Part shown: one piece after another, positions 1 through 64,000 of the stretch
How positions within the stretch are numbered: position 1 is the stretch's first letter
How the letters are laid out: the number at the start of each line of letters is the position of its first letter
The notes under the pieces: model-generated
Database searches by the model: none
Told to the model about the DNA's origin: nothing
Seen by the model: only the letters and a program-made list of their open reading frames with translations
Translations under genes and position numbers: made by a program
Assembly (NCBI GenBank): GCA_947460235.1
Contig: CANHGK010000004.1
Coordinates: 26,144 to 90,143 of the forward strand
Reading direction: 5' to 3'
Source of the DNA: Paenibacillaceae bacterium
GTDB lineage: Bacteria; Bacillota; Bacilli; Paenibacillales; CANHGK01
Length of the DNA: 64,000 nt

Positions 1-31
1 CACGACAGTGTTACTGAAAGGAGCATCTCAG

Positions 32-1180
32 ATGAACAACGAATTGTCCTTTGCATCAATTCCTGAATCTGTGCTTGTGATTGGAGGCGGCATTATCGGC
101 TGCTCCATCGCTTATGAATTTGCAAAACGCGGCATACAAGTTAGCATTGTTGAACGTGGTCAAATCGGCCATGAAGCGACCTCGGCTGCTGCCGGCATAT
201 TGGCTGCGCATGCTGACTCGATCGTTTCCGATGAATTTTGGCAATTGCTAAAGGATAGTCAAAATATGTTTCAGGATTGGAAGCATCAATTAGAAACATT
301 TAGTGATGTTCATATCAATTATGAAGAACGAGGAATCATTCGACTTTGTTATGAAGAAAAAGAAGAACTTTGGTTACGACAAAAGATTGCGACACTTTCA
401 AGTGATTCCGTTTGGCGATCCAAAGACGAATTAACCCACGAAATTCCAACGATTGGTGAACATGTGCTTGGTGGTGTTGAATGGGCAAGCGACCATCAAG
501 TCAACCCCCATCAACTAGCATTAGCACTTCGCGTCGCATTGCAAAAATATAACGTCAAAATCTTTGAAGGTGTTGAAGCCACTTCGTTTACCACATCATC
601 CCCTCGCACGATCGATGGTGCAAGACTTGCAGATGGCCGTACAATCAAAGCAAATCATGTCGTTATTGCTGGTGGTGCCTGGACAGGTAACCTACTAAAA
701 TCCCTTGGATGGACGCTTCCAATCCATCCTGTTCAAGGACAATGTTATCAAGTTCGTCCAAAAATCTCACTAACATCTCGGATCTTATATACACAAAATT
801 GTCACATCGTTCCAAAATCCGACGGCACCGTTATTGTTGGACAGCCGCAGCAACATTCCGGATTTGAAAAAAAATTAACGATTGAATCGATAACCAGTCT
901 TCATGATCAAGCCGTTTCCATTTTGCCTGGATTAAAAGATGCGGAATTCATCCGTTCTTGGGTAGGATTGCAACCCGCTACCCCAGACGGATGGCCAATT
1001 CTAGGACAAATGGTTGGTTATGGTGGCCTGACGATTGCAAGTGGCCATTTTAAGACTGGAATTTTATTGGCACCGATTACTGGGAAGGCTGTTGTCGCAT
1101 CCATCCTTAACGAACCGGTTCCCGCCTATTGTGCGAGATTCAGTCCTAATCGCTTTGAAGCAACCGTTTTGAGAAAATGA
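32..1180 (+). CDS. thiO: FAD-dependent glycine oxidase (ThiO-like, DAO family)
   Basis: ORF 8..1180. The ATG at 32 is preceded by AAGGAG. Dinucleotide fold VIGGGIIGCSIAYEFAKRG, plus TSAAAGILAAH and GHFKTGILLAPITG motifs as recalled from B. subtilis ThiO. Confidence 0.7.
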   Translation: MNNELSFASIPESVLVIGGGIIGCSIAYEFAKRGIQVSIVERGQIGHEATSAAAGILAAHADSIVSDEFWQLLKDSQNMFQDWKHQLETFSDVHINYEERGIIRLCYEEKEELWLRQKIATLSSDSVWRSKDELTHEIPTIGEHVLGGVEWASDHQVNPHQLALALRVALQKYNVKIFEGVEATSFTTSSPRTIDGARLADGRTIKANHVVIAGGAWTGNLLKSLGWTLPIHPVQGQCYQVRPKISLTSRILYTQNCHIVPKSDGTVIVGQPQQHSGFEKKLTIESITSLHDQAVSILPGLKDAEFIRSWVGLQPATPDGWPILGQMVGYGGLTIASGHFKTGILLAPITGKAVVASILNEPVPAYCARFSPNRFEATVLRK

Positions 1181-1226
1181 TAAATGATAAATGATAACAT
1201 CCATACCATTCAATCGTAGCGTCCAC

Positions 1227-1529
1227 TTACGATTGAATGGTATTTTTTGTGAACAACTTATCAATTCCTCGTGCCTGCTCAATATCAAGATCGGTAATTC
1301 CAGCCGATTTCCAAGATGTCAAACGAATGCTCACCATCTTAAAATCAATCGCAATCATCGGATGATGATTCATACGTTCTGCCAGATCTGCGACTTGATT
1401 AACAAACTGAATGCCATCCATGTACGCTTGAAACCTAAATTTCCGTACGATCCATTTCTCATCTTGCAAAGACCACTCCGTTAAGGAGGTTAATACGTCA
1501 TCGATTTGTGATTGGGAGTATTTCTCCAT
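1227..1529 (-). CDS. pterin-4-alpha-carbinolamine dehydratase (PCD/DCoH family)
   Basis: 100-aa ORF with the family-typical core (W..., ERMNHHPMI, ...LTSW). Confidence 0.8.
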   Translation of the reverse strand: MEKYSQSQIDDVLTSLTEWSLQDEKWIVRKFRFQAYMDGIQFVNQVADLAERMNHHPMIAIDFKMVSIRLTSWKSAGITDLDIEQARGIDKLFTKNTIQS

Positions 1530-1591
1530 GATGAATCCACCTCAATTCCCCGTTCAACTTGCTTATATCTATTTTACTCGATTATATCGCG

Positions 1592-1640
1592 AAAAAAAAC
1601 CGCCTTCTGCGACCACAGACAAGTGGTTTCACACAAGGCG
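1592..1640 (-). terminator. rho-independent terminator after the sensor-only gene
   Basis: GC-containing hairpin (cgccttctgcgaccac...gtggtttcacacaaggcg) followed on the minus strand by a T8 run (A-run 1592-1599 on plus). Confidence 0.6.
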
Positions 1641-1657
1641 ATTTTGGATGATAACAA

Positions 1658-2659
1658 TTATTCAGCGGAACGATTCATTAGCCAAGCCAACAACACAGCG
1701 ATGAGCAACACGACACCAGAAATGACAACAAGCAACGTCTCATATACGGTTTTCAAATAATCCGTAAACTCTTGCATCGAATATTCGACGATCACATGCC
1801 ATCCTGGAACTGACAACGGTTCGGTTAACACGCGAATCGAATCATTTGATAAGAGAATTCCTGATTTTTTTGGATCGTCTACTTTGTACGGAGCATCTTT
1901 CGTCAATTGTGCTTTGTCTGCATTGTAAATGATTTTGTTTGTTCCATCGGTAATCCAAACCTTACTATTTTGACCGATTTTGGAGTTTTCTAATGCTTTT
2001 CCGAGCGTTTTTGCTTGGACTTCCATCACCATCAACATTTCTGCTTTCGGTTTTTGGGCGTTTTTCAGAAGTCGGGCAAGCGTGATTGAGTAACCAGGGA
2101 AATATTTCGTTTCTTCCATTTCAGCTGGATAAAAGAATCCGTTTTTCTGCGTTGGCAACCAATAAGGATTGCCATTTGCTTGAATCATTTCCGTCATGAT
2201 CGCCATATTTTGTGGAAACAAGTTGACGGTGTTCGAATTTTGCGACGCATATAATAAATCAGGTTTGTCCAAAACTACATCAAGATTTTCCTTCGATAAC
2301 AAACGAATATTTATGATATCTTTATTAATGTATTTGTATTGCGTGAGCAGTTCGCTGATTTCACTTCCCGCAACTTTCATGCGCACACCATCAAAACTTT
2401 TAGTTTGTGTGCCTTCGAGGTCACGTCGCAACGTTTGATTTAACATTAACTGCATTGAAACACCTTCAAGCGTGTCAATCGATTGTTGCACATTATCGCG
2501 CGCTTGTTTCACTTGTTGATCCGCCAACCCGCCAATTTTGGATACAATGGTCTCATTTAATACCCCATTGTAAAAATATAACGCACCAAAAACAATCAAT
2601 TCCATCGCAACTGCCAGTACGAAAAATGTGATGATTCGTGCTTTCAAAAGATCGCTCAT
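1658..2659 (-). CDS. membrane-anchored extracytoplasmic sensor-domain protein (TM - Cache-like domain - TM) with no kinase module
   Basis: ORF 1658..2764. The internal ATG at 2659 is preceded by AAAGGAG. N-terminal TM (IITFFVLAVAMELIVFGALYF) and C-terminal TM (LLVVISGVVLLIAVLLAWL). The central region is alignable by eye to the sensor domains of the three hybrid kinases (GNPYWLPTQKNGFFYP...). Confidence 0.6.
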   Translation of the reverse strand: MSDLLKARIITFFVLAVAMELIVFGALYFYNGVLNETIVSKIGGLADQQVKQARDNVQQSIDTLEGVSMQLMLNQTLRRDLEGTQTKSFDGVRMKVAGSEISELLTQYKYINKDIINIRLLSKENLDVVLDKPDLLYASQNSNTVNLFPQNMAIMTEMIQANGNPYWLPTQKNGFFYPAEMEETKYFPGYSITLARLLKNAQKPKAEMLMVMEVQAKTLGKALENSKIGQNSKVWITDGTNKIIYNADKAQLTKDAPYKVDDPKKSGILLSNDSIRVLTEPLSVPGWHVIVEYSMQEFTDYLKTVYETLLVVISGVVLLIAVLLAWLMNRSAE

Positions 2660-2813
2660 CCGAAACGCTCCTTTTCTAAGGATCTCAAATTGATTTGTAA
2701 TATTAAATGGTTCACGATAAACAATTAATTTCCTGCAGGATTTTTTTAATGTCTGACATATCATGTGCGAACTGTTATCTACATCTGATGAACCGTACAG
2801 GAGGTTATGTTAC

Positions 2814-3593
2814 ATGATTACGACGTACATGCGATTCGCGATACGCGTACTATTGATTTCTATCGTTATTTCAGCAATTCCGACGTATTCAAACGCCGCT
2901 TCCACACCAGTAAACAAGAACACAAAACAAATTGCGCTCACCTTTGACGACGGACCGGATCTCAAATATACCCCTGAAATTTTGAAAATTTTAGCGAAAT
3001 ATAAAATAAATGCAACCTTTTTCGTATTAGGTAAACAAATGCAACGCTATCCTGAGATGACAAAAAAAATAGCTTCAGCTGGTCATGTACTTGCCAATCA
3101 CACATGGTCGCACCGCCAACTAAAGCTATTATCTGATATAAAAATCGCTTATGAAATTCGAGCGACGAACCAATTAATCTTCAAGCTCACCGGCCAAAAA
3201 AACCATTTATTCAGACCACCATATGGTGCGATCTCGCCTAGTCAGCGTAAACTCATCCAAAAACAAGGCTATCAATTATCGTTTTGGAATGTTGACACTC
3301 GAGATTGGAGTGGAAATTTGCCAAATGCTATGCTGAATATCGTCAAACGTCAACTACGTCATCAGAGTGTAATTTTGATGCATTGCTATGGTGGTGACCC
3401 AAAAAACGCGAATTATACGGTGGAAACATTAAATACATTAATTCCCGTCTATTTGAAACGAGGATATCAATTTGTGACGATCTCTCAACTTCCAGTACCC
3501 GTAAAATTACGGACGCCTTTTCGCCAAACATATGCTCCAATCAAACAACAACCGAAACCGATGATCGGCGTGATCCATCCCATCTTCAAATAG
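2814..3593 (+). CDS. polysaccharide deacetylase (CE4 / NodB homology domain), secreted
   Basis: ATG at 2814 after AGGAGG. Signal-like N-terminus. NodB motifs ALTFDDGP and HTWSH. The 3' end overlaps the convergent permease gene. Confidence 0.85.
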   Translation: MITTYMRFAIRVLLISIVISAIPTYSNAASTPVNKNTKQIALTFDDGPDLKYTPEILKILAKYKINATFFVLGKQMQRYPEMTKKIASAGHVLANHTWSHRQLKLLSDIKIAYEIRATNQLIFKLTGQKNHLFRPPYGAISPSQRKLIQKQGYQLSFWNVDTRDWSGNLPNAMLNIVKRQLRHQSVILMHCYGGDPKNANYTVETLNTLIPVYLKRGYQFVTISQLPVPVKLRTPFRQTYAPIKQQPKPMIGVIHPIFK

Positions 3594-4282
3594 GTTTCTG
3601 GACGTAAAAAATAAGCAGCCGGATAAAATGCAGTAAATCCATATGGGATGATCCACGTCATGAGTGACTGAATGACCCGGTTGTAAATTACTAATGGATA
3701 CCTAGCAAAATCACTCATTTCATGGACAGACCATTGGACAGGCATACTATCCGTCATCCAAAATGACAAACTACACGTAAAAACATGAATACCGATAAAC
3801 ACCATTGAACTCGACAAGATCAAGATGATAAGAACAGTCATCGAAACGAATGTCCATTCTACACCAATCGTTGGGGCAGCATATGACAGCAACCAAATGC
3901 CAATCAACAACTGCCCCACACCGTCCTGTTGAACTCGCTCAGCAATTAATTGAAAAAATGCAGGTGCGGGCCGGACAAGCATTCGGTCAAAACCGCCATT
4001 TCGAATATAATCCCGACCAAACACCCATAAACTATCAAAGAAAATATGATGAATCGCGCGCCCACAACATGCAACCGCATAAATGAATACAACTTCATCA
4101 AACGACCAACCTCGAATCGTCTGAATTTGTTTAAAAACGATGTTCACAAAAAACAGTCCAGCACCCTGAATAAACAGCACCGACAAAATCCCGATGATAA
4201 AATCAAGCCGATATTCCATCATGATTTGTACACGTAATTTGAAAAAATGCCAATATAATTTTATGTATCTCAACATGCGCAT
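3485..4282 (-). CDS. ABC-2 type transporter permease (COG3694/COG4587-like)
   Basis: Multi-TM ORF. The likely start MRMLRYIKLYW at 4282 overlaps the TGA of the upstream permease (TGATG), suggesting translational coupling. Confidence 0.7.
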   Translation of the reverse strand: MRMLRYIKLYWHFFKLRVQIMMEYRLDFIIGILSVLFIQGAGLFFVNIVFKQIQTIRGWSFDEVVFIYAVACCGRAIHHIFFDSLWVFGRDYIRNGGFDRMLVRPAPAFFQLIAERVQQDGVGQLLIGIWLLSYAAPTIGVEWTFVSMTVLIILILSSSMVFIGIHVFTCSLSFWMTDSMPVQWSVHEMSDFARYPLVIYNRVIQSLMTWIIPYGFTAFYPAAYFLRPETYLKMGWITPIIGFGCCLIGAYVWRKGVRNFTGTGS

Positions 4283-5073
4283 CAGCCTCCAAACACCGTA
4301 ACTTTTCGCAATGCCACGCGCCACACCAAACGAAGAACGATAAAAATTACGACCACCCATAACAATTGAATGAAACAAGCGATCCACATCGGCTCACCAA
4401 CGATGCGTCCTGTAAAAATCCCAACTGGCGTATACACCAGCGACGGAAATGGTGTCCACATACAAAGGTATTGCAACCAGTCTGGAAACATATTAAGCGG
4501 AATCAGTGCACCATTAAAAAATAAAAACAATGCAGCTTTAAACACACGTAGCCCCCACATATTCTCCAACCAAAACGCCATTGTACCTATGATTAAATCA
4601 ATCAAATTACCGAGTACAATCGCTACCATCACTGTCCAGAGAAACAATATTCCAGCGAGTATCGTTACTGGAAACTGTAAATGATAAACAAATGCCATAA
4701 ATAGGACGAGCGGAACTGCGGTACGCATCATATTTGAGATCGTAGCCCCGACATCTTGTGCCATTAGGCGAAAATGCAGATCATATGGTCGAAGCAATTC
4801 CACAGATATTTGTCCAGTTCGGATCAAATTACTGAGTTCCCATGATGCACCATTTACATATTCATTCAATAACATCGACAACACGGTATACGTAATCAAC
4901 GATGATAAATCCCACCCATTTATCAGTTGTTTTCCATCGAAAACCGCAGACCAGAAAGAGACCATTAATACTAATTTGCTAAACGTCACGATCAGATGTG
5001 ACCAATACCACGCAGGGTACGCGATATCCAAATGAATCGATGACTTCGCTAACATCAAATATTTTTTCACCAT
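4282..5073 (-). CDS. ABC-2 type transporter permease
   Basis: 263-aa multi-TM ORF lying directly after the ATPase gene (the ATPase stop abuts this start). Confidence 0.7.
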   Translation of the reverse strand: MVKKYLMLAKSSIHLDIAYPAWYWSHLIVTFSKLVLMVSFWSAVFDGKQLINGWDLSSLITYTVLSMLLNEYVNGASWELSNLIRTGQISVELLRPYDLHFRLMAQDVGATISNMMRTAVPLVLFMAFVYHLQFPVTILAGILFLWTVMVAIVLGNLIDLIIGTMAFWLENMWGLRVFKAALFLFFNGALIPLNMFPDWLQYLCMWTPFPSLVYTPVGIFTGRIVGEPMWIACFIQLLWVVVIFIVLRLVWRVALRKVTVFGG

Positions 5074-6078
5074 TTACCCCCCGCCATTTCGTTCATAAAT
5101 CGCACGTACGATCGTTTCAATGCTGCCTTCTAGCACTTTTAAATCATTAACTTTATTTGTTTTCAAAACTTCCGAAATGATTTCGCTTGCAGACCATATC
5201 GTTGGGTCAAAACCAACAGAAACCGTATGACCAACATCTTCGGAATCTGCATGCTTAACCGTCACAAAACTTCCAAATCGTTCAGGTTGTCTCCATTCTA
5301 CAGAAGATTCCATATGAAACTCTACGATCCGTTCTTGGCCATATTCTTTCTTGAGTTGATCGATACTCCCGTCATACATGATTTTGCCTTGGTCAATTAA
5401 GATCACGCGCTGACAAAGTTCTTCGATGTCTTGCATGTCGTGTGAGGTCAAAATGACAGTCGTACGATGAACTCGATTCATTTCACGAATAAATGTGCGA
5501 ATGCGCGCCTTCACCGATACATCGAGACCGATCGTTGGCTCGTCCAAATACACAATCGATGGGCTATGCAAAAATGCGGCCGCAAGTTCACAGCGCATTT
5601 TTTGGCCAAGAGATAGTTGCCTCACTGGAACATTTAATAATGCTTCAAGTTGCAATACATGCACGCACAAGTCATACATTTCTCCGAAAGATGATGCTTC
5701 AACTTCATAAATATGTTTAAGCAACTCAAAAGACTCCCTGACCGGTAAATCCCATAACAATTGGGTACGTTGTCCGAATACTGCACCAATCTGTTTCGCG
5801 TTTTGGATGCGTTTTTGTGAGGGGTCAATCCCATTAATGAGCACCTCTCCTTCGGTTGGGGTCAAAATTCCACAGAGCAATTTAATCGTCGTCGACTTCC
5901 CTGCGCCGTTTGCTCCGATATATGCAACCATTTCACCTTGCTGAATTTGAAAATTCAAGTGTTCAACCGCAACAAATGTTTTACGTCGTTGAACAAACAA
6001 ACTTTTCACCGCTCCCCAAAGCCCAGGAGTTTTTTCAATGCGTTCATATACTTTTCGGACGTTACGTACATCGATCAT
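5074..6078 (-). CDS. ABC transporter ATP-binding protein (COG4586-like, with C-terminal extension)
   Basis: Walker A GANGAGKST, signature LSLGQKMR, Walker B IVYLDEPT. Confidence 0.9.
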   Translation of the reverse strand: MIDVRNVRKVYERIEKTPGLWGAVKSLFVQRRKTFVAVEHLNFQIQQGEMVAYIGANGAGKSTTIKLLCGILTPTEGEVLINGIDPSQKRIQNAKQIGAVFGQRTQLLWDLPVRESFELLKHIYEVEASSFGEMYDLCVHVLQLEALLNVPVRQLSLGQKMRCELAAAFLHSPSIVYLDEPTIGLDVSVKARIRTFIREMNRVHRTTVILTSHDMQDIEELCQRVILIDQGKIMYDGSIDQLKKEYGQERIVEFHMESSVEWRQPERFGSFVTVKHADSEDVGHTVSVGFDPTIWSASEIISEVLKTNKVNDLKVLEGSIETIVRAIYERNGGG

Positions 6079-6208
6079 TTCATGTTCACCTCAACATATT
6101 TTGCATTTCTTAGTTATTCGACAAAATTAGAGCATTCTCACCAAAGGATTTTTCATATAAAATATGGAAATAATATCAGGTGCTCATCGGAAAGGTGTGT
6201 GGTTTGAT

Positions 6209-8899
6209 ATGTTATCTGTAATCATGAACGGAATGTCGATACTACTGATTGTCTTTTTCATTTTGCGGATGCGAAAACTAAAAAAACAACTTAACCTTAC
6301 GTCTGCTGCACTCGAGTTCGCTTCAACCAAACCGACTCACAATTTACATGATACCACTAAAATATTGTCCGACATTCATGAACAAATCACTGCGCCGCTT
6401 CAAGGTGCAATTAATTTAGCAACAACATTACTTGAAGGTGGACTAGGAAAATTAAATGACAAACAATTTTATCAAATACATTTAATCGTCTCCGAAATGC
6501 GAACTACCAATCAAAAAGTAAATACATTAATCGAAATGAATCAAGGGCGACTACAATCCAATCATCAACGTTTGATGATTCATAGCATCATTGAATTGTC
6601 ATTATTTACACATCATGCTCTCGCCTACCGACATCGCATTCGATTCGTAAATGACATTCAAAACGTGTTGCCCGAAGTGTTCGGAGACGAATCATTCATT
6701 CAATTGGTTTTCCATCAAATTGCAGGTACGCTTATTCAAAATCATGTCAACGGCCAACTCGTTGTAAGTTCATGCATCAATGAACAAAAACTAGAAATCA
6801 CGATCCAAATGTTTGAAGCGCAATTACTTCACGCAAAGTCGATCGCCGAATCATTGCAATTGCTACTCGATACGAAGGAACTCAGCATTCAATTTGAGAT
6901 CGTTCATCCCCATCACGGCGTAAAAATCACGTTACCGATTTCTCAAACTACAAATTCAATGGGTAAGAAAAATGACACGGTCGATGTTGATCATCCATTT
7001 GAAAAAATGCACAATTCCTTGTTGCAATTACCAGAAGAATTCTTTGCGAATGAAACGTCCACCCAAACGAATCTGCAGGTGTGGATTATTGATGATGAAT
7101 TGATTAATTTATTAGTGCTCGAAGCATATTTGTTACAAGAACAATACATCGTATCCAAATTCGCAAGTGCTGTCGATGCACTAGCTGAGCTCTCAAGCGG
7201 ATTAAAACCAGATTTAATAATAACTGATTTAATGATGCCGAGTATGAATGGATTGGAACTTTGCGAACAAATTCGTACCCGATACACTTCGATAGAATTA
7301 CCTATTATTATTGTAACCTCTCGGACACTGGCATTTGACCCGGATCAAAAAGAAGAATTCGGAGCAAACGATTATTTAACGAGACCTTTTACAAGAATCG
7401 AATTAATTTCGCGGGTACATACACAACTGCGGATTAGCCAGTGGAATCAAAGTCTAGAAAAACAATTGATTGAACGTACTAAATCAGTTCGACAATTAAT
7501 GAATCAAGCAGGTCATGGATTTTTATTAATCGATCAACAGTTACGGATACAACCGGATTTCAGCGATCTGTGTACCAGCCTGTTTCAAGTGGAACTTGAA
7601 AACTATTATCTTCCTGATTTACTTTATCCGAATCCATCCGATCATAAAAACCTTCTAGAAAGCACGCTACAAAAATTGTTCGAAACAACTCAAATTGATA
7701 TCATCACAAATATGATCAAATTATTACCAACGCAGCTCATCGTGAATAGGAATAACTTGTCCTTCATGTATCAACTTATTCCGGGACTTGGACGAATGGA
7801 AACATTACTGATGATCCGCATGAGCGATATGACAAATCTAATACAATTGGAACAACGTGTAAATTATGCAGAATCGCAACTGCAAGCACTCATGCTGTGT
7901 ATGAAAGATCCGGTTCAATTCCGATTGATATGGAAATCACTACGCGAATACGCGTCACATGGTTGGATTGAACTAGTAAATCAACCGATACCTGTGGATC
8001 AATTGATTCAAAACGTGGTTACTCCGTTGCAAGACTTTATAAAATCGTTGCGTTCATTTTGTCTACAAGATACGGTCAACAAATTACATCAATATACGAT
8101 GCACGTAAACGAATCTCGACATGAACTTAAAAGTACGCAGCAATTACTCGCTTGGTTTCGGTTCCACCCAATCGCCGATTGCTTTGCGAAAGATGAACAG
8201 TTTTTATTGAACTGCTTGGGGGACACTTTTTTTGAACATGCTGACGAGATTAAAGTGGACCGCACGAAATTACTTGCATTAGAGACAGAACTGCGCACAG
8301 TTTTAACAGACAATCAGTCAGATTCACTCGTCAAATCACTCCATCGCATTTATTATCAACCATTGCACGGTCAACTGCTGCAATTGTCCAAGCTTTTCGA
8401 AAAACGTGCGTATTCTCAAAATAAACGTGTATTACCGATTATATTTCATGGAACGAGCGTTTGTATTGATCAGAACATGACTAACTACATCAATCAAATT
8501 ATTCATGATTGGCTAACGTTGATCATTGACGTTTCCATTGAGACGATTGAAGAACGATTAGACAATATGAAACCTGAACATGCCATGATTATTTGTAGCG
8601 TGAAGACAAGCGATGAGCAGATTGAAATTTCCATTACCGATGATGGCCGTGGATGGAAAGTTGCAAATGCACGCAAAATAATGATTAAAGAATCCGTAGA
8701 ATCGATAACTTCGATTCTAAATTTAAGTCCTGAAGAGATTACATTTCGAATCATGCAAAAATATCCGAACTTCAATGCCATTCACACGCTTCTTGAGCAA
8801 ATCGGTGGTTCGTTACGGATTGAAACGCATTGGAATGAAAGAAGCGTTTTTACAATAAAAATTCCTTGTCCCTGGATCGCAGAATTGGAATCAATGTGA
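6209..8899 (+). CDS. degenerate hybrid sensor kinase paralogue (TM, HisKA-like H-box, receiver, Hpt-like, partial CheA-like ATPase)
   Basis: ORF 6164..8899. The start is uncertain (ATG 6164 has no RBS; ATG 6209 follows AAAGGTG). H-box-like IHEQITAPL. Receiver VWIIDDE...ITDLMMPSMNG...IIVTS...DYLTRPF. The C-terminal half is colinear with the C-terminus of the 10371..14144 protein but lacks the N-box Asn and the G2 box. Confidence 0.6.
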   Translation: MLSVIMNGMSILLIVFFILRMRKLKKQLNLTSAALEFASTKPTHNLHDTTKILSDIHEQITAPLQGAINLATTLLEGGLGKLNDKQFYQIHLIVSEMRTTNQKVNTLIEMNQGRLQSNHQRLMIHSIIELSLFTHHALAYRHRIRFVNDIQNVLPEVFGDESFIQLVFHQIAGTLIQNHVNGQLVVSSCINEQKLEITIQMFEAQLLHAKSIAESLQLLLDTKELSIQFEIVHPHHGVKITLPISQTTNSMGKKNDTVDVDHPFEKMHNSLLQLPEEFFANETSTQTNLQVWIIDDELINLLVLEAYLLQEQYIVSKFASAVDALAELSSGLKPDLIITDLMMPSMNGLELCEQIRTRYTSIELPIIIVTSRTLAFDPDQKEEFGANDYLTRPFTRIELISRVHTQLRISQWNQSLEKQLIERTKSVRQLMNQAGHGFLLIDQQLRIQPDFSDLCTSLFQVELENYYLPDLLYPNPSDHKNLLESTLQKLFETTQIDIITNMIKLLPTQLIVNRNNLSFMYQLIPGLGRMETLLMIRMSDMTNLIQLEQRVNYAESQLQALMLCMKDPVQFRLIWKSLREYASHGWIELVNQPIPVDQLIQNVVTPLQDFIKSLRSFCLQDTVNKLHQYTMHVNESRHELKSTQQLLAWFRFHPIADCFAKDEQFLLNCLGDTFFEHADEIKVDRTKLLALETELRTVLTDNQSDSLVKSLHRIYYQPLHGQLLQLSKLFEKRAYSQNKRVLPIIFHGTSVCIDQNMTNYINQIIHDWLTLIIDVSIETIEERLDNMKPEHAMIICSVKTSDEQIEISITDDGRGWKVANARKIMIKESVESITSILNLSPEEITFRIMQKYPNFNAIHTLLEQIGGSLRIETHWNERSVFTIKIPCPWIAELESM

Positions 8900-8970
8900 A
8901 GGATTTTTTCGGTAACATGTCGAATTATGTACTCCCATCCTAAATCAATACACCATGAGAAGGGATTTAC

Positions 8971-9096
8971 ATGTTCATGGACATGATGATGACAGCTGTA
9001 ATGCCAAGTATTTTATTTTTCGTGTTAAGTCTTACAGGGATCGCAATGTATGTCAAAAACGAAATGAGAAGACCAAGACCTGCCAAAAAACGCTAA
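8971..9096 (+). CDS. possible 41-aa small membrane protein
   Basis: Not in the ORF track (too short). ATG 8971 after a weak GAAGGGA. Translation MFMDMMMTAVMPSILFFVLSLTGIAMYVKNEMRRPRPAKKR has one TM plus a basic tail. A hairpin follows. Confidence 0.35.
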   Translation: MFMDMMMTAVMPSILFFVLSLTGIAMYVKNEMRRPRPAKKR

Positions 9097-9111
9097 TTCG
9101 CCGCACATCAT

Positions 9112-9165
9112 AAAAGGGCTTTCCAAATTGCTTACGCAATGATGGAAAAGCCCTTATTCTTTTCT
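9112..9165. terminator. hairpin between convergent genes (bidirectional terminator candidate)
   Basis: aagggctttcca...tggaaaagccctt followed by a T-rich tract. Confidence 0.55.
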
Positions 9166-9176
9166 ATATTTCAAGA

Positions 9177-9701
9177 TTATATTGATTGATCCTCGTTCGG
9201 ATATTTCTGAATGGCGCTCGAAATCCATTGACGAACATGCTGATGTTGCTCACTCCAAGACATCCACACCGTGTTTGCCCACATATGAACTTTTTTAGGT
9301 ACATCTTCAAGTTTTTGAGCTTCAATCAATTTCCATACTTCCTCAACCGTCATAATATCTTGAAACGGTGAAATAAAAGGTGGCGGGATTTGAGGCATAT
9401 CACTGCGGTGTTCAAGCCATTTTTGCATCGCTTTCGCAATCCTAATTTCACCTTTCCATTCAACGCCCCAACACAATCCCATCAAATGAATCGCAATCGA
9501 CCGCTGGTGCGGACAAAATTGTTCGGAGTGTTGAAGCGCATAAGCATCCATCGCCATACGTAGTTCAACTCGATGATTAGGTAACTCAGACAAAACGACA
9601 ATAACCTTTTCGAACAAATGCAAACATGACGGATGCGTCTTCGGAAAATTCGCACCACACTCCAAACAAACTCCATATTCGCTTGAATTGATGGCGCTCA
9701 C
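9177..9701 (-). CDS. hypothetical protein (CxxC-containing N-terminus, DUF5946-like by recollection)
   Basis: 174-aa ORF with a GTG start. Contains VCLECG...C motifs and DAYALQH. The family assignment is from memory only. Confidence 0.5.
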   Translation of the reverse strand: MSAINSSEYGVCLECGANFPKTHPSCLHLFEKVIVVLSELPNHRVELRMAMDAYALQHSEQFCPHQRSIAIHLMGLCWGVEWKGEIRIAKAMQKWLEHRSDMPQIPPPFISPFQDIMTVEEVWKLIEAQKLEDVPKKVHMWANTVWMSWSEQHQHVRQWISSAIQKYPNEDQSI

Positions 9702-9847
9702 CTCATTTCGGTTCTCCTATCTTAATTCTCTTTTCGATCATTATTCTCCTTGTTTTTAGCAAAGGCAATCACGACAATTTATGCAATCCAATCGAACCTG
9801 AACCACCAATTCTGCACGAATATTCGAATCATCATTGCCATCTACGC

Positions 9848-9892
9848 GAAAACAAAACCCCTCAATGCCATCCGATTACGGCAATTGAGGGG
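9848..9892 (-). terminator. rho-independent terminator ending the kinase-kinase-lipoprotein operon
   Basis: cccctcaatgcc...ggcaattgagggg hairpin with a T-rich run on the minus strand. Confidence 0.6.
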
Positions 9893-9904
9893 AAAGATAT
9901 GCTA

Positions 9905-10345
9905 TTAATTTTTCTTCTCTGGTGCAATATTTTTTAAATCCTCTTGATTTTGTTTCAAGTTCTGTGCGTTTTTATCAACAACATGCAACAACATCGTTAT
10001 ATCTTTTTCTTTTTGACCATTAATTACGCTATTCAATAGATAGTCTCCCAATTGGGTTGGGACCGTCCAATCTTTCGACTCCGTTTTATTGCCCTCCACT
10101 TCAACATTTAATCCGATCACATCATTGGTGAAGGTGTGTTTATCATTTGTACCATTGGAAATAAACCAACGTACTTTTTCTCCAGCGCGCAGTGACAACT
10201 CTTTCGGTGCCATTTGGTTTCCAACTAAAAGTACATGTTGTTCGGTCCGATCTTCAGGAGTTTCTCCAGGTTTCGGTTCGCATCCAGATAGTAGCAGAAC
10301 TAAAATTAAAATTGCTAGTAAAATACCGATTCCAAATTTACGCAT
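9905..10345 (-). CDS. lipoprotein with a cupredoxin-like beta-sandwich domain and no obvious Cu ligands
   Basis: ATG at 10345 after AAGAGGA. Lipobox LLLSGC. The pattern MAPKELSLRAGEKVRWFISNGTNDKHTF...LGDY resembles cupredoxin-fold accessory proteins. There is no Cys beyond the lipobox. Confidence 0.55.
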   Translation of the reverse strand: MRKFGIGILLAILILVLLLSGCEPKPGETPEDRTEQHVLLVGNQMAPKELSLRAGEKVRWFISNGTNDKHTFTNDVIGLNVEVEGNKTESKDWTVPTQLGDYLLNSVINGQKEKDITMLLHVVDKNAQNLKQNQEDLKNIAPEKKN

Positions 10346-10370
10346 CTTGTTATCCTCTTTTCTAAAATTA

Positions 10371-13300
10371 TTACATATTATTAACAATCTGATTCGATAT
10401 TGTCTTTAAAATCCCTGCTTCATTAATTCTTTTCATGTATGGAATCGTTATATGAAATTTCGTCCCTTCTCCAACTTTCGAACGAACATAGATCTCACCA
10501 TTCATTTGTTCAACTTCATGCTTAAATGCATCCAATCCGTATCCGCGTCCGGAAATTTCAGTTACTTTGTCCCGCGTGCTAAAATTCGAGTGGAAAACAT
10601 ATTGAATGACTTTATCATCATGCATTTTTTTCATTTCTTCCATTGAATTTAGCCCTTTTTGGAAAACTTTCAACCGAATCATTTCCGGATCTATCCCACT
10701 TCCATTGTCTTCAATGACCAAATGAATATCAAAATCAGTTCTTGTTAAATGACACGAGATTGTCCCAAACATTTCTTTTCCTTCCATAATACGACTTTCA
10801 AATGTTTCAATACCATGGTCAACTGCATTACGAAACAAATGTACGATCGACTTGTTAAAATCTTTAAAATCCGATGGATCAACTAAAATCATCTCACCAT
10901 ATACTTTTAATGGTTTTATTGATTTATTCATTTTCATTGCCAATGTTTCAATCGTTTGAGTATGCGTCATCAACAATTGGTTCAGCGGTACATAATATAA
11001 TTTTCGTAATTCGGTTAACATTTCAAGTTGCTCAGATGATTTGAATTTATTAATAACCATTTTTTCGAGATTTCTAATCAAATTCGGATCAACCGCAAGT
11101 GTATCTTCTTGATACAAAAAGGTAGTGCCTAAAATTTCAGAAATTTTATCAATATCTATTTTTGCCAAATCGTATAAATCATTTTTTAAGAAATGTACCT
11201 TCCATTGATCCTTTTCAAGTTCATCGTTAAACCCCATAAATTGCTCTTCTAAATCATGCAATGCTTTTGGAAGCGTTGAAAATGACAATTGCGAAAAATT
11301 CCCCTTAAATGTGTGTAATGCGCGCATCACATCATCAAACGTTAATGGATGAATGGCATCTCCAAACGTAAGTTCCACTCTCAACTGTTTCGTAAAATCT
11401 CGGAATGTTTTTAACAAATCAATACATTCCATTTTTCTTGTTACAACATTTACAATCATCCGTTGCAAATCTTGCTCGGATTTAATTTGTTGCGATAATT
11501 TAGTTTTCTCGGTTACATCGGTTAAAATCATCATGATTGATAGCGGATGATGCTCCGATTTTACTAATTCTTTAACTTCAAAAATGATTTGCTTCCCTCG
11601 AATGTTAACTTCTTTAGGCAACAATTCCAACATCAATTCACGAGTAGTTCTGTTTGGCGTTACAAACCATTCTTGTAAAATTTGTTTGAATAACGTTTGC
11701 TCATCTGATTTCATTGAATAAACTAGTTTATCGATCTCTACATCAACTATTTCTTGCTCAAAAATGTCTCTGCATACGGAACTATATTCTGAGTCTACTT
11801 TCAATGTTTTATCGAAACTTAAAAATCCTTGATCAGAATGATTCATTAAACTTTTGATTTGAACAGTTCGCTCTTGAACCGCATCTTCCAATTGTTGATT
11901 CCAATTTGCTAATCTAAGATGTAACTTCAGTCGAGCAAGTAATTCCGGCTTTGTAAAAGGTTTTACCAGATAATCATTTGCACCAACATCAAAACCTTGC
12001 ACCAAATCATTAACCTGATTTTTTGCAGTCAATAAAATGATTGGTAATTCTGATGAATGATAAATCTCTCGGACTTTCTCACAAACATCAAAACCGCTCA
12101 TTTGTGGCATCATTACGTCCAATAAAAGAATATCTGGCTTCAATTTATTTTGAATCAAATTCATTGCTTCCATGCCACTAGAAGCTTTGATAATTTCAAA
12201 ATTCAACATCGATAAATGATTTTCCAATACTAATAAATTGACTGGCTCATCATCAACAATTAATATTTTTGCACCCTTCAATTTCGAAAACTCTTCAACA
12301 TCTTTATCAGAATGAATCGTATCATCCTGCTGTTCGGTTGTCGGTTTTTGTGTAACTTGTGCAATACCACCGATATTCGTCAATTGAACAGCTTTCTCAC
12401 TTGTCGTGGGCAATGTAAAACTAAACGTTGATCCTTGTCCTACGATACTTTGAACTTGGATAGAACCTTGATGTAACTCGACCAGCATTTTTGTTACACT
12501 CAAACCGAGTCCAGTTCCCCCGTGTTTACGCGTTTCATCCCCCTGACCTTGTTCAAAACTCATAAAAATACGTTCATGAAGTTCAAATGGAATTCCAACC
12601 CCTGAATCGGTAACCGATATAAGTAATTGATCCCCGTATAATACTCTCGCACTGATGACAACTTGTCCTTCCTCAGTGAATTTCAGTGCATTTCCGAGCA
12701 AATTATATAAAATTTGTTGTAATCGGTTGGCGTCCGCATGTACTGCGGGTAACTCCACATCTACCGAACTACTTAGTGTAATCTGCTTTTGGTTGGCTAA
12801 TGGAATAAACATCGTAATCACAAGATCAACGACTTCATTCAACTTAAGCGGTTGTTGATTTAATTGTATTTCTTTCTCTTTTATTTTTGAGAAATCCAAA
12901 ATATCATTAATCAGATTCATTAATCTTCTACCGCTCGCGACAACCATTCCTAAGTTATATTTCGCGATTTTATTCATATCACCCGCCGCACCATCGATCA
13001 ACGATTCGGATAAGCCAATGATCCCGTTCAAAGGCGTTCGTAATTCATGTGATGTATTCGCTAAAAATTGATCTTTTAATTTATCCATTAATGACAATTC
13101 AATATTTTTTTGCTCAATCTCTTCAAAAAAACGTTGTGATTGCCGGTACATTTTCACAAACCTTCTGCTTAAAACAGCAGCTAATATCACGACCAATGCT
13201 AAAAACACAAGAGAAGAGAGTAACATGTAAAACATTTGATTACTTTTCTCAAATAATTTATCCGTTGGAAAATATGCATACAGATTCCATGTTGATTTAT

Positions 13301-14144
13301 CAATCGTAGACTTTAATTCCAACCATTCATTATCTTCAGCATCCGTTTCATAAGTAAATGATTGATTCGAATCCAATAACTTTGTTATTTTCTCAAGTCC
13401 AGCGACATTACCCGCGATTCGTTTGTGATTTGGATCTAGAATAATTGTCCCTGCATCATCACCAAGTTCAACGGAGCTTAAAATCTCATCAAGTGCAGTT
13501 TGTTTTATTTCCATCAACAAAACCATTTCTTGATCCGGTTGTTTCAAATTTGTTACAACACGCCCAATTGTAAATGTCGGCATTGACCCGAATCCAAAAA
13601 AACCTCTTTCTTCCGTTGGAAACCAAACGATCGAACCATTTGCATGAATGATTTGCTCAAATTTCGAACTACTTAGATCATCAAACTTCATGTTTGGTCC
13701 CGGATATGAGCGCATCATGAGTGTTTCGTCGGACCCAGAAAAATAAAAATCTCTATAGTTTACTTTTGGAATCAATGCGATTGAACTAATCGTTTGCGAA
13801 TCCCCGTCACGAAAGCTATTCAATATTTTTTGTCCATCATCTCTAGCTTTATTCCTTAACGATAGCGGTAACCTTTGATCATTCATTCGATCTACCTCAA
13901 TGATCAACATTTGACTCAAACGAATTTGATCTGTTAATTTATTAAATCCGTCTAAAAACATCGATACATGTGATGCCGTTTGTTCAATCGTCTGACCCGT
14001 AGATTCCGCAACATTTGTTTTTATCATATTTTGTATTCCAGAAAATGTATAAATACTAATTACAAAAACGACACTCAAACTAATAAAAAATACTCCGAAG
14101 AATATAACCAACCCTTTATTTATCCCTTTTTGAGAGGTATTCAT
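10371..14144 (-). CDS. hybrid sensor histidine kinase with a second, CheA-type module (sensor-TM-HisKA-HATPase-REC-PAS-like-Hpt-CheA-like HATPase)
   Basis: H-box NTSHELRTPLNG. G-boxes GGTGLGLSV. Receiver ILIVDDEP...LLLDVMMPQMSG...YLVKPF. Hpt motif ALHTFKGN (His codon 11313-11315). CheA-type N-box HLFRNAVDHGIE (about 10805-10845), IEDNGSGID, SGRGYGLD. ATG 14144 lies 8 nt after a GGAGG that overlaps the upstream kinase stop. Confidence 0.85.
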   Translation of the reverse strand: MNTSQKGINKGLVIFFGVFFISLSVVFVISIYTFSGIQNMIKTNVAESTGQTIEQTASHVSMFLDGFNKLTDQIRLSQMLIIEVDRMNDQRLPLSLRNKARDDGQKILNSFRDGDSQTISSIALIPKVNYRDFYFSGSDETLMMRSYPGPNMKFDDLSSSKFEQIIHANGSIVWFPTEERGFFGFGSMPTFTIGRVVTNLKQPDQEMVLLMEIKQTALDEILSSVELGDDAGTIILDPNHKRIAGNVAGLEKITKLLDSNQSFTYETDAEDNEWLELKSTIDKSTWNLYAYFPTDKLFEKSNQMFYMLLSSLVFLALVVILAAVLSRRFVKMYRQSQRFFEEIEQKNIELSLMDKLKDQFLANTSHELRTPLNGIIGLSESLIDGAAGDMNKIAKYNLGMVVASGRRLMNLINDILDFSKIKEKEIQLNQQPLKLNEVVDLVITMFIPLANQKQITLSSSVDVELPAVHADANRLQQILYNLLGNALKFTEEGQVVISARVLYGDQLLISVTDSGVGIPFELHERIFMSFEQGQGDETRKHGGTGLGLSVTKMLVELHQGSIQVQSIVGQGSTFSFTLPTTSEKAVQLTNIGGIAQVTQKPTTEQQDDTIHSDKDVEEFSKLKGAKILIVDDEPVNLLVLENHLSMLNFEIIKASSGMEAMNLIQNKLKPDILLLDVMMPQMSGFDVCEKVREIYHSSELPIILLTAKNQVNDLVQGFDVGANDYLVKPFTKPELLARLKLHLRLANWNQQLEDAVQERTVQIKSLMNHSDQGFLSFDKTLKVDSEYSSVCRDIFEQEIVDVEIDKLVYSMKSDEQTLFKQILQEWFVTPNRTTRELMLELLPKEVNIRGKQIIFEVKELVKSEHHPLSIMMILTDVTEKTKLSQQIKSEQDLQRMIVNVVTRKMECIDLLKTFRDFTKQLRVELTFGDAIHPLTFDDVMRALHTFKGNFSQLSFSTLPKALHDLEEQFMGFNDELEKDQWKVHFLKNDLYDLAKIDIDKISEILGTTFLYQEDTLAVDPNLIRNLEKMVINKFKSSEQLEMLTELRKLYYVPLNQLLMTHTQTIETLAMKMNKSIKPLKVYGEMILVDPSDFKDFNKSIVHLFRNAVDHGIETFESRIMEGKEMFGTISCHLTRTDFDIHLVIEDNGSGIDPEMIRLKVFQKGLNSMEEMKKMHDDKVIQYVFHSNFSTRDKVTEISGRGYGLDAFKHEVEQMNGEIYVRSKVGEGTKFHITIPYMKRINEAGILKTISNQIVNNM

Positions 14145-14149
14145 CAAAA

Positions 14150-16609
14150 TTACCTCCGATCCGCCTTTTCTAATATTTCAATACGCTCTTTCATCGCGCG
14201 AATTTGATGTTGCGTTTGACTTAATTTTAATTGAGCGTTCATCCGTGCAATTAATTCTTCTTTTGTAAATGGTTTAATTACATAATCATTAGCTCCTGAA
14301 TGGAAGCCTTCTACAATATCTTCTGGTTGATTTTTAGCTGTTAATAGAATAATTGGTAATTCGAGCGCTGATTTCATTTCCCTAACTTTCTTTGTTACTT
14401 CGTATCCAGACATTTTTGGCATCATTACGTCACAAAGTATAAGATCAATTTTCACTTTACTTTTTATTAATGCCATTGCTTCAATTCCGCTAGCAGCTGT
14501 TTGAATTCCAAAATTCAATCTAGAAAGATGGTTTGATAACACTTGTAGATTGATTGGTTCGTCATCCACAATTAGAATATTTACCTTACCTTCCGTTCGA
14601 AGTGAGACTGCTTCAACCAGTTCTTCCGTCGCATGTTGAATTCTCTCAACGAACAAGGTTTTTGTATCGATATACTGTGTTTCTGTAGTTTTATCTTCTT
14701 CACGTACAACTGGCAATGTAAATGTAAACGTACTTCCTTTTCCAACCATCGATTGCACCACAATTTTCCCACCATGAAGTTCGACTAAATCTTTAGTAAC
14801 TGCAAGCCCTAACCCTGTTCCACCAAATTTTCGTTCCGTCGTTCCATCGCCTTGCTCAAAAGATTGAAATATTCTTTCAAATAAAGCTGAATCGATCCCA
14901 ATCCCTGTATCCATTACTGAAATTTCAACAAATTGGTTTGAATATTTTGCTGACACGTTGACAGAACCGGTTTCTGTAAATTTGATCGCATTTGAAATTA
15001 AATTAAATAAAATTTGTTGAATTCGATTTCCATCCGCCCAAACCAATGGGATATCATCAGGAAATTCACATTCTAGAAGAATGTTTTTACGCTGAGCACT
15101 AGAATTAGTTAGCGTTACAACCATTTCCGTCATTTCTATGATATTGATTGCCTGTTGTTCCAATTTTAATTTTTCATTTTTGATTTTTGAAAAATCCAAA
15201 ATGTCATTAACCAAATTGGAGAGACGTTTCCCGCTTTGAACGACCATTTTTAAATTTTTCTTTACAAGATCACCCAACTGACCGGCAACACCATCGATCA
15301 ACGATTCAGCAATACCAATCATGCCATTGAGGGGTGTACGTAATTCATGCGACGTATTTGCTAAAATTTGATCCTTTAAGTGGTTCAAATGTGTTAATTG
15401 TTCGTTTTTCGTTTTTAATTCTGTGGACTGCTGTTCCAATTGTTTATTCTTTTTCTGAATTTCAATACTTGACATCTCAAGTTGGCTATTTTTAAATGAT
15501 AAATTTGATGAAGCTTCTTCTAACAAATGGGTTTTTTCACTCAGACTTATGTTTGATTTTTCGAGTTCCAATGAATAACTTTGCAAATCCAATTGAATGC
15601 CCAAAAATTTTCGAACCAGCATAAAACTCAAAAACAAAACGAAAGCAAGTAAACCAAAAATGACAAAAGAAATAATATTCGTTTTATCTACGTCTTTAAA
15701 TAAATCATTGACTGGAATTAATCCAACAATTTTCCAACCTGTCTCATGCGAGGTTTGAGAGATAATAATTTGATCTTTTCCATTAATTGAATCAATTTTA
15801 AATTCATCCATTGGTATGTCTTTATTATCAATCATAAAGTTGCTTTCAATAAGTGAATGATCTTTTGAATAGATGACTTTGCCAATTGAATCTACAATAT
15901 AGATCTCACTTCCCTCACCAAGTTCAACGTCATTAAATAATTCATCAAACTCTTTTACCATTACTTGTAACAAGATGAAATATGTTTCATTCTTATTGTT
16001 TTTAAAGTTACTTAGCTCACGGCCGAGTGAAATACTTGGACCTTTAAAGTCTTTAATCGCATTTGTCTCCATGGAACGCGGACGTAAAATACCATTTTTT
16101 AATGTAGGCGTCCAAAATGGTTTTTGAGAACTTGCAATTTGGGTTAATAAATGTAGGTTTTCTTCGTCAAATTGAATATTATAGTTTTCAATTCCTGTGC
16201 TGTTTACATAGTCTTTATAATCCATTTTCGTTAGTAACGAAGTTTTCAATAACATCATATTTTCAATATTGGGACTCACTGTCGTTAACATCGAAAGTTT
16301 TTGTTGTAATTTTGAATATTTAATCATATATTCTTGACGATTTTCATCTGGAAGCACTGTTAGTTGTTCACGAAGTTCTGGATCAAAGTTTACTTGATTA
16401 ATCAAATTTGAAAACCTTGACATGTCCATATCAAATTTATTTTTCAATTGTTGTACCGCAATAACCGATGCTTTTGATACTTTATCTTGAATTGTCGTTT
16501 TAGAAACTTGATTCGCATAAATGCTTCCTAAAGCCACTAGTACAATAACAATAAAAAATACAATAAAAAAGGATTTATGATTTGCGCGTTGCGTTTGATG
16601 TTGATGCAT
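14150..16609 (-). CDS. hybrid sensor histidine kinase (sensor-TM-coiled coil-HisKA-HATPase-REC)
   Basis: NTSHELRTPLNG, GGTGLGLAV, ILIVDDEPINL...CDVMMPKMSG...YVIKPF. GGAGG RBS before ATG 16609. Confidence 0.9.
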   Translation of the reverse strand: MHQHQTQRANHKSFFIVFFIVIVLVALGSIYANQVSKTTIQDKVSKASVIAVQQLKNKFDMDMSRFSNLINQVNFDPELREQLTVLPDENRQEYMIKYSKLQQKLSMLTTVSPNIENMMLLKTSLLTKMDYKDYVNSTGIENYNIQFDEENLHLLTQIASSQKPFWTPTLKNGILRPRSMETNAIKDFKGPSISLGRELSNFKNNKNETYFILLQVMVKEFDELFNDVELGEGSEIYIVDSIGKVIYSKDHSLIESNFMIDNKDIPMDEFKIDSINGKDQIIISQTSHETGWKIVGLIPVNDLFKDVDKTNIISFVIFGLLAFVLFLSFMLVRKFLGIQLDLQSYSLELEKSNISLSEKTHLLEEASSNLSFKNSQLEMSSIEIQKKNKQLEQQSTELKTKNEQLTHLNHLKDQILANTSHELRTPLNGMIGIAESLIDGVAGQLGDLVKKNLKMVVQSGKRLSNLVNDILDFSKIKNEKLKLEQQAINIIEMTEMVVTLTNSSAQRKNILLECEFPDDIPLVWADGNRIQQILFNLISNAIKFTETGSVNVSAKYSNQFVEISVMDTGIGIDSALFERIFQSFEQGDGTTERKFGGTGLGLAVTKDLVELHGGKIVVQSMVGKGSTFTFTLPVVREEDKTTETQYIDTKTLFVERIQHATEELVEAVSLRTEGKVNILIVDDEPINLQVLSNHLSRLNFGIQTAASGIEAMALIKSKVKIDLILCDVMMPKMSGYEVTKKVREMKSALELPIILLTAKNQPEDIVEGFHSGANDYVIKPFTKEELIARMNAQLKLSQTQHQIRAMKERIEILEKADRR

Positions 16610-16781
16610 GATAATTCCTCCGATGACAAAAGTGGTATATTTAGACTATTCTATGTTTGTTTGAATTCACCTTTCTAAACTATTTTCTCAGCAAGAATTT
16701 GTCCTTCAATCAAATAGGAAGTATGATAGATACATTGAAAAAATGAAGATCAAGCAAATACACAAAGAGGTGTAACCATCG

Positions 16782-17645
16782 ATGCAAGTTGTTACAGACT
16801 GGAAAGATTATACGGTTCTTGACGCCGGAAACGGTGAGAAATTAGAACGTTGGGGTAATGTTGTTCTGCGTAGACCTGACGCGCAAGTACTTTGGCCATT
16901 GGTTACAGAAACTGGAATTTGGAAGCAAGCTGATGGGCATTACCATCGCAGTTCAAGCGGCGGCGGAGAATGGGATTTCAAAAAGAAAATTCCGGAACGT
17001 TGGACCGTTCAATATAATGAATTAAAATTTTACGTTCGACCGACAAGTTTTAAGCATACTGGATTGTTCCCTGAACAAGCAGTGAATTGGAATTGGATGA
17101 CAGATAAAATCAAAAAAGCCGATCGTGAAATTCATGTATTGAATTTATTTGCATATACAGGTGGTGCTACAATCGCGTGCGCTTCTGCAGGAGCAAATGT
17201 TTGCCACGTGGATGCATCGAAAGGGATTGTCCAATGGGCTCGCGAAAATGCGAACTTGAATGGTTTCGAGCAACGTCCAATTCGTTGGATCGTAGATGAT
17301 GTGTTTAAATTTGTGGAACGTGAACAGCGACGCGGACGTAAATATGATGCGATCATTATGGATCCACCGACGTATGGCCGTGGTTCAAATGGGGAGATTT
17401 GGAAGTTTGAAGATCATCTTGGGCCATTTTTGAAAGCATGTTGCACATTACTTTCTGATGATCCTTTATTTGTGCTAATTAATTCATACACAAGCGGTAT
17501 TTCACCGACCGTATTGCAAAATTTATTGCAGTTAACGATCCCAAAAAAACATAGTGGTTTGTTAACTTGCGGTGAAATCGGCTTGCCAATAGAATCAAAT
17601 GAATTGGTGTTGCCTGCAGGAATATTCGGTCGTTGGGAGGCATAA
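16782..17645 (+). CDS. class I SAM-dependent RNA methyltransferase (COG1092 / RlmI-RlmK-like)
   Basis: 287 aa. SAM motif VLNLFAYTGGATIACA and DPPTYG. Confidence 0.75.
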   Translation: MQVVTDWKDYTVLDAGNGEKLERWGNVVLRRPDAQVLWPLVTETGIWKQADGHYHRSSSGGGEWDFKKKIPERWTVQYNELKFYVRPTSFKHTGLFPEQAVNWNWMTDKIKKADREIHVLNLFAYTGGATIACASAGANVCHVDASKGIVQWARENANLNGFEQRPIRWIVDDVFKFVEREQRRGRKYDAIIMDPPTYGRGSNGEIWKFEDHLGPFLKACCTLLSDDPLFVLINSYTSGISPTVLQNLLQLTIPKKHSGLLTCGEIGLPIESNELVLPAGIFGRWEA

Positions 17646-17647
17646 TT

Positions 17648-18322
17648 GTGCCTGAAATCCAAATCGTTTATGAAGACAATCATCTTCTCGTTGTTGTGAA
17701 ACCACCAAATGTATTGTCCCAGGCTGATGCTGGCGGTGATGAAGATATGCTTACTTTGTTAAAAGATTTTATCAAAATGCGTGACCAGAAACCTGGAAAT
17801 GTTTTTATGGGTTTGGTTCACCGCTTAGATCGTCCTGTCGGAGGATTGATGGTGTTTGCCAAAACGTCAAAAGCTGCGAGCCGGTTATCTGAATCGGTGA
17901 GGGCCCGAACGTTTGATAAATTGTATCATGCCGTTGTACACGGATTTCCGAATCCTCAAGAAGGACGTTTGAAACACTGGCTTCGCAAAAACGAATCAAC
18001 TCAAATGGTTTCGGTTGTTAACGCAGGAACAAAAGATGGTAAAGAAGCGATTCTCGATTATCAAGTACTACGTACAACGCGAGACTATAGCTTAATTCAA
18101 GTGAAATTATTAACAGGAAGACCACATCAAATACGTGTGCAATGTGCTCATTCTGGGTTTCCAATTGTTGGTGATCGAAAATATGGCAAACAAAGCGATG
18201 CTCGTGAAATTGAGACGATCGCACTTTGGGCCGTTGAACTTGGCTTCCCACATCCCGTTCGCGATGAATGGATGCATTTTCAATTAAAAACGCCTGCAAC
18301 GAGACCATGGATTGAGATATAA
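17648..18322 (+). CDS. RluA family pseudouridine synthase
   Basis: GTG 17648 lies 7 nt after GGGAGG. Catalytic HRLDRPVGGLMVFAKT and GRPHQIRVQ motifs. Confidence 0.85.
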   Translation: MPEIQIVYEDNHLLVVVKPPNVLSQADAGGDEDMLTLLKDFIKMRDQKPGNVFMGLVHRLDRPVGGLMVFAKTSKAASRLSESVRARTFDKLYHAVVHGFPNPQEGRLKHWLRKNESTQMVSVVNAGTKDGKEAILDYQVLRTTRDYSLIQVKLLTGRPHQIRVQCAHSGFPIVGDRKYGKQSDAREIETIALWAVELGFPHPVRDEWMHFQLKTPATRPWIEI

Positions 18323-18401
18323 CACGACATTTCCATTCCCATTTCAGATGAAATTGAGTACACTTATTGTAAGCTGTTACACCAAGAGAGGATGATTATA
18401 T

Positions 18402-18950
18402 TTGACAATTATGAACGCATCATCCAAAGACGGTAACTTACATGACTCACTTCATGTCATTCAACAATTTGGTGATGTATTGAAAGTAAAATGTACGAAA
18501 GCAGATTTATGGGAAGTAGATCAACAAATCGTCCTGCACGATGAAGAAAACAACAATTTCTCGGCATTTTTAGTTCGTAAATTTGATACGTATCTTTATT
18601 TATATACGAAGTTACGCGGTCCAAGTTTAACTGAACGACGTAAGTTGCCTCGAATGGTTATGAGCACTTCGAGTACGATTCATTTAGGTGATCATGAAAT
18701 GAACACAAATACCGTTGATATCAATTGGGAGGGCTTTACGCTTGCGATTACGGAGGAATCTTCTCGATTGAAATTGAAATTGTTCAAGGGTAAACCTGAA
18801 TTAACCGTAACACTTGGTGATTGTACGTTACGTATGCCAGTAAAATTTATTCATGGCAAAAGTTCGCAAATTAAAGTTGGGGTTTTGATCAGCGATATCG
18901 ATCAAGCCATGTTCGAAAAATTATGTAATTACTTGATCACGATGAATTGA
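18402..18950 (+). CDS. hypothetical protein with a possible PilZ-like C-terminal domain
   Basis: 182 aa with a TTG start. ERRKLPR ... DINWEGF loosely resembles the RxxxR / DxSxxG PilZ motifs. Confidence 0.45.
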   Translation: MTIMNASSKDGNLHDSLHVIQQFGDVLKVKCTKADLWEVDQQIVLHDEENNNFSAFLVRKFDTYLYLYTKLRGPSLTERRKLPRMVMSTSSTIHLGDHEMNTNTVDINWEGFTLAITEESSRLKLKLFKGKPELTVTLGDCTLRMPVKFIHGKSSQIKVGVLISDIDQAMFEKLCNYLITMN

Positions 18951-18966
18951 GGAGGATATTAAATTT

Positions 18967-19767
18967 ATGAAATTACAAGGTACAGGACTTATCGTTGTTA
19001 TCATCATTGTAGCAGCAATTCTCATTACACCATTATCTTTTGGAACCGTTGAATACGGACACGTTGGATTTGTGAAACGCTTTGGAAATCTCCAACCAAC
19101 ACAACTAGGTCCTGGTTTACACATGATTATTCCAGGCATTGATTCCATTGTACAAGTAGATCTTCGCGTTGGAAAAGTTGAAGCAGATGCGACAGCAGCA
19201 AGCAAAGATACGCAAAAAGTACATGCAAAGATCGTAGTAAACTATATTGTTGACCGAAACAACGCATATGAATTACTTACAACGGTTGGCCCAGACTTTG
19301 AAGATAAAGTCATTCATCCTTCCATTCAAGAATCATTGAAGAAAGTAACCGCAAAATACACTGCGACGGATTTGTTGGATAAGCGAGATATCGTTGCTCA
19401 ACAGACATTCGACGCATCTGCGCAGAAATTAATGAAATATGCGTTGAATGTTCGTGATGTAAATATCGTAGACTTTGATTTTTCAGATGACTTTAATAAA
19501 GCGATCGAATCGAAACAAGCTGCACAACAAATGGTATTTAAGGCAGAAAATGATCTCAAACGTGTTCAAATTGAAGCACAACAACAAATTGAACAAGCTC
19601 GCGCCGAAGCCGAATCGTTACGATTAAAGAAACTAGAAATCACACCTGAATTGGTTAATTTGAAACGCATTGAAATTCAACAAAAAGCAATCGAGAAGTG
19701 GGACGGTAAGTTACCAAGTGTAACTGGAGGCACGACGCCATTTATTGATGTTTCTTCCATGAAATAA
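18967..19767 (+). CDS. SPFH / band-7 (prohibitin-HflC-like) membrane protein
   Basis: N-terminal TM, an SPFH core, and a C-terminal coiled coil (QIEAQQQIEQARAEAESLR). GAGGAGG RBS. Confidence 0.85.
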   Translation: MKLQGTGLIVVIIIVAAILITPLSFGTVEYGHVGFVKRFGNLQPTQLGPGLHMIIPGIDSIVQVDLRVGKVEADATAASKDTQKVHAKIVVNYIVDRNNAYELLTTVGPDFEDKVIHPSIQESLKKVTAKYTATDLLDKRDIVAQQTFDASAQKLMKYALNVRDVNIVDFDFSDDFNKAIESKQAAQQMVFKAENDLKRVQIEAQQQIEQARAEAESLRLKKLEITPELVNLKRIEIQQKAIEKWDGKLPSVTGGTTPFIDVSSMK

Positions 19768-19775
19768 TGTTAAAC

Positions 19776-19830
19776 AAGGCTGGAAATCATCCCCCGACGA
19801 TTGGGAGCATGAATTCCAGCCTTTTTTTTA
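19776..19830 (+). terminator. rho-independent terminator
   Basis: aaggctggaa...ttccagcctt followed by T8. The T-run overlaps the stop codon of the convergent kinase gene. Confidence 0.6.
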
Positions 19831-22044
19831 TTTCGTTTTTATCTCTCTTGTGTGTAATGCGACACGGGATAATAACTCTGTTTTTGAAAATGGTTTCGTC
19901 ATGAAATCATTCGCTCCAGACTCAAATCCCCTTACCCAATCAGATACCTGATTTTTGTCTGTAATCAAAATAATCGGAATCGACTTAAACCGTTCTGCTT
20001 GCCTTATTTTTTCACAAACGTCATAACCATTCATCCCTGGCATCATCACATCTAACAAAATTAAATCAACCCGTTCAGTAATCTCCAATAATTGCAATGC
20101 TTTTTTTCCATTTTCAGCAAATAACACCTGCCAATTTCGATCAACTAATTGCTCCTGAAGCAACAATCGATTATTCTCTTCATCATCAACAATGAGTGCG
20201 AGTTTAACTGCGTTTGGTAGTGGTCTCGATGTAATATCAATTTCTTTTAAATCATTTGATATCCGATCAACGTTGAATAACGTAAACTTAAATTCACTAC
20301 CTTGGTCAATTTGGCTTTGCACGTGAATTTGTCCACCATGTTGAATCACTAATGACTTTACGATACTTAATCCAAGCCCTGTACCACTATATTTTCGTTT
20401 TTCTGATCCATCCACTTGAACGAATGGCTCAAAGATCCGCTCCAACCATTGACTAGGAATTCCAATTCCAGTATCTTTTACAGCGATTTCAATTTTGCCA
20501 TCGTCACATTCCATTGCATGAACCGTAATTTCACCATGCTCAGTAAATTTTATTGCATTAGAAAGTAAGTTTTGGAAAACTTGCAAAAGCCGATCATAAT
20601 CAGCAATCACATAAAAGGTCTCTTGAAACACCCTTCTGATCGTTATCGCATTTTGCAACACCATCCCCTGCATACTAGTTATCGCTTCATCAACGACTTG
20701 AAGTAAAGATACCGGGCGTTGGTACAATCGATATTCATTTTTATTCCACTTCGACAAATCCAAAATATCATTTACGAGACCATTCAATCGATTTCCACTT
20801 TTGACAATTCGAATTAAGTGATCTCGAACTTTATCTGAAATCTTTTCATTATGATCCTCCAAAATGGACTCTGCAAATCCATTAATGCTATGAAGTGGTG
20901 TGCGTAACTCATGTGAAGTATTTGCTAAAATATGGTCCTTGAGTAGATTCAATCGTGTTAATTCACCATGATTCGTTTGCAATTCATCATATTGTAAAGA
21001 AAGCATTGTGTTTTTTCGATGAATCTCACTCACAGAGGCTTGCAAGGCGATATGCGTCGACCAAAACTTTCGGAACAAAACACCTGCAAGGATTAATAAA
21101 CACACGATCAAACTGACCGCACCTAAATTCAATAATACGTTTTTTTGAATATCCGCAAACAATGTAGTCGTCGATAAAATCCCAACGATTTTCCACCCTG
21201 TATGATGGGAAGTATCAAAAATCAACAATCGTTCCAGGTCCGTCAATTCTAGTACACCGGATGTTTGAATCGGCATTAACATGGGAAACAATTGCCCCAT
21301 TCGGTTCATGTTTTTGGAATATATGATCCGGTTTTGGGCATCCAAAACATATAATTCTCCGTCTTCACCAATCTTTAATTGTTCAAAAATGGACGACAGC
21401 GCCTTGATTTTTATTTCGATGAAAATAGAAAATTCTTTATGGGAATCCGATAAATTCCGCATTGATCTTCCCAATGTGATCAATGGCGTCGTACTAACTA
21501 ATGTACTATTAACTGGACTAAAAATACTTCGTTCCCGTGACGGCAACCAAAGCATATCTCCCTTTTTTTCGACGACGGAGTTCATGATTCGGTTGTTTTC
21601 ATCGGTAAACATAATATAATTGCTGGGTTTTGAAACGATCGTGGCCATATTCCGGTCAAATAAAGCGTGCCCGTTTAAGCCTTGAACATTACGCATCACA
21701 ACACGTTCCGTGAATGAATTCGAACTTTTTGAAGACGTCAGTAAATCTCCAATTTGATTCATCGCATCTGTCGCTTGTAAGGTGGTCGATTTCGGATCGT
21801 AGATGATGTCGATCATCCGCCGAATTAGTGGATTAAGTATAATACTATTGGACATCTGTTCATAGGAACTTAAGAGTGAATCTACATTCTGTGCCGCTTG
21901 TCCAATCGTTTCAGACGTAGAAAGCGTGACTCTCGATTTAATCGATTGCCGTGCTTGTACATAGGAAAAAATCGTATTTACAAGCAATAAAACGACGATA
22001 AGTATAAACAAACTAAAAAACAAGATGATTTTACGATTTCCCAT
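19828..22044 (-). CDS. hybrid sensor histidine kinase (sensor-TM-HisKA-HATPase-REC)
   Basis: NTSHELRTPLHS, SGTGLGLSIV, LIVDDEENN...LLDVMMPGMNG...FMTKPF. Confidence 0.9.
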   Translation of the reverse strand: MGNRKIILFFSLFILIVVLLLVNTIFSYVQARQSIKSRVTLSTSETIGQAAQNVDSLLSSYEQMSNSIILNPLIRRMIDIIYDPKSTTLQATDAMNQIGDLLTSSKSSNSFTERVVMRNVQGLNGHALFDRNMATIVSKPSNYIMFTDENNRIMNSVVEKKGDMLWLPSRERSIFSPVNSTLVSTTPLITLGRSMRNLSDSHKEFSIFIEIKIKALSSIFEQLKIGEDGELYVLDAQNRIIYSKNMNRMGQLFPMLMPIQTSGVLELTDLERLLIFDTSHHTGWKIVGILSTTTLFADIQKNVLLNLGAVSLIVCLLILAGVLFRKFWSTHIALQASVSEIHRKNTMLSLQYDELQTNHGELTRLNLLKDHILANTSHELRTPLHSINGFAESILEDHNEKISDKVRDHLIRIVKSGNRLNGLVNDILDLSKWNKNEYRLYQRPVSLLQVVDEAITSMQGMVLQNAITIRRVFQETFYVIADYDRLLQVFQNLLSNAIKFTEHGEITVHAMECDDGKIEIAVKDTGIGIPSQWLERIFEPFVQVDGSEKRKYSGTGLGLSIVKSLVIQHGGQIHVQSQIDQGSEFKFTLFNVDRISNDLKEIDITSRPLPNAVKLALIVDDEENNRLLLQEQLVDRNWQVLFAENGKKALQLLEITERVDLILLDVMMPGMNGYDVCEKIRQAERFKSIPIILITDKNQVSDWVRGFESGANDFMTKPFSKTELLSRVALHTREIKTK

Positions 22045-22122
22045 TCACGATACCTACTTAACATGATTTACCTATTTTTGATGGTATCATAATCGATTCA
22101 TTTCCTCTATCATTTTTGCCCA

Positions 22123-22163
22123 TAAAAAAACGAGGATAACCGACACCTTCGGTTACTCCTCGT
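22123..22163 (-). terminator. terminator downstream of amylase 1
   Basis: cgaggataaccga...tcggttactcctcg hairpin flanked by an A-run and a T-run. Confidence 0.65.
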
Positions 22164-22182
22164 TTTTACATTTTATCTCTTA

Positions 22183-25100
22183 TTATTTCAAGAATGGACC
22201 TGCTGCACCAATTTTCCCTGGCGCTGGATTACCTGGTAATTCAAGAACATATGCGCGCATATTCCCTTTGCCACTGCATTTGGCACTTAACGTCCCACCA
22301 GATACGTTTTGTTTGTCCCCTGTGACCGCATCTACGTAAGTTCCATTCGGAATTCCGCTAAACGTTGCATCGCCAGATACGGTTACCAAAACAAAGCTAT
22401 CAACTGAACCCTCGGTGAAGCGACGTTTGTATGCAATCCCGCCTTGAACACCTTCAGTTGAATATTGACCTTTTTGAAGTGCTGGAATCGCACGACGAAT
22501 CTGATTCAATCGTTGCAAATGTTTGATCAACGGTTTGTTCATCGTTTCTGCAACTTTTCCGTCTGCAGATGCTGTCACTCCAAAATCTGCCGCCTTAATA
22601 TTTCCTTTAATTTCATCGCCATAATACGCACGTCCTGTTGTTGCAAGCGGACACGTAGGTCCACAGTCAATTTGTTTTCCAGCTTGGAACTCAATTTCCG
22701 AACCATAATACAACGTCGGAATGCCGCGGAATGTCCACATCAAACTCATATTTTCAGCCCATGCATCAGTACCACCGGAATAACGGAAAGATGATTTATT
22801 CGGACCAAAGTCATGTGAATCCACATACACCATATTGTAGGTTGCATCGTTTGTTACATCATCGCTATCTTTACCGTTATAGTACGCATTCCCTGCATCT
22901 GAGAAATTCATATGCATCCGCATATCAATGATGTTCATCCCTGAGAACTTACTATAATCCGGTTTATGATAAGCATTTCCTTTTAAGAACGCATTATCTG
23001 AAGTCGGTTGACTTCCCGTTCCCTGATTATTCTCCCACTGATACATTTCAAGTGCAGCTTTCGCTAAATCGCTACTATATTCTTTACGTTCTTTCCACGT
23101 ATAAAATTGCGGGGATTGGTTCGAGGAACCACGGTTCCATTTATCATTCACGAACGCAGCTACTTCGCCAACAATATAGAAATCCTTCCCTTTTTCGCCC
23201 CATTTCTTCTCTGCATAATTAAGCAATTCAGGCAAAAACACTTTATTAAAGGTTGTGCGTGGAATGTGAACTGCAGTATCTACACGGAACCCGTCAACAC
23301 CCATATCAATATATTTCTCGTATGCACCCAAAAGATATTTCTGAACGGTTTCGTTTTCTGTGTTTAAGTCTGCCAAATCCTCATGAATCCAACAAGAACG
23401 TGCATCTTCACCTTCCCAGTTTCCGATCCAACATTGATGGAATAATTCTACTGGGAACATGCCAGTTGTAGGGTTAGGCCACTGACATTCATAAATGATT
23501 CCGCCCTCTTTGCTACGGTATTTCGTTGGTTTACCCCAGTTTTTACACGTGTTTCCTGAAGGTTCATCCGTAGACCATAAGTCACCATTATAATACGATT
23601 TCCCTGAGTTCGGCTCAACACTCAATCCGTCATAAACGAAGTCTGGATTTGTTTGATCATAATACCAGCTCCAGTCTTTATCACGAATACCAAACGCCTT
23701 AAACTGATATAAACCAACCAATCCCCATTTGGAGGTATGATTTAAAACAATATCTTGAATAATTTTGATTCCTTTTTTGTGTGCATCGTTAATTAGATCT
23801 TGATATGTTGCGCCCGGCGATTCCAACCTTGCATCGACACGGTAAAAATCGTATCCATGATAACCGTGATAATCATAATCCGAACGATTTAATACAACTG
23901 GCGTAATCCAAATCGCTGAAAATCCCATAGCCTTAATATAATCTAATTTATCAATTAAACCTTTGAAGTCCCCGCGGAACATTGGATCATTATTCGCTTT
24001 ATTTCCTGCTTTTTCATCGAATTGACCTCCGCGATTATTACTGGAATCCCCGTCATCGAACCGAGCAGTCATTACGAAATAAATCGATTCATCACGCATA
24101 TCTCCGCCAAGTGGTTCGCTTGCTTTGACAACCCCTACAGGAGTCTTAGGCGTTGGTTTGAATGTGACGACAGGTGTATTTGTTGCTGTTGGTTCAGGTG
24201 TAGCAGTCACCACAATTGGTTTCGATGTTGGCGTCGGTTTAACCGTTGGTGTTGACGTCGTGATTGGCGTCTCCGTTACCGAAGGTTCCTCGGTTACATA
24301 AACTGGATCAGGCGTTGCAGTCGGACGAACTGGTGTTGCAATTGGTTTCGTCACAAGTCCATTTAAGATATCTTCCAAAGAAGGCTTCTTCACGCGAATT
24401 ACCTTCATATTCGTTTGATCCACTGGTACAAAAGCAACACTTGCCGTTGAAATTGGTTTTTTTGTCGGCTTAACAATTGGCTTCGGCGTTGCTTTGAAAT
24501 AAGGTTTGGAAGTGAACTTCGAATTTGGTTTAATAATCGTTACTTTCTTAATCACGACAGGTGTAGCGGTTACAATTGGTTTTTTTGTTTGTTGCAGCTT
24601 CGTAGTCGGGCGAACCGAAGGGAATGGAAATGGTTTTTTTAATGGAACTGGTGTTGCCGTAACAATGGGTGCTGGTTTCTTAACGACTTTCGGTGTCGGA
24701 GTAATTGTAGGTTCTTCCTTAGTTACATCCGGCACATCGGTCGTCTGTATGTCCGGTTGGTCAATCGGTTTAATGTTCACGGTAGTACTTATACCGTCAG
24801 GTGCACCAATTTTTAATTGGGATTCTGCAATTGTAACTGCTTGTGCAGGCAGATCAACTTTGTAGTTTTTACCGCCCATACTATCCCAATGATTATTTCC
24901 ATCATTGAACGTAATTTCTAATGTCCCGGAATCAGGCGCATCCGCTATGACATATTGAAACCATCCACTTTGAGATGTCGTTTGCATAGATTGGCCAGGA
25001 AGAGTCGTCCATTTGCCGTTGATTCCATAATGCACATACGGCGTACCTGATAAACCAGATTGATAATAGATGGTCGTCCCAGAACCCGCGAAAGCGCTTA

Positions 25101-25191
25101 CGCGAATGCCTACAAAAGTAAGCACATCTTGCGCTAAAAATAATACCATCGTAAAACAAAGTACCCATACATGAAAACGTTTGTTATTCAA
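22183..25191 (-). CDS. secreted GH13 alpha-amylase family enzyme with an N-terminal CBM25-like module and a long P/T/K-rich linker
   Basis: Likely TTG start at 25191, 10 nt after AGGAG, then a signal peptide. CBM-like TIYYQSG...YVHYGINGKWTTLPG...FNDGNNHWDSMGGKNY. GH13 regions DIVLNHTS, GVDGFRVDTAVH, IVGEV, VYVDSHD. Confidence 0.9.
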   Translation of the reverse strand: MNNKRFHVWVLCFTMVLFLAQDVLTFVGIRVSAFAGSGTTIYYQSGLSGTPYVHYGINGKWTTLPGQSMQTTSQSGWFQYVIADAPDSGTLEITFNDGNNHWDSMGGKNYKVDLPAQAVTIAESQLKIGAPDGISTTVNIKPIDQPDIQTTDVPDVTKEEPTITPTPKVVKKPAPIVTATPVPLKKPFPFPSVRPTTKLQQTKKPIVTATPVVIKKVTIIKPNSKFTSKPYFKATPKPIVKPTKKPISTASVAFVPVDQTNMKVIRVKKPSLEDILNGLVTKPIATPVRPTATPDPVYVTEEPSVTETPITTSTPTVKPTPTSKPIVVTATPEPTATNTPVVTFKPTPKTPVGVVKASEPLGGDMRDESIYFVMTARFDDGDSSNNRGGQFDEKAGNKANNDPMFRGDFKGLIDKLDYIKAMGFSAIWITPVVLNRSDYDYHGYHGYDFYRVDARLESPGATYQDLINDAHKKGIKIIQDIVLNHTSKWGLVGLYQFKAFGIRDKDWSWYYDQTNPDFVYDGLSVEPNSGKSYYNGDLWSTDEPSGNTCKNWGKPTKYRSKEGGIIYECQWPNPTTGMFPVELFHQCWIGNWEGEDARSCWIHEDLADLNTENETVQKYLLGAYEKYIDMGVDGFRVDTAVHIPRTTFNKVFLPELLNYAEKKWGEKGKDFYIVGEVAAFVNDKWNRGSSNQSPQFYTWKERKEYSSDLAKAALEMYQWENNQGTGSQPTSDNAFLKGNAYHKPDYSKFSGMNIIDMRMHMNFSDAGNAYYNGKDSDDVTNDATYNMVYVDSHDFGPNKSSFRYSGGTDAWAENMSLMWTFRGIPTLYYGSEIEFQAGKQIDCGPTCPLATTGRAYYGDEIKGNIKAADFGVTASADGKVAETMNKPLIKHLQRLNQIRRAIPALQKGQYSTEGVQGGIAYKRRFTEGSVDSFVLVTVSGDATFSGIPNGTYVDAVTGDKQNVSGGTLSAKCSGKGNMRAYVLELPGNPAPGKIGAAGPFLK

Positions 25192-25403
25192 TTCGACACA
25201 ACTCCTAATTAGTTTAAGAAAGCGTTTACACAACTAAGCATACCGAATCTCGAACGCCAATGCAAACCTTTTCTCATCTTTTTTAAGCACAAAATTTTAT
25301 GGCAACAAAAAAATAACCCTTTTGAGTAAACAACGATTGTCACCATAAAATTCTAGACATAATCGATCGTTTTCCCGAAGGGTTATTTTATTTTTTAAGT
25401 TAA

Positions 25404-28148
25404 TTATTTCAAGAACGGATCGTCTCCACCAATTTTTCCTGGAGCAGGATTGCCTGGTAAATCCAATACATACACACGCAAATTCGCTTTGCCATTGCAT
25501 TTTGCACTTAACGTTCCATTGGTTACTTCCTTCGTATCCCCAGTTACCGCATCAATATATGTTCCGTTTGGAATGTTTTTGAAGGTCGCATCCCCAGAAA
25601 TCGTCACCAATGCAAAACTATCTGTTTTGCCTTCCGTAAATCTGCGTTTGAACGACATATATCCGTCAATATCGCTCGTGGAATATTGCCCTTTTTGCAA
25701 TGCAGGAATGGCACGGCGAATCAAATTTAAGCGAATCAAATGTTTTGACAATGGAGATGCAAGTGTTTTGGCAACTTCTCCATCTGCAGTAAATGTACCG
25801 AAATCCGTCGCCTTCACATTACCCTGCAAGTGATCGCCAAAATATGCGCGCCCGGTTTGTTCTAAAGGTTTATTTGGACCAACGTCGACAGGATATTTAT
25901 CCCCTGGTTTAAACTCAATTTCACTACCATAGAATAATGTCGGTATGCCGCGGAACGTCCACATCATACTCATATTTTCAGCCCAAGCATCCATTCCACC
26001 ACTAAATCGGCCATTCGATTTATTTGGACCATAATCATGGGAATCCACATAGACAACATTCCATGTTGAATCATTGTAGTAGAGATCATCATTATGTTTG
26101 TTAAATGCGTTGCCTGCCTCACTAAAGTTCATATGCATCAACATGTCGATGACCGATAATCCTGAGTATTTACTGTAGTCAGGTTTATGATATTCATTTG
26201 CTTTTAAGAATGCATTATCACTCGTCGGTTGGTTTGATGTACCAAGTCCACTTTCATAAATAAATGCATCGTGCGCAGCAACAGTATCATCATCGCTAAA
26301 TTGTTTGCGTTCTTTCCACGTATAAAATGGTGCGGACAATGGCGCAACACCTTTATTCCATATTTCATGTACAAACGTCCCTGCTTCTCCAAACATAAAG
26401 AAGTCATCGCCACCTTCTTTTTTGAAGGCCGGCAAAAACGCTCGATTGAATGTATTTCGGCTAATATGCTTCACGGTATCAATCCGGAAGCCATCAACGC
26501 CAATATCAATCATTTTGTTGTACGCATTAATTAAATAATTTTGGACATCTTTATTTTCGGTATTCAAATCCGGACAATCCCATGTTAGCGAATTCCATTG
26601 TTCTTGCTCCGATTCCCAGCTATTAATATACCCCGCTTTATGATAATACGGGCTTTGCGCAAGTGATTCTGGACCACCGGTATCGGATGTAAACAATCCA
26701 ACAGCGCCATACGGTGAAGAGTGATTCAAAACGATATCTTGTGCGATTTTCAATCCTTTTTCATGGGCAGCTTTTACAAGATCGGCATATGTTGCGCCAG
26801 GTGACTCTAAGCGATGATCAATTTTATTGAAATCATAAATATGATATCCATGGTAGTCATATGCGCTTTTATTTTGCAATACTGGTGTCAACCAAATCGC
26901 CGTGAATCCAAGTGCCTTAATGTAATCTAACTTGTCAATTAATCCCTTGAAATCTCCCCGGAACATCGGATCATTATTTGCAGCATTCCCGGATTTTTCG
27001 TTTAATGGTCCGCCGTCATTATTCGAAGGATCTCCATCATTGAATCTGGCCGTTAAAATGAAATAAATCGTCTCTTCTCTAAAATCCCCGCCAAGTTTTT
27101 GATTAACCACTGCTGGTGGTCTCGTCGGCATGACGAACGCTACTTGATTCACAACTTTTTTCGGTGTTGCGGTTGGGCCTGCAGTTGGTGTTGCGGTTGG
27201 AACAATCGTAATCTTAGGAGTCCCTGTCGGAACGGGACTTGGTGTCGGTGTCGGTCTCGGTGTAATCATAAGCGCCGGTGGATCGGTTGGTGTCGGTTCC
27301 GTTGTCGGCTCTGGTGTCGACTCATTCGTCAATACTGGTTCTGGCGTCGGTGTATGAACGACAATCTTTGGTGTTGCGAATTGTAATGGTTTTCGAGTCG
27401 GTAATTTCACTTTTAATGAAGACTGATCAACTGGTACAAACACAACAATATCAATTGGTTGTTTGGTCTGTATTGGTTTGGGCGTTGTTTTTAATGGCTT
27501 TTTTATGGTCACTTTTGCGATTGGTTTATGCGTAATTTTTGGCGTTGGTTTCACAGTTTGTTTCACTGTTGGTTTCACAGTTTGTTTCACTGTTGGTTTT
27601 GGGATTGGTCTTGGACTTGGTCTTGGTCTTGGTGTAGCCGTTTTAAGTACAATCGGCTTTTTTGTTGGTGTTACAATGGGTTTCTTTGTTGGTGTTGGTT
27701 CTTCAAGTTGTTCGATTGGAGTTTCTGTGGGTTGTTCCGCCGGCGAAGTCACAGATATGTTCGGTGCTCCCGTTCGAACCAAGTGATCTTGAACAGTAAT
27801 TGCCGAGGTGCTCAAATCACTTGTATAGTTTTTGCCTTCTAAACTATCCCAATTGTTATTACCATCGTTAAATGCCATTTGAATATTTTTTGTAGCGTCA
27901 CTGTCTTCCAATGTGAATTCAAACCATTTTTCTCCAATGTTGGATTGCTTCATTTGAACGCCTGGAAGATTTGTCCAACTCCCATTCATTGCATAATGCA
28001 AAAATGGTGGACTCGAAAAAGCGGAGAGGTAGTAGATTGTAACTGAATTTGCGGCAATTACAGGAAATGCACTAAAACAATTCATAACAAATAACAAGAC
28101 GGATAATACGATGGTAAATCCTTTACTTTTCTTCTCGATACGATTCAA
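25404..28148 (-). CDS. secreted GH13 alpha-amylase family enzyme, tandem paralogue of 22183..25191
   Basis: TTG start 9 nt after AGGAG, then a signal peptide. CBM-like VTIYYLSAF...FLHYAMNGSWTNLPG...FNDGNNNWDSLEGKNY. GH13 regions DIVLNHSS, GVDGFRIDTVKH, MFGEA, VYVDSHD. Confidence 0.9.
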   Translation of the reverse strand: MNRIEKKSKGFTIVLSVLLFVMNCFSAFPVIAANSVTIYYLSAFSSPPFLHYAMNGSWTNLPGVQMKQSNIGEKWFEFTLEDSDATKNIQMAFNDGNNNWDSLEGKNYTSDLSTSAITVQDHLVRTGAPNISVTSPAEQPTETPIEQLEEPTPTKKPIVTPTKKPIVLKTATPRPRPSPRPIPKPTVKQTVKPTVKQTVKPTPKITHKPIAKVTIKKPLKTTPKPIQTKQPIDIVVFVPVDQSSLKVKLPTRKPLQFATPKIVVHTPTPEPVLTNESTPEPTTEPTPTDPPALMITPRPTPTPSPVPTGTPKITIVPTATPTAGPTATPKKVVNQVAFVMPTRPPAVVNQKLGGDFREETIYFILTARFNDGDPSNNDGGPLNEKSGNAANNDPMFRGDFKGLIDKLDYIKALGFTAIWLTPVLQNKSAYDYHGYHIYDFNKIDHRLESPGATYADLVKAAHEKGLKIAQDIVLNHSSPYGAVGLFTSDTGGPESLAQSPYYHKAGYINSWESEQEQWNSLTWDCPDLNTENKDVQNYLINAYNKMIDIGVDGFRIDTVKHISRNTFNRAFLPAFKKEGGDDFFMFGEAGTFVHEIWNKGVAPLSAPFYTWKERKQFSDDDTVAAHDAFIYESGLGTSNQPTSDNAFLKANEYHKPDYSKYSGLSVIDMLMHMNFSEAGNAFNKHNDDLYYNDSTWNVVYVDSHDYGPNKSNGRFSGGMDAWAENMSMMWTFRGIPTLFYGSEIEFKPGDKYPVDVGPNKPLEQTGRAYFGDHLQGNVKATDFGTFTADGEVAKTLASPLSKHLIRLNLIRRAIPALQKGQYSTSDIDGYMSFKRRFTEGKTDSFALVTISGDATFKNIPNGTYIDAVTGDTKEVTNGTLSAKCNGKANLRVYVLDLPGNPAPGKIGGDDPFLK

Positions 28149-28298
28149 AACAAGTCACTCCTAACATTTATGAAAGCGATTTCACAAATGATAATATAAC
28201 AAATTTGTTGAAATAGCAAAAAAATTATGGAAAGGACTTTTGAATTGTCGTAATCTATTAAATGATACTTTAATTTACAAATTAGGAGATGATTCCGT

Positions 28299-29669
28299 GT
28301 GAATGAACGCGAACTCTTTTTTGGAACATTGAGTTTAATGGACATTTTCGATACCATTTTAACCTCATTCCCCGAAGGATTTCTTATTTTTTTTATTGGA
28401 TTAGCTTTTTTTAACGAAAGTATTAAGCAGTGGTGGCATCGCGGCGTTTTCGCAGGCGCGTTCTATTGCATCGGGATGCACTTGGTTTATTATTACGAAT
28501 TGCGCGTTGACCTGAAATTTTTAGCACTATATATGATTCAATTATTAATATTCAAACCATTATGGGAAAAATCATGGCTCAAAACGTTCGGCATGGTCTC
28601 GATGGCCTATACGTTCTCACTTGTCGGGTACTTGATCATGTTTGTCACGCTAAATTTTTTCGGAATTACTGCATTTGATTTTTTTACAGACCACACATAC
28701 ACCTATCCAGGAATGGCATTATACTTACTTTTTTTACTAGCAAGTGCTTTGACCTTGAATTTTTTCAAATTCAACATTACAGAAGTTTTTCCAAAAATCA
28801 TGAATATGCGCACCATGTACACGTTAGCAATTGTTGCCTGTGTTGAATTGTATTCACTTAGTTTACTTGGACTATCTTATTATTTGGATCAACTGGACCC
28901 GAACAACACCGGTTTGTTTACCGAGTCCAACCGTCCGATTCTCCCGGTTATCGCATTTGCAGCGTTTATCGTTGGGATATTTGCTTTCCGAAGATATTTG
29001 TGGTCGACCGTTGACCACGTTGAACAAGAAGCGAGTCATTCCTACGGATCACACATTCAAGATTTGCTTACTTCGATGAGTTCCATCCGACACGATGTGA
29101 TTAATCATATGACTGTGATTGAAGGTTTACTCAAAAAAGATATGCACGACAAAGCATTGCAATACCTACAAACATTAAATCGCGAACATGCAGAAGTCAT
29201 TGAGCAAATTGATGGCATCAATGACACGTCGATTTCATCACTGATCGCATCCAAAGCGCAAACCTGTCAACGCTTTGGCATTCCAGTGATCACACGTATA
29301 CAGACATCCAAACAATTTAGTTTTGTCGATTCCGTTGACTTAGTACGAATCCTCGGTAATTTATTAGACAATGCAATTGCCGCAACAAATAAACGTTTAT
29401 CAGATGAACGATATATTCATATCACATGGACAGATCGCACCCTATCCATCGAAAACACTGGTCCGATTTTGACAGAAGATTTTATTAGCAAAATGTTTTC
29501 CCTAGGAGTCAGTACAAAAGGGAAAAACGGAGGTAGCGGTTTAGCCATTGTTCGAAAAACCGTGCGCAAATACGGCGGGGATATTGAAGTAAGTTCCCAT
29601 CAAGGTGTGACCAAATTTATGATTATGTTTCCTGAACTAGGGATTTACAACAATCATGCCGCTTCATAA
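28299..29669 (+). CDS. orphan multi-TM GHKL sensor histidine kinase (Spo0B-type H-box helix)
   Basis: GTG 28299 lies 8 nt after AGGAGA. About 6-7 TM helices. H-box SIRHDVINHMTVIEGLL. N-box LGNLLDNAIAA. G-box GGSGLAIV. No adjacent response regulator. Confidence 0.8.
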   Translation: MNERELFFGTLSLMDIFDTILTSFPEGFLIFFIGLAFFNESIKQWWHRGVFAGAFYCIGMHLVYYYELRVDLKFLALYMIQLLIFKPLWEKSWLKTFGMVSMAYTFSLVGYLIMFVTLNFFGITAFDFFTDHTYTYPGMALYLLFLLASALTLNFFKFNITEVFPKIMNMRTMYTLAIVACVELYSLSLLGLSYYLDQLDPNNTGLFTESNRPILPVIAFAAFIVGIFAFRRYLWSTVDHVEQEASHSYGSHIQDLLTSMSSIRHDVINHMTVIEGLLKKDMHDKALQYLQTLNREHAEVIEQIDGINDTSISSLIASKAQTCQRFGIPVITRIQTSKQFSFVDSVDLVRILGNLLDNAIAATNKRLSDERYIHITWTDRTLSIENTGPILTEDFISKMFSLGVSTKGKNGGSGLAIVRKTVRKYGGDIEVSSHQGVTKFMIMFPELGIYNNHAAS

Positions 29670-29727
29670 ATCAAAACGCCCGCTACCCGTTAAACGGATC
29701 ACGTTTAACGAAGTAACAGGCGTTTTT

Positions 29728-30750
29728 TTATGGCGTTTTTATCTCTTTACGAACATTATATTTGTAATTCCGTTCTGGCACTTCAAACCCGCACGATGTA
29801 CCATCTTTATGCACAACTTCGTCTTCCCAAGGCAATCGGTAGTTCCCATTAACCATGTCGGTCATATACGTATATGGACAATCCATCGCCCCGCCTTTGA
29901 CCGCTACATATGCACGATGTCCAAACTGATAAATATTATTTTCAACGCCCCAATTACGGCGTGCCTCACGAACCAAATCGGGCCGAATTTCCCCTGTAAT
30001 GATCTCATTTGGTCTTCCAGATCCAGTAACCATAGGTGTCCCGTCAAAATTCACAATCATACCTTCACCCATTGAATCAAACATTCCGTCACTACCACAC
30101 ATGCATACTGAAGCGGTGTATACCAAATTACAAAATGCATTGGCTTGATTCGTAATTTTCCATGCATGACGAATTGGCGCTGTATATCCTGCCGTGCGAA
30201 TCACAACGTCCGCACCTTTGTAGGTTGCTTCACGATACATTTCTGGAAACATCCCGTCATGACAAATGATCAATGCAAGTTTACTTCCATTAGGACCATC
30301 ACAAACAGGAATACCCAAATCCCCAGGCTCCCAAGGTTCTACCGGTACCCACGGATGCATTTTGCGGTAATATAATTTTAACGCTCCCTTATTGTCAAAA
30401 ATGATTCCAACATTATACGGGTTTCCCTCAGGATTGTATTCCATGATGGAAAAACATCCCCAAATATCATTTTCAATACACGCATTTCGAAATGCGGACA
30501 CTTCAGGTCCGTCCATTCGCGACAATACTTCTGGGCGTGTGTCCATCGATAATCCTTGGAGCGCATATTCTGGGAAAATTACGAGGTCCATCGATGGCAT
30601 GTTCAAACGGGCCTTGCGAACCATTTTACAAATTTCCATGGTTTGTCGTCTAACATCTTCCGCTGTTTCAATGATTGGCAACTGCAGTTGTACGAGACCA
30701 AGTACAACACCACCTGGAGACTTATTTAATCCGCCTAATCCACTCATCAT
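29728..30750 (-). CDS. amiF: formamidase / aliphatic amidase (nitrilase superfamily)
   Basis: 340 aa. Long colinear matches to H. pylori AmiF as recalled (GDLGIPVCDGPNGSKLALIICHDGMFPE; NNIYQFGHRAYVA; YRLPWED), including the catalytic Cys context. Confidence 0.8.
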   Translation of the reverse strand: MMSGLGGLNKSPGGVVLGLVQLQLPIIETAEDVRRQTMEICKMVRKARLNMPSMDLVIFPEYALQGLSMDTRPEVLSRMDGPEVSAFRNACIENDIWGCFSIMEYNPEGNPYNVGIIFDNKGALKLYYRKMHPWVPVEPWEPGDLGIPVCDGPNGSKLALIICHDGMFPEMYREATYKGADVVIRTAGYTAPIRHAWKITNQANAFCNLVYTASVCMCGSDGMFDSMGEGMIVNFDGTPMVTGSGRPNEIITGEIRPDLVREARRNWGVENNIYQFGHRAYVAVKGGAMDCPYTYMTDMVNGNYRLPWEDEVVHKDGTSCGFEVPERNYKYNVRKEIKTP

Positions 30751-30921
30751 CAGACACCTCCAAACGTTTCTTATTCTTTATTTTATTCAGATGATTAACT
30801 TTTTTCATTGTTCAGCATCACAAAACAGAGTGAGACAATTTGTGTGACTAAACAAACCAATAAAATGAAGGAAAATTATACATACTTGTTGAACAAATAG
30901 AGAAGATTCTTCATTATTATA

Positions 30922-31665
30922 ATGTACGTTCAAAGAGGTGAGCCATTGCGAATTTTATATATTTTCCCACATCCGGATGACGAATCATTCGGACCCGCCG
31001 CAGTGATCCATCAGCAATTAGCTGAAGGGCATGAAGTATACTTATTTACGCTAACACGCGGCGGTGCCACGAAACAAAGACATAAACTTGGCGTATCTAT
31101 CGAAGAGATGGGAAAAATACGACTAGCAGAAATGCATCACATGGAAGTGGTGCTCGGTTTGTCAGGGATGACCGTTTGGGACTTGCCGGATGGCAAATTA
31201 CAGGATATCGACCCGCGAGAATTAGAGTTTTTTATTCAAGCGGAAATCGAACGTCTGCGCCCGGAAGTAGTCGTTACATATCCCGTGCACGGAATAAGTG
31301 GTTTTCACGATCATTTAGTTACGCATGCTATTGTTAAACGTGTATACTTACAAATGAGAGACCAAGGTGAACATTGGCTTCGGAGATTGGCTTTCTTCAC
31401 AATTCCTGACAATGGTCAATCTGTATTTCAACCGACCGGACTACGCATCAAACAATCTGATGAAGACCGAATTGATGTTGAAATTTCTTTGAAACAAGCG
31501 AACATTGACAAATTACAGAAGTGTTTATCCTGTTATACAACGTATCAGGACACCATCGCCCATTCCGGTGTGATCGATCAAATCGGCAACACTGTTTATT
31601 TTGAATTATATAGTGAGAACTTTAATCCTAGACTTTCAACACTGACGGAACGAATCAAAGAATAG
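30922..31665 (+). CDS. PIG-L / LmbE family deacetylase
   Basis: [16 protein letters not shown] motif. 247 aa. Confidence 0.8.
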
Positions 31666-31681
31666 AAGTGAGGCGAATCTG

Positions 31682-33496
31682 ATGCGTTTTTCAAAAATCC
31701 AATCTCAATTGTTAATCATGGCGTTAATTCTTGTCGTGGCCTTATTCATTTCATTCCTTTGGTTACTCGGTGTTCAGCGCGAACAAGTATCTGGTGATCA
31801 ACTGAATTCAAACACGAAACAAGTATCGATTCAAATTCAAAATAAACTTGAAAAAATGCGACAAACGGTTCTGCTCATCGGTTCCGATCAAGCGTGGACA
31901 AAATATTATACGGATCCATTAAATAGCGAAGCGTGGCGTCAAGAACAAATTCGTCTCTTCAACTATGTGTTCAAACACGTGCCCGAAACCGACGAAGCTT
32001 GTTATTTAGACGATGTGCATAATGGTGCTGAAGCAACGCGTGTATATCTTGGTAAGGTAGCACCGAAAGATGAGTTGTCCGACTCTGAAAAATCAGCTTC
32101 ATTCTATGCACCAGGGATGAATCTCGATGAGGGTGCTGTACTCCAAACAGAACCTTATATTTCACCCGATTCTAAACGTTGGGTAATTGGAAATGTGACT
32201 CCTGTTGTTGTTCATGAAGCAGGACCTTACTTAGATAAAACCGTATCATTAATCCACTATGAAGCGAATTTATTATCGCTAAGTGATGCGCTGCAAAGTA
32301 GTGCATCTGATGGTATGTCCTTCGTATTGCTTGATGACAAAAATAATCTTGTCGCTAGTTCCAATCAAGACGATCGGCAATCGGTTTCTGACAGCGGGAC
32401 AAGCCCTGCTGGATTGTCTGACGATGGATTTAGTAATTGGAGTGAAAATGCTGTATTACCTTCATTTGAAACGATATACGGAATTAAAGTTGCTGATCTT
32501 GATGGGAAAAATTTTTCTAGTGAAAAAGACTTGATTGGCGATGCATTAATGTCGAAAATCGATATGCCTTTTGGTGAACAACACGTATGGCATATCATCG
32601 GTATTTTACCGAAAGATAAAATTGCATCTGATGCCTCGTTATTTACGAACTTACTTTATATTTTTGGCGGTTTAATTGTCGTCATTTCATTGATCGGTAT
32701 TTTTATTAGTCAATTCGTATTCGCACCATTGAAGCGCATCTTAAGCAAAATTCGCATTGAATCCGTAAATGTTTCGGAAGGTTCGTCACAAATTGCTGCG
32801 GGGAATATGGATTTAGCACAGCGTACGGAAGAACAAGTCAGTAAACTTGAAGAAATGTCTGCAACGTTCTTTACAATGACAGAAGCAATGACAGAAGCAG
32901 CGCATCGTGCACTCATATCGGAACGTCAGGCAATGGGGATTATCGATGTCGCAAAATACAATGCCGAAGTTGGAGAACAACTTCAAAATGCAATGAAAGA
33001 AATCACGAGCAGTAACCAAACCATTTCTCAAGTCATTCAATCTGTCAACGATTTAGCATTCCAAACGAACTTACTTGCATTAAATGCTGCCGTTGAAGCT
33101 GCGCGTGCTGGTGAACAAGGACGCGGTTTCGCAGTCGTTGCAGCTGAAGTCCGTAATCTTGCTGGACGAACAAGCGAATTTTCGAATGAAATTACTCGTC
33201 TTGCAAAAGCAAATATGGATAAAGTTACGCACGGAAATCGTTTAATGGATGATTCCAAAAAAGCATTGTCTCAAATTTCATCCTCTTCAATGGATGTCGT
33301 CTCTGCCGTTAAACAAATCAGCAATGACTTACAAGAACAAGCTCGCTCAACGCAATCAATTCAAATCATTTTGCGAGAATTCAATGATGTGGCCCAGCAA
33401 AATGGAGCGCTCGTCGAAGAAACGTCAAACATGAGCGATACAATCAATCATTCCGTAAACGCACTTGCGAATCAATTAGATCAATTTAAAGATTAA
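31682..33496 (+). CDS. methyl-accepting chemotaxis protein with an extracytoplasmic Cache-like sensor
   Basis: Two TM helices. Highly conserved MCP signalling hairpin ([37 protein letters not shown]). Confidence 0.85.
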
Positions 33497-33510
33497 ACGA
33501 AAACATACAA

Positions 33511-33568
33511 AAAGCGTTTAGTAATTCAGTCGATGATATGACTGAACTCCTAAACGCTTTTCTATTTT
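33511..33568. terminator. bidirectional terminator between the MCP and amidase genes
   Basis: aaagcgtttag...ctaaacgcttt hairpin with flanking A and T runs. Confidence 0.6.
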
Positions 33569-33572
33569 AAGA

Positions 33573-34409
33573 TTAGACGAATTCGATATCCGTGGCTCGA
33601 CCAGCCCAGTTCAAATTCATTCCTAGTATATGCCCTAGCTCTCTCGCCTGAACAAATCCAGTATTTTGATCAATTCGGAACGTTTTTAACTTCACATTGT
33701 TAATAAAAGCTTCTTTCGTTTGATCATCGAACTTAAATTGAGTTTTGAGCAAGTAAACCATCGCTTTAACTGCAACATAAGGCTCACCCGCAAATACTTT
33801 CCCAGGGACATTCGTTGCTTTTCCTTTGACCCAAACTTCGCAAAGCGGTTCATTCTCTTTAGGAAATGCTTTACTAAGCACTGTTTTCTTAAATCGCTCA
33901 AACTCAGCAGGATTTTGCACCCAAGGAAGTGGACAATCTTTCCAACCTACGACCCCTTTGTGCGTCCAGATTTGATGCGGTTGCATTTGATGGCTAATCA
34001 TCAGTTTTGCAGCAAGGTCCGCTGCATTTTGAAAAGTATCCTCGTGAATCACTCCATCTTTTTCAATACACATTTCAATACCAATCGTACAATCATTCGG
34101 ATATTTACTTAACATGGATAACGCTTCAGCAGTATATGTTTTACTGCCAACATGGTACCCCACTTCCGTGTCCGGAATTTGATGAATTATTGTCGTCCGA
34201 TCTACTGAGTAATGTGCACCCGCATATCGATCTACAGATTGATCTTGCAAATTCTGCATGCGCAAATTATTAAAATAATTGCGGATATTAATCGCAGGTG
34301 CTCCAGGTGACGCGGTATAATGCAACACAATTGCCTTTGTAGACTTTAGCTGTTGACCATTTCTAGAAAATTGATTTACTTCGATAAACGATTCTGTAAT
34401 TGGTAACAT
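33573..34409 (-). CDS. N-acetylmuramoyl-L-alanine amidase (amidase_2 / PGRP type) with a C-terminal binding domain
   Basis: FSRNGQQLKSTKAIVLHYTASPGA...NIRNYF is typical of CwlA/XlyA-type amidases. Confidence 0.8.
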   Translation of the reverse strand: MLPITESFIEVNQFSRNGQQLKSTKAIVLHYTASPGAPAINIRNYFNNLRMQNLQDQSVDRYAGAHYSVDRTTIIHQIPDTEVGYHVGSKTYTAEALSMLSKYPNDCTIGIEMCIEKDGVIHEDTFQNAADLAAKLMISHQMQPHQIWTHKGVVGWKDCPLPWVQNPAEFERFKKTVLSKAFPKENEPLCEVWVKGKATNVPGKVFAGEPYVAVKAMVYLLKTQFKFDDQTKEAFINNVKLKTFRIDQNTGFVQARELGHILGMNLNWAGRATDIEFV

Positions 34410-34445
34410 GTTATGTCTCCTCTCTTTTCTTGAACAAAAAAATGG

Positions 34446-35177
34446 TTACGGAAGTCGTTCACACACATTACCGTCACCATCTGAATCCAAATGATGCGGA
34501 TCTTTCGCAGGTCCCCCTGCAGTTTCAAAAAAAGATTGTGCTTCTGCATGTGTCTTGAAATCTGAGCAATCTCGATCTTTTCCCAAAGGAGCTTTCACAT
34601 TTAATGGTTTTGTTTGATCTTCTTTCGGATCCAATCCCCACAATCCACGTTTCGCTTCCCGAGCTTCTCGCTGCCTTTTAATAAATGTTTTGGAAAATTT
34701 GTCGTTTGGCGGGATGGTCATGACCTGCGCATACCCTTCACGTACCAATTCTTCATTGAAAAATGTACCATCTTCTAAATATACATATGCAAGCAACCGT
34801 TTATATTTGTCTCTTGGTTCTTCTCCAATTACAATTCGCACGTTCGTACCATCCAAACGTTTTTTCGTATAAGCAGCCGCTTCTGGTCCATACGGTTCGA
34901 CACCTTTGGTTGGATGATGCGTTTCTGGTGTATTCACACCAATCAATCTAACTTTTTCATCTTTCTTGTTTTTGCTAATGACAATCGTGTCACCATCAAC
35001 AACACGAACTACATTATAAAAAATTACCGTGGTTTTAGGAGTGCTCGTTGACTTGGAACCAACCGCAGATGAATTTTGCGAAATGCCCAGGGAAGTCGAA
35101 CTTGCAATACAAGCACTTGTACCGATCACAGTAAGTAACCCAAGTCCAATAAGCAACATTCGCATTCGAAACTTCAT
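34446..35177 (-). CDS. thermonuclease (SNase-like) lipoprotein with a C-terminal excalibur Ca-binding domain
   Basis: Lipobox GTSAC. SNase core VVRVVDGDTI...VRLIGVNTPE...REGYA. Excalibur motif CSDF...DSDGDGNVCE. Confidence 0.85.
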   Translation of the reverse strand: MKFRMRMLLIGLGLLTVIGTSACIASSTSLGISQNSSAVGSKSTSTPKTTVIFYNVVRVVDGDTIVISKNKKDEKVRLIGVNTPETHHPTKGVEPYGPEAAAYTKKRLDGTNVRIVIGEEPRDKYKRLLAYVYLEDGTFFNEELVREGYAQVMTIPPNDKFSKTFIKRQREAREAKRGLWGLDPKEDQTKPLNVKAPLGKDRDCSDFKTHAEAQSFFETAGGPAKDPHHLDSDGDGNVCERLP

Positions 35178-35253
35178 AACGTCAACTCCCTGTCTATAAA
35201 AAGAGGTCTAGAAAGTAGTGTATATTTTTTCTTCCTAATTGTCATTATTTCAA

Positions 35254-35301
35254 ATAAAAAACAGTGCGTGAACGTAGCTATATCAGCACGTTCACACACT
35301 G
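35254..35301 (-). terminator. rho-independent terminator after the CBM protein gene
   Basis: cagtgcgtgaacgt...acgttcacacactg stem with T7 on the minus strand. Confidence 0.7.
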
Positions 35302-35310
35302 CACAAATCA

Positions 35311-36000
35311 TTAATTCCATTTGGCAACTGTATCTTTTTTCACGATTGATAAACTTGCATTACGATTCGCTACATCTTTTCCACTTAATGTTTTTTCAAC
35401 ACTCGACCATGTGCCTACTGTGTATTTATATTGAATGGTTGTCCCTGATTTCACGAGTGCTTTTGTATACCAAACGTTATTGGAACCATCTTTAGGAAAC
35501 ATCATGTAGCTTGTTGCAGACCATGCTTTATTACTAGAAGCGACGAATACCCGGTATCCCTTCGTTAATGTATCAGAAGGAACGGAAACTTCTAAATTGA
35601 CGACTCCATTGTAATTTGCGACTGTTTGTGTCGTATTCATATCATTCGTTCCTACATCGATTACACGGTTTGAAATTTCTTCGAACGAATTACCTTTTTC
35701 AAAGGTATTGGTTGTTCCAAGTGAAAATTTGAATTGATGTTTGCCTTGCGTCATCGGAATCGTTACTGTCCATTGACCGCTGTATCCGCTATAGCTGTAA
35801 CCGTAAGGTGATAAAGGAGTTGCCGTAGCGTTCCAACCGTTAAAATCCCCTGCAACATACACTTGAGCATCTGCTACATAAGGGCTATTTACGATGATCG
35901 TTACATTATGAACTGCTGGACTTGCTGCAAAGGCCGGCGAGATTAAGCTTACCATCATCATTATGACCAATCCTACAACTACCAATCCTTTTTTCACCAC
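35311..36000 (-). CDS. secreted protein made of two CBM20/CBM48-like starch-binding modules
   Basis: GTG start 8 nt after AGAGGTG. Signal peptide ...SPAFA. Module 1 VYVAGDFNGWN...GKHQFKF. Module 2 YRVFVASSNKAW...WYTKA...IQYKYTVGTWSSVE...NRN. Confidence 0.65.
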   Translation of the reverse strand: MVKKGLVVVGLVIMMMVSLISPAFAASPAVHNVTIIVNSPYVADAQVYVAGDFNGWNATATPLSPYGYSYSGYSGQWTVTIPMTQGKHQFKFSLGTTNTFEKGNSFEEISNRVIDVGTNDMNTTQTVANYNGVVNLEVSVPSDTLTKGYRVFVASSNKAWSATSYMMFPKDGSNNVWYTKALVKSGTTIQYKYTVGTWSSVEKTLSGKDVANRNASLSIVKKDTVAKWN

Positions 36001-36048
36001 GTTACATGCACCTCTTCGTTTTTGGTGTGTTCTTGTTTTTCTGTTCTG

Positions 36049-36077
36049 AATGTATCACGATTGCACATTTCGAACAC
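36049..36077 (-). promoter_or_regulatory. promoter-like element GTGTTC-17-TACATT facing 35311..36000
   Basis: Read on the minus strand: ttcgGTGTTC gaaatgtgcaatcgtga TACATT. The -35 position is formed by the terminal repeat of array A. Confidence 0.35.
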
Positions 36078-36126
36078 CGAAGAATTTCCGAAAACATTCC
36101 ATTTCGGTACCGAAAAAACACCGAAA
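36074..36126. repeat. CCGAAA/TTTCGG repeat array A (5 cores, includes palindrome TTTCGGTACCGAAA)
   Basis: acaccgaagaatttccgaaaacattccatttcggtaccgaaaaaacaccgaaa. Confidence 0.9.
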
Positions 36127-36256
36127 TGAAAATGGCATGTCAACGAAAAGAAATTGAATGTATTCGCTTCCAATTAACTGAATTTTGAATCTTTATATCG
36201 ATTTAGTCACAATTCATCCAATTTGATCGTCACAGCTTTGACAAATCTCAATGTTT

Positions 36257-38497
36257 TTATTTCAAAATCATTTCGGATACACGGTCCAACAACACAGAAT
36301 TTTTATCACTACTCAACTCCCAAATCATTGCGCCCCCGAGTTTTTTGGATTTTAAGTAATCTAACTTCGCATCAATTGATGTAGGATCATCGTAACTGAT
36401 GTACGTTTGTTTTTTTTCATTATATAAATATGGAACTTTCGCAACATCATTCCAATACCGGTTATAACCGTTTTTATTGATATAATTCGCTTCCAAATCC
36501 ATGTAATCAAATACACCGCCTTCCCATGTCCCTTCTATACTAGCTCCGTCACAAGGCTGATATAAACCGTGATTTGTAGACACACAGCCTTTCCAACCAC
36601 GACCGTAGAATGCTAATCCGAGAACAATTTTCGAAGAAGCTACTCCCGCATTCTCATATGCCTTAATGGCGGAATCAACAGTAAATGTGGCTGCATTCAC
36701 CGAACGATCTGCCGAGTCAAAAAATAATGGCGTATTGTTTCCACTTATGGAGTCCCACCCGCCATGAAAATCATAACTCATGATATTGATCCAATCGACG
36801 ATTTTTGAAATTTGATCCAATTGTGTATTTTCGAGATATGCAGGACTGGCTCCTGAGGCAATCGTAAGCAAATATACTTTTTCGTCAAGTTTACCTGCAG
36901 CAGTTAATTGTTCTCGGATTTTTTGAAGTAACAAGGTGTAATTTAATCGATCTTCTGGTCGTCCAACGGTCAAACCACCACTGACAGGATACTCCCAATC
37001 CAAATCAACTCCATCAAATCCCCATTTCCTAATAAAACTCACCGCACTATTCGCAAATTTTGTGCGAGATGCATCAGTTAGCGCTATCGTTGAAAACTGA
37101 CTCGACCACGTCCAACCACCAACCGATATCATCGTTTTTAGATTTGGATTTTTCAACTTTAATTTTCTCAATTGGTTAAAATTCCCTCGTTTACATCCTA
37201 TATCCCAACAATCACCATCAAAAAATTTATCCGTATCCGCATACGTATCACCAATGACTATTTCTCCATTAGCAATGTTAGCAAATGCATAATTGATATG
37301 AGATATTTTTTGCGGATTAATTTGTGCAATTTGATAATTTCGGTCATAGGTTGACCAACTTGTGTAATAGGCAACAACTTTATTAGTAATATATTTGTTA
37401 GGTGTCCCTGATGGTTGTATCGTTGGTTGTATCGTTGGTTGTATCGTTGGTTGTATCGTTGGTTGTATCGTTGGTTGTATCGTTGGTTGTATCGTTGGTT
37501 GAGGTGCATTTACTATTTTCCAAACGCTCACGTGATCAGGTTGTTCTCCGCTGGTCCACCACTGCGCCATATATATTTTCCCTAAATAACTTACTTGATC
37601 GTTTGCTATATATATTTTTACCGGACTCCACGCCATCATAATATTCGGTTGGCTTTTCCAAACCTGCGACCGATCTGGATTTTCTCCTTTTGTCCACCAC
37701 TGCGCCATATACTTTATCATTTTGTATAACACAGTATCTCCTGAGTTGTATGTTTTTTCATTGGACCATTCTGAAATTATTATTGGATTCGTATCGATTG
37801 GAGATGGACTGATCGATGGTTTCGGGGATGGTGAGGGTGTTTTTACCGGAATAGGTGTCGTTGTTGGAATTGCATTTGCTGTAATATTCGCATCAACAAC
37901 TTGATAGAATGCATTTCCTGTATCTGCAATTTCCCAAACTGCTAAGATCACATGATAACCGGTGTGGTCCTTAGGTAACGTGCATGAATGCAACGGAGAA
38001 AGTGATGGTTTTGCTCCATTATCTTTCTTGAAACAAAATGGTTGAATATCAAAATCCGTACGTCTTAACGGTTGATTTGCATCCCATGTTGTTTTTGTAA
38101 TGTAATATTTCCATTCTTGCGTGGCATGCGCAGCTGTTAAATGCCATTGAAACGAAATGTTACCTTTTTTCAAATCTACTTTGCTCCAACGTTCTCTTTT
38201 TTGTTCAAAAAGTTCGCTATATTTTCCTGCCCCGGAAATCTGACCATCTTTCGGACCTGCTTGCGGATAATTACCAATAGCTTCTAAACTTTGTGGTTCA
38301 TATTGAATTACACCGCAATTTTTATTTTCACCTTGCTTACATAGCAATGCTCGACTCGGTGGTGACTCTAAATAACCATGTGCATATGTTGTTGAAAGTC
38401 CAATCGCAATCAACCACACATTTAAAAGACAAAAGAAAATTGCCATTTTGCTAAAGAAATCCCACATTTTACGCACATCAAAAAAAATACCATTCAT
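36257..38497 (-). CDS. secreted AA10 LPMO - 2x CBM5/12 - GH18 chitinase fusion
   Basis: ATG 38497 lies 7 nt after GAGGAG. Signal cleavage TYA|HGY leaves the N-terminal His of the LPMO His-brace (HGYLESPPSRALLC). Two CBM5/12 units (YMAQWWTKGENPD, YMAQWWTSGEQPD). GH18 catalytic motif DGVDLDWEYP. Confidence 0.85.
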   Translation of the reverse strand: MNGIFFDVRKMWDFFSKMAIFFCLLNVWLIAIGLSTTYAHGYLESPPSRALLCKQGENKNCGVIQYEPQSLEAIGNYPQAGPKDGQISGAGKYSELFEQKRERWSKVDLKKGNISFQWHLTAAHATQEWKYYITKTTWDANQPLRRTDFDIQPFCFKKDNGAKPSLSPLHSCTLPKDHTGYHVILAVWEIADTGNAFYQVVDANITANAIPTTTPIPVKTPSPSPKPSISPSPIDTNPIIISEWSNEKTYNSGDTVLYKMIKYMAQWWTKGENPDRSQVWKSQPNIMMAWSPVKIYIANDQVSYLGKIYMAQWWTSGEQPDHVSVWKIVNAPQPTIQPTIQPTIQPTIQPTIQPTIQPTIQPSGTPNKYITNKVVAYYTSWSTYDRNYQIAQINPQKISHINYAFANIANGEIVIGDTYADTDKFFDGDCWDIGCKRGNFNQLRKLKLKNPNLKTMISVGGWTWSSQFSTIALTDASRTKFANSAVSFIRKWGFDGVDLDWEYPVSGGLTVGRPEDRLNYTLLLQKIREQLTAAGKLDEKVYLLTIASGASPAYLENTQLDQISKIVDWINIMSYDFHGGWDSISGNNTPLFFDSADRSVNAATFTVDSAIKAYENAGVASSKIVLGLAFYGRGWKGCVSTNHGLYQPCDGASIEGTWEGGVFDYMDLEANYINKNGYNRYWNDVAKVPYLYNEKKQTYISYDDPTSIDAKLDYLKSKKLGGAMIWELSSDKNSVLLDRVSEMILK
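37413..37496. repeat. perfect 12-bp tandem repeat x7 (encodes PTIQ x7 linker)
   Basis: ggttgtatcgtt repeated seven times without a mismatch. Confidence 0.95.
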
Positions 38498-38643
38498 AAT
38501 ATCGCTCCTCAAGCTAAAATAATTTTCTGCATTAATTGGGCTTCTTGCATTAGGTGGGTAAAACGGAAATAGGAATAGAAGAAGTGAATCTAGAAAGTAG
38601 CAAACAAGAGGGTTTTGGAAGCGTTTTCTTGCGTTGTAAATTA

Positions 38644-38672
38644 ATAATAAATGTTGCTTTACGTGATGTCAA
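38644..38672 (-). promoter_or_regulatory. sigma-A-type promoter candidate for the LPMO-chitinase gene
   Basis: Minus strand TTGACA-17 nt-TATTAT, about 125 nt upstream of the ATG. Confidence 0.5.
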
Positions 38673-38744
38673 TGTACACTATTTTGAAAAGTTCATCTAT
38701 CCATGTATGCAATGCATGTTGAAGTTAGCAAATGGAGGAATCCT

Positions 38745-39880
38745 ATGTTTCAAAAAATAAGCGTTACAAATTGGGTCATTGGATTGATCGGACTTACCGG
38801 GTTGTTACTTTGAATTTTGTGGATTAGCGATATTCCAAATCATCCAATCGAATATTTTACTCGTTTTTATACACAAACGATGAATTTGTATCACGGTGAA
38901 CCGATTATTCGCTTCGGATATTACGGCATTGGATACCCATTATTTTTGAACTTGTTTTTTCAATTCACTGGTACACTCTCTATTGACAGTACACATTGGT
39001 TCAATATCTTTTGTTACATCGTTACATTTCTATGTTGAACAAATTGGATGAATCATACCGTAAAAAAATCCAAATGGAGAATTGTCAGCGCAGTAATGGT
39101 AGCTGAGTTTCCAAATTGAATTGCTGTTACGAATGTAACTAGTTCTCAATGCTTTAGTTTATTATTCACATGTTTTTAAATTCTAAATCATTTCGGACAG
39201 AATTACATAATATCACGATAGGTGCACTGATTGGCCTTTTAGCGATGAAAAAACCATTTTTTATAGCTTCCATTGAAGTCGTTTTATGCTGGGATTTTTT
39301 TGATACAAGTCATCTGGAAAGATTGGTTCCAACACGCAATTTTAATTATTTTAATGATTGGTCTCATATTATTCCATTTTTATGCAGTGTATACAACTGG
39401 AACGTTCTCCATTGTGTCTTATATTGGAGGATATAATGTGTTCTTAAATAATAATCAAAACCTAACCCGAGCATGGATGCCGATGAATCAAATCGAAAAA
39501 TCAGATTCATTCCGAAATCAACTCAATTAATTGTCCATATCCGCTTGATTGCCCAAATGCTGAAAAATATTATAAAAAAGAAGCTGTACATTTGATCATC
39601 GCTCATCCAAACAATTCTTAACCTTAGGTATCAAACGATGGTTGAATACATTTTGGTCCAAACATGATGATTTGACAACATAGGTTGCCGATAAATCCTG
39701 GATGAATAATGATGAACATTACAATTTTTAAAACCATGTACAGACACTTCAGAATTATTGGTACCGTATAACATTCATTTTAACCGTTGGAGGCACGATC
39801 GTTCCGACCTGAAGAGACCTTTGTTAGCGGTAATTTAGATTTTGTTTTTTTATGATTATTGAAATTGTTTTGGATGCAAA
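38745..39880 (+). pseudogene. decayed GT39/PMT_2-like membrane glycosyltransferase gene
   Basis: Good RBS (GGAGGA) and ATG at 38745, but the frame stops after 22 codons. Similarity continues in other frames (WISDIPNHP...YGIGYPLFLNLFFQF; YIGGYNVFLNNNQN) and is interrupted by several stops and frameshifts. The end is approximate. Confidence 0.5.
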
Positions 39881-39951
39881 TCATAGATTGTACTCGATGA
39901 AAAACGGGACACTCACAAACGGTTAAATACCGCTTGGGATGCCCCGTTTTT

Positions 39952-42900
39952 TTAATATGGTCTACCTGATTTTATTACGCCACCGGTTACTGTGTAAATG
40001 CCAGTTGAGAACGTGTAATTTTTCGAAGCATTATTATCCCATATCGTACTTCCATTATTAAAGCATGATTCAATACCTGAAGATGTTCCTACTGAAACGG
40101 TAATAACACTATATCCTGTGTAACCAGAAGAACTCATTGAAACACCAGGAGCCATCGTCCAAACACCACCAATTGGTCGATAATGAATATAAGCTGTTGG
40201 GAATGAATTTTTATAATAGACAGTGACAACATTCGATGGTGGTTCACCTTGACTTAAGATGCCATTATTAACTGTCCATATCCCGGTTGGTATGACGTAA
40301 TTTTGATTATTGTTGTTATCCCAACGTGTGCCGTTATCCGTAAACGCAGCTTTAGCGATTCCGGAAGGTCCACTTTGAATTGTTAATACCCAATACCCAT
40401 TCCCTGCATCTGCCATTGCAACACCTGGCATTGTCGTCCATTGAGTACCATTTAATGAGTAATGAATATTTGACTGAGTCCAAGCGTTATTGCGATAGAA
40501 GATTTTCACCGTATTGCTTGGAGAAGCTGTTGGCGTAACGGTTGGAACCGGTGTGATTGATGGTACCGGTGTAACCAGCGGTGTCGGTGTAGCCGAACCT
40601 ATTGGTGTAGATGTTGGAGAAGGTGTTGCATTTACAACGAAAAATGGTGAACCTTGACTCATCACTCCGTTGTTGATCGTCCAAATCCCTACCGGCACTG
40701 TATAGTTTTTGCTTGTATTATTATCCCATCTTGTACCATTATCTGTGAACGCAGCTTTTACTAATCCATTTCCGCCTGTTTCAATGACTCCAACCCAATA
40801 TCCATTCCCCGTGTCTGTTAACTTTAATCCCGGAGAAACGGTCCATGACGTTCCATTTGTTGTGTAATGGATATTCGCAGAGGTCCATGCAGTATTTCGA
40901 TAATATACCGTTACTTCAGTACTGGATAAATTAGGTGCACCAGATTGAATGTTTCCGTTATATACGTTCCATGTCCCAGGTTGGAAAGTATAATCTTTTC
41001 CGCCATAATTATCCCAATGTGTACCATTATCCGTAAATGCACAACGAACAATACCTTGGTTCGTCGTTAAGATCGTTGCCCGCCAATATCCAATGCCATA
41101 TTCACTTAGCTTCACACCAGGTGAAGTCGTCCATTTTATTCCATCCAATGAATAATGAATGTTCGCCTGATTCCATAGTGGATTGCGATAATACACCGTG
41201 ACAACGGTTGGGGTTGCACTTGGCGTATTTGTCGGCACAATCGAAGCCGTAACAAATGGTGTCGGTGAATTATTAATTGTAGGCGTCACTTGCGGTGTTA
41301 CCATTGGTGTAGTCGTTTGTTCAGGTATCGGAGTCAGCGTTGGTACTGCCGTTGGAATTGCACTATTTGTTGGCGCCGGTGTTGCTGTCAAAATTGGCGT
41401 CGCAGTTGGTACAGGAGTTGGTGTCCATATTACATCAGGAATTCCTTGCGTTAAGACTCCATTCTTTAATGTCCAGTTTCCTTGTGTAAATGAATAGTTT
41501 TTTCCGGCATTATTGTCCCAGCTTCCAATTCCGTCCGTAAAAGCAGCTTCAGAAATACTTGTAGCTGACCCTAAGCCAATAATCGTTTTATAATAAGAGA
41601 CTGAATCAAGGTATTGCATTTTCAAACCTGGCATTGCAGTCCAACTACTTAAATTTGTTTTGAAATGAATAAACGTATTTTGTAACCCTTTGTAATAAAT
41701 CGTAACCGATGCAGCACCCAAATTCGGCACACCAGCACTTACAACTCCATTATCGATCGTCCAAATTCCTGAACTGAGACTGTAATTACGATTCCCATTA
41801 TTGTCCCAGACATTAGTCCCTGAATTAAATGCTGCTTCGATACCTGCAACACTTCCTAGTGCAATCTCAATACTAGAATAACCAGCATATTCGCTTTGGT
41901 TCATTTTCGCACCTGGTATAACTGTCCAGGAACCACCAAGCAGATGATAATGTACATATTGTGTTAAACTCGCTGACTTATAATAGATCGTAACTTTTTG
42001 ATTTACCGGACTTGGTGTAGGGTTCATTGGTGTACTTGTCACTACTGGTGTACTTGTCACTACTGGTGTACTTGTCACTACTGGTGTACTTGTCACTACT
42101 GGTGTACTTGTCACTACTGGTGTGCTTGTCACTACTGGTGTGCTTGTCACTACTGGTGTGCTCGTTGGTGTTACCGTAGGTATGAATGTAGGAACCGTAG
42201 TATTCGTAGGCATGGTTCCATAAGTAACGGGTATACTTCTATCTGATACTGTCCCCAAGAGATCACTTGCTGTAATTACATATTGATATATTAGAGCAGA
42301 ATTAGCATTATTATCTGTAAAATTTGTACTTGTTGTTCTTCCCAACTTTGCATACGACCCTGGATCTGAAGACGTAACTTCTCTTCGGTAAACCTCATAC
42401 CCATTAATTCCATCATCATCTTCAGGTACAGACCACGATAAACTAACTTGAGAATTATTCAGTTGATTTGCTATTACATTTTTCGGTGCATCGGGAACTT
42501 GATTGATAGAAACATTAAGTCCGATATTTGGATATCCACTCAACTCGACTTCAAACCATTGACCTGCATCTAGCAAAATATTCATTAATTGTTTTTGTGG
42601 TGTATAAAGTCTTGTTCCATTTCTAGTGAATACTGTAGTCATTCCATCTACGTTATATATTTGATTCGTTGATGTGTCTGTCACTTGAATTGAATTGGAT
42701 TGTATTGTGTATTTTTTACCTGTACCATAAACTAAAAACCGTTTACGAACGGTATCTAACCCGGCATGATCACCTACATCTATCGATACCGTTGCCGAAG
42801 GATTTGACAAATTCCCCGCCATATCTCTCGCTTTAAGGTAAAAAGTATTAATCTTATTCTTCGTATTTAATGTAAAGATGCTAACATCCGTTCCTGACGC

Positions 42901-45162
42901 TGTTGCAATTGGTCTAGTATCGTCTCCACCAAAAACTAAATAATCACTAACTTCTATGTTATCCGTAGATGGGGACCATGAGAACGATACCTTTTCTTCC
43001 GTTGCAGTAACCGTAACATTTGTTGGGATCGTTGGAGCAATTGAATCAGTAAGATCAACTGGAATACCTGTACTTACCAATGAGAAACGTTGTGCATTTA
43101 ATACAGTTACTCCAACAACCTCAACAGTCCACGTCCCAATTTGAGGTGCAGGGATGATTAATCTTTCCACCGTGTTATATAAGCTGTTGCTTGTATAAAC
43201 TTTTCCGCTAGGATCCGTAATTCGCAAATCAAGATTATTTATTACTGGGATATTGGACAATAAATCACTCGGCGGATCAATCCATGACATTGCTGCACGT
43301 AACGGTTTTGTAGAATCGTTAATTTGAATTTGATAAACCGCTGATTTTCCTCCAGAAATACTCCGTTGATCGGAATACATCCAATCCCCCGCAGGAATTG
43401 CTGAGTCAAGGTTTAATCTTCCCCAACCTTGTTTATCCATGCCTACGCCACTTAATACATCTGCACCATTTACGAGTGCAGCTTTGATTAATGAGGCACT
43501 TGGATTAATATTTTTAGTCTTAAAAAATTGTCGTAACAATGCAGCTGACCCACTAACCATTGGAGTAGCCATACTTGTACCTTGCATCGACGTATAATAT
43601 ATATTTGTTCCATAAATTGGACTTGATGAATGTGATGATCGTGTTGATACAACAGCGCCTGCACCAGGTGCAACCAAATCGGGTTTTACTCGCTGATCGT
43701 ATGCCGTTGGGCCTGCGGCGCTCCAAGATGCGACCATATCACTTCTAGAAACGCCATTTAGCACATTCGTCGCATTAATTGACGCTCCAACGGTTAGCAT
43801 ATTTTTTGCCATCGAAGGTTCTTCCAGATAGCAGTTGTTTCCCGCAGCACCGACATACACAAACGTATTCTTATAAGTGGCATCAGTCGGATCCCACTCT
43901 TGATGGTTATAAATAAAATTATCGACTTCTTGTGAATAAATACTATATTCATTAAACGTATAATTTGCATAATCTCTTGCTCGTATCGTCGCGTCACAAG
44001 GATCACCATATGAATAACCATATGTCCAACTATTATTACTTACTCGAGCCCCATGATCCCAAGCTTCTTGCATCGATTGATCATTCGAAGGTGATTGAAA
44101 ATCAATACCAAACAACTTTGCTCCAGGGGAAATACCTTTATATCCTGTATTATTTCCATTTGAAGCAATAATTCCGCCTACATGCGTACCATGTCCAATT
44201 TCATCCCATGTGAATGGTAATGCGCCATACGTGATCGAACCATTTAATGCATTTCCTACGTCAGGGTGCATTTGATCCAACCCAGTATCAACCAACGCAA
44301 CCAATTCTCCAGATCCGTCAATGGTAGAACTTGTTGAACTAAGTCGATTTAAAGCTACATCTGTTTTCGTAATATTTCTTGCTGTTTTCAATGCTGGAAT
44401 CGCTTTTACTTTGGCTGGTTGAATGTATACAATTTCGGGAGATGAAGCAATCGCCAAAATATTCGAACGTTCAATTTCACATTCAACGAGGGACAAATCA
44501 ATTTTTGAAATTTGTTTTGCGTTCAATAAAACTAATAATTTAGAAACAGAATCATACGATTTTTCGTCCCATAATTTTAAAGCAACCTTTACCTTAGTAG
44601 ATTGATCCACGGAAGGAATCACATGATGATTTACATCTATTAAACGTGAGTCTAATTTCATAAAATCTTCAATATTTATTAATGATAAAATGTTAACGTC
44701 CGATTGGAGTTGCGGAATAATACTTTCCGGAACTCTGATCCGATATGAATCTGTGGATAAAGGCGAACCAAATTTACCACCCAATAATTCAATCGTTTGC
44801 CTAACCGTGTCAAAAACATCCGGTTTCAATTCCAACAACAACTGAATGCTTTCGGAATCTTGAATGTTTTTCAGAACATTTTGTGTTTTATTTTTTAATT
44901 TTAGTGTTTTTGAAGGCTTAAATTCACCAAAACGAGTTTTGATCGATCGCACAATATTTTTTGGAGCTGGTTCCGTTCCAAAATACAATGGACTCGCTTC
45001 AATGACTTTGTCATTGTTTTTAGCGTTTGGAACTAATGAATTCGAAAAAACAGGAGTTGATGACGCGTAGGATGGAGATGCAAGCGCAACGGCAACAGGA
45101 AAAATCACCTGCATAATCATTAGCAACGTGCAAAAAAGGTACCAAAATTTGTTTCGAGACAT
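39952..45162 (-). CDS. secreted multidomain S8 subtilisin-like protease with Fn3-like domains and six CBM25-like modules
   Basis: ATG 45162 lies 9 nt after GAGGTG. Signal peptide. Catalytic triad contexts VALVDTGLD, GHGTHVGG, GTSMATPMVSG. Six repeats of the pattern V(T/K)(I/V)YY...(I/V)HY...W(T)..PG..M...FxxGxxxWDNNxxxNY. Confidence 0.9.
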   Translation of the reverse strand: MSRNKFWYLFCTLLMIMQVIFPVAVALASPSYASSTPVFSNSLVPNAKNNDKVIEASPLYFGTEPAPKNIVRSIKTRFGEFKPSKTLKLKNKTQNVLKNIQDSESIQLLLELKPDVFDTVRQTIELLGGKFGSPLSTDSYRIRVPESIIPQLQSDVNILSLINIEDFMKLDSRLIDVNHHVIPSVDQSTKVKVALKLWDEKSYDSVSKLLVLLNAKQISKIDLSLVECEIERSNILAIASSPEIVYIQPAKVKAIPALKTARNITKTDVALNRLSSTSSTIDGSGELVALVDTGLDQMHPDVGNALNGSITYGALPFTWDEIGHGTHVGGIIASNGNNTGYKGISPGAKLFGIDFQSPSNDQSMQEAWDHGARVSNNSWTYGYSYGDPCDATIRARDYANYTFNEYSIYSQEVDNFIYNHQEWDPTDATYKNTFVYVGAAGNNCYLEEPSMAKNMLTVGASINATNVLNGVSRSDMVASWSAAGPTAYDQRVKPDLVAPGAGAVVSTRSSHSSSPIYGTNIYYTSMQGTSMATPMVSGSAALLRQFFKTKNINPSASLIKAALVNGADVLSGVGMDKQGWGRLNLDSAIPAGDWMYSDQRSISGGKSAVYQIQINDSTKPLRAAMSWIDPPSDLLSNIPVINNLDLRITDPSGKVYTSNSLYNTVERLIIPAPQIGTWTVEVVGVTVLNAQRFSLVSTGIPVDLTDSIAPTIPTNVTVTATEEKVSFSWSPSTDNIEVSDYLVFGGDDTRPIATASGTDVSIFTLNTKNKINTFYLKARDMAGNLSNPSATVSIDVGDHAGLDTVRKRFLVYGTGKKYTIQSNSIQVTDTSTNQIYNVDGMTTVFTRNGTRLYTPQKQLMNILLDAGQWFEVELSGYPNIGLNVSINQVPDAPKNVIANQLNNSQVSLSWSVPEDDDGINGYEVYRREVTSSDPGSYAKLGRTTSTNFTDNNANSALIYQYVITASDLLGTVSDRSIPVTYGTMPTNTTVPTFIPTVTPTSTPVVTSTPVVTSTPVVTSTPVVTSTPVVTSTPVVTSTPVVTSTPMNPTPSPVNQKVTIYYKSASLTQYVHYHLLGGSWTVIPGAKMNQSEYAGYSSIEIALGSVAGIEAAFNSGTNVWDNNGNRNYSLSSGIWTIDNGVVSAGVPNLGAASVTIYYKGLQNTFIHFKTNLSSWTAMPGLKMQYLDSVSYYKTIIGLGSATSISEAAFTDGIGSWDNNAGKNYSFTQGNWTLKNGVLTQGIPDVIWTPTPVPTATPILTATPAPTNSAIPTAVPTLTPIPEQTTTPMVTPQVTPTINNSPTPFVTASIVPTNTPSATPTVVTVYYRNPLWNQANIHYSLDGIKWTTSPGVKLSEYGIGYWRATILTTNQGIVRCAFTDNGTHWDNYGGKDYTFQPGTWNVYNGNIQSGAPNLSSTEVTVYYRNTAWTSANIHYTTNGTSWTVSPGLKLTDTGNGYWVGVIETGGNGLVKAAFTDNGTRWDNNTSKNYTVPVGIWTINNGVMSQGSPFFVVNATPSPTSTPIGSATPTPLVTPVPSITPVPTVTPTASPSNTVKIFYRNNAWTQSNIHYSLNGTQWTTMPGVAMADAGNGYWVLTIQSGPSGIAKAAFTDNGTRWDNNNNQNYVIPTGIWTVNNGILSQGEPPSNVVTVYYKNSFPTAYIHYRPIGGVWTMAPGVSMSSSGYTGYSVITVSVGTSSGIESCFNNGSTIWDNNASKNYTFSTGIYTVTGGVIKSGRPY
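42032..42165. repeat. 18-bp tandem repeat, about 7.5 copies (encodes TSTPVV linker)
   Basis: gtacttgtcactactggt x5 exact, then gtgcttgtcactactggt x2, then a degenerate copy. Confidence 0.95.
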
Positions 45163-45352
45163 TAAGGGGTACACCTCACACTTTCATAAAAATCGGGGGT
45201 ATATTTATCAATCGAGTAAACAATTAAATAAAAGTAATTTCATTCAAACGTTTTCATGTTTATGTATTAGTATAAAACAAGTTTTTCGAGTTGAAAAGCC
45301 ATTGAACTGAATTGACAAAAATTCTCCTTATTCTTTTCCTGAATTTTGAACA

Positions 45353-45413
45353 AAAAAATCCGCATCCATCTGAACTGTGACCACTAAGATGGTCACAGTT
45401 CAGATGGATGCGG
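45353..45413 (-). terminator. very strong rho-independent terminator (24-bp perfect stem)
   Basis: ccgcatccatctgaactgtgacca / tggtcacagttcagatggatgcgg with a 6-nt loop, followed by T7 on the minus strand. Confidence 0.8.
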
Positions 45414-45469
45414 TAATTAGAAAACCCATTGGGGGAATTGGATAAAGGAATTTAAGTGGACAAATGAGG

Positions 45470-45670
45470 TTAAATCAAGCGGTGAGGACCAAGCGCATGA
45501 TACATTGGATGTTTAACTACCGGATATGGTGATGTTAAAGATCGAAACGATTCACTAACTTTTCCTGTTTCATCATTACTATGATCATCATCGTTATTGC
45601 CAGATCCAATTAAAGGGGTATATGCATAAAATAACGTTATCATTTCAATAGGATATTGCGGTGTATTCAT
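45470..45670 (-). CDS. small hypothetical protein (66 aa)
   Basis: ATG lies 9 nt after GGAGGA. Bounded by a promoter-like element and the strong terminator. No recognisable domain. Confidence 0.45.
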   Translation of the reverse strand: MNTPQYPIEMITLFYAYTPLIGSGNNDDDHSNDETGKVSESFRSLTSPYPVVKHPMYHALGPHRLI

Positions 45671-45704
45671 TCATTCGTTCCTCCAGTAATTTTCTTATAC
45701 GCTT

Positions 45705-45734
45705 ATTCTACACCTTGAACATGCGTTTGCGCAC
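45705..45734 (-). promoter_or_regulatory. promoter-like element GTGCGC-18-TAGAAT facing orf66
   Basis: Minus strand: ttcgGTGCGC aaacgcatgttcaaggtg TAGAAT. The -35 position is formed by the terminal repeat of array B. Confidence 0.35.
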
Positions 45735-45854
45735 CGAAGAATAACCGAAAACTTTTGATTTCGGTTATTCTTCGGTTTGATTTCGGTCACGTTACGGCAC
45801 CGAAATCAATCCACTGTGAAAACTTTTCGGTAAAAAGAACGGAATCTTCGGTGT
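45732..45854. repeat. CCGAAA/TTTCGG repeat array B (8 cores; 18-bp perfect-stem palindrome; 11-bp inverted repeat)
   Basis: accgaagaataaccgaaa-ACTTTTGA-tttcggttattcttcggt (45733-45776). ttgatttcggt-N11-accgaaatcaa (45777-45809). Further units at 45825 and 45846. Confidence 0.9.
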
Positions 45855-45879
45855 ATTTTTAGTTAGTTTGCTTTATGAT
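45851..45879 (+). promoter_or_regulatory. promoter-like element GTGTAT-17-TATGAT facing right from array B
   Basis: ttcgGTGTAT ttttagttagtttgctt TATGAT. Confidence 0.3.
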
Positions 45880-45885
45880 TTAAAT

Positions 45886-46010
45886 AGACAAAGAACAAAT
45901 CGAACTAACCAATAATCTTTCCTCACCATCAATATGCTCTTCGCATTCCCCGTATTAGCCTTCATGTTTCGAAAACGTCTGGTCTCCCCGACCAGACGTT
46001 TTCGGTTTTA
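45886..46010 (+). ncRNA. candidate short transcript (about 120 nt, C-rich) between the array B promoter-like element and a terminator
   Basis: Bounded by the element above and the hairpin 45972-46002. No ORF with an RBS. Contains ctttcctcacc and ttcccc tracts. Purely predicted. Confidence 0.25.
45972..46010. terminator. stem-loop terminator candidate (13-bp perfect stem)
   Basis: aaaacgtctggtc-tcccc-gaccagacgtttt, then cggtttta. The orientation is ambiguous. Confidence 0.5.
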
Positions 46011-46019
46011 AAATTAAAA

Positions 46020-46062
46020 AAGGTGCGACCAATTTGAGTAGCACTTCACTCGGTCACACCTT
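46020..46062 (-). terminator. possible terminator after orf70
   Basis: aaggtgcgacc...ggtcacacctt (11-bp stem with one wobble and a large loop), then a T-rich run on the minus strand. Confidence 0.4.
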
Positions 46063-46068
46063 AATGAA

Positions 46069-46281
46069 CTATTCAAAAATTGCATTGTTTTCGTTATCAT
46101 ACGGATCTCTCAATACACGCATTTTAAATGGTCCTTGAAATAACGAACTTACTCTTGCTTTGACGTCATTACGATCCATTTCATTTAAATGCAATGATGA
46201 GACGATTTCGGAATCATTTGAGTGAAATAAGAACATTCCAACATAACTTTTTTCATGAAAAATTGCTCCATTAAAGCTCAT
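46069..46281 (-). CDS. small hypothetical protein (70 aa)
   Basis: ATG lies 10 nt after AGGAGG. A promoter-like element sits upstream and a hairpin downstream. No recognisable domain. Confidence 0.5.
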   Translation of the reverse strand: MSFNGAIFHEKSYVGMFLFHSNDSEIVSSLHLNEMDRNDVKARVSSLFQGPFKMRVLRDPYDNENNAIFE

Positions 46282-46332
46282 CGATGAAAAACCTCCTGCG
46301 TGGTATCTATCGGGGAATTCCCTATATCTTAA

Positions 46333-46361
46333 ATTTTAGCAATGAAAGCGCTTTAAAACAC
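46333..46361 (-). promoter_or_regulatory. promoter-like element GTGTTT-17-TAAAAT facing orf70
   Basis: Minus strand: ttcgGTGTTT taaagcgctttcattgc TAAAAT. Confidence 0.4.
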
Positions 46362-46505
46362 CGAAAGAAAACCGAAAACTTTTGATTTCGGTTTTCTTTC
46401 GGTGTTACTGCGATTTGATTTCGGTATGATTTCGGTATTACTGCGATTTGATTTCGGTACCGAAATCAAATCTCTTCGTTAATCTTTCGGTTATTTTTCG
46501 GTGTC
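46357..46505. repeat. CCGAAA/TTTCGG repeat array C (10 cores; 21-bp perfect-stem palindrome; 20-bp direct repeat x2; 28-bp perfect palindrome)
   Basis: aacaccgaaagaaaaccgaaa-ACTTTTGA-tttcggttttctttcggtgtt (46357-46406). actgcgatttgatttcggta at 46407 and 46440. GATTTGATTTCGGTACCGAAATCAAATC at 46445-46472. Confidence 0.95.
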
Positions 46506-46529
46506 AGTTGTGATTTTACATGATAGTAT
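46501..46529 (+). promoter_or_regulatory. promoter-like element GTGTCA-17-TAGTAT (with TG at the extended -10 position) facing right from array C
   Basis: ttcgGTGTCA gttgtgattttacaTGa TAGTAT. Confidence 0.4.
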
Positions 46530-46535
46530 TAGGTT

Positions 46536-46688
46536 ATGAACAACCCCTCCATAATAAACGAAACTTCCACATACTTGCCGGAGAAACATTCGCTTCCTTC
46601 CCAAGGAAACAGTTTCACCCAACCTCTCAAACCACCTGCAATTTAGAATCGCCTGCAACCGAGCTCCCACGGTTCAGGCATTTTTTAT
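46536..46688 (+). ncRNA. candidate short transcript (about 150 nt, C-rich and G-poor), or a leaderless 36-codon ORF
   Basis: Lies between the element above and the terminator 46651-46688. Contains cccctcc, cttccttccc and cacccaacctc tracts. An ATG sits at the predicted +1 (46536) and opens 36 codons without an RBS. Purely predicted. Confidence 0.3.
46651..46688 (+). terminator. rho-independent terminator
   Basis: gcctgcaaccg-agctccca-cggttcaggc followed by T6. Confidence 0.6.
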
Positions 46689-47062
46689 TGTTTGGTTCAT
46701 TCGTAGCTCCCGTTAAGATATTTCACTAATATTTTGAAGTAATTCAACTATGAATTACACGATATGCAGATTGCTTTTACGAGTCATTTCAACATGTCAC
46801 AGTAAGCAATACAGCTCAAACAACGTCGTTAATCGGGGGCGAATGTTTTGAGTGTATTTTAGTAAAACTAACTAGCCGGTACATACGATGTTATAAATAT
46901 CATTTAGATTGAATAATATGATATTTTTAGTGTATTATAGAGCAAAATCGATTGCACACGAAAGAAGGATTTCATCTACTGTTAGCGAATGTATAAATCA
47001 AACCCTTTTCAAACAGATAGTTTTTCGTAGGGATTAATTTAAAGTGAAAGGAGCTGTTGGTT

Positions 47063-47542
47063 ATGCATCCGGATATTGAATCATTATTGAAACAAATTCA
47101 ATCAAATCAACGTAATGAATGGCGTTTGGAGATGGTAGAACCCATTCGAGGCGAGATTTCTTTGCTTGATCCATATACCGGAGAACCGCTTACACTTTCG
47201 ACAGAAATTTTGGATTTAAGTGCGGGTGGTTTGGGGATTCATACGAATGTAGCGATTGTACGTAAAAATCAATTACTACCTAACGGTCAAGATTTGACAA
47301 CATTACCGATCCCTATAGATATTTCATTTCAATGGAATGGTCAATCCATTGCATTAAAAGGATTACTTATTTGGAATATGGACATGACATCCGAAGATCA
47401 GCGATACCAATATGGCGTATCCCTTACCTTTGATACCCCTGACAAACAAATAGAGCAAGAACGATTAATGCAACATATGGTTGATACGATCCGCTCTCGT
47501 CAATTTGAATTTGAAACGTGGTTAAATCGAAAAACAATCTAA
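47063..47542 (+). CDS. PilZ domain protein (c-di-GMP receptor candidate)
   Basis: ATG 47063 lies 9 nt after AAGGAG. QRNEWR (RxxxR) and DLSAGGLGI (DxSxxG) motifs. Confidence 0.7.
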   Translation: MHPDIESLLKQIQSNQRNEWRLEMVEPIRGEISLLDPYTGEPLTLSTEILDLSAGGLGIHTNVAIVRKNQLLPNGQDLTTLPIPIDISFQWNGQSIALKGLLIWNMDMTSEDQRYQYGVSLTFDTPDKQIEQERLMQHMVDTIRSRQFEFETWLNRKTI

Positions 47543-47559
47543 ACCATCATAGGTTACAT

Positions 47560-47612
47560 AAAAAAGGCTTCCGACTTGAAGGTTTTAACCTTCCAACGGA
47601 AGCCTTTTATTT
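47560..47612. terminator. bidirectional terminator between the PilZ and Mo-oxidoreductase genes
   Basis: aaaggcttccg...cggaagccttt with an inner ttgaaggtt/aaccttccaa pairing, plus flanking A and T runs. Confidence 0.7.
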
Positions 47613-48837
47613 ATCCTTTTTCGATCCATGCATCACGATCATATCCGCGAACTTCCCAATACCCATCCTCTTCTTTATTAATGATCTCAATTCGGCTAAG
47701 CCATTTTACAGATTTATATGCGTACATTTTAGGCACGATTAATCGAACCGGTCCGCCATATTCAATTCCAATCGGTTTCCCATCATGTAATACTGCAACC
47801 ATAATATCTTCTGCTTTCGCCTGCTCTAATGTTAATGTGTCTGTATATTTTAAATCAGAAGAATAAAACTTAACCATACTTGCATCCTGCGTAACTCCGA
47901 CAAATACAAGCAGATCAGATAATCGAATACCTTCCCACGTGTTGTGATATACTGACCAACCGGTCACGCAATGAAAGTCGCTGACTTGTACAACTCTCGG
48001 AAATTTTAAAAACTGTTCCCAATTCCAACTTACGATACGCTTCACATGTCCATCAATGATAAAATTCCATGTTTTTGAATCCGCTTCTGGAATTTTGGTA
48101 ACCGTATATACTCTGAATTCTCCGCTTGCCCCTCCGCCAATTACATTTACAGAATCAGGTAGTGGTTTTGGTGCAGGTAACATTTTGTTTACTTCTACTG
48201 TATCCCCCGATATTAAGTGTGCAGGACTCAATTCCACTTTCTGTTGAAACCATCTCAACCCATATGGTAAAAACAATGCTACGATCCCAACGCCTACAGC
48301 ACCATTTACGAACCGTCTTCTCGAAACGACAGGACGACCAGTAATTGTAGGTCTTCCGTATTGAAGTTCCAATTGCTCATTTTGTTCTTCGACTTCATTG
48401 ATGGCCGATTTACGGTCAAGTTCCTTAATCCAACGTAACCGAGTCACCGTATGATACAAAGCGTATGGAACACCTACCCAAGTAAAAAAATCATGAATAA
48501 CTAGTGCAGTATTAACCCATTCCGAAGGGTACGCTCGAAATTGCCATAATATGATACCTGAAATGATCCACCCTAATAGCAAAATTAAAACAATTCCCAA
48601 ATTCACTTTTTGCGACATTCGTTCACGAAGTTTTTTCAAATGCATCGATAAACTAGGGAGATATAAAAATAACAATCCAACCAATACTAATCCAATGAGA
48701 ATGTGTGCTTCTTTAATCCACACGCGAACTTCACCAAGTTGTCCGCGAATGGAACCTATGCTCAATATCAATCCACTGAACACCAATATCAAGATAATCC
48801 AAGCATTCCAACGATGTAAACGATTTAAGAAACGCAC
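47611..48837 (-). CDS. membrane-anchored molybdopterin-dependent oxidoreductase (sulfite-oxidase / MsrP-like domain fused to a 4-5 TM His-containing domain)
   Basis: C-terminal VSDFHCVTGWSVYHNTWEGIRLSDLL and YGGPVRLIVP motifs. The N-terminus has multiple TM helices with conserved-looking His residues. Confidence 0.75.
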   Translation of the reverse strand: MRFLNRLHRWNAWIILILVFSGLILSIGSIRGQLGEVRVWIKEAHILIGLVLVGLLFLYLPSLSMHLKKLRERMSQKVNLGIVLILLLGWIISGIILWQFRAYPSEWVNTALVIHDFFTWVGVPYALYHTVTRLRWIKELDRKSAINEVEEQNEQLELQYGRPTITGRPVVSRRRFVNGAVGVGIVALFLPYGLRWFQQKVELSPAHLISGDTVEVNKMLPAPKPLPDSVNVIGGGASGEFRVYTVTKIPEADSKTWNFIIDGHVKRIVSWNWEQFLKFPRVVQVSDFHCVTGWSVYHNTWEGIRLSDLLVFVGVTQDASMVKFYSSDLKYTDTLTLEQAKAEDIMVAVLHDGKPIGIEYGGPVRLIVPKMYAYKSVKWLSRIEIINKEEDGYWEVRGYDRDAWIEKG

Positions 48838-48932
48838 GCAAATTCACCTCGCCTGGTTCACTTTTTTCTATTATACTATGCATTAATGATGGATTGAAAT
48901 TGACATCTTTTAAAAGGAGCGAACAAAAACTC

Positions 48933-49514
48933 ATGTCCAATTATCATTTTCTTGCACATATTAACCGACTTCGGCACATTAAACGTTGGAGTTTAATGCG
49001 CAATATCGAACAAGAAAGTGTTTCTGAACATACGTACCATATGACATTGATTTTGCATATGCTTTGTATGATTGGAAAGGAAATATTTAATAAAAACATT
49101 CCCACCGAGAAATTGGTTTTACTTGCGCTGTATCATGATGTGACGGAAGTATTTACCGGTGATTTGCCAACACCAATTAAACATCATAACAAACAATTTT
49201 TGACTGAGTTTGCTAAAATCGAATCTATCGCTGCTGAGCGACTTCTTGAAATGGTACCTCCAGAACTTACAAAAACATTCGAATTCTTAATCGCAAAACA
49301 AGAGGATACTGAATTAAAAAAATGGATCAAAGCAGCTGACTTGCTTGATGCCTATCTTAAATGTTTAACCGAGTTAACTGGGGGCAATCGTGAATTTTCT
49401 GTTGCAAAGGAACAAATTAAACGTTCCCTCGATAAATTAAACATGCCTGAAGTCGATTATTTTCTGGAACATTTCACACCAGGATTTGAAATGACAATAG
49501 ACGAAATTTCATAA
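48933..49514 (+). CDS. HD-domain 5'-deoxynucleotidase (YfbR-like)
   Basis: RLRHIKRWSLMRNIEQESVSEHTYHM...LYHDVTEVFTGD motifs. Confidence 0.8.
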   Translation: MSNYHFLAHINRLRHIKRWSLMRNIEQESVSEHTYHMTLILHMLCMIGKEIFNKNIPTEKLVLLALYHDVTEVFTGDLPTPIKHHNKQFLTEFAKIESIAAERLLEMVPPELTKTFEFLIAKQEDTELKKWIKAADLLDAYLKCLTELTGGNREFSVAKEQIKRSLDKLNMPEVDYFLEHFTPGFEMTIDEIS

Positions 49515-49520
49515 TCACAT

Positions 49521-49557
49521 AAAAAAACATCCCTTACAATTAAGGGATGTTTTTTAT
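49521..49557. terminator. bidirectional terminator
   Basis: aacatccctta-caat-taagggatgtt flanked by A7 and T6. Confidence 0.75.
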
Positions 49558-50057
49558 TAATCTATCCGAATTTGCCAATGTAACCATTTGGATTTACGGT
49601 CATTCAATAATTTTATTGAATTGCCTTCACTCCATTCACGCATCACTAAACAAATGAATGCATATTCCCTAATTTCCTTTGGAATGAAAAGCGAAATATT
49701 CTTATCAAACGTACGAATTCGAATACCTTTTCTGCGAAATTGGATACTTGCGACCATTTCCTTGGATACCGTAATTGCTGGCTTATGCGTCTCTAAAGAA
49801 GTAATTCGATCTTCTTCTAAAAATACCCGTTGTGATTCCCAACTTTCTTTCATACGAACAAAAAAGAATGTACCTAAAATTGAAAGTATACATCCCCAAA
49901 ACAGTCCAATTCCGATTCGCCACGATTGGTCGATTCCTAGATAATCTACTAAACTAATCAATACCGCAAATAAGACGGTGAATGCTAAGATCATCCAAAG
50001 AATTAAATTCATTTTCAACAAAGATAAATTTCGTTCGTTAATTCGACATTCTCTCAT
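49557..50057 (-). CDS. hypothetical membrane protein (2 TM plus a cytoplasmic domain)
   Basis: ATG 50057 lies 7 nt after GGAGG. Two hydrophobic helices, then a soluble domain of about 90 aa. Confidence 0.55.
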   Translation of the reverse strand: MRECRINERNLSLLKMNLILWMILAFTVLFAVLISLVDYLGIDQSWRIGIGLFWGCILSILGTFFFVRMKESWESQRVFLEEDRITSLETHKPAITVSKEMVASIQFRRKGIRIRTFDKNISLFIPKEIREYAFICLVMREWSEGNSIKLLNDRKSKWLHWQIRID

Positions 50058-50098
50058 CTTTTTTCCTCCATCACAAAACAATCCTACAACTAATGCTC

Positions 50099-50127
50099 AT
50101 CGTATCATTTATTCATCACGCTTACAC
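50099..50127 (-). promoter_or_regulatory. promoter-like element GTGTAA-17-TACGAT facing 49557..50057
   Basis: Minus strand: ttcgGTGTAA gcgtgatgaataaatga TACGAT. Confidence 0.35.
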
Positions 50128-50231
50128 CGAAAAATCCACTGCGAATTACCGAAAAAATACCGAAAGAAATTCATTTCGGTACCGAAAAAATACCGAAAGA
50201 AATTCATTTCGGTACCGAAAAAATACCGAAA
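50124..50231. repeat. CCGAAA/TTTCGG repeat array D (9 cores; 33-bp tandem repeat x2.6, each copy with TTTCGGTACCGAAA)
   Basis: accgaaaaaataccgaaagaaattcatttcggt at 50148-50180 and 50181-50213, with a partial third copy. An outer acaccgaaaaatccactgcga lies at 50124. Confidence 0.95.
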
Positions 50232-50268
50232 AAAAACACGTGAAAAAGTTCTTTTCACGTGTTTTTTT
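50231..50268 (-). terminator. terminator after the anti-sigma gene
   Basis: aaacacgtgaaaa...cttttcacgtgttt flanked by A-rich and T-rich runs. Confidence 0.7.
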
Positions 50269-50269
50269 C

Positions 50270-51409
50270 TTAATCAGGCAAAATAATCGTGATTTCCTGT
50301 TTAACATCATTTTGCAAAATTGTACAAATCATCTTTTTGTGATCTTCTGACCATTTCACATCAATTAACATTGCATTAGAATTAAAATCTTCTTTTGATG
50401 TAAAAATAATCTCATCCGTTTGCGATTTCAAAAGAATTTTTCCATTTTCTAATTGAACTGTCACATTTGCAGACGGACCTTCCAATGCTTTCAGTGATGG
50501 CACTGTTTGAACGTCAAAATTAATATCTTTTAATGGCGCTTGATTCATTACTTCCGGTAGGGGTGTTACTTCAGAATTTGCCACGAAATTCGATACAGAG
50601 GGTAACTTGTTCGTCTTGGAAACCATGATACTTAATTGTTTATCTTTATTGGGTGTAGATGTTTGTTTAGGTTTAGGTATTTGTGTTACGGTAACCGTAG
50701 CAACCTTATTCTCATCAACAATCAATTTGGATACTTTAGGTTTCGACATTATCGGAACATCTGTTGCAACTGAACCGACTGAAACCGATGGTTCAATAAC
50801 TTCCTTTTGCGGTGAAATTTCATCAACAGCTGAAACGGTTTGATCCGAAGCTTGTTCCAGTGAGTTTATATGTTGACTTACTTTCAATGCTTCCATCTGA
50901 CTTTTCACCAATTCCGCATGCTCGTTTGATTTTTGAATTAATGGATCATTCTGGAAAAATTGTTCTGGCGCTCTCACAACTCCATCTTCGGTAAAATACC
51001 CTCCAATGAACACCCAAAACCCAATTACAGCAGCTGCCATACCAATTTGGACGATTGGTTTCCACCAAATAAATTGGTTTAACTTCTTTTTATTTCGGCT
51101 AATAACCATAGGAGTCGCCTTTTCGACGGTATTCCTGGTTACTGCTAATGGAACTTGTTGTTCATGATTCCAACGTTCTAATGCAATGCTAACAAAATCT
51201 TTCGGGACATCTACATCAGCTATTATGTCATCCAAATTCACATTTAATTTTAATAACTCATGTTGCGCTCGGTTCAAATCATCAAAAATCGATTGACAAG
51301 TCAAACATCCACTTAAATGCTCATCAAGATTACGAGATGATTTTTCGGATTCCAATTGATCCAATCGTTCATCCATTAATTCACGTGCTCGATCACAAGA
51401 TATTTTCAT
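50270..51409 (-). CDS. anti-sigma factor (zf-HC2 N-terminus, single TM, extracytoplasmic domain)
   Basis: HLSGCLTCQ motif. TM IVQIGMAAAVIGFWVFIGGYF. The start overlaps the sigma gene stop (ATGA). Confidence 0.75.
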   Translation of the reverse strand: MKISCDRARELMDERLDQLESEKSSRNLDEHLSGCLTCQSIFDDLNRAQHELLKLNVNLDDIIADVDVPKDFVSIALERWNHEQQVPLAVTRNTVEKATPMVISRNKKKLNQFIWWKPIVQIGMAAAVIGFWVFIGGYFTEDGVVRAPEQFFQNDPLIQKSNEHAELVKSQMEALKVSQHINSLEQASDQTVSAVDEISPQKEVIEPSVSVGSVATDVPIMSKPKVSKLIVDENKVATVTVTQIPKPKQTSTPNKDKQLSIMVSKTNKLPSVSNFVANSEVTPLPEVMNQAPLKDINFDVQTVPSLKALEGPSANVTVQLENGKILLKSQTDEIIFTSKEDFNSNAMLIDVKWSEDHKKMICTILQNDVKQEITIILPD

Positions 51410-51960
51410 GGACGTACCTCCTCCCGATGATTTGTTGGGCTAAGTTGCCCTTGAAGTATCGTTCGAGTTCTTCTGATATGAGATTTCACGGTATTAATCG
51501 GTAATCCAATGTGTTCGCTGATCGCTTGATAGGACCAATCATTAACAAACCTCAACAACACAACCGCACGAACTTGTTGAGGTAACCGGTTCAATATGTC
51601 CGATAGTTGTTCCAAAAGCACATTAGATACTGCAACGTCTTCCGTCGCTGCATTCGGTTCGATCAAATCAAACTCAATCTGTGAGATCGATAATACCGCT
51701 TTACGCTTTCGTAGCATATCCGTACAAAAATTCGATGTGATCCGCAATACCCACGTTTTGAAACCAGCACGTACTTCGAACGTAGTAAGTTTCTTACATA
51801 CTCTGAAAAGAACTTCCTGCGTTGCATCTGATGCATCTTGTTCGTTCCCTAATAGATAATATGCGGATTTATAAATTGGCCGTTCAACCGAGCGTAACAA
51901 CACCTCTAACGCGTGTTGGTCACCCGCTTGTGCTGCCTGAATCAATGCAGTCTCATCCAC
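51406..51960 (-). CDS. ECF-type RNA polymerase sigma-70 family factor
   Basis: Region 2 (ATQEVLFRVCKKLTTF...FKTWVLRITSNFCTDMLRKR) and region 4 (LPQQVRAVVLLRF...SYQAISEHIGLPINTVKSHIRR). Confidence 0.9.
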   Translation of the reverse strand: MDETALIQAAQAGDQHALEVLLRSVERPIYKSAYYLLGNEQDASDATQEVLFRVCKKLTTFEVRAGFKTWVLRITSNFCTDMLRKRKAVLSISQIEFDLIEPNAATEDVAVSNVLLEQLSDILNRLPQQVRAVVLLRFVNDWSYQAISEHIGLPINTVKSHIRRTRTILQGQLSPTNHREEVRP

Positions 51961-52065
51961 ATCAGGCCACTCCTCTTCATTTCATCTATACTGACGTATC
52001 TCCACTAATAAAAGTTGCACACAAAACTCATCATATCAAAACTTTTTATCTGTGAATATGTGAAC

Positions 52066-52100
52066 AAAAAAAATCCATCGTCCTTATAGGGACGATGGAT
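52066..52100 (-). terminator. rho-independent terminator
   Basis: atccatcgtcc-ttatag-ggacgatggat with T8 on the minus strand. Confidence 0.75.
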
Positions 52101-52123
52101 TTTTGATTCATATATTGGATGAA

Positions 52124-52306
52124 TCAAAAGAACCAATATGCCGGTTTGTCAGTATCATGATCACTATTCATAGTTGTGGAAGATTTGGATAAAGGCGGTT
52201 GCAACGTTTTTGCTACGGATGGCGCAGCAATTTGGGTTTTAAAAACCTCATCCATAGGTAGCATAGGGCGCTCCTTCGTAGGACGTTGGAGCTTTTCGGT
52301 ATTCAA
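52124..52306 (-). CDS. possible small protein (60 aa, TTG start)
   Basis: TTG lies 7 nt after GGAGG. A terminator follows. No recognisable domain. Weakly supported. Confidence 0.3.
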   Translation of the reverse strand: MNTEKLQRPTKERPMLPMDEVFKTQIAAPSVAKTLQPPLSKSSTTMNSDHDTDKPAYWFF

Positions 52307-52401
52307 TAAGACCCCTCCTCACATTCTATATCTAGGACTTATTATACAGTAAATTTTCTGAAAATTGAAACATTATTTTCTGTATTTTAGCATATTTTTA
52401 T

Positions 52402-53553
52402 TTATGCAACCCGATCACCATTTTTATCTATGTTAACCGGTTTCGGTGGTGCCATCCCAATCGTGAACGATGCATGGTCCATTAGTACATTTCTCAAAAG
52501 TAAGATGATCCCTAACGATATCGCTAACGCAGCAACATACCCGCCTCCCACCCAAACCATATAAATAAACCTAGAACCATGCGAGATCGGTAATGCCCGA
52601 TATCCCATTAATACGAAAGGATGAATTAAATAAATTCCAAAAGAGACTTCCCCGATTTGTCGAATGAATTGTATGAATCGTCCTGTCTTTTTGGAAACCC
52701 AACGTGAAAATACAAAAACCAAAATACTCATTGGCAAAAAATATAGGAGACTGCTTAATTCAATCCATAAACTCAATTGCTTATAATACATTGCGTATTG
52801 CCGACTCCACATGATTGTAAACGTTGCATATCCCACTGCCGTAAAAAATCCTAATGTAGTATATCCAATTATTTTATGTTTATTCTTAAGTTGGTTGTAC
52901 CATTCTAGGATTGTTGAATAAAATGTACCTACCCAACCTCCGAGCGTAAAAAAGCTTAAATAAGAAATAAATAAACTTCCTTTCTGCTCAATCCACTGCA
53001 ACTCATGATTAATAATCAAAAAGGAAATATGTACGCCAAGTGTAACCGGAAACATCCATTTAAGCCATGTTTTGCGTTCTCGGATTGGTCGAATCATCCA
53101 TGCAAACAACACGTAAAATTGCATAACTACTAATATGTAATAAAGATGCGTATATGTTTTACCTGTTACCAATTGTTCGAAAAAGGTCAAAATTTGCTCA
53201 GACCATGATAAATCAACTGGGAAAACGATACGTTTAACGAGATAATATAATAATGAGAAAATGACAAAAGGAATTAGCACAAAGTTAATCCTTGATTTCA
53301 TGAATATTTTCCAATTAAAGGGTTTTTGCACATCGCGCGCGTAGGCGTGAAAATATGTAAATGCACTTATGAACAAGAATAGTGGTGTCCCAAATTTGAA
53401 AAAGCGGTTCATCCAATGATAGATCATATACATTCCACTATCTGGAGGTAATGTCATCACGACTTGGGAAGTGCTATGAACGGCCAATACTGCTAAAATA
53501 CAAAACGCTTTGAAAAATACAATTTCGTCCAACCGAATCCGATTGGTCGTCAT
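52402..53553 (-). CDS. acyltransferase family 3 integral membrane protein
   Basis: About 10 TM helices. The N-terminal RLDEIVFFKAFCILAVLAVH motif is typical of acyltransferase_3. The ATG follows a G-rich RBS. Confidence 0.8.
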   Translation of the reverse strand: MTTNRIRLDEIVFFKAFCILAVLAVHSTSQVVMTLPPDSGMYMIYHWMNRFFKFGTPLFLFISAFTYFHAYARDVQKPFNWKIFMKSRINFVLIPFVIFSLLYYLVKRIVFPVDLSWSEQILTFFEQLVTGKTYTHLYYILVVMQFYVLFAWMIRPIRERKTWLKWMFPVTLGVHISFLIINHELQWIEQKGSLFISYLSFFTLGGWVGTFYSTILEWYNQLKNKHKIIGYTTLGFFTAVGYATFTIMWSRQYAMYYKQLSLWIELSSLLYFLPMSILVFVFSRWVSKKTGRFIQFIRQIGEVSFGIYLIHPFVLMGYRALPISHGSRFIYMVWVGGGYVAALAISLGIILLLRNVLMDHASFTIGMAPPKPVNIDKNGDRVA

Positions 53554-53581
53554 AGACACCCCCCCTTTCGTGGCTAGATCA

Positions 53582-55135
53582 TTATGTCGTCAACCAATGA
53601 ACTAACGTTCGAATCATCACACCTGTGCCGCCTTTCGGATTCACACCCGATGCACGGTCAAGCCATGAAGTTCCTGCAATATCTAAATGCACCCAAGGTG
53701 TATTTTCGGCAAACGTACCGATGAATAATCCTGCGGTAATGCTTCCTGCATGTGGTCCAGTTGCATTTTTGAGGTCGGCAACATCGCTTTTTAACATATC
53801 TTTATACGCTTGATACACCGGTAACTGCCATACATGTTCCCCGGTCCATTCAGAAGCTCTAGTTAAAGAATCGAGCAACTCTTGATTATTCGTAACCGCT
53901 CCCGTTGCCTCATGGGCTAGTGCGACTAAAATAGCTCCGGTTAATGTTGCAAGATCCACAAGTCGTGTCGCACCGAGTTCTTTCGCATAGGTAATTGCGT
54001 CTGCAAGCACCACACGACCTTCTGCATCGGTGTTAAGCACTTCAATCGTCCGCTTGCTGTAAGATGTTACGACATCGCCTGGTTTATATGCATTGCCTCC
54101 TGGCATATTTTCCGCTGTTGCAATGATTCCTAAAATGTTGACCGTAGGTTTCAATTGCGCAATTGACTGCATCGTTCCGAGAACTGCCGCTGCCCCGCCC
54201 ATATCTCCGATCATTTCTTCCATGCCTTTTGCTTGTTTCAAACTGATACCACCAGTATCAAACGTAATTCCTTTTCCGACGATACCTGTCCATTCGGAAC
54301 TTTCAGGATCACCATGGTAACGGATCACAATCATTCGCGGTGGATTAACACTTCCTTGTCCAACGGCAAGGATAGCGCCCATTCCTTTTGCTAGCAATTC
54401 TTCTTCTCGGAGTACATGAACTTGCAAAGTTGCAAAAGATTCACCAAGTTGTTCTGCATATTTTGCAATCCCTTCTGGGACAAGCAAATTGCCTGGTTTA
54501 TTTACCAATTCTCTCGCTTCACAAACCGACTCGGCAACAATACCAGCACGATCCCATGCCATTTGAATGGATTGTTTGAACGATTCGTCAACAAGGTTAT
54601 ACGAACATGGAACATTAACGTTTACGAGTTGGAATTCAAATGGAGTTTTCGCATCTTTAGCGTATGTCCCCAGTTGAAAATGGCCTAACTTCCATCCAAT
54701 ACGCGCCGCTTCCATCATTACCGGTATTTCTTCTACAGGACATTGTTGAAATGCATTTGCCCATATAATTTGAACATTGCCAAGTTTTCGTTTTGACAAT
54801 GCCTTTACAAGCATAGCCATTGCTTGCTCAACATTTTGTTTGCGCGATACAAGTGGCAATAAAGAACCATTTGAATCTGCAATCGCACCGGTTCCGCACA
54901 ACGCCAAAGCCAATGGTGTCACAAGTCCATATGTCGGCAAAACGCTGACTTCTCCGGATTTTGCGCCCCATTGGCCTCTTTCTTTCATTTGATCAACCGC
55001 AACCCGAATTGCATCCGGACAACTGACAGGCAAATCATTTGGTCCATCAGAAGACATCATATAAACCAAAACATCGGCCGATTCCGAAATCGAATCGACC
55101 GACCAAATCATTTGATCATTTTTTTGAAAACTCAT
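53582..55135 (-). CDS. pepA: leucyl aminopeptidase (M17)
   Basis: NTDAEGRVVLADAITYA signature and GKGITFDTGGISLK. ATG 55135 lies 4 nt after the upstream stop. Confidence 0.9.
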   Translation of the reverse strand: MSFQKNDQMIWSVDSISESADVLVYMMSSDGPNDLPVSCPDAIRVAVDQMKERGQWGAKSGEVSVLPTYGLVTPLALALCGTGAIADSNGSLLPLVSRKQNVEQAMAMLVKALSKRKLGNVQIIWANAFQQCPVEEIPVMMEAARIGWKLGHFQLGTYAKDAKTPFEFQLVNVNVPCSYNLVDESFKQSIQMAWDRAGIVAESVCEARELVNKPGNLLVPEGIAKYAEQLGESFATLQVHVLREEELLAKGMGAILAVGQGSVNPPRMIVIRYHGDPESSEWTGIVGKGITFDTGGISLKQAKGMEEMIGDMGGAAAVLGTMQSIAQLKPTVNILGIIATAENMPGGNAYKPGDVVTSYSKRTIEVLNTDAEGRVVLADAITYAKELGATRLVDLATLTGAILVALAHEATGAVTNNQELLDSLTRASEWTGEHVWQLPVYQAYKDMLKSDVADLKNATGPHAGSITAGLFIGTFAENTPWVHLDIAGTSWLDRASGVNPKGGTGVMIRTLVHWLTT

Positions 55136-55139
55136 TGCA

Positions 55140-55610
55140 TCAGCGCCCTTCAAAATAAGGTTCCACAGGCAAATCGATATCCGTACCATTTCGATATGCT
55201 TGCCAGTGCACATTCAGTTCACGTCTATTTACAAGCCCGAACTCCATATTCTCTAGCGACTCGTCGATCGTAGCGATCATCAACGATTCATTGAGTTCAC
55301 CGCGATCGTTAATAATATCATCTTCATCATCCACTTGATGACCAAAAGCATACCCATCAATCCAAGTTATCAACATTTTGTCTGATTCTTTGATCATTTC
55401 TGCACGATAAATTTGAATCGAAATCGATTGTAGGTCTTGGGCGTGCATCCATAACACAATGATCCGAAATTCTTCTCCACGCATAACTGTTTTAATCTTA
55501 CCAATTCCGCGATGATTCATTCGGTACTGAAACCAGATTCCATTGGACCAACTTTGAACGTTCTGCAGACTGATTTTTTCGGGTAATTCCGTCTTCCAAC
55601 CGACCACCAA
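55140..55610 (-). CDS. hypothetical protein downstream of rsgI
   Basis: ORF 55140..55625. Likely TTG or GTG start just after GGAAGGAG. No recognisable domain. Confidence 0.5.
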   Translation of the reverse strand: MVVGWKTELPEKISLQNVQSWSNGIWFQYRMNHRGIGKIKTVMRGEEFRIIVLWMHAQDLQSISIQIYRAEMIKESDKMLITWIDGYAFGHQVDDEDDIINDRGELNESLMIATIDESLENMEFGLVNRRELNVHWQAYRNGTDIDLPVEPYFEGR

Positions 55611-55633
55611 AAAAACTCCTTCCAATACTTAGT

Positions 55634-57397
55634 TTACTTATCGACTTTTCTGCGATGTTCTTGAAGATTCAATTTATCAGGTCGTTCAGGTTTGTGCAAT
55701 TCTCGATTTGTTTGATCTTGCTCACGTTGTTGTTTCTCTTGCTCACGTTGTTGTTGCGCTTGCTCGCGTTGTTGTTTCTCTTGCTCACGTTGTTGTTTCT
55801 CTTGCTCACGTTGTTGTTGCGCTTGCTCGCGTTGCTGTTGCTCTTGCTCACGTTGTTGTTGCGCTTGCTCGCGTTGTTGTTGCGCTTGCTCGCGTTGTTG
55901 TTGCTCTTGCTCGCGTTGCTGTTGCGCTTGCTCACGTTGCTGTTGCGCTTGCTCACGTTGCTGTTGCGCTTGCTCACGTTGCTGTTGCTCTTGCTCGCGT
56001 TGCTGTTGCTGTTTACGATTAATACGAACGTCTCTAATATCTTGATCTTCATTCAATTGCATTGGCGGTGAAATCGGGACAAGTTTTGGTGTTTCAATAA
56101 TATTAAAGGTAGGACTTAATTTTTGTCCTTGTAAAGAATTATCATTTCTTTCAGTTGGTTGTTCGTTTTGGTTCTCATTGTCAGAACGATCACGATTCGA
56201 ATGTTCAATTTCCTGTTTTTTCTTTTCTAAATTGTTTCTAGGATTTTTGGGGTTCAAAAGTTCTATTTGAAACGGATTGTCTTCCACGTTGCTTTGATTT
56301 TGGGCATTGCCTTGATCATCATTCATTTGTTGATCAAATGAGTGATCGCTTTCAGGATTTTTTTTCATATCCTTTTGCATTTCAAAAAGAAATTGACGGA
56401 TTTGCTGTTTTTGTTTCACCTCTTCGCGAATCCCCTTCGCTTCTGGAACATCTAATAAATGATCCACACCACCAAAAGGATCTGCGATTTCGTGAATTGA
56501 GTGTTCCTGTAAATCTTTGATTTCTAGTTGACGTCCACTTTTTTTAGCTTGTAAGAAAATTGATAATTTCCCCATTGACAATGAATGCTCATTCGCCACT
56601 TCACGAATTTCCATAGGTACAGACATCGTAGTAATTTTGACAGAATCTTTGTTGTTCGGACGATCCTGTTGAATCGTGTATCGGAGTTTTTCGGATACTT
56701 TTTGTTTCAAATGGTGTTCCAATTGCGCGCGATTATCATTTTCTTTCTTCCGTCGTTTCACATCTGGTGAAGCAGTAGCTTCCGCTTTTGGCTGAATGAC
56801 ATCTTCCACCGCTGCAACAGCAATGACGATGTCTGCTTTCTCTTTCATGAAACCTTCTTTTTCAGCTTTTTGAACAATTGTTTGGGCCAATTCATCTACT
56901 GCTTTTCCTTTGACAGCTAAATCTTTTAGGATCGTTTCACCATCTTTATTCACTGCCCTCGCAAATACGACAAAATCTTGTGCATCCAAAGCAAGTTCTA
57001 TACTCGGATTAATATCAATTGTCATATATGCAACTACGCGAGGGTCTGTCGGTAATTTTTCAACTTGAATTGCGACTTCACCTGATGATTGCTTTTGAGG
57101 ATCAACAACACCAAACCACGTTTCAAGCGAAGATCCGCCTACCATCCAATTCCCGAAGAAAATGAACAATAATAAACTAGCTGCAAATGCTGACAACCGT
57201 TTCGCATAGACCGACCAATCACGAGAAGAAGTAGAATTTTGAGTTGCGGAATTCATTTCCCACTCAATCGTCCAAAACATTTCTTCACCACTTTGTAAAT
57301 CCGGATCTACGGCCCGGCGAACTTTAATGAATTCTCCATTTGGTCCAGCAACGATATAGTGATCAATATATACATTCAAAATAATTCCGCGTTTCAC
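55634..57397 (-). CDS. rsgI: anti-sigma-I factor RsgI with a long low-complexity C-terminal region
   Basis: RsgI_N-type N-terminus MKRGIILNVYIDHYIVAGPNGEFIKV. Single TM LSAFAASLLLFIFFGNWMVGG. The start overlaps the sigI stop. Confidence 0.8.
   Translation of the reverse strand: MKRGIILNVYIDHYIVAGPNGEFIKVRRAVDPDLQSGEEMFWTIEWEMNSATQNSTSSRDWSVYAKRLSAFAASLLLFIFFGNWMVGGSSLETWFGVVDPQKQSSGEVAIQVEKLPTDPRVVAYMTIDINPSIELALDAQDFVVFARAVNKDGETILKDLAVKGKAVDELAQTIVQKAEKEGFMKEKADIVIAVAAVEDVIQPKAEATASPDVKRRKKENDNRAQLEHHLKQKVSEKLRYTIQQDRPNNKDSVKITTMSVPMEIREVANEHSLSMGKLSIFLQAKKSGRQLEIKDLQEHSIHEIADPFGGVDHLLDVPEAKGIREEVKQKQQIRQFLFEMQKDMKKNPESDHSFDQQMNDDQGNAQNQSNVEDNPFQIELLNPKNPRNNLEKKKQEIEHSNRDRSDNENQNEQPTERNDNSLQGQKLSPTFNIIETPKLVPISPPMQLNEDQDIRDVRINRKQQQQREQEQQQREQAQQQREQAQQQREQAQQQREQEQQQREQAQQQREQAQQQREQEQQQREQAQQQREQEKQQREQEKQQREQAQQQREQEKQQREQDQTNRELHKPERPDKLNLQEHRRKVDK
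55706..56018. repeat. 21-bp tandem repeat, about 14 copies (encodes REQ[AE][QK]QQ heptads)
   Basis: cttgctc[ag]cgttg[ct]tgtt[gt]c[gt] units visible from 55708 to about 56010. Confidence 0.9.
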
Positions 57398-58194
57398 TTC
57401 TCTTCCCCCCCTTTCGTAATCGCTTGTTTCATGTATTCTTGTAAAAACGGAAAATCACCAATTGATAAAAGCGCATATGCGATTAACGTTTTACGATGTT
57501 TTTCTAACATTTTAATGGACATCCCACATTTTTCAGCTAAATCTTGTAATGGAATCCTTGTCGTTCCAACCCACCGTTTACGGATGGTTTCATCGTTAAC
57601 CATGATCGAAGCGATTCGCCATAATGTCTTACGTGTATCCTCGTGTTTCGGTGCAATTTCAGCCAAATCAGCAAAACCAAAACCAAATTTCTGTAAACTT
57701 TGATCGAAATGTTCAATTTCATTGCGCCGATTATCGTTTTCGTTTTTTAATTGATGTTCTTCCTCAGCTACTTTTACCTCAACAGGATGAAACGTCCCGC
57801 CATCTTGGTCTTCATTTTCGACTTCAAAGGCGCTCCACACCACTTGATCACGAAATTTAGATTCTCTCCGCAAAAAATCGGTCAATCTTCTGCGAATGAC
57901 GGTTTCACTAAATTTAAGAAACGACCTACCGGCATCGAGATTAAACGCATGAATAGACTCATCAAATGCCATTAAGGCAATGCTAAACGCATCGTGTGAT
58001 GTCGGATCAATATACCGTTTAAAAAACCTACTTGTGACGCGAGCAATAAAAGGTTGAAATTCGCGGATAATTTGATCGTTTTCTTTAAATTGGTTTCTTT
58101 GTGAACGAATTACTCGATCCTCAAGCGTCAACTCGAGGTTTAAAGTAGTGACTGCCCTACTGGCACTTGATCGTCCCCATGATAAAATACGCAC
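57394..58194 (-). CDS. sigI: RNA polymerase sigma factor SigI
   Basis: Colinear with B. subtilis SigI as recalled (IIREFQPFIARVTSRFFKRYIDPTSHDAFSIALMAFDESI...; C-terminal RKTLIAYALL). The ORF is open to 58263. The start is uncertain; GTG 58194 is my best guess. Confidence 0.8.
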   Translation of the reverse strand: MRILSWGRSSASRAVTTLNLELTLEDRVIRSQRNQFKENDQIIREFQPFIARVTSRFFKRYIDPTSHDAFSIALMAFDESIHAFNLDAGRSFLKFSETVIRRRLTDFLRRESKFRDQVVWSAFEVENEDQDGGTFHPVEVKVAEEEHQLKNENDNRRNEIEHFDQSLQKFGFGFADLAEIAPKHEDTRKTLWRIASIMVNDETIRKRWVGTTRIPLQDLAEKCGMSIKMLEKHRKTLIAYALLSIGDFPFLQEYMKQAITKGGEEK

Positions 58195-58330
58195 GACAAC
58201 ACCCCAATTCGCTCCTAAGGATATATTTCGAAAATTCCATTGATTTTTGGAGGGTAAAAACAAAAAAACACGGGCATTGTAGCAATGGTAATTACCACCG
58301 CTTCGCTGACCATGTTTTTATGTTGCTATA

Positions 58331-58756
58331 CTACTTGCGTTTTTGCAAGAGAGCTTTCTTCTGTAATTTATTTTGACGCTGACTTAGCACATTTAATCGG
58401 TGCACCAATTGCTTTTCCCACTCGTGATCGCGAAAACTCTTTGCAACTGCCATTAAATCAAGTGCCATATCGATTTGATTACGGACAACATCTAATGGAT
58501 GTTCACTTTCATGGTTCACACAATTTTCGTGAAGTTCCTTCGTCACTTGAGGATCCATAAAAGCAGTAAAATCAAGTTCCATGCCATCACCTTGTGCGTA
58601 TTCGGAAAGTAAATCATATTCTTGTTCAATTAAATAATGAATATCAACTTTTTGACATACCGGGCAGAAATTTAATGGAACGTTATGAATATGTGAATTT
58701 CCCATTTTAAGTGTTCCTTTTGTACCAATCATACTTGCTCCGCAGCAAAATCCCAT
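58331..58756 (-). CDS. hypothetical protein (CPVC-containing, helical C-terminus)
   Basis: ORF 58331..58783. ATG 58756 lies 9 nt after GAAGGGGG. No confident family. Confidence 0.5.
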   Translation of the reverse strand: MGFCCGASMIGTKGTLKMGNSHIHNVPLNFCPVCQKVDIHYLIEQEYDLLSEYAQGDGMELDFTAFMDPQVTKELHENCVNHESEHPLDVVRNQIDMALDLMAVAKSFRDHEWEKQLVHRLNVLSQRQNKLQKKALLQKRK

Positions 58757-59058
58757 GATGTGTAACCCCCTTCGGTCTCTCAAAGCTTTAGATTATGTAG
58801 TTTTGGAGGTTATGCTGTCATAACCCACTTCGTTTGTTTCTAGCTTATTTGTGAAAGCGCCCCAAATTCATAGTTCAATAACAACTTTAGAATCGTCAGA
58901 TAATTTAAGAATGACGACCGTAAGCGTTTTCTTTTAAATTTACGCTTATAATTCTGTTCCGTCTACAAAAATCCTCTTTTTTAATTTGATATTCTTTGGT
59001 ACATTCCTGTTAATACCTTAAAATTATGATGGAGTTTTCGAATGAAGGGTGATGTTTT

Positions 59059-59553
59059 ATGGAACAATTAGGTGGATATGAGATTATTAACCGTTATTAC
59101 CATGATTTGTTTCAAATCTCGGTACGCGACCATCAATCATTTTATGCATATTGGGAATTAAGTGACCGAAAAAAAACATTGCTTGCTAATCATTTTGGCA
59201 GTACTTTTGATGCACTTACGAAGGTGATCCGCGTGTATAATGTCACAGGAATCTATTTCCGCGGAGATAACGCTCATCGTTTTTTCGACATTCAATTGCC
59301 AAATCCTTGTGACAATTATTTTTTTCATGGATTAGAAAATGATGCAACCTATATTGCCGACTATGGTGTGTTTACATTTGAAAGACAATTTATGCCGATT
59401 ATCCGCTCGAATTCTTTGCATTTACCTCGAATTGGTATTTGCGGAGATGGAGCAGCATTAGTTCCTGTTACAACTGAAGCACAATCGACCCGAGTATTTC
59501 ATCGCATCACGCCGCAACATCATGAAAATTTTCTACCCTATGGCCTGAAATAG
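59059..59553 (+). CDS. DUF4912-like protein (usual partner of GH57 glucan genes)
   Basis: 164 aa. The YAYWELSD-type N-terminal pattern and the position upstream of a GH57 gene support the call. The family is from recollection. Confidence 0.5.
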   Translation: MEQLGGYEIINRYYHDLFQISVRDHQSFYAYWELSDRKKTLLANHFGSTFDALTKVIRVYNVTGIYFRGDNAHRFFDIQLPNPCDNYFFHGLENDATYIADYGVFTFERQFMPIIRSNSLHLPRIGICGDGAALVPVTTEAQSTRVFHRITPQHHENFLPYGLK

Positions 59554-59569
59554 ATTGGAGTTATCCAAA

Positions 59570-62308
59570 ATGAATAAACTGATAAAATCTAAATCTATGA
59601 ACGGATTACATCATGCCCAGCATGCCTCGGAAAGGCGTTCGTCAAATGGAAAACCGAATGCAAAAGGTTACTTTACACTGCTTCTTCACACTCACCAACC
59701 ATTTGCACCTCTTTCTGAAGAATCCGAAGACATTCAACAATTCTATCGATTTATGACCTTAACATTGTTGCCATTTCTCGAATTAATTAGCAGATTAATT
59801 ACAGATCATGTCAACTTCCGCTTCGCAATGACCATGTCGCCCATCTTAAGTTCAATGTTAGAAAACGAAGCGATAATGAATCGTTATTCCTTACAATTGC
59901 AACAAACGGATGAAACAAATTTTAATTTTTTTGAATCTTTAGACCGTAAAGTGTTACCCCAACTCAAATTGATTCAAGATCTGGGATATCTCGAAATTTT
60001 AACATGTGCCGCTTCTCATGCGTACTTACCACTTATCAAAACGGAAGAGTCATTAAAAGTACAAATTTCCACCGCAGTAAAAGACTATAAACATCATTTC
60101 GGGCGTGAACCACGTGGATGTTGGTTACCAGAATGCGGATATACGATCGGTGTCGACCGAATTTTAAAACAATATGGAATCGATTATTTCGTGGTTGATT
60201 CTATTGCAATTAAGGAAGCTAATCCACGTCCGAACAGATTAACTTTTGCACCACTGATGACACCTTATGGCGTTCAGGCGTTTGCAAGAGATCATGATTC
60301 TTCCAATCAAATTTGCAGTGGAATTACCGGTTACCCGCGTGATTCTGAATATCGCTTTGGATATCATAATGATGAAAATGCAATATATGATCCTCCAACT
60401 GCCAATGCAAAAGCGAAACTGCATGCTACGCATTTTGTTCAACAACGGATCAAACAAGTTGAATTTTATGCAGAATCATTTGATCGTAAACCACATGTTT
60501 TTGCACCCTTTGATCTTCGTTGGTTCGGGGAACGTTGGACCGAAGGTATAATATTTTTAGAATATGTTTGCCGTCAAATCCATATCGGTCAAACGTCCAT
60601 CGAAATGCTAACACCTTCAGAATATTTATCTGAATATCCGATCGCAGATACTGCAAAACTAAAGGAATCAAGTTGGGAGCATCACTCCACTGCTGAAAGC
60701 TTATTAAACGATAAAAATGAATGGATCTATAAACATTTGCATCAAGCAGAAGAACGTATGATTCGAATCGCAACAAATTTTACAACTACTAAAGATCTCA
60801 CGTCGCTCGAAGCTTCAAAAACGAAACGTGCACTGAAGCAATGCGGGAGAACGTTTATGCTAGCCCAATCCAGCGACTGGGCAACGCTTATGAATACATC
60901 TAAAACATCTGCATACGCGATCACATCTTTTAAAGACTTACTCGGCTGTTTTCACCAACTTGCAGGTATGATCGAAACGAATACAATTGATTTTGAATTT
61001 TTACAAGCACTCGAACAACGCCATTCACTATTTTCACATATCGATGTTTTAGATTTCGTATCGATTTCAAATTACACACCTGTCCAAAATTTCATAAACA
61101 AACCAGCGATAATTCCAATTCTCGAAACAACCAACTTACACCCAAATATCTTCATGCTGACATGGGAATATCCCCCAAAATCAGTCGGCGGGTTATCTGT
61201 TGCAGTTCGAGATTTATCAGAAGCACTTGCTAAACAAGGTAAAATTGTACATGTGCTGACCTCCTCTGATCCTGGATTACCGAATTTCGAAATTGTAAAC
61301 GGAGTACATGTACATCGTCTCCCTATCATGTATTCGTACTATACCGACTTTTATCATTGGCAATTCGAGATGAACTTAGCGATGATTGATCACTTGATCG
61401 CATGGAAACAAGCAGGTGGCAGAATTGATTTGATTCATGCACATGACTGGATGGTATATACGGCAGCTCGCGAAATCAAAATGAGTTTTAATGTTCCGAT
61501 GGTTGCAACGATCCATGCAACCGAATGGGGCCGCAACCAAGGCGTGTTGTATTCTGATTTGCAAAAACGGATTCACAAATTGGAACTACAATTAACGAAT
61601 GAAGCCGATAAAGTATTTGTGTGCAGTGATTATATGAAAAACGAAGTGCAACATGTTTTTGGTCTCAATCCAGGGAAAGTAGAAATCATTCATAATGGTG
61701 TACCATTACCCGTTGAATTTGTTCATGATTTAACGTTGACACGCAAAGCATTCACACCCTACGGTGAAAAAATGATTTTTTATGTTGGACGGTTAGTGTT
61801 TGAAAAAGGTGTTCAATCACTCATCGATGCAATGCCCGCTATTATTAATCAAATACCGAATGCAAAGTTAATCATAGCTGGTACCGGAAGTATGGAATCT
61901 GAACTAAAATCACGTGCATCCTATCTAGGCAATCACGTAAAATTTCTAGGTTATATTGATGATCAAAAGAAAAATGAACTTTTCCAAATTGCAGATGTTT
62001 GTGTCATTCCTAGCTTTTATGAGCCTTTCGGAATTGTTGCACTTGAAACAATGCGTTACCGTAGACCGCTGGTGATAAGTGATACGGGCGGCATGAAAGA
62101 ATTAATTGAACACGGGATTGAAGGTTATAAAGCGTTACCTGGAAATCCCGAATCTTTGACATATCATATTGTCGATTTAATAAACGATCAACAAAAAGGT
62201 CAAAAAATGGCCGAACGTGCCTATCAAAAATTAGAGCGTCATTATGGATGGGCGAAAATCGCAACCCATTTGACGGAAGAATATCGCAAATTACAAGTAC
62301 TTGTCTAA
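59570..62308 (+). CDS. fusion of a GH57-like (DUF1957) alpha-glucan branching-type domain and a GT4/GT5-type glycosyltransferase (glycogen-synthase-like)
   Basis: N-terminal GYFTLLLHTHQPF. C-terminal half IFMLTWEYPPKSVGGLSVAV...IHAHDW...EPFGIVALETM (E-x7-E). Confidence 0.85.
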   Translation: MNKLIKSKSMNGLHHAQHASERRSSNGKPNAKGYFTLLLHTHQPFAPLSEESEDIQQFYRFMTLTLLPFLELISRLITDHVNFRFAMTMSPILSSMLENEAIMNRYSLQLQQTDETNFNFFESLDRKVLPQLKLIQDLGYLEILTCAASHAYLPLIKTEESLKVQISTAVKDYKHHFGREPRGCWLPECGYTIGVDRILKQYGIDYFVVDSIAIKEANPRPNRLTFAPLMTPYGVQAFARDHDSSNQICSGITGYPRDSEYRFGYHNDENAIYDPPTANAKAKLHATHFVQQRIKQVEFYAESFDRKPHVFAPFDLRWFGERWTEGIIFLEYVCRQIHIGQTSIEMLTPSEYLSEYPIADTAKLKESSWEHHSTAESLLNDKNEWIYKHLHQAEERMIRIATNFTTTKDLTSLEASKTKRALKQCGRTFMLAQSSDWATLMNTSKTSAYAITSFKDLLGCFHQLAGMIETNTIDFEFLQALEQRHSLFSHIDVLDFVSISNYTPVQNFINKPAIIPILETTNLHPNIFMLTWEYPPKSVGGLSVAVRDLSEALAKQGKIVHVLTSSDPGLPNFEIVNGVHVHRLPIMYSYYTDFYHWQFEMNLAMIDHLIAWKQAGGRIDLIHAHDWMVYTAAREIKMSFNVPMVATIHATEWGRNQGVLYSDLQKRIHKLELQLTNEADKVFVCSDYMKNEVQHVFGLNPGKVEIIHNGVPLPVEFVHDLTLTRKAFTPYGEKMIFYVGRLVFEKGVQSLIDAMPAIINQIPNAKLIIAGTGSMESELKSRASYLGNHVKFLGYIDDQKKNELFQIADVCVIPSFYEPFGIVALETMRYRRPLVISDTGGMKELIEHGIEGYKALPGNPESLTYHIVDLINDQQKGQKMAERAYQKLERHYGWAKIATHLTEEYRKLQVLV

Positions 62309-62336
62309 ATTCCAATCCTATTGAGGTGATGCGGAA

Positions 62337-64000
62337 ATGAAAGCAGTAATTATGGCAGGCGGTAAAGGAACAAGACTTAGACCGTTAACTTGTGGCATAC
62401 CGAAACCGATGGTTCCACTGCTCAATCGTCCTTGCATGGAATACATCATCGAACTTTTAAAGAAACATAATATTTACGATATTGCGGTCACAGTTCAATA
62501 TTTATCCGAAAATATTAAAAATCACTTCGGCGACGGTTCTGAATTCGGGGTGCGTTTAACGTATTTCGAAGAGAACTCTCCCCTCGGTACTGCGGGTAGT
62601 GTGAAAAATGCGGAAAAGTTTTTGAATGAACCGTTTATCGTCATTAGCGGTGACGGCTTGACGGACTTCGATCTCGAAAAAGCCATTCAAGCACACAAAG
62701 AGAAGCAAGCACTTGCAACGATTGTTCTTACTCGTGTTGCATCTCCGTTAGAATATGGTGTTGTCATGACCGATTCGAACGGTAAAATCACTCGTTTCTT
62801 GGAGAAACCAACGTGGGGCGAAGTGTTTAGTGATACGGTAAACACTGGGATTTATATTCTTGAACCGGAAGTGCTTTCGTATTTTGAAGCTCAACAAGAA
62901 TTTGATTTTAGCATGGACTTGTTCCCACTTTTATTGTCCGACCAGCAAGCGTTGTATGGCTATGTCGCAGAAGGATATTGGTCTGATATCGGTAACTTGC
63001 AACAATACCGTCAAACTCAATTTGATATGTTGGACCGAAAAGTAAATATACGAATTGCTGCTACCGAAGTTTCACCAGGTGTTTTTGCGGAAACCGGTGT
63101 CGTATTACCGAACAAACGAAAAATTAAAGGTCCTGCCTATATCAGTAGCGGAGTGACATTACAAGAACCATTAAAAATAAAAGAATATACCATTATCGGT
63201 CGCAATAATCACATCTCATCTGGGGCACGTTTTGAGCGAACAATCATTTGGGATAACAATCATTTTGGCAATAATGTTGAATTAAGCGGCGCGACGATTT
63301 GCAGTCATGTAAACACAGGATTCGGCGCAATTTTATATGAAGGATCCATCGTCGGAACTGGTTGCTCGATCGGTTTGAAATCTGTATTGAAACCGAACGT
63401 TAAATTATGGCCGAATAAAGTCGTTCAAGAAAATTCAACAATCCATACCTCGCTCATCTGGGGCGAACAAATGAATAGTAATTTATTTGGCAGTTCCGGT
63501 ATTACTGGCATAGCCAATGTCGACATAACACCTGATTTTGCAAGCAGATTATCTGCTGCTTATGGGGCGATTTTGCCATCTCGTTCAACGATTATTTTGA
63601 GTGCTTCCACTCACCCATTTGCACAATTGATCAAAACATCGCTTTGCACTGGATTGCACGCAGCGGGTATTCATACAATCGATCTCGGTTACTCGATCAG
63701 TGGCGTTACTCGCGCAGCAGTAAAAAATTTACGGGTACAAGGTTCGATTCATGTGCGTCTCATGGACATTCAAGGTGAAAAACGAATTCGAATTGAATTT
63801 ATGGACGCACAAGGGCTTCCGATCTCAAAAAGTACGGAAAGAAAGTTAGAAAATTCATATTGGCAAGAGGATTATGTGCGTTGTAACATGGATTCAATCG
63901 GGAGAACTAGACTTTACTCCCACGCTGAAGATGATTACATACATAATCTAGTTGACGAAATGGATATGAATTTATTTGAATATTGTGGCTTAAAAATTGT
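62337..64000 (+). CDS. bifunctional sugar-1-phosphate nucleotidyltransferase / phosphohexomutase-like protein (5' partial, runs off the window)
   Basis: Absent from the ORF track because it is open-ended. I translated it by hand from ATG 62337 (after GAGGTGA): MKAVIMAGGKGTRLRPLT...GYWSDIGN, then left-handed beta-helix repeats, then a PGM/PMM-like N-domain. There is no stop up to 64000. Confidence 0.85.
   Translation, partial: MKAVIMAGGKGTRLRPLTCGIPKPMVPLLNRPCMEYIIELLKKHNIYDIAVTVQYLSENIKNHFGDGSEFGVRLTYFEENSPLGTAGSVKNAEKFLNEPFIVISGDGLTDFDLEKAIQAHKEKQALATIVLTRVASPLEYGVVMTDSNGKITRFLEKPTWGEVFSDTVNTGIYILEPEVLSYFEAQQEFDFSMDLFPLLLSDQQALYGYVAEGYWSDIGNLQQYRQTQFDMLDRKVNIRIAATEVSPGVFAETGVVLPNKRKIKGPAYISSGVTLQEPLKIKEYTIIGRNNHISSGARFERTIIWDNNHFGNNVELSGATICSHVNTGFGAILYEGSIVGTGCSIGLKSVLKPNVKLWPNKVVQENSTIHTSLIWGEQMNSNLFGSSGITGIANVDITPDFASRLSAAYGAILPSRSTIILSASTHPFAQLIKTSLCTGLHAAGIHTIDLGYSISGVTRAAVKNLRVQGSIHVRLMDIQGEKRIRIEFMDAQGLPISKSTERKLENSYWQEDYVRCNMDSIGRTRLYSHAEDDYIHNLVDEMDMNLFEYCGLKI

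What the first reader, a model, noticed from the sequence alone, without database searches (positions are those of the whole stretch)
36049..50231. Family of four intergenic CCGAAA/TTTCGG repeat arrays whose terminal TTCGGTGT unit sits exactly at a -35 position
About 30 copies of the core CCGAA (as [ACT]ACCGAA[AG] or its complement) are packed into four intergenic segments totalling about 440 bp: 36074-36126, 45732-45854, 46357-46505 and 50124-50231. From base composition I would expect roughly one. Three arrays contain the perfect 14-bp palindrome TTTCGGTACCGAAA, and the fourth has the same half-sites split by 11 nt. The arrays also share secondary words (the ACTTTTGA loop; CCACTG[CT]GA / TACTGCGA), so they are one family. 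At six array ends the outermost unit reads outward as TTCG-GTGTnn and is followed after 17 nt (18 in one case) by a TAnnAT hexamer. The six cases are GTGTTC-17-TACATT (toward 35311..36000), GTGCGC-18-TAGAAT (toward orf66), GTGTAT-17-TATGAT, GTGTTT-17-TAAAAT (toward orf70), GTGTCA-17-TAGTAT, and GTGTAA-17-TACGAT (toward 49557..50057). I counted each spacing base by base. The -35 hexamers match sigma-A poorly. That pattern is expected of activator-dependent promoters with a binding site overlapping -35. No DNA-binding regulator is encoded beside any array, and I do not recognise the motif as a described Firmicute operator. The downstream genes are heterogeneous: a secreted CBM20 protein, two tiny proteins and a 2-TM protein.
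Basis: partly seen in the sequence, partly recalled or inferred. Interest (0 to 1): 0.85.

Follow-up and report, generated by a model that had tools for sequence, protein, structure and literature searches.

The report
Phased repeat arrays at six promoters
Four intergenic blocks of a short DNA word repeated every 11 bases sit exactly against six promoters in an uncultured soil-type bacterium; they are most likely docking sites for an unidentified regulatory protein, which makes this an undescribed regulon but an ordinary kind of gene control.

Summary
There are 32 CCGAA/TTCGG cores in 433 bp where about 1 is expected. The unit is [T/C/A]ACCGAAR plus an A/T-rich 4-bp spacer, and same-strand copies are spaced in multiples of 11 bp. 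All six outward-facing TTCGGTG(T/C) ends are followed after 17-18 nt by TAnnWT (p about 1e-8). Four of these hexamers carry an extended -10 TGn. Four promoters lie 28-45 nt upstream of start codons with good ribosome-binding sites. Similarity between promoters is confined to the units and the -10 hexamer. Five independent assemblies give identical arrays.

The terminal unit is centred at -37. In four promoters a second unit at -48 puts the pair at about -42.5, the class II activator position. The most likely explanation is a set of binding-site arrays for an unidentified oligomerising regulator encoded outside the window.

I tested and rejected the adjacent ECF sigma, the nearby SigI, PurR PurBoxes, canonical Spo0A boxes, RemA sites, replication iterons and a MITE/REP element. 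The host is a deep-branching Paenibacillaceae-like genome from a metagenome with no close relatives, so the regulator and the genome-wide distribution remain unknown. The only comparative clue is that the orf70/PilZ divergent gene pair flanking array 3 recurs in one other metagenome contig.

The parts
36074..36126 (.). Array 1: 5 units, including the palindrome TTTCGGTACCGAAA. It lies upstream of the CBM20 gene and downstream of the chitinase gene.
45732..45854 (.). Array 2: 8 units. It contains an 18-bp perfect inverted repeat with the loop ACTTTTGA and has outward-facing promoters at both ends.
46357..46505 (.). Array 3: 10 units. It contains a 21-bp perfect inverted repeat with the same loop and a 28-bp palindrome at 46445-46472, and has outward promoters at both ends. 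It lies between orf70 and the PilZ gene.
50124..50231 (.). Array 4: 9 units organised as a 33-bp higher-order repeat. It has one outward promoter on the left; its right end abuts the terminator of the anti-sigma gene.
36049..36081 (-). P1: TTCGGTGTTC-N17-TGaTACATT. Units are centred at -37, -48, >-63, -70 and -81. It drives the CBM20 gene, with GAAGAGGTG-N8-GTG about 42 nt downstream.
45705..45738 (-). P2: TTCGGTGCGC-N18-TAGAAT. Units are centred at -38, -49, >-64, >-75 and >-86. It drives orf66.
45847..45879 (+). P3: TTCGGTGTAT-N17-TATGAT. Units are centred at -37 and -58. It would drive a roughly 125-nt unit with no ribosome-binding site that ends at the bidirectional hairpin 45972-46002.
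   Evidence: the transcript end is inferred by eye
46333..46365 (-). P4: TTCGGTGTTT-N17-TGcTAAAAT. Units are centred at -37, -48, >-63 and >-74. It drives orf70, and a cre-like site lies inside the spacer.
46497..46529 (+). P5: TTCGGTGTCA-N17-TGaTAGTAT. Units are centred at -37, -48, >-74 and -81. The predicted +1 is the A of the ATG at 46536, which would make the mRNA leaderless.
50099..50131 (-). P6: TTCGGTGTAA-N17-TGaTACGAT. Units are centred at -37, -59 and -70. It drives orf166, with GGAGGA-N6-ATG about 35 nt downstream.
46398..46430 (+). P7?: an internal match, TTCGGTGTTA-N17-TATGAT, 99 bp (9 x 11) upstream of P5. Its status is uncertain.
35311..36000 (-). A secreted 229-aa protein with a CBM20 starch-binding domain and a signal peptide ending AFA/AS.
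45470..45670 (-). orf66: an acidic orphan protein with GGAGGA-N8-ATG, followed by a 20-bp-stem terminator at 45363-45410.
46069..46281 (-). orf70: an acidic small protein with AGGAGG-N10-ATG. It has one distant full-length homologue (P0243, 36% identity), which is also divergent from a PilZ gene.
46536..46646 (+). A 36-codon ORF starting at the predicted +1 of P5 and followed by a weak hairpin and T-run at about 46657-46690. It is hypothetical.
   Evidence: inference
47063..47542 (+). A 159-aa PilZ-domain protein with the RxxxR and DxSxxG motifs present. It has its own TTGAAT-N18-TGtATTAT promoter at 46909-46938.
49557..50057 (-). orf166: a two-TM orphan protein with no homologue in 5.8 billion proteins.
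46343..46356 (.). A cre-like palindrome, TGAAAGCGCTTTAA (1 mismatch to the consensus), inside the P4 spacer.

Best explanation
The four arrays are cis-regulatory platforms for one sequence-specific DNA-binding protein that is not encoded in the window.

The binding unit is 11 bp: a 7-bp core, ACCGAAR, preceded by T, C or A, followed by an A/T-rich 4-bp spacer. Units are stacked in helical phase as direct repeats 11 bp apart. They also occur as inverted pairs, with centres 15 bp apart (converging) or 7 bp apart (the 14-bp palindrome). The protein would therefore bind cooperatively as tandem and head-to-head oligomers along 50-150 bp.

At each array end that faces a transcription unit, the last unit reads TTTCGGTG(T/C) and sits at -40 to -34 of a sigma-A-type promoter. 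That promoter has a good -10, usually of the extended TGn type, and no -35 consensus. The proximal pair of units, at -37 and -48, places a bound dimer at about -42.5. From there it would contact sigma region 4 or the alpha C-terminal domain and recruit RNA polymerase, which is class II activation as seen with response regulators such as PhoB/PhoP, OmpR or Spo0A. Arrays 2 and 3 would work in both directions.

Shown: the motif, its phasing, the promoter geometry and its statistical significance, the ribosome-binding sites and terminators that define short transcription units, and the absence of a match to the candidate readers I tested.

Inferred: that a protein binds, that it activates and does not repress, and that the promoters are sigma-A dependent.
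For: - Enrichment of 32 cores against 1.04 expected, with near-perfect 11-bp phasing.
- Information is concentrated in A-C-C-G-A-A, which is invariant in 31-32 of 32 units, with an A/T-rich spacer. This points to base-specific recognition and not only DNA curvature.
- Six of six outward ends have TAnnWT at 17-18 nt (p = 1.9e-9, or 9.5e-9 after allowing post-hoc choice of spacing). TGn is present at 4 of 6 (p = 7e-4).
- Mean pairwise identity among the six promoters is 0.64 in the array-proximal 24 bp and 0.68 in the -10 hexamer. It is at background in the spacer (0.28) and downstream (0.29), where random expectation is 0.26. Only functional elements are conserved.
- Unit centres fall at -37/-38 in 6 of 6 promoters, at -48/-49 in 4 of 6, and an inverted unit at -63/-64 in 3 of 6.
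- Shine-Dalgarno sequences and start codons lie 28-45 nt downstream of P1, P2, P4 and P6, and strong terminators close the orf66 and orf70 units.
- Flanks and downstream genes are unrelated to each other.
- Outward-facing TTCGGTGT units are absent from the two array ends that face the 3' ends of genes.
- The orf70/PilZ divergent arrangement around array 3 recurs in a distant metagenome contig.
- Five independent assemblies are identical.
Against: - No binding protein has been identified, and no transcription-factor gene is in the window.
- There is no orthologous intergenic region to test conservation. The closest relatives of a conserved enzyme are only 57% identical, and the three-unit pattern found no related arrays in 596 Gb of genomes or in the JGI metagenomes.
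- Four of six promoters have an extended -10 and could be active without an activator, so repression remains possible.
- The perfect 18- and 21-bp inverted repeats in arrays 2 and 3 keep their spacer bases symmetric even though the two arrays differ from each other. Protein binding alone does not require that.
- Several driven products are orphan or doubtful ORFs.
- Only 72 kb of the genome could be examined.
Confidence: 0.6

Rival explanations
1. The arrays bind a protein, but it represses. A cooperative nucleoprotein filament or wrapped complex, in the style of omega/ParR ribbon-helix-helix arrays or of PurR nucleation, would cover the upstream promoter region of otherwise constitutive extended -10 promoters and shut them off.
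For: - Four of six promoters have TGn and so may not need a -35 element or an activator.
- With 8-10 near-perfect units over 120-150 bp, the arrays are longer than a typical activator site and resemble omega heptad arrays or parC iterons (background knowledge).
- PurR similarly sits just upstream of the -35 and spreads along the DNA (PMC8789054).
Against: - The arrays always stop at -34 and never cover the spacer, the -10 or the transcription start, which is where repressors usually act.
- An exact 17-18 nt register between the last unit and the -10 is needed for a protein-polymerase contact, not for occlusion.
- P2 and P3 lack both TGn and a -35 element, so they should be very weak without help.
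- No small ribbon-helix-helix or partition gene lies beside the arrays.
Confidence: 0.2
2. The units are low-affinity Spo0A boxes. TACCGAA differs from the 0A box TGTCGAA chiefly at G2. Many weak boxes in phase would give a steep, high-threshold response to Spo0A~P in this spore-former, driving stationary-phase small proteins from sigma-A promoters as at spoIIG and spoIIE.
For: - Both are 7-bp cores ending in CGAA. C4, G5, A6 and A7 are identical, and T at position 1 occurs in 16 of 32 units.
- The 0A box is flanked by A/T, and Spo0A regulates sigma-A promoters (PMC3485338).
- The organism carries a sporulation gene (Spore_YunB).
- The driven genes are small orphan proteins, as with several Spo0A targets (background knowledge).
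Against: - Position 2 is A in 31 of 32 units. G2 is a base-specific contact, and G2A lowers affinity about 10-fold for Spo0A from both Bacillus and C. difficile.
- Drift toward weak sites would give mixed bases, not an invariant A and an invariant C at position 3.
- Known Spo0A targets have 1-4 degenerate boxes, not 8-10 perfect ones.
Confidence: 0.08
3. The arrays are copies of a selfish or structural repeat (MITE, REP or BIME-like palindromic element) that spread locally, and the promoter-like flanks are incidental or are hybrid promoters created on insertion.
For: - Arrays 2 and 3 end in inverted ACACCGAA...TTCGGTGT termini and fold into long hairpins as single strands (z = -6.1 and -9.1).
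- Pairs of arrays share 54-56-nt segments at about 80% identity: array 1 with array 4, and array 2 with array 3.
- An unrelated multi-copy hairpin built of 11-bp CACCGAA-containing units exists in rumen Prevotellaceae.
Against: - There are no target-site duplications (read).
- The four arrays differ in length (53-149 bp) and in internal order.
- There are no further copies in 72 kb and none in the genome, metagenome, plasmid or phage collections.
- No transposase gene is nearby.
- Random insertion cannot explain six of six -10 hexamers at 17-18 nt together with TGn enrichment, with spacers at background identity.
Confidence: 0.07
4. There is no dedicated protein. The phased A-tracts (CCGAAAAAA every 11 bp) form intrinsically curved DNA or UP-element-like sequence that stimulates the promoters directly through the alpha subunit C-terminal domain.
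For: Each unit carries an A-run, and the units are in helical phase immediately upstream of -35. Upstream curved DNA is known to stimulate Bacillus promoters (background knowledge).
Against: - The most conserved positions are the non-A bases C, C and G (2.1-2.4 bits), while the A/T spacer is only weakly conserved.
- Inverted units and palindromes are not needed for curvature.
- An 11-bp period is off the 10.5-bp optimum for planar bending.
Confidence: 0.03
5. The units are overlapping sigma-I promoters. An upstream unit would supply the C-----AAA -35 element and a unit 22 bp downstream the CGAA -10 element, read by the SigI encoded 7 kb away.
For: - The clostridial sigma-I consensus is C-----AAA, then 13-14 N, then CGWA, and one C. 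thermocellum example has a CCGAATCAAAA -35 region (PMC4711584).
- Three unit pairs in arrays 3 and 4 satisfy that pattern.
- A genuine sigI/rsgI pair is present.
Against: - This organism's sigI gene has a canonical Bacillales sigma-I promoter, ACCCTCCAAAA-N15-CGAA at 58255-58227(-), so its SigI reads an ACCCnC -35 element.
- In arrays 1 and 4 the units point away from the only genes they could serve.
- This reading leaves the six precisely placed TAnnWT hexamers unexplained.
Confidence: 0.02

Closest known systems
Spo0A 0A boxes (TGTCGAA) at sigma-A promoters such as spoIIG and spoIIE
   Same: Both have a 7-bp core ending in CGAA with A/T flanks. Both occur in several copies in both orientations. 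Boxes overlap or abut the -35 region of sigma-A promoters that lack a properly placed -35. The host is a spore-forming Firmicute.
   Different: Position 2 is A, not the contacted G, in 31 of 32 units, and position 3 is an invariant C. The arrays have 5-10 near-perfect copies at a strict 11-bp period, whereas Spo0A targets have 1-4 degenerate boxes.
Pho boxes and OmpR-family tandem sites (PhoB, B. subtilis PhoP, OmpR)
   Same: A direct repeat of a 6-7-bp core plus a 4-5-bp A/T spacer gives a 10-11-bp period. Several units are stacked in phase. The sites take the place of the -35 element, and activation is by contact with RNA polymerase.
   Different: The core sequence is different. Inverted units and perfect palindromes are interspersed here. 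The proximal unit ends 21 bp upstream of the -10, against about 10 bp for E. coli pho boxes. No cognate response-regulator gene lies beside the arrays.
PurR PurBoxes of Firmicutes (AWWWCCGAACWWT)
   Same: Both have a central CGAA in an A/T-rich context, an inverted arrangement and a location just upstream of the -35. PurR oligomerises and wraps about 100 bp of DNA, and in Lactococcus it activates promoters lacking a -35.
   Different: All 32 units have at least 2 mismatches to the consensus. The C after CCGAA is never present (A in 28, G in 4). Inverted-pair distances are 15, 26 or 37 bp, not about 30 bp. The target genes are unrelated to purine metabolism.
RemA-binding regions of the B. subtilis eps and tapA promoters
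   Same: Six or more short repeats in helical phase span about 70-100 bp upstream of the promoter. They are bound by a small oligomeric protein that wraps DNA and activates transcription.
   Different: RemA sites are poorly conserved, A/T-rich, direct repeats only, and consist of 7 bp plus 3 bp (a 10-bp period). Here the core is invariant, the period is 11 bp, and both orientations occur.
Omega (pSM19035) heptad arrays and ParR/parC iterons
   Same: Families of arrays of short repeats, direct and inverted, are placed on several promoters of one replicon and end at the -35 region. R1 parC uses 11-bp iterons.
   Different: Those arrays are contiguous repeats on plasmids, act as repressor and centromere sites, and lie next to the cognate small ribbon-helix-helix gene and a partition ATPase. 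None of these is present here, and the context is chromosomal.

Membership tests
Spo0A 0A box | 7-bp core TGTCGAA with base-specific contacts at G2, C4 and G5 | tested here: not met
   C4 and G5 are present in 32 of 32 units, but position 2 is A in 31 of 32. G2A lowers Spo0A affinity about 10-fold (PMC3485338).
Spo0A 0A box | A spo0A gene in the genome with a conserved recognition helix | not testable with these tools
   Only 72 kb of the genome is accessible, and spo0A is not in it.
PurR PurBox | Match to AWWWCCGAACWWT | tested here: not met
   The units have 2-6 mismatches and none has 1 or fewer. The base after CCGAA is A in 28, G in 4 and C in 0.
PurR PurBox | Two inverted 14-bp boxes separated by 16-17 bp | tested here: not met
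   Centre-to-centre distances for converging units are 15, 26, 37 and 48 bp. A PurBox pair needs about 30-31 bp.
PurR PurBox | Located just upstream of the -35 of purine or nucleotide metabolism genes | tested here: inconclusive
   The position criterion is met, but the target genes are not purine-related.
OmpR/PhoB-type tandem response-regulator sites | Direct repeats of a 6-7-bp core with a 10-11-bp period and an A/T-rich spacer | tested here: met
   Twelve adjacent same-strand pairs are exactly 11 bp apart, and the spacer positions are A/T-rich.
OmpR/PhoB-type tandem response-regulator sites | The site replaces or abuts the -35 of a promoter with a good -10 | tested here: met
   The terminal core lies at -40 to -34, and the -35 hexamers read GTGYnn.
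OmpR/PhoB-type tandem response-regulator sites | A cognate winged-helix response regulator exists and binds the sites | not testable with these tools
   No DNA-binding response regulator is in the window. The 911-aa receiver protein carries a kinase-like ATPase, not a DNA-binding domain.
RemA binding region | Poorly conserved A/T-rich 7-bp direct repeats separated by 3 bp (10-bp period) | tested here: not met
   The period here is 11 bp, the core is invariant, and both orientations occur. RemA features are from PMC8481266.
Sigma-I promoter | C-----AAA, N13-14, CGWA, or the Bacillales form ACCCCC--AA, N15, CGAA, oriented toward the gene | tested here: not met
   Three unit pairs fit the loose clostridial pattern but point away from genes or into the array. 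The sigI gene's own promoter is the ACCCTC type.
ECF sigma promoter (of the adjacent ECF sigma) | Same -35/-10 elements as the autoregulated promoter of the sigma gene | tested here: not met
   The sigma gene's own promoter is TGCAAC-N17-CGTC at 52019-51993(-), and no such pair is present at the arrays.
MITE / REP-like mobile repeat | Terminal inverted repeats plus target-site duplication | tested here: not met
   Arrays 2 and 3 have termini resembling terminal inverted repeats, but there is no duplication of flanking bases. Arrays 1 and 4 lack such termini.
MITE / REP-like mobile repeat | Many near-identical copies scattered without regard to promoters | tested here: inconclusive
   There are four dissimilar copies in 72 kb, all promoter-associated, and none in public collections.
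Plasmid or phage replication iterons; partition centromere | An adjacent rep, primase, or parA/parM-parR gene | tested here: not met
   No such gene was found in the Pfam, PHROGs or PADLOC scans of the neighbourhood. There is no plasmid or phage similarity.

The most novel reading that the evidence does not exclude
The arrays could be winding platforms for a small, unrecognised ring- or filament-forming DNA-wrapping protein, comparable to RemA, that is tied to c-di-GMP signalling. The conserved divergent pair orf70/PilZ that flanks array 3 would then be part of a new c-di-GMP-responsive transcription module that autoregulates and controls a set of secreted or small proteins. The perfectly symmetric long dyads would reflect the symmetry of a higher-order protein assembly.
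Probability: 0.08. Interest if true: 0.7.

Novelty: new member of a known kind. Interest (0 to 1): 0.4.

Why it matters
If confirmed, this defines the recognition code and promoter layout of an undescribed regulator in a deep-branching, uncultured lineage related to Paenibacillaceae. The features are unusually easy to read: an invariant 7-bp core, a strict 11-bp phase, a fixed -37/-48 register, and arrays that serve promoters in both directions.

That makes it a good model for how oligomerising activators use helical phasing, and a ready-made PWM for finding the regulator by DAP-seq or by looking for autoregulation once the full genome is scanned.

It also flags several orphan small proteins, and a PilZ partner gene, as genuinely expressed and co-regulated units. 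The general principle of activator sites abutting a -35-less promoter is well established, so the gain is a new regulon, not a new mechanism.

Tried and rejected
**Mobile-element origin.** Megablast and blastn of the region and of array 3 against plasmids and phages gave no match.

**Collection scans.** I scanned with the three-unit pattern ACCGAA-N5-ACCGAA-N10-TTCGGT.
- Genomes: 24 hits, about the chance expectation, and none from a relative.
- Metagenomes: 76 hits. The dense ones are GC-rich CCGAACCGAA arrays that look eukaryotic and are unrelated.
- Viral contigs: 8 hits. These are phage origin-like iterons with different units.

**Known RNA families.** Rfam found none at the gathering threshold. 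At relaxed thresholds only hairpins matching miRNA models appeared.

**Candidate readers.**
- The ECF sigma and SigI were rejected from their own promoters.
- PurBox, 0A box and RemA were rejected on defining features.

**Literature.** The 14-mer gave no hits. The 12-mer gave only cloning primers containing KpnI sites.

**Comparative genomics.**
- The closest homologues of a conserved enzyme are 57% identical.
- orf166 is an orphan.
- An attempt to fish paralogues of a hybrid kinase, to sample more of the same genome, returned only distant kinases from many phyla.
- Two exact-protein look-ups at the window edges failed.

**Strain variation.** All five samples are 100% identical.

**Structure of orf70.** The model had pLDDT 49 and was unusable, so I did not run a fold search.

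**Other protein libraries.** PADLOC and PHROGs scans of the array-driven proteins found nothing.

**Contig with the orf70 homologue.** Its DNA could not be retrieved.

Full report
**Context.** The window has 38.7% G+C. It is chromosomal DNA of an uncultured spore-forming Firmicute. It is identical to scaffold_15 (337.6 kb) of ENA assembly ERZ28612991 and to Logan contigs from SRR6787519, SRR6788424 and ERR3761210-13. The closest homologues of a conserved 408-aa molybdopterin oxidoreductase are only 56-57% identical and come from Cohnella and Paenibacillus. The lineage is therefore a deep branch near Paenibacillaceae with no sequenced close relative. The neighbourhood is rich in secreted polysaccharide-active proteins: two CBM25 amylases, a GH18+LPMO chitinase, and a 1740-aa S8 protease with six CBM25 modules. 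It also carries signalling genes: dCache hybrid kinases, a chemoreceptor, an ECF sigma/anti-sigma pair and a SigI/RsgI pair.

The four segments (433 bp) contain 32 CCGAA/TTCGG cores where 1.04 are expected from the rest of the window (Poisson 5e-36). There is no other cluster in the window or in 8.4 kb beyond its left edge. A matrix built from the 32 units shows an invariant A-C-C-G-A-A, then R (A in 28, G in 4), preceded by T, C or A and followed by an A/T-rich 4-bp spacer. Same-strand spacings are multiples of 11 in 51 of 53 pairs. Converging inverted units have centres 15 + 11n bp apart, and diverging ones 7 + 11n bp apart, the 7-bp case being the 14-bp palindrome. Arrays 2 and 3 assemble identically in five independent assemblies.

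**The array ends are promoters in every respect that sequence can show.**
- All six outward-reading TTCGGTG(T/C) units are followed after 17 nt (18 in one case) by TAnnWT. With an intergenic hexamer frequency of 0.0178 per position, six of six has p = 1.9e-9, or 9.5e-9 after allowing post-hoc choice of spacing.
- Four hexamers (P1, P4, P5, P6) are preceded by TGn (p = 7e-4).
- None of the 9 TTCGGTG copies in coding sequence shows the hexamer at that distance.
- Mean pairwise identity among the six promoters is 0.64 in the array-proximal 24 bp and 0.68 in the -10 hexamer. It is 0.28 in the spacer and 0.29 downstream, against a random expectation of 0.26. Only the units and the -10 are conserved. 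That is the signature of function and not of a repeated element that carries its own promoter.
- P1, P2, P4 and P6 lie 28-45 nt upstream of start codons with GGAGG-type ribosome-binding sites.
- The orf66 unit ends in a 20-bp-stem terminator. The orf70 unit ends at a bidirectional hairpin at 45972-46002, which I identified by eye.
- The predicted +1 of P5 is the A of an ATG that opens a 36-codon ORF.
- P3 would give a transcript of about 125 nt with no ribosome-binding site.
- The two array ends that face the 3' ends of genes (the right ends of arrays 1 and 4) have no outward-facing terminal unit.

**Architecture relative to +1** (taken as 7 nt after the hexamer). A unit is centred at -37/-38 in all six promoters. 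A second unit lies at -48/-49 in P1, P2, P4 and P5, and an inverted unit at -63/-64 in P1, P2 and P4. Further units continue in phase to about -118. The proximal pair is thus centred at about -42.5, and the arrays never enter the spacer or the -10. This is the class II position from which response regulators and other activators contact sigma region 4 or alpha (established knowledge). That is why I favour activation. The extended -10 motifs keep repression open as the main rival.

**Who reads the motif?** No protein encoded here does.
- The ECF sigma gene next to array 4 has its own TGCAAC-N17-CGTC promoter at 52019-51993(-).
- The SigI gene scores above the TIGR02895 cut-off. It has a canonical Bacillales sigma-I promoter, ACCCTCCAAAA-N15-CGAA, at 58255-58227(-) (consensus from PMC4711584). 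Unit pairs 22 bp apart can mimic the loose clostridial sigma-I pattern, but they point the wrong way in arrays 1 and 4.
- No classical transcription factor is present in the window. The 911-aa receiver protein carries a kinase-like ATPase.
- The array-driven small proteins and the PilZ protein are acidic, with pI 4.8-5.6.
- PADLOC and PHROGs give nothing.

**Comparison with known operators.**
- The nearest by sequence is the Spo0A 0A box, TGTCGAA. The units read TACCGAA, but the contacted G2 is A in 31 of 32 units, and G2A costs about 10-fold in affinity.
- PurBoxes share the CGAA core, the A/T context, the position upstream of the -35 and DNA wrapping. They fail on the consensus (at least 2 mismatches in every unit, and never CCGAAC) and on pair spacing.
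- RemA sites are phased but poorly conserved, direct only, and have a 10-bp period.
- Pho-box and OmpR-type sites share the 7+4 = 11-bp grammar and the replacement of the -35, so this is the best analogy for how the arrays work. Membership cannot be tested without the protein.
- Literature searches for the palindrome found nothing relevant.

**Mobile or structural repeat?** Arrays 2 and 3 have inverted termini and strong hairpin potential (z = -6.1 and -9.1). Arrays 1 and 4 are much weaker (z = -2.7 and -4.1). Array pairs share about 80% identity over 54-56 nt. Against mobility:
- There are no target-site duplications.
- The arrays differ in length and internal order.
- The flanks are unrelated.
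- There is no transposase gene.
- There are no other copies in 72 kb.
- There are no related arrays in 596 Gb of species-representative genomes, in the JGI metagenomes, or in plasmids or phages.

The perfectly symmetric spacers of the long dyads remain unexplained. Hairpin-templated repair or the symmetry of a bound oligomer are possible causes.

**Comparative clue.** orf70 has exactly one homologue among 1.84 billion representative proteins. It is a 78-aa protein, 36% identical over the full length, E = 1.2e-5. On its 2.4-kb metagenome contig that gene is divergent from a PilZ-domain gene across 333 bp. This is the same arrangement as orf70, array 3 and the PilZ gene here. The DNA of that contig was not retrievable, so I could not check whether it carries arrays. 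orf166 is an orphan.

**Verdict.** The most likely explanation is a set of phased binding-site arrays for an unidentified, probably activating, oligomeric regulator, with confidence about 0.6. A repressor version stands at about 0.2, and the other rivals are minor. This is a new motif and regulon of a familiar mechanistic kind. Interest is moderate.

Noticed in passing
window 58227-58255 (-); also 2970-2998 (+): A canonical Bacillales sigma-I promoter, ACCCTCCAAAA-N15-CGAA, lies in front of the sigI/rsgI operon. This implies that the sigI start codon is about 40 codons downstream of the longest ORF. A second match, ACCCCTGAAA-N15-CGAA, lies near a polysaccharide deacetylase gene.
   Followed up: partly
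window 51993-52019 (-): A textbook ECF promoter, TGCAAC-N17-CGTC, lies upstream of the ECF sigma/zf-HC2 anti-sigma operon that abuts array 4.
   Followed up: yes
window 28171-28184, 25217-25230, 46343-46356: cre (CcpA) consensus sites: a perfect one just upstream of the 914-aa CBM25 amylase gene, a one-mismatch site at the start of the 1016-aa amylase gene, and a one-mismatch site inside the spacer of the orf70 promoter P4. Overall enrichment is modest (15 found against 8.4 expected).
   Followed up: partly
window 46069-46281 and 47063-47542; JGI 3300059473 contig (no DNA available): The small protein orf70 and a PilZ (c-di-GMP-binding) gene form a divergent pair that recurs in one distant metagenome contig. 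The PilZ protein has intact RxxxR and DxSxxG motifs. A second weak PilZ-like protein lies at 18402-18950.
   Followed up: partly
window 38513-39951 and 45175-47056: Two stretches of 1.4 and 1.9 kb have almost no convincing coding sequence (34-37% G+C) in an otherwise gene-dense region. The second holds arrays 2 and 3 and the tiny transcription units. The first has no arrays and was not explained.
   Followed up: no
window 41992-42201 and 37388-37513: In-frame tandem repeats of 18 bp (9 copies, in the S8/CBM25 protease gene) and 12 bp (8 copies, in the PT linker of the chitinase gene). Both coincide with the 100-base gaps in the ENA scaffold.
   Followed up: partly
window 6164-22044: A cluster of four dCache and/or hybrid histidine kinase genes, plus a 911-aa protein with a central receiver domain and a C-terminal kinase-like ATPase, with no DNA-binding response regulator nearby. 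This looks like a multi-step phosphorelay whose output is unknown.
   Followed up: partly
L105 1300-1600 (IMGVR_UViG_2519103102_000001): A low-GC viral contig carries GGTAACCGAAA/TTTCGGTTACC iterons in 11-bp tandem and as an inverted pair separated by 8 bp, between a 160-aa gene and an 830-aa primase-helicase gene. It is probably a phage replication origin.
   Followed up: partly
L106-L109, L111 (five viral contigs from metagenome 3300045988): A related phage family carries 22-bp iterons, GTACCGAAAACTATACCCTTAC, plus other repeat families in one region. They share the GTACCGAAA word with the window's palindrome but have a different period and organisation.
   Followed up: partly
L005, L006, L021, L022, L008, L027 (rumen Prevotellaceae/Bacteroidaceae MAGs): A multi-copy long perfect hairpin built from 11-bp tandem units (ATGTCCACCGA / TCGGTGGACAT) with a 3-nt centre occurs at least four times in one MAG. 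It looks like a REP- or terminator-like element and is unrelated to the window's arrays, despite the shared CACCGAA word and 11-bp period.
   Followed up: no
L028, L034, L038, L049, L084, L095 and others (Ga0182xxx metagenome contigs): GC-rich inverted arrays of CCGAACCGAA/TTCGGTTCGG that look like subterminal repeats of eukaryotic (plant-type) transposons. They were picked up only because of the search pattern.
   Followed up: no
whole window; samples SRR6787519, SRR6788424, ERR3761210, ERR3761211, ERR3761213, ERZ28612991: The organism is 100% identical at the nucleotide level in every contig recovered from six accessions of at least two sequencing projects. This suggests a clonal population or a shared enrichment or source.
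   Followed up: partly

Follow-up and report, generated by a model that had tools for sequence, protein, structure and literature searches.

An 11-bp tile lattice at six predicted promoters of an uncultured Paenibacillaceae-like bacterium

Four intergenic arrays in a 64-kb stretch of bacterial DNA (the window, part of a 337-kb scaffold) are contiguous tilings of one 11-bp unit, with the consensus wwkwTTTCGGT, laid in both orientations. We consider it probable that a single regulator acting on this tile lattice activates six promoters, whose products would be orphan proteins, two trans-acting small RNAs (sRNAs), a CBM20 protein and a membrane protein. If so, the arrays represent a clean and unusually regular cis-regulatory code, in which an 11-bp tile stands at a fixed 21-bp distance from an extended -10 box and tile orientation specifies the direction of transcription. 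The same reading would add two candidate sRNAs with clear boundaries and two candidate small proteins, all under shared control with a secreted starch-binding protein. In the full genome, a search for the tile motif can directly mark out the members of the regulon, and the motif can also serve as bait for the binding protein. What is new here, in our view, is a regulatory motif of an uncultured bacterium and not a kind of system, since each ingredient (repeat arrays bound by a regulator, promoters in divergent pairs, small orphan proteins, C-rich sRNAs) belongs to a kind already known.

Four intergenic arrays are built from one 11-bp tile

The arrays are far beyond chance. With up to one mismatch allowed, the tile pair TTCGGT-N5-TTCGGT occurs 13 times in the window against 0.36 expected, and all 13 occurrences are confined to the four intergenic arrays. 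The same is true of the exact hexamers (n = 31), and all 31 share an identical core. Within the tile it is TCGG that never varies, and the flanking bases do.

Two arrays lie within a small island. Array B (45733..45852) consists of about 11 tiles in the orientations < < > > > ? < ? > ? > and has one 1-bp slip, and array C (46360..46502) consists of 13 tiles without gaps (< < > > ? > > ? > < ? > >) and includes a 33-bp higher-order repeat. A third array of 5 tiles (36076..36130) lies upstream of the gene for the CBM20 protein, and a fourth of 10 tiles, with three 33-bp repeats (50126..50235), lies upstream of the membrane protein gene. Tile number and order differ in every array, and the arrays have neither conserved flanks nor target-site duplications.

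Successive hexamers keep to one lattice in 26 of 27 spacings, where lattice spacings are 11 or 22 bp for tiles in the same orientation, 16 or 27 bp for < > and 6 or 17 bp for > <. Tiles on a single 11-bp lattice share one face of the helix, and because they switch orientation on that lattice, long palindromes arise as a by-product. A preliminary description of this DNA had assigned these palindromes a role as DNA, either operator or cruciform, and not as RNA structure. The arrays do lie upstream of both predicted promoters of each divergent pair and would thus act as DNA, but nothing calls for a cruciform.

Array edges stand at a fixed distance from predicted promoters

Sequence features support a division of the island into four minimal transcription units in two divergent pairs, with predicted promoters: orf66 is paired with a candidate RNA of about 120 nt (unit 1), and orf70 with a candidate RNA of about 155 nt (unit 2). 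Each of the four short units has its own promoter-like site and its own intrinsic terminator, and strong folding is found on the expected strand for four of four terminators. This agrees with the previously described anatomy of a small ORF, an array and a short terminated unit occurring twice, all elements of which we recover in place or within a few bases. The accompanying claim that the module was duplicated in sequence fails, as similarity is limited to the arrays (z = 18) and the ORFs, leaders and rightward units are dissimilar. The repetition is architectural, with sequence shared by the tiles only. Nor does the proposal of a protein-plus-sRNA cassette describe the whole: tiles also precede two unrelated genes, neither of whose arrays has a rightward unit, and the common factor would thus be a regulator's binding lattice and not a cassette. 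These two genes, both on the minus strand with an array-type promoter, encode the secreted CBM20 starch-binding-module protein (35311..36000) and a 166-aa, two-TM membrane protein (49557..50057).

At edges next to promoters the tiles are oriented outward, and the edge tile is always TTCGGTG. This tile occupies about -39 to -34, the place expected for a -35 box, and TTCGGT-N5-TTCGGT spans about -50 to -34 of the promoters, except in front of the 166-aa gene, where two periods separate the edge tile from the next one. A TAnnnT -10 box lies 21-22 bp (22 once) from the edge tile at six of six outward-facing edges (background 0.056 per site), and TGnTAnnnT is found at exactly N18 in four of the six (background 0.0012). 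The -35 hexamers fit TTGACA at 2-4 of 6 positions, with a good -35 at none of the six edges. The right edges of the arrays that begin at 36076 and 50126 carry tiles of the opposite orientation, lie towards the 3' ends of genes and lack a promoter.

The predicted -10 boxes are TAGAAT for orf66 (45705..45710, minus strand), 22 bp from the edge tile, and TATGAT for unit 1 (45874..45879, plus strand), 21 bp from an edge tile TTCGGTG. Extended -10 boxes, each 21 bp from the edge tile, are predicted for orf70 (TGcTAAAAT; 46333..46338, minus strand), unit 2 (TGaTAGTAT; 46521..46529, plus strand), the CBM20 protein gene (TGaTACATT; 36049-36054) and the membrane protein gene (TGaTACGAT; 50099-50104). 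We predict all six edge promoters to be of the sigma-A type. Comparison with known consensus sequences led us to reject the following identities for the motif: the Spo0A box (TGTCGAA), GerE (RWWTRGGY), PurBox, Noc/parS, ECF and SigI promoters, and the -10 boxes of sigma-K, sigma-E, sigma-G and sigma-H.

A putative lattice-binding protein most likely acts as an activator

The geometry of the array edges suggests that a protein binding the lattice is most likely an activator. One putative sequence-specific DNA-binding protein may oligomerise along the tiles and touch RNA polymerase at the array edges, which would cause the six sigma-A-type promoters to fire together. Activation would then be of the class-II type, similar to Pho-box promoters. 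The leftward output of arrays B and C would be the orphan small proteins orf66 and orf70, and the rightward output would be two short terminated RNAs, G-poor, C-rich and largely unstructured, that most likely function as trans-acting base-pairing sRNAs. A more specific version is doubtful: a previously undescribed DNA-tiling regulator, restricted to a deep-branching Paenibacillaceae-like lineage and polymerising on runs of up to 13 tiles with orientation matching promoter direction, that co-activates an orphan protein and an anti-Shine-Dalgarno sRNA from a tandem module. Besides two sigma factors, no recognised DNA-binding output domain is encoded in the window, and it contains no Trans_reg_C protein.

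An extended -10 box is able to work without an activator, and the lattice could thus equally be a repressor site. The bound protein would then be a repressor or silencer that coats the array and occludes both promoters in the style of ParR on parC or of omega, with the extended -10 promoters constitutive in its absence. Extended -10 boxes at four of the six promoters, which need neither a -35 box nor an activator, are consistent with this, as are contiguous short iterons in both orientations that span two promoters, an arrangement typical of ribbon-helix-helix (RHH) operators. On one phage contig, moreover, TTTCGGTA tiles sit directly upstream of a gene whose product has an RHH-like N-terminus. 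We nonetheless give repression only a modest chance of being correct. The arrays end at about -34 and never extend over a -10 box or start site, and tile orientation tracks the direction of the adjacent promoter, a property that is relevant to polymerase contact and not to occlusion. No RHH or other autoregulator gene adjoins any array, and orf66 and orf70 lack RHH features.

Pho boxes, which are bound by the OmpR-family response regulators PhoB and PhoP, comprise in B. subtilis at least four TT(A/T/C)ACA hexamers with 11-bp periodicity. The tile arrays resemble them in that hexamers recur every 11 bp in the place of the -35 box of sigma-A/sigma-70 promoters, their orientation goes with the direction of transcription, and several dispersed promoters make up one (here putative) regulon. 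Direct repeats with a 10-11-bp period at or in place of the -35 box are thus common to both, but the family consensus is not, as the tile reads TTTCGGT where Pho boxes read TTAACA (Bacillus) or CTGTCAT (E. coli). The tile runs are also much longer (5-13 tiles) and contiguous, contain inverted tiles, and in arrays B and C serve a divergent pair of promoters. Between the end of the proximal tile and the -10 box lie 21 bp, compared with about 10 bp in Pho boxes, and the window yielded no response regulator that carries a DNA-binding domain.

RHH iterons provide a second comparison. The parC site bound by ParR of plasmid R1 has ten 11-bp repeats flanking a promoter, and the omega repressor of pSM19035 binds 7-bp heptads in direct and inverted orientation. 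Contiguous short repeats at promoters, bound in those systems by a polymerising protein, are shared with the tile arrays (contiguous runs of 5, about 11, 13 and 10), as are the 11-bp period of R1 parC and the mixed orientation of the omega sites. Those systems, however, control their own expression: the gene for the binding protein follows immediately downstream, and partition or plasmid genes are found next to it. Neither a downstream RHH autoregulator nor a plasmid context accompanies the tile arrays, which instead precede orphan small proteins without RHH features, the CBM20 protein and the membrane protein.

The B. subtilis regulator RemA forms an octameric ring and protects at least six periodic 7-bp sites, 3 bp apart, upstream of PepsA and PtapA; these sites are direct repeats of 10-bp period, rich in A and T and poorly conserved (PMC8481266). 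Periodic 7-bp sites with short spacers, located 50-150 bp upstream of activated promoters in a member of the Bacillales, are reminiscent of the tile arrays, as is the likely mode of binding by wrapping or along one face. The tiles differ from RemA sites in their invariant core, 11-bp period and use of both orientations.

orf66 and orf70 look like genuine orphan genes

By Shine-Dalgarno sequence and codon usage, orf66 and orf70 look like genuine coding genes. orf66 (45470..45670, minus strand) would encode an acidic protein of 66 aa from an ATG start preceded by GGAGG 9 nt upstream, and orf70 (46069..46281, minus strand) an acidic protein of 70 aa from an ATG with AGGAGG 10 nt upstream, which bears out the strong Shine-Dalgarno sequences previously attributed to both. 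The codon log-odds are 0.365 for orf66, exceeded by only 0.2% of non-coding frames, and 0.229 for orf70, exceeded by 1.4%. Each gene is followed on the minus strand by an intrinsic terminator: that of orf66 (45353..45413) has a 25-bp perfect stem at 45360-45413 and a U-run at 45353-45359 (z = -11.9), and that of orf70 (46014..46062) has a stem at 46020-46062 and a U6 run at 46014-46019.

As had been noted before, the two proteins are neither similar to each other nor matched by any family (Pfam, NCBIfam, PHROGs, PADLOC, PDB). An exhaustive HMMER search with orf66 returned a sole match, a 1730-aa protein, which we rejected as spurious because its intron-containing gene lies on an 88-Mb eukaryotic chromosome and 20 near-identical repeats, each worth about 5 bits, add up to the score. 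No homologue of orf70 was present among 5.8 billion proteins. orf66 is predicted to be disordered (AF2 pTM 0.16), and orf70 is predicted, with low confidence (AF2 pLDDT 66), to adopt a small beta-beta-beta-alpha-beta fold. Comparison of the orf70 model with PDB folds gave nothing significant; ASKHA N-subdomains (E >= 0.036) matched only through a generic beta-beta-beta-alpha-beta arrangement. Orphan status weighs little in a lineage this distant, where a homologue search with the 159-aa PilZ-like neighbour also came back empty.

A type I toxin-antitoxin arrangement was considered and rejected: both proteins are hydrophilic, the RNAs diverge from the ORFs without overlap, and the rightward RNAs have no extended complementarity (>=12 nt) within the window.

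The rightward units are candidate sRNAs

Unit 1 (45886..46008, plus strand) is a candidate non-coding RNA of about 120 nt whose 5' 80 nt are G-poor and unstructured; its terminator (45969-46004, plus strand) has a 16-bp stem followed by UUUU (z = -7.5). Unit 2 (46536..46692, plus strand; C 33%, G 10%) is a candidate non-coding RNA of about 155 nt that ends in a hairpin followed by U6 (46651-46688, plus strand). The C-rich, G-poor composition remarked on earlier is borne out ahead of the terminators (G 10%, C 29-33%), and when window segments are ranked by C-G excess, unit 1 falls within the top 1.5% and unit 2 within the top 0.07%. All ORFs within these units score as non-coding frames by codon log-odds. 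The units had been described as lacking any ORF preceded by a ribosome-binding site, and they are indeed non-coding-like, with the correction that unit 2 holds a possible leaderless ORF of 36 codons (46536..46646, plus strand) whose codon usage is not gene-like. Candidate C-rich tracts (CCCCUCC, CUUCCUUCCC and UUUCCUCACC) are unpaired and could pair with Shine-Dalgarno sequences.

As non-coding-like, G-poor and mostly unstructured transcripts, the units are plausible sRNAs, and they have the general attributes of trans-acting sRNAs: a predicted promoter of their own, an intrinsic terminator, absence of coding character and an accessible seed. They resemble the C-rich Firmicutes sRNAs RsaE/RoxS and FsrA in being short, terminated and (by prediction) independently transcribed, with unpaired C-rich tracts. 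Unlike those sRNAs, the units have no Rfam match even at E = 10, and target prediction for them within the window does no better than chance. Rfam gave no gathering-score match anywhere in the window and, at E up to 10, only hairpin-driven chance matches to miRNA and snoRNA models in this region, with no RsaE/RoxS among them; duplexes predicted between the units and 43 start regions of the window were no better than those of shuffled RNAs.

It is fairly unlikely that the rightward units are something other than trans-acting sRNAs, with unit 2 a leaderless 36-aa mRNA or a terminated leader of the PilZ-like gene and unit 1 a by-product of a bidirectional promoter, or with both units the G-poor remains of minus-strand genes that have decayed. 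Exactly 7 nt separate the predicted -10 box from the ATG at 46536, and the stop codon falls just ahead of the terminator, which would suit an mRNA, but codon log-odds of -0.03 for the 36-aa ORF and of -0.17 and -0.30 for the other unit ORFs are non-coding-like. A leader is suggested by the PilZ-like gene, which follows the unit 2 terminator on the same strand after 370 nt; this gene, however, has its own promoter-like site (46909-46938). Unit 1 cannot be a leader, because a convergent gene lies ahead of it and its predicted 5' end has no start codon nearby. Opposite minus-strand genes of this window, a C-rich, G-poor plus strand is the usual pattern, and the same would be expected of relics, yet the minus-strand frames that cross the units show no clear gene-like character, and the dedicated strong terminators of both units are on the plus strand only. 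That the search within the window found no target also favours a role other than that of an sRNA. 

The tile elsewhere

The only other copies of the island are in four assemblies from other samples and are 100% identical throughout. Apart from these, we found no homologous locus in the collections searched (species genomes, metagenomes, plasmids and phages), and BLASTN of the locus against plasmid and phage records gave no similarity. A scan of 185,579 species genomes for a three-tile pattern produced 24 scattered matches, about the level of chance, and a motif scan of metagenomes gave 76 matches, made up of TTCGGTTCGG repeats of a plant-like kind and of another tile, from Bacteroidales. Unrelated tandem arrays with an 11-bp unit are numerous in viral contigs. 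A literature search on the motif strings returned nothing relevant.

It is very improbable that the arrays are repeats of a selfish or structural kind (REP- or MITE-like palindromes, or curved DNA with phased T-tracts) that have no dedicated protein and only an incidental association with promoters. In favour of this reading, the arrays are rich in palindromes and dispersed among intergenic regions, DNA would be bent by T and A runs in 11-bp phase, and other 11-bp tile elements recur in Bacteroidales and phages. Against it, an invariant TCGG with variable flanks is the opposite of selection by curvature alone, the arrays differ in tile number and order and have neither conserved flanks nor target-site duplications, and all six edges keep a fixed distance and orientation relative to their -10 boxes.

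The host belongs to an uncultured, distant Paenibacillaceae-like lineage that has no cultured or sequenced close relative, and the locus is chromosomal. The best relatives of the flanking molybdopterin oxidoreductase come from Cohnella and Paenibacillus, with at most 57% protein identity, and their gene neighbourhoods are unrelated to this one. The neighbourhood of the arrays is rich in amylase genes and also encodes a chitinase and a CBM25-bearing protease.

Tile arrays at six predicted promoters

The island between the S8 protease and PilZ-like genes contains two runs of a repeated word, TTCGGT/ACCGAA. The spaced pair TTCGGT-N5-TTCGGT (at most one mismatch) occurs 13 times in the window against 0.36 expected, and clustered copies of TTCGGT all fall inside four intergenic arrays: 36076-36130 (5 tiles), array B at 45733-45852 (about 11 tiles, with a single 1-bp slip), array C at 46360-46502 (13 tiles) and 50126-50235 (10 tiles). 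Elsewhere, matches to a position matrix are single and scattered. The arrays are contiguous tilings of the 11-bp block wwkwTTTCGGT in both orientations. Successive tiles are spaced 11 or 22 bp apart if they point the same way, 16 or 27 bp when diverging and 6 or 17 bp when converging, the three classes expected of one 11-bp lattice with every tile on the same helical face. The long palindromes noted in the preliminary description are, as read from the tiling, the points at which tile orientation switches.

The few degenerate tiles include several in three arrays that have a common motif, ACTG[CT]GA (45813-45821, 46407-46413, 46440-46446 and 50139-50145), which may represent a tile variant or be bound by a second factor. 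In array C (46381-46457) and the array at 50126 (50148-50235), sets of three tiles recur as higher-order repeats of 33 bp, a pattern that suggests recent expansion via unequal recombination or slippage.

At each outward-facing array edge the last tile is TTCGGTG, read toward the adjoining unit, and a -10-like TAnnnT follows it after 21 bp (22 bp for orf66, one of the two small ORFs of the island). The predicted -10 elements of orf70, the second small ORF (TGcTAAAAT), the CBM20 gene at 35311..36000 on the minus strand (TGaTACATT), the gene for a 166-aa two-TM membrane protein at 49557..50057 on the minus strand (TGaTACGAT) and rightward unit 2 (TGaTAGTAT) carry an extended TGn at N18; those of orf66 (TAGAAT) and rightward unit 1 (TATGAT) do not. 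TAnnnT at N20-22 has a background probability of 0.056 and TGnTAnnnT at N18 one of 0.0012, values that are indicative only since the patterns were noticed before counting. At the -35 position the hexamers share only 2-4 of 6 bases with TTGACA. On their right sides, the arrays at 36076 and 50126 have opposite-orientation tiles, adjoin gene 3' ends and show no rightward promoter. Together, the edge geometry and poor -35 matches indicate that tiles fill the -35 region of six predicted promoters, with an orientation that tracks the direction of transcription. The same layout is found at activator-dependent (class II) promoters, Pho-box ones for example, and argues for a single sequence-specific protein that uses the arrays as its binding lattice.

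The arrays resemble Pho-box promoters in having 11-bp phased hexamers in place of a -35 box, ribbon-helix-helix (RHH) iteron operators in their contiguous tiles of both orientations, and RemA sites, which are periodic 7-bp sites (PMC8481266), in their periodicity. The arrays lack one or more of the features that define each family and are thus not members of any of them. Most likely, the 11-bp tile lattice of a lineage-specific regulator controls the six promoters, all within 14 kb, and this putative regulator probably activates them. Among the controlled units would be two divergent pairs, in each of which an orphan gene for a small protein is paired with a candidate sRNA gene. Encoded in the window are hybrid histidine kinases, a 911-aa receiver protein, an ECF sigma/anti-sigma pair and a SigI/RsgI-like pair. 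No product could be recognised as a response regulator that carries a DNA-binding domain, and no gene adjoining an array as one for a small RHH or HTH protein.

A repeated regulatory design

The preliminary description had interpreted the island as a duplicated module of small ORF, array and rightward unit. Its observations stand, as every element it listed was found in the sequence, and its interpretation is partly right, though a duplication of sequence is not supported. In local alignments with shuffling controls, only the arrays are alike between modules (z = 18), the ORFs scoring 1.8, the leader/promoter segments -0.8 and the plus-strand units -0.9, and the orf66 and orf70 proteins are not similar to each other. 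Tiles also occur at two unrelated genes, those for the CBM20 and 166-aa membrane proteins, both without a rightward unit. What repeats is thus a shared regulatory design and not a duplicated cassette.

Probable small proteins orf66 and orf70

Both small ORFs lie on the minus strand and start with ATG, orf66 (45470..45670) with GGAGG 9 nt upstream and orf70 (46069..46281) with AGGAGG 10 nt upstream. A codon model trained on 30 long window genes, contrasted with out-of-frame and antisense frames, gives log-odds per codon of 0.365 for orf66 and 0.229 for orf70, compared with means of 0.275 for real 66-codon chunks and -0.12 for wrong frames, of which 0.2% and 1.4%, respectively, score higher. Each ORF is followed by a strongly folding terminator hairpin with a U-run confined to the expected strand: a 25-bp stem at 45360-45413 (minus strand, -48.9 kcal/mol) for orf66 and a stem at 46020-46062 (minus strand, then U6) for orf70. 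Codon scores, Shine-Dalgarno sequences and dedicated predicted promoters and terminators together make it probable that both are real genes.

As previously noted, neither protein resembles a known family: Pfam, NCBIfam, PHROGs, PADLOC and PDB contain no match to either, and no homologues were found in the protein database. A single orf66 match, to a eukaryotic repeat protein, was dismissed because its score was summed over 20 copies. Orphan status says little here, since the neighbouring 159-aa PilZ-like protein likewise lacks a database homologue. AlphaFold, run with no alignment, predicts orf66 to be disordered (pTM 0.16) and orf70 to form a small beta-beta-beta-alpha-beta domain (pLDDT 66), for which PDB comparison gave only generic matches, none significant.

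Rightward units as candidate sRNA genes

Units 1 (45886..46008) and 2 (46536..46692) likewise end in strong plus-strand hairpins with a U-run on the expected strand only, at 45969-46004 (16-bp stem, then UUUU) and 46651-46688 (then U6). The stretches 5' of these terminators bear out the reported composition, with 10% G and 29-33% C on the plus strand; ranked by C-G excess among window segments of equal length, that of unit 1 falls within the top 1.5% and that of unit 2 within the top 0.07%. In the predicted folds the 5' part is mostly unpaired and the terminator follows it, and the C-rich tracts could pair with Shine-Dalgarno sequences. The units are plausible candidate sRNA genes; Rfam has no match to either. 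Target prediction within the window found nothing further: duplexes with its 43 translation-initiation regions are no better than those of shuffled RNAs (unit 1 best, -31.5 kcal/mol with the CBM20 gene; shuffled minimum, -28.4 ± 2.8 kcal/mol), and no complementarity of at least 12 nt was found there.

Unit 2 could instead be a leader for the PilZ-like gene, which has a promoter-like site of its own at 46909-46938, or a leaderless peptide mRNA, as a 36-codon ORF starts exactly at the predicted 5' end of the unit. This ORF (log-odds per codon -0.03), like a 69-codon ORF in the rightward units (-0.17) and a 25-codon ORF in unit 1 (-0.30), has a codon score like non-coding sequence. Both readings are possible but less likely than a candidate sRNA.

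The 3' arm and tail of the unit 1 terminator, where the ends of unit 1 and orf70 converge, consist of a lone good tile, ACGTTTTCGGT (45996-46006, matrix score 12.3).

Distribution of the island and of similar tiles

The island is present at 100% identity in four other assemblies, which thus offer no sequence differences for comparison. Contigs from four other sequencing runs (SRR6787519, SRR6788424, ERR3761213 and ERR3761210) are identical to the window over ~1.1-2 kb each, which indicates that the same clone is present in several data sets; a paper about lakes in Sweden (PMC10244341) lists one of these runs. Across 185,579 species genomes the three-tile pattern ACCGAA-N5-ACCGAA-N10-TTCGGT has 24 scattered matches, close to the number expected by chance. 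Its 76 matches in metagenomes belong either to plant-like repeats of TTCGGTTCGG or to another tile, TTCGGTGGA[CG]A, from Bacteroidales. This 11-bp tile makes up a repeated element, in both orientations, on 13 rumen Bacteroidales contigs; flanks conserved between copies make the element look dispersed or mobile.

BLASTN against plasmids and phages gave no matches. In viral contigs, TTCGGT-N5-TTCGGT-N5-TTCGGT occurs at 120 or more loci, far more than chance would give, and the matches listed are mostly simple 11-bp tandem repeats of many unrelated sequences. Iterons of 11 bp may therefore be a very common feature of phage genomes. On one phage contig (IMG/VR UViG_3300037420_001135, 1575-1660), TTTCGGTA tiles in both orientations lie immediately upstream of a 162-aa gene whose product has an RHH-like N-terminus, with a second RHH-like gene close by. 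Pfam matches of these genes are limited to weak, sub-threshold ones (DUF6364, TacA1, HicB-like). By analogy, such an RHH-like protein may be the kind that binds these tiles; the window encodes no homologue of the 162-aa gene.

Source organism and gene neighbourhood

The window is a portion of a 337.6-kb metagenome scaffold (MEHR18-2 scaffold_15; ENA ERZ28612991) and has a GC content of 38.7%. The top relatives of a flanking molybdopterin oxidoreductase, from Cohnella and Paenibacillus, share at most 57% identity, which marks the organism as a distant, uncultured Paenibacillaceae-like bacterium. Around the island are many genes for secreted polysaccharide- or protein-degrading enzymes, among them two CBM25 alpha-amylases, an LPMO-GH18 chitinase, a SNase/Excalibur nuclease, a GH57-GT4 fusion and the S8 protease (39952..45174, minus strand; 1740 aa with six CBM25 modules). 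The PilZ-domain assignment on the right border is a weak match (21.2 bits, cut-off 22.5).

The 1.4-kb gap between the chitinase and protease genes (38513-39951) has no long ORF; several plus-strand hydrophobic ORF fragments in differing frames may represent a decayed membrane-protein gene, an identity for which Pfam gives no support. The protease gene is a single unbroken ORF in the window. Public gene calls on the same scaffold retain only its C-terminal 691 aa and place small spurious genes over the N-terminal part. Within it, a tandem PVVTST-coding repeat (41998-42250) forms a linker and is the source of spurious repetitive ORFs on the other strand.

Follow-up and report, generated by a model that had tools for sequence, protein, structure and literature searches.

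Tiling of an 11-bp block in mixed orientation between divergent promoter-like elements of a Paenibacillaceae bacterium: a putative bidirectional upstream activator-site array

On plasmid R1, runs of 11-bp iterons flank a promoter at the partition site parC and form an array to which the repressor ParR, encoded adjacent to it, binds cooperatively and in a filament-like manner. The PHO boxes of Streptomyces PhoP are composed of 11-nt direct repeat units that consist of a conserved and a variable part, with GTTCAYY as the core: an operator requires two or more adjacent units, the complex ones comprise six or more, cooperativity bridges weakly conserved units that lie between good ones, and a 1-nt deletion in a unit cripples binding (PMC2275107). 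The regulator mostly activates, and the operator of phoD is exceptional in that it uses both strands (PMC2275107). The SARP activators (e.g. AfsR, with its afs box) recognize direct repeats of a heptamer that are 11 or 22 bp apart and overlap the -35 of promoters with a poor -35/-10; the protomers bind as a side-by-side pair that touches sigma region 4, with the 3' repeat 8 bp away from the -10 and the centre of the box at about -29.5 (PMC10936776). The regulators of the NarL/FixJ family bind 7-bp units that occur single, direct or inverted in multi-site regions upstream of the activated promoters, with a preference for the inverted 7-2-7 arrangement (PMC4549865).

The array that we compare with these systems is located in a stretch of DNA of 64,000 nucleotides, the whole of which was analysed and is referred to as the window. 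It is part of a metagenome scaffold of 337.6 kb (ERZ28612991 scaffold_15), has a GC content of ~39% and carries ordinary chromosomal genes; the organism is present in the samples SRR6787519, SRR6788424, ERR3761210 and ERR3761213. The best homologues of the conserved neighbouring genes are found in Cohnella, Paenibacillus and Chengkuizengella and are only ~57% identical, and for the molybdopterin oxidoreductase that served as anchor gene no homologue above 57% identity was recovered; such distances indicate a deep-branching Paenibacillaceae-like lineage without a close sequenced relative.

In the stretch that we call array C, the original prediction had described nested perfect palindromes together with a direct repeat. 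Base for base, all of these elements proved right: the two 21-nt arms of the inverted repeat are 100% complementary around an 8-nt loop (ACTTTTGA), the 28-bp palindrome (GATTTGATTTCGGTACCGAAATCAAATC) is perfect and lies where it had been placed, and the 20-mer ACTGCGATTTGATTTCGGTA occurs at both of its positions, where identity runs 2 nt further to the left and thus extends over 22 nt (Table 1). The description nevertheless says too little, as the elements are parts of a lattice of 11-bp blocks that is 143 bp long. Read on the plus strand, blocks of three kinds make up the lattice: nnnnTTTCGGT (F), ACCGAAAnnnn (R) and those that are degenerate or different (x). All seven forward heptamers of array C start at 10 mod 11 and all three reverse heptamers at 6 mod 11. 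The palindromes arise because opposed blocks meet, head-to-head or tail-to-tail. The F-R junction reads TTTCGGT-ACCGAAA and is stretched to 28 bp in array C because TTGA is present in both blocks, whereas the 20-mer is repeated because it is part of a tandem duplication of three blocks. The inverted repeat, the palindrome and the direct repeat are consequences of one underlying block design, and not separate features. The same sequence of array C was found in five independent metagenome assemblies, and arrays A, B and C are unchanged across all assemblies found; for array D, a second assembly that covers it was not recovered.

The core heptamer (TTTCGGT/ACCGAAA) occurs 51 times in the window, where 13.4 ± 3.6 occurrences would be anticipated, and gathers in four intergenic clusters (arrays A, B, C and D) within 15 kb; the module CCGAAR-N5-CCGAAA-N8-TTTCGGT was recovered 7 times from the window (0 expected). 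The consensus of the block is WWKW-TTTCGGT-R. Within their own array and orientation, 31 out of 32 heptamers hold one residue mod 11, the offset between forward and reverse heptamers is +4 in all four arrays, and the distances between pairs of the same orientation have a mean cosine of 0.99 at period 11 (≤ 0.32 at every other period tested). Exact residues and a constant offset together equal a gap-free tiling by 11-bp blocks that are laid either way, and F and R blocks are indeed mixed in every array. A scan with the position weight matrix of the block over the rest of the window and another 7 kb of flanking sequence returned isolated blocks at background level only. The likeness between arrays B and C is confined to the blocks (47 bp, 91%): their flanks, promoters, ORFs and plus-strand transcripts are unrelated, and orf66 and orf70 show no significant similarity to each other. 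As the resemblance ends with the blocks, the blocks are the conserved part. Since the arrays are so alike, part of the statistical signal could stem from recent copying and not from selection, and this caveat is strongest for array D, with its perfect 33-bp copies, and for the match between arrays B and C. The period of the lattice is 11.0 bp and that of B-DNA is 10.5 bp, so that the blocks run out of helical phase across 143 bp, which counts against the best explanation that we have for the array.

Table 1. Coordinates of the block arrays, their repeats, the predicted promoter elements at the array edges and the associated genes and terminators. Block order is read on the plus strand (F, R and x as in the text).
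Feature	Coordinates	Strand	Description
Array A	36076..36130		RRFRR; unidirectional, no long stem
Array B	45733..45852		RRFFFxRxFxF' (F' shifted by -1); bidirectional, perfect 18-bp inverted repeat
Array C	46360..46502		RRFFxFFxFRxFF; 13 contiguous 11-bp blocks, gap-free, 143 bp
Array D	50126..50235		RxRRFRRFRR; 2.7 copies of a 33-bp unit, 98% match; unidirectional, no long stem
21-bp inverted repeat (array C)	46357..46406		Arms 46357-46377 and 46386-46406; junction of two R blocks (orf70 promoter side) with two F blocks
28-bp palindrome (array C)	46445..46472		F-R junction of two TTGATTTCGGT blocks
20-mer direct repeat (array C)	46407 and 46440		Start positions of the two copies
Tandem duplication (array C)	46381..46459		33-bp (three-block) unit, 2.4 copies, 91% match
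Edge A-	36057..36049	-	Predicted -10 TGA TACATT (TGATACATT); predicted transcription start ~36042
Edge B-	45705..45710	-	Predicted -10 TAGAAT, preceded by TG, 22 nt after the proximal heptamer; predicted transcription start ~45698; orf66 promoter
Edge B+	45874-45879	+	Predicted -10 TATGAT, without TG, 21 nt after heptamer 45846-45852; predicted transcription start ~45886
Edge C-	46333..46341	-	Predicted extended -10 TGC TAAAAT (TGCTAAAAT); hexamer starts 21 nt after heptamer 46366..46360; predicted transcription start ~46326; orf70 promoter
Edge C+	46521..46529	+	Predicted extended -10 TGA TAGTAT (TGATAGTAT); hexamer 21 nt after heptamer 46496-46502; predicted transcription start ~46536
Edge D-	50107..50099	-	Predicted -10 TGA TACGAT (TGATACGAT); predicted transcription start ~50092
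Array A operon	35311-36000 (CBM20 protein)		CBM20 secreted protein, SNase nuclease, amidase
orf66	45470-45670	-	Downstream gene of array B
Plus-strand unit of array B	45874..46010	+	Predicted C-rich transcript of ~125 nt, ending at the bidirectional terminator 45970-46004
orf70	46069..46281	-	70-aa orphan with GGAGG ribosome-binding site; downstream gene of array C
Short plus-strand unit of array C	46536..46690	+	~155 nt; ATG at the predicted transcription start, 36-codon ORF to 46646, terminator
Array D gene	49557-50057		Orphan 166-aa membrane protein
Intrinsic terminators	45363-45410, 45970-46004, 46652-46690		Separate from the arrays

Array C had been placed between divergent promoter-like elements, and this is borne out by the way in which the plus-strand stretch 46496-46529 mirrors the minus-strand stretch 46366-46333. 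The same geometry recurs at the edges of the other arrays. On the strand of the downstream gene, the edge reads YTTCGGT-G in six out of six cases, whereas a G follows only 3 of the 25 inner heptamers. TAnnnT starts exactly 21 nt after the heptamer at five edges (background 0.019 per position) and 22 nt after it at the sixth, and TGnTAnnnT is found at four edges (background 0.0012 per position; at one fixed spacing, ~0.07 would be expected across the window), where it should be noted that these statistics take in the edges alone and that the lattice itself makes some of the inner heptamers score at offset 21, too. The hexamers that lie 17 bp upstream of each predicted -10 are poor matches to a -35, and none of the six edges has a usable one; start codons with ribosome-binding sites of the GGAGG type are reached 64-80 nt beyond the proximal heptamer. 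The two blocks nearest to the promoter point at it at all six edges, as a directly adjacent pair at A-, B-, C- and C+, and with one x block between the proximal block and the next good block at D- and B+. As far as can be read from the predicted elements, this layout is that of activator-dependent sigma-A promoters, in which the activator sits beside the -35 or takes its place. The two arrays with a long inverted repeat (18 bp in array B, 21 bp in array C) are exactly those with promoter-like elements at both ends: symmetry, and with it the potential to form hairpins, follows bidirectionality.

Judged against 5.8 billion proteins, the products of orf70 and orf174 are orphans. An exhaustive HMMER search of 1.84 billion representative proteins recovered one relative of orf70 (P0123; 36% identity, E = 1e-5), and the contig on which this relative is encoded (2,390 bp, IMG sample 3300059473) carries the same divergent PilZ neighbour, with a spacer of 333 bp between the two genes. 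AlphaFold modelled the orf70 product with little confidence (pLDDT 66), and no fold matched the model significantly. On the other side of array C, the short plus-strand unit is poor in G (14%) and rich in C (32%), has an RNA fold z-score of -3.74 and matches no Rfam family; from its sequence it may be either a leaderless micro-ORF of 36 codons or a C-rich sRNA.

We read array C as a bidirectional upstream activator-site array for one sequence-specific DNA-binding protein and put the probability of this reading at roughly 0.7. The lattice, the consensus of the block, the fixed promoter-like geometry and the tie between orientation and promoter direction are results of computation; that a protein binds to the blocks, and that it activates and does not repress, we infer from the lattice and from the promoter geometry. 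One putative protein would read the 11-bp block, with one protomer per block, and the protomers would spread cooperatively along the strict lattice. The last heptamer would then cover around -40 to -34 and the proximal pair of blocks around -55 to -34, facing an extended -10 promoter without a usable -35, and the proximal pair of protomers would contact, recruit or stabilise the sigma-A RNA polymerase. The inner blocks, including the degenerate x blocks that would be bridged cooperatively, would raise the occupancy and sharpen the response. In this way array C would drive two outward promoters, leftward that of orf70 and rightward that of the micro-ORF/sRNA unit; because two outward promoters would have to be served, the blocks flip orientation inside the array, and this yields both the inverted repeat of 21 bp and the palindrome of 28 bp. 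A duplication of 33 bp would have added three blocks and given rise to the direct repeat of the 20-mer. With arrays A, B and D under the same putative protein, a small local regulon of orphan genes would result, and the four arrays probably let the putative activator switch on this small gene set. The suggestion of multiple cooperative dimer sites, made in the original prediction, is therewith retained in part: multiple cooperative sites are still the best reading, but what repeats is a block of 11 bp with a core of 7 bp, used in either orientation, instead of a palindromic dimer site.

The binder is most likely a winged-helix protein of the OmpR/PhoB type, an assignment that is made by analogy and to which we give somewhat less than an even chance. 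Apart from ECF/SigI-type sigma factors, no classical DNA-binding regulator is encoded in the window and the 7 kb of left flank, and neither is a Trans_reg_C protein; the left flank is also devoid of arrays. Several hybrid histidine kinases are encoded in the window. A SARP/BTAD gene was not found there. The PilZ protein was considered as the binder, by analogy to MrkH, and was rejected: it is acidic (pI 4.8) and had no sequence match in the PDB, so that nothing supports it in this role. A comparison by eye with motifs of other systems (the Spo0A box, the PurBox, the CodY and GerE sites and the sigma-D, -H, -K and -I elements) showed a mismatch of core or spacing in each case. A literature search with the heptamer strings returned primers and papillomavirus E2 sites only.

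The same arrays could also be the operators of a cooperative repressor or silencer, a protein of the ribbon-helix-helix or ParR/omega type that coats the 11-bp iterons and occludes or loops the promoters. ParR on parC provides the precedent for an 11-bp iteron array of this kind, the 13 blocks of array C exceed what a simple activator needs, and similar 11-bp TTTCGGT arrays are present in the non-coding DNA of a few phage or plasmid-like contigs. We nevertheless consider repression unlikely: in six out of six cases the array stops at around -34, and the -10 and the predicted start are never covered; promoters that all lack a -35, and that have an extended -10 in four out of six cases, are typical of activator dependence; and genes for par functions, RHH proteins or other small DNA-binding proteins were not found near the arrays. 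Quite improbable, in our view, is the notion that the blocks are non-functional or selfish repeats, either minisatellites that arose by slippage or iteron or centromere remnants of a mobile element in intergenic DNA. It would account for the 33-bp tandem copies that are perfect or nearly so in arrays C and D, for the crowding of four arrays within 15 kb, for the orphan nature of the associated genes and for the comparable repeats on phage contigs. Yet slippage leaves unexplained that both orientations share one lattice with a constant +4 offset, and the same -10-like spacing returns at six independent edges with unrelated flanks. Moreover, the array region contains no transposase, integrase or replication genes, the neighbouring genes are chromosomal and of Paenibacillaceae type, and PHROG matches were recovered for none of the array-associated proteins. 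REP- or MITE-like elements would not be expected to look like this either, with four clusters only, that differ in block order and that each lie at a fixed distance from a -10.

Two further explanations rest on the potential of the palindromes to fold, and we hold both to be very improbable. The extrudable cruciform of the original prediction would turn the palindromes into a supercoil-sensitive switch that is extruded under negative supercoiling. Folded as single-stranded DNA, positions 46357-46505 reach -37.6 kcal/mol, compared to -14.2 ± 2.6 kcal/mol for 200 dinucleotide shuffles (z = -9.0); the 21-bp inverted repeat alone (-23.6 kcal/mol, z = -8.65) and the palindrome with its 14-bp arms (-10 kcal/mol, z = -4.9) are very stable as well, and array B has an analogous perfect inverted repeat of 18 bp. 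The idea does not hold for the set of arrays, however, since long stems are lacking in arrays A and D, which have the same lattice and promoter geometry, and the DNA-fold z-scores (-2.2 for A and -4.3 for D, against -7.5 for B and -9.0 for C) show that hairpin potential is not a conserved property and that a long perfect inverted repeat is not found at all instances. What is conserved is the sequence of the heptamer and its 11-bp phase, which a purely structural element does not need. In addition, a loop of 8 nt such as that of the 21-bp inverted repeat should hinder the extrusion of a cruciform. Alternatively, the array could be transcribed and act as RNA, in the form of a long structured 5' leader of orf70 or of a terminator or attenuator: a consensus scan lists a minus-strand promoter-like site (46540..46513) that would read through array C, and two hairpins of array C were flagged as terminator-like on the plus strand. 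The promoter-like sites in that scan are, however, no more common than in shuffled sequence (6 against 7.7 expected), and the hairpins have AT-rich stems that are followed by TTGATTTCGG and TCTTCGTTAA and not by a proper U-tract, and they precede genes instead of following them. The four loci differ in the composition of their arrays and have no conserved RNA fold, whereas conservation is seen in the lattice of the DNA and in its fixed distance from the -10, and no Rfam family matches anywhere between 35 and 52 kb.

We searched for the design elsewhere. Among the genomes of 185,579 species the three-heptamer module had 26 matches, all isolated, in unrelated phyla, none clustered and several of them inside kinase coding sequence; the JGI metagenomes yielded 50 matches that were either isolated or satellite repeats of the CCGAACCGAA type, and no related array. 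The viral collection contains a few genuine 11-bp-phased TTTCGGT repeats, located in non-coding regions of phages. In one phage contig, which encodes a family A DNA polymerase (L104/L112; IMGVR_UViG_3300009169_000007), an orphan gene is preceded by two TTTCGGTACGA-TTTCGGTACG pairs whose blocks point toward it; the unit GTACCGAAATC of this contig nearly equals the array C block TACCGAAATCA, whereas the -10-like hexamer follows 16 nt after the heptamer and not 21 nt as in the arrays described here. A second contig (L107; 3300005853_000017) has five ACCGAAAAGCT units and a third (L102) has five heptamers at 11-bp period (one CTTCGGT, followed by four TTTCGGTGGTA units). The phage repeats thus share the heptamer and the period with our arrays but are direct only and comprise 2-5 units, and no shared protein was identified. 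Judged by these sequences, the combination of heptamer and 11-bp period is not unique to this organism. Two other viral candidates were discarded. The core of the 18-bp palindrome (GATTTCGGTACCGAAATC) matches 34 viral contigs; in 33 of these the match is one and the same conserved terminator hairpin, located next to a tRNA gene of prophages with ~62% GC, and the repeat of contig L091 has TCGGTTACC as its unit, an iteron beside a primase/DUF927 gene that probably marks a phage origin.

A bolder version of the activator reading, which we think is unlikely, would have a protein of an unrecognised family polymerise on the 11.0-bp tiling and read the block either way, with block orientation encoding the direction of the promoter. 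The resulting filament of 143 bp would fire both divergent promoters and so co-ordinate orphan micro-proteins and C-rich sRNAs, perhaps with a link to c-di-GMP through the syntenic PilZ gene and with a recognition code that is common to this organism and a few phages. If the activator-site array itself is confirmed, a complete cis-regulatory code (block, lattice, orientation rule and distance to the -10) would be available for an uncultured, deep-branching Paenibacillaceae-like bacterium, and it would be precise enough to fish out the regulator and to predict the regulon genome-wide. Two short transcription units that lack annotation and several orphan genes would, in addition, emerge as a single co-regulated set. 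The locus would then be a clear natural example of how the tiling of one asymmetric block between divergent promoters can yield perfect palindromes and direct repeats without selection for symmetry, and would warn against taking palindromes too readily for dimer sites or cruciforms.

Set against the described systems, the arrays resemble parC of plasmid R1 in having runs of 11-bp units at promoters. They differ from it in being four chromosomal arrays that each precede a different gene and end short of the core promoter, and the window holds no adjacent genes for a ParR/ParB-type binder and an NTPase, as a partition centromere should have. With the NarL/FixJ sites they have in common that 7-bp recognition units, direct or inverted, are assembled in multi-site upstream regions; unlike those sites, which follow no 11-bp lattice, every site here is on one, and the inverted pairs are 7-0-7 (TTTCGGT-ACCGAAA) or 7-8-7 and never 7-2-7. 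The heptamers with their periodicity of 11 or 22 bp recall the SARP boxes. SARP sites, however, are direct repeats only, whereas the arrays mix orientations, and the position relative to the promoter is another one: at the six edges, 21 nt (22 nt in one case) separate the end of the heptamer from the -10 hexamer, and the proximal pair is centred near -44.5.

By analogy, the closest documented architecture is that of the Streptomyces PhoP operators. Unlike in these operators, the core is TTTCGGT, 13 blocks serve two divergent promoters, the targets are orphans and not phosphate-related genes, and both orientations are used routinely, following the direction of the promoter. Such a mixed block orientation is unusual for operators of the OmpR/PhoB type and counts against the best explanation. 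Because the blocks do not keep to a single orientation, and because the binder is only putative, we do not file the array as a member of the OmpR/PhoB class. The likenesses to PhoP concern the build of the operator: the unit is 11 bp and of strict length (31 out of 32 sites are on the lattice), two adjacent direct units are present at the promoter at four of the six edges, the x blocks are comparable to the poorly conserved units that are bridged in PHO boxes, and the strictness of the lattice parallels the effect of a 1-nt deletion. On these grounds, and by analogy, the array would work like a multi-unit operator of the OmpR/PhoB type.

Two recurrent elements occur among the four arrays (A to D) of gap-free 11-bp blocks. 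Besides the core heptamer TTTCGGT, we found a second element, ACTGCGA, that occupies the blocks from which the heptamer is missing in three of the four arrays, and that reads ACTGTGA in array B. Its orientation relative to the gene is constant at every site. The element could represent a degenerate block that is cooperatively bridged, or the binding site of a second factor.

Two short C-rich units are predicted on the right-hand side of arrays B and C. In the unit next to array C, an ATG is located at the predicted start, and a 36-codon ORF (MNNPSIINETSTYLPEKHSLPSQGNSFTQPLKPPAI) is followed by an intrinsic terminator. The predicted RNA contains 32% C and 14% G and includes motifs resembling CCCCUCC; the search of Rfam yielded no match for the unit. 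It constitutes either a leaderless micro-protein gene or else a C-rich sRNA. The putative transcript next to array B has a similar composition (29% C, 14% G), ends at a bidirectional terminator (45970-46004) and contains only tiny ORFs that lack a ribosome-binding site. The terminator at 45363-45410 (-), downstream of orf66, the gene behind array B, has a very long perfect stem (20 bp, including 10 GC pairs); the weak matches of this stem to miRNA families in Rfam were discarded as meaningless.

Location of the features described in the text (window positions, unless a contig is given)
Feature	Location	Strand	Details
Unannotated compact unit	46536-46690	+	right of array C; predicted start, ORF, intrinsic terminator
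Putative short C-rich transcript, second of its kind	45886-46010	+	from right edge of array B
ACTGCGA-type element	46407-46413, 46440-46446, 50138-50144, 45813-45819		
Coding tandem repeat	42028-42159		18 bp x 7.3
Coding tandem repeat	37412-37501		12 bp x 7.5
Source of P0123	2,390-bp contig, JGI sample 3300059473		
Phage contigs with 11-bp-phased TTTCGGT	L104/L112 (IMGVR_UViG_3300009169_000007), L107 (IMGVR_UViG_3300005853_000017), L102		

The sole detectable relative of orf70, the gene behind array C, is the 78-aa protein P0123 (36% identity). The gene encoding P0123 is divergent from a PilZ-domain gene, with 333 bp between the two, and since the same gene pair occurs in the window, a conserved functional link between PilZ and orf70 is suggested.

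Elsewhere in the window (6164-22044), four large sensor proteins are clustered, all with a receiver domain and three recognisable as hybrid histidine kinases. One of them (10371-14147) additionally contains an Hpt domain, along with another region that resembles HATPase, its second, and a weak PilZ-like protein (18402-18950) is encoded within the cluster. This combination suggests a multi-step phosphorelay with a terminal regulator outside the window. Starch-binding modules have unusual partners at 22183-28148, 35311-36000 and 39952-45174. An S8 protease (1,740 aa) carries six CBM25 modules, CBM25 is also present on two alpha-amylases, and the first gene of the nuclease/amidase operon encodes a small secreted CBM20 protein. 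Between the chitinase/LPMO and S8 protease genes, 1.4 kb (38550-39950) without a long ORF holds several frame-shifted, overlapping, membrane-protein-like fragments and probably represents a decayed pseudogene.

The palindrome of array C has an 18-bp core (GATTTCGGTACCGAAATC) that was matched in 33 viral contigs (L113-L145, ~62% GC), where this core is identical to the loop-proximal portion of a conserved terminator hairpin (GGCCGCTGATTTCGGTACCGAAATCAGCGGCC) that adjoins a tRNA gene in high-GC prophages; homology was rejected and the match considered a coincidence. Another viral contig (L091, IMGVR_UViG_2519103102_000001) contains densely packed TCGGTTACC iterons with a spacing of ~11 bp, together with repeated GCGGGTTTGAGGT motifs (1300-1600), immediately downstream of an 830-aa primase/DUF927/HTH_56 gene. 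This field is probably a prophage replication origin.

TTTCGGT repeats with the exact 11-bp period were recovered from intergenic regions of phage contigs (L104/L112, L107 and L102; units TTTCGGTACGA, ACCGAAAAGCT and TTTCGGTGGTA). The repeats in L104 are directed at an orphan 229-aa gene that adjoins a DNA polymerase A replication module.
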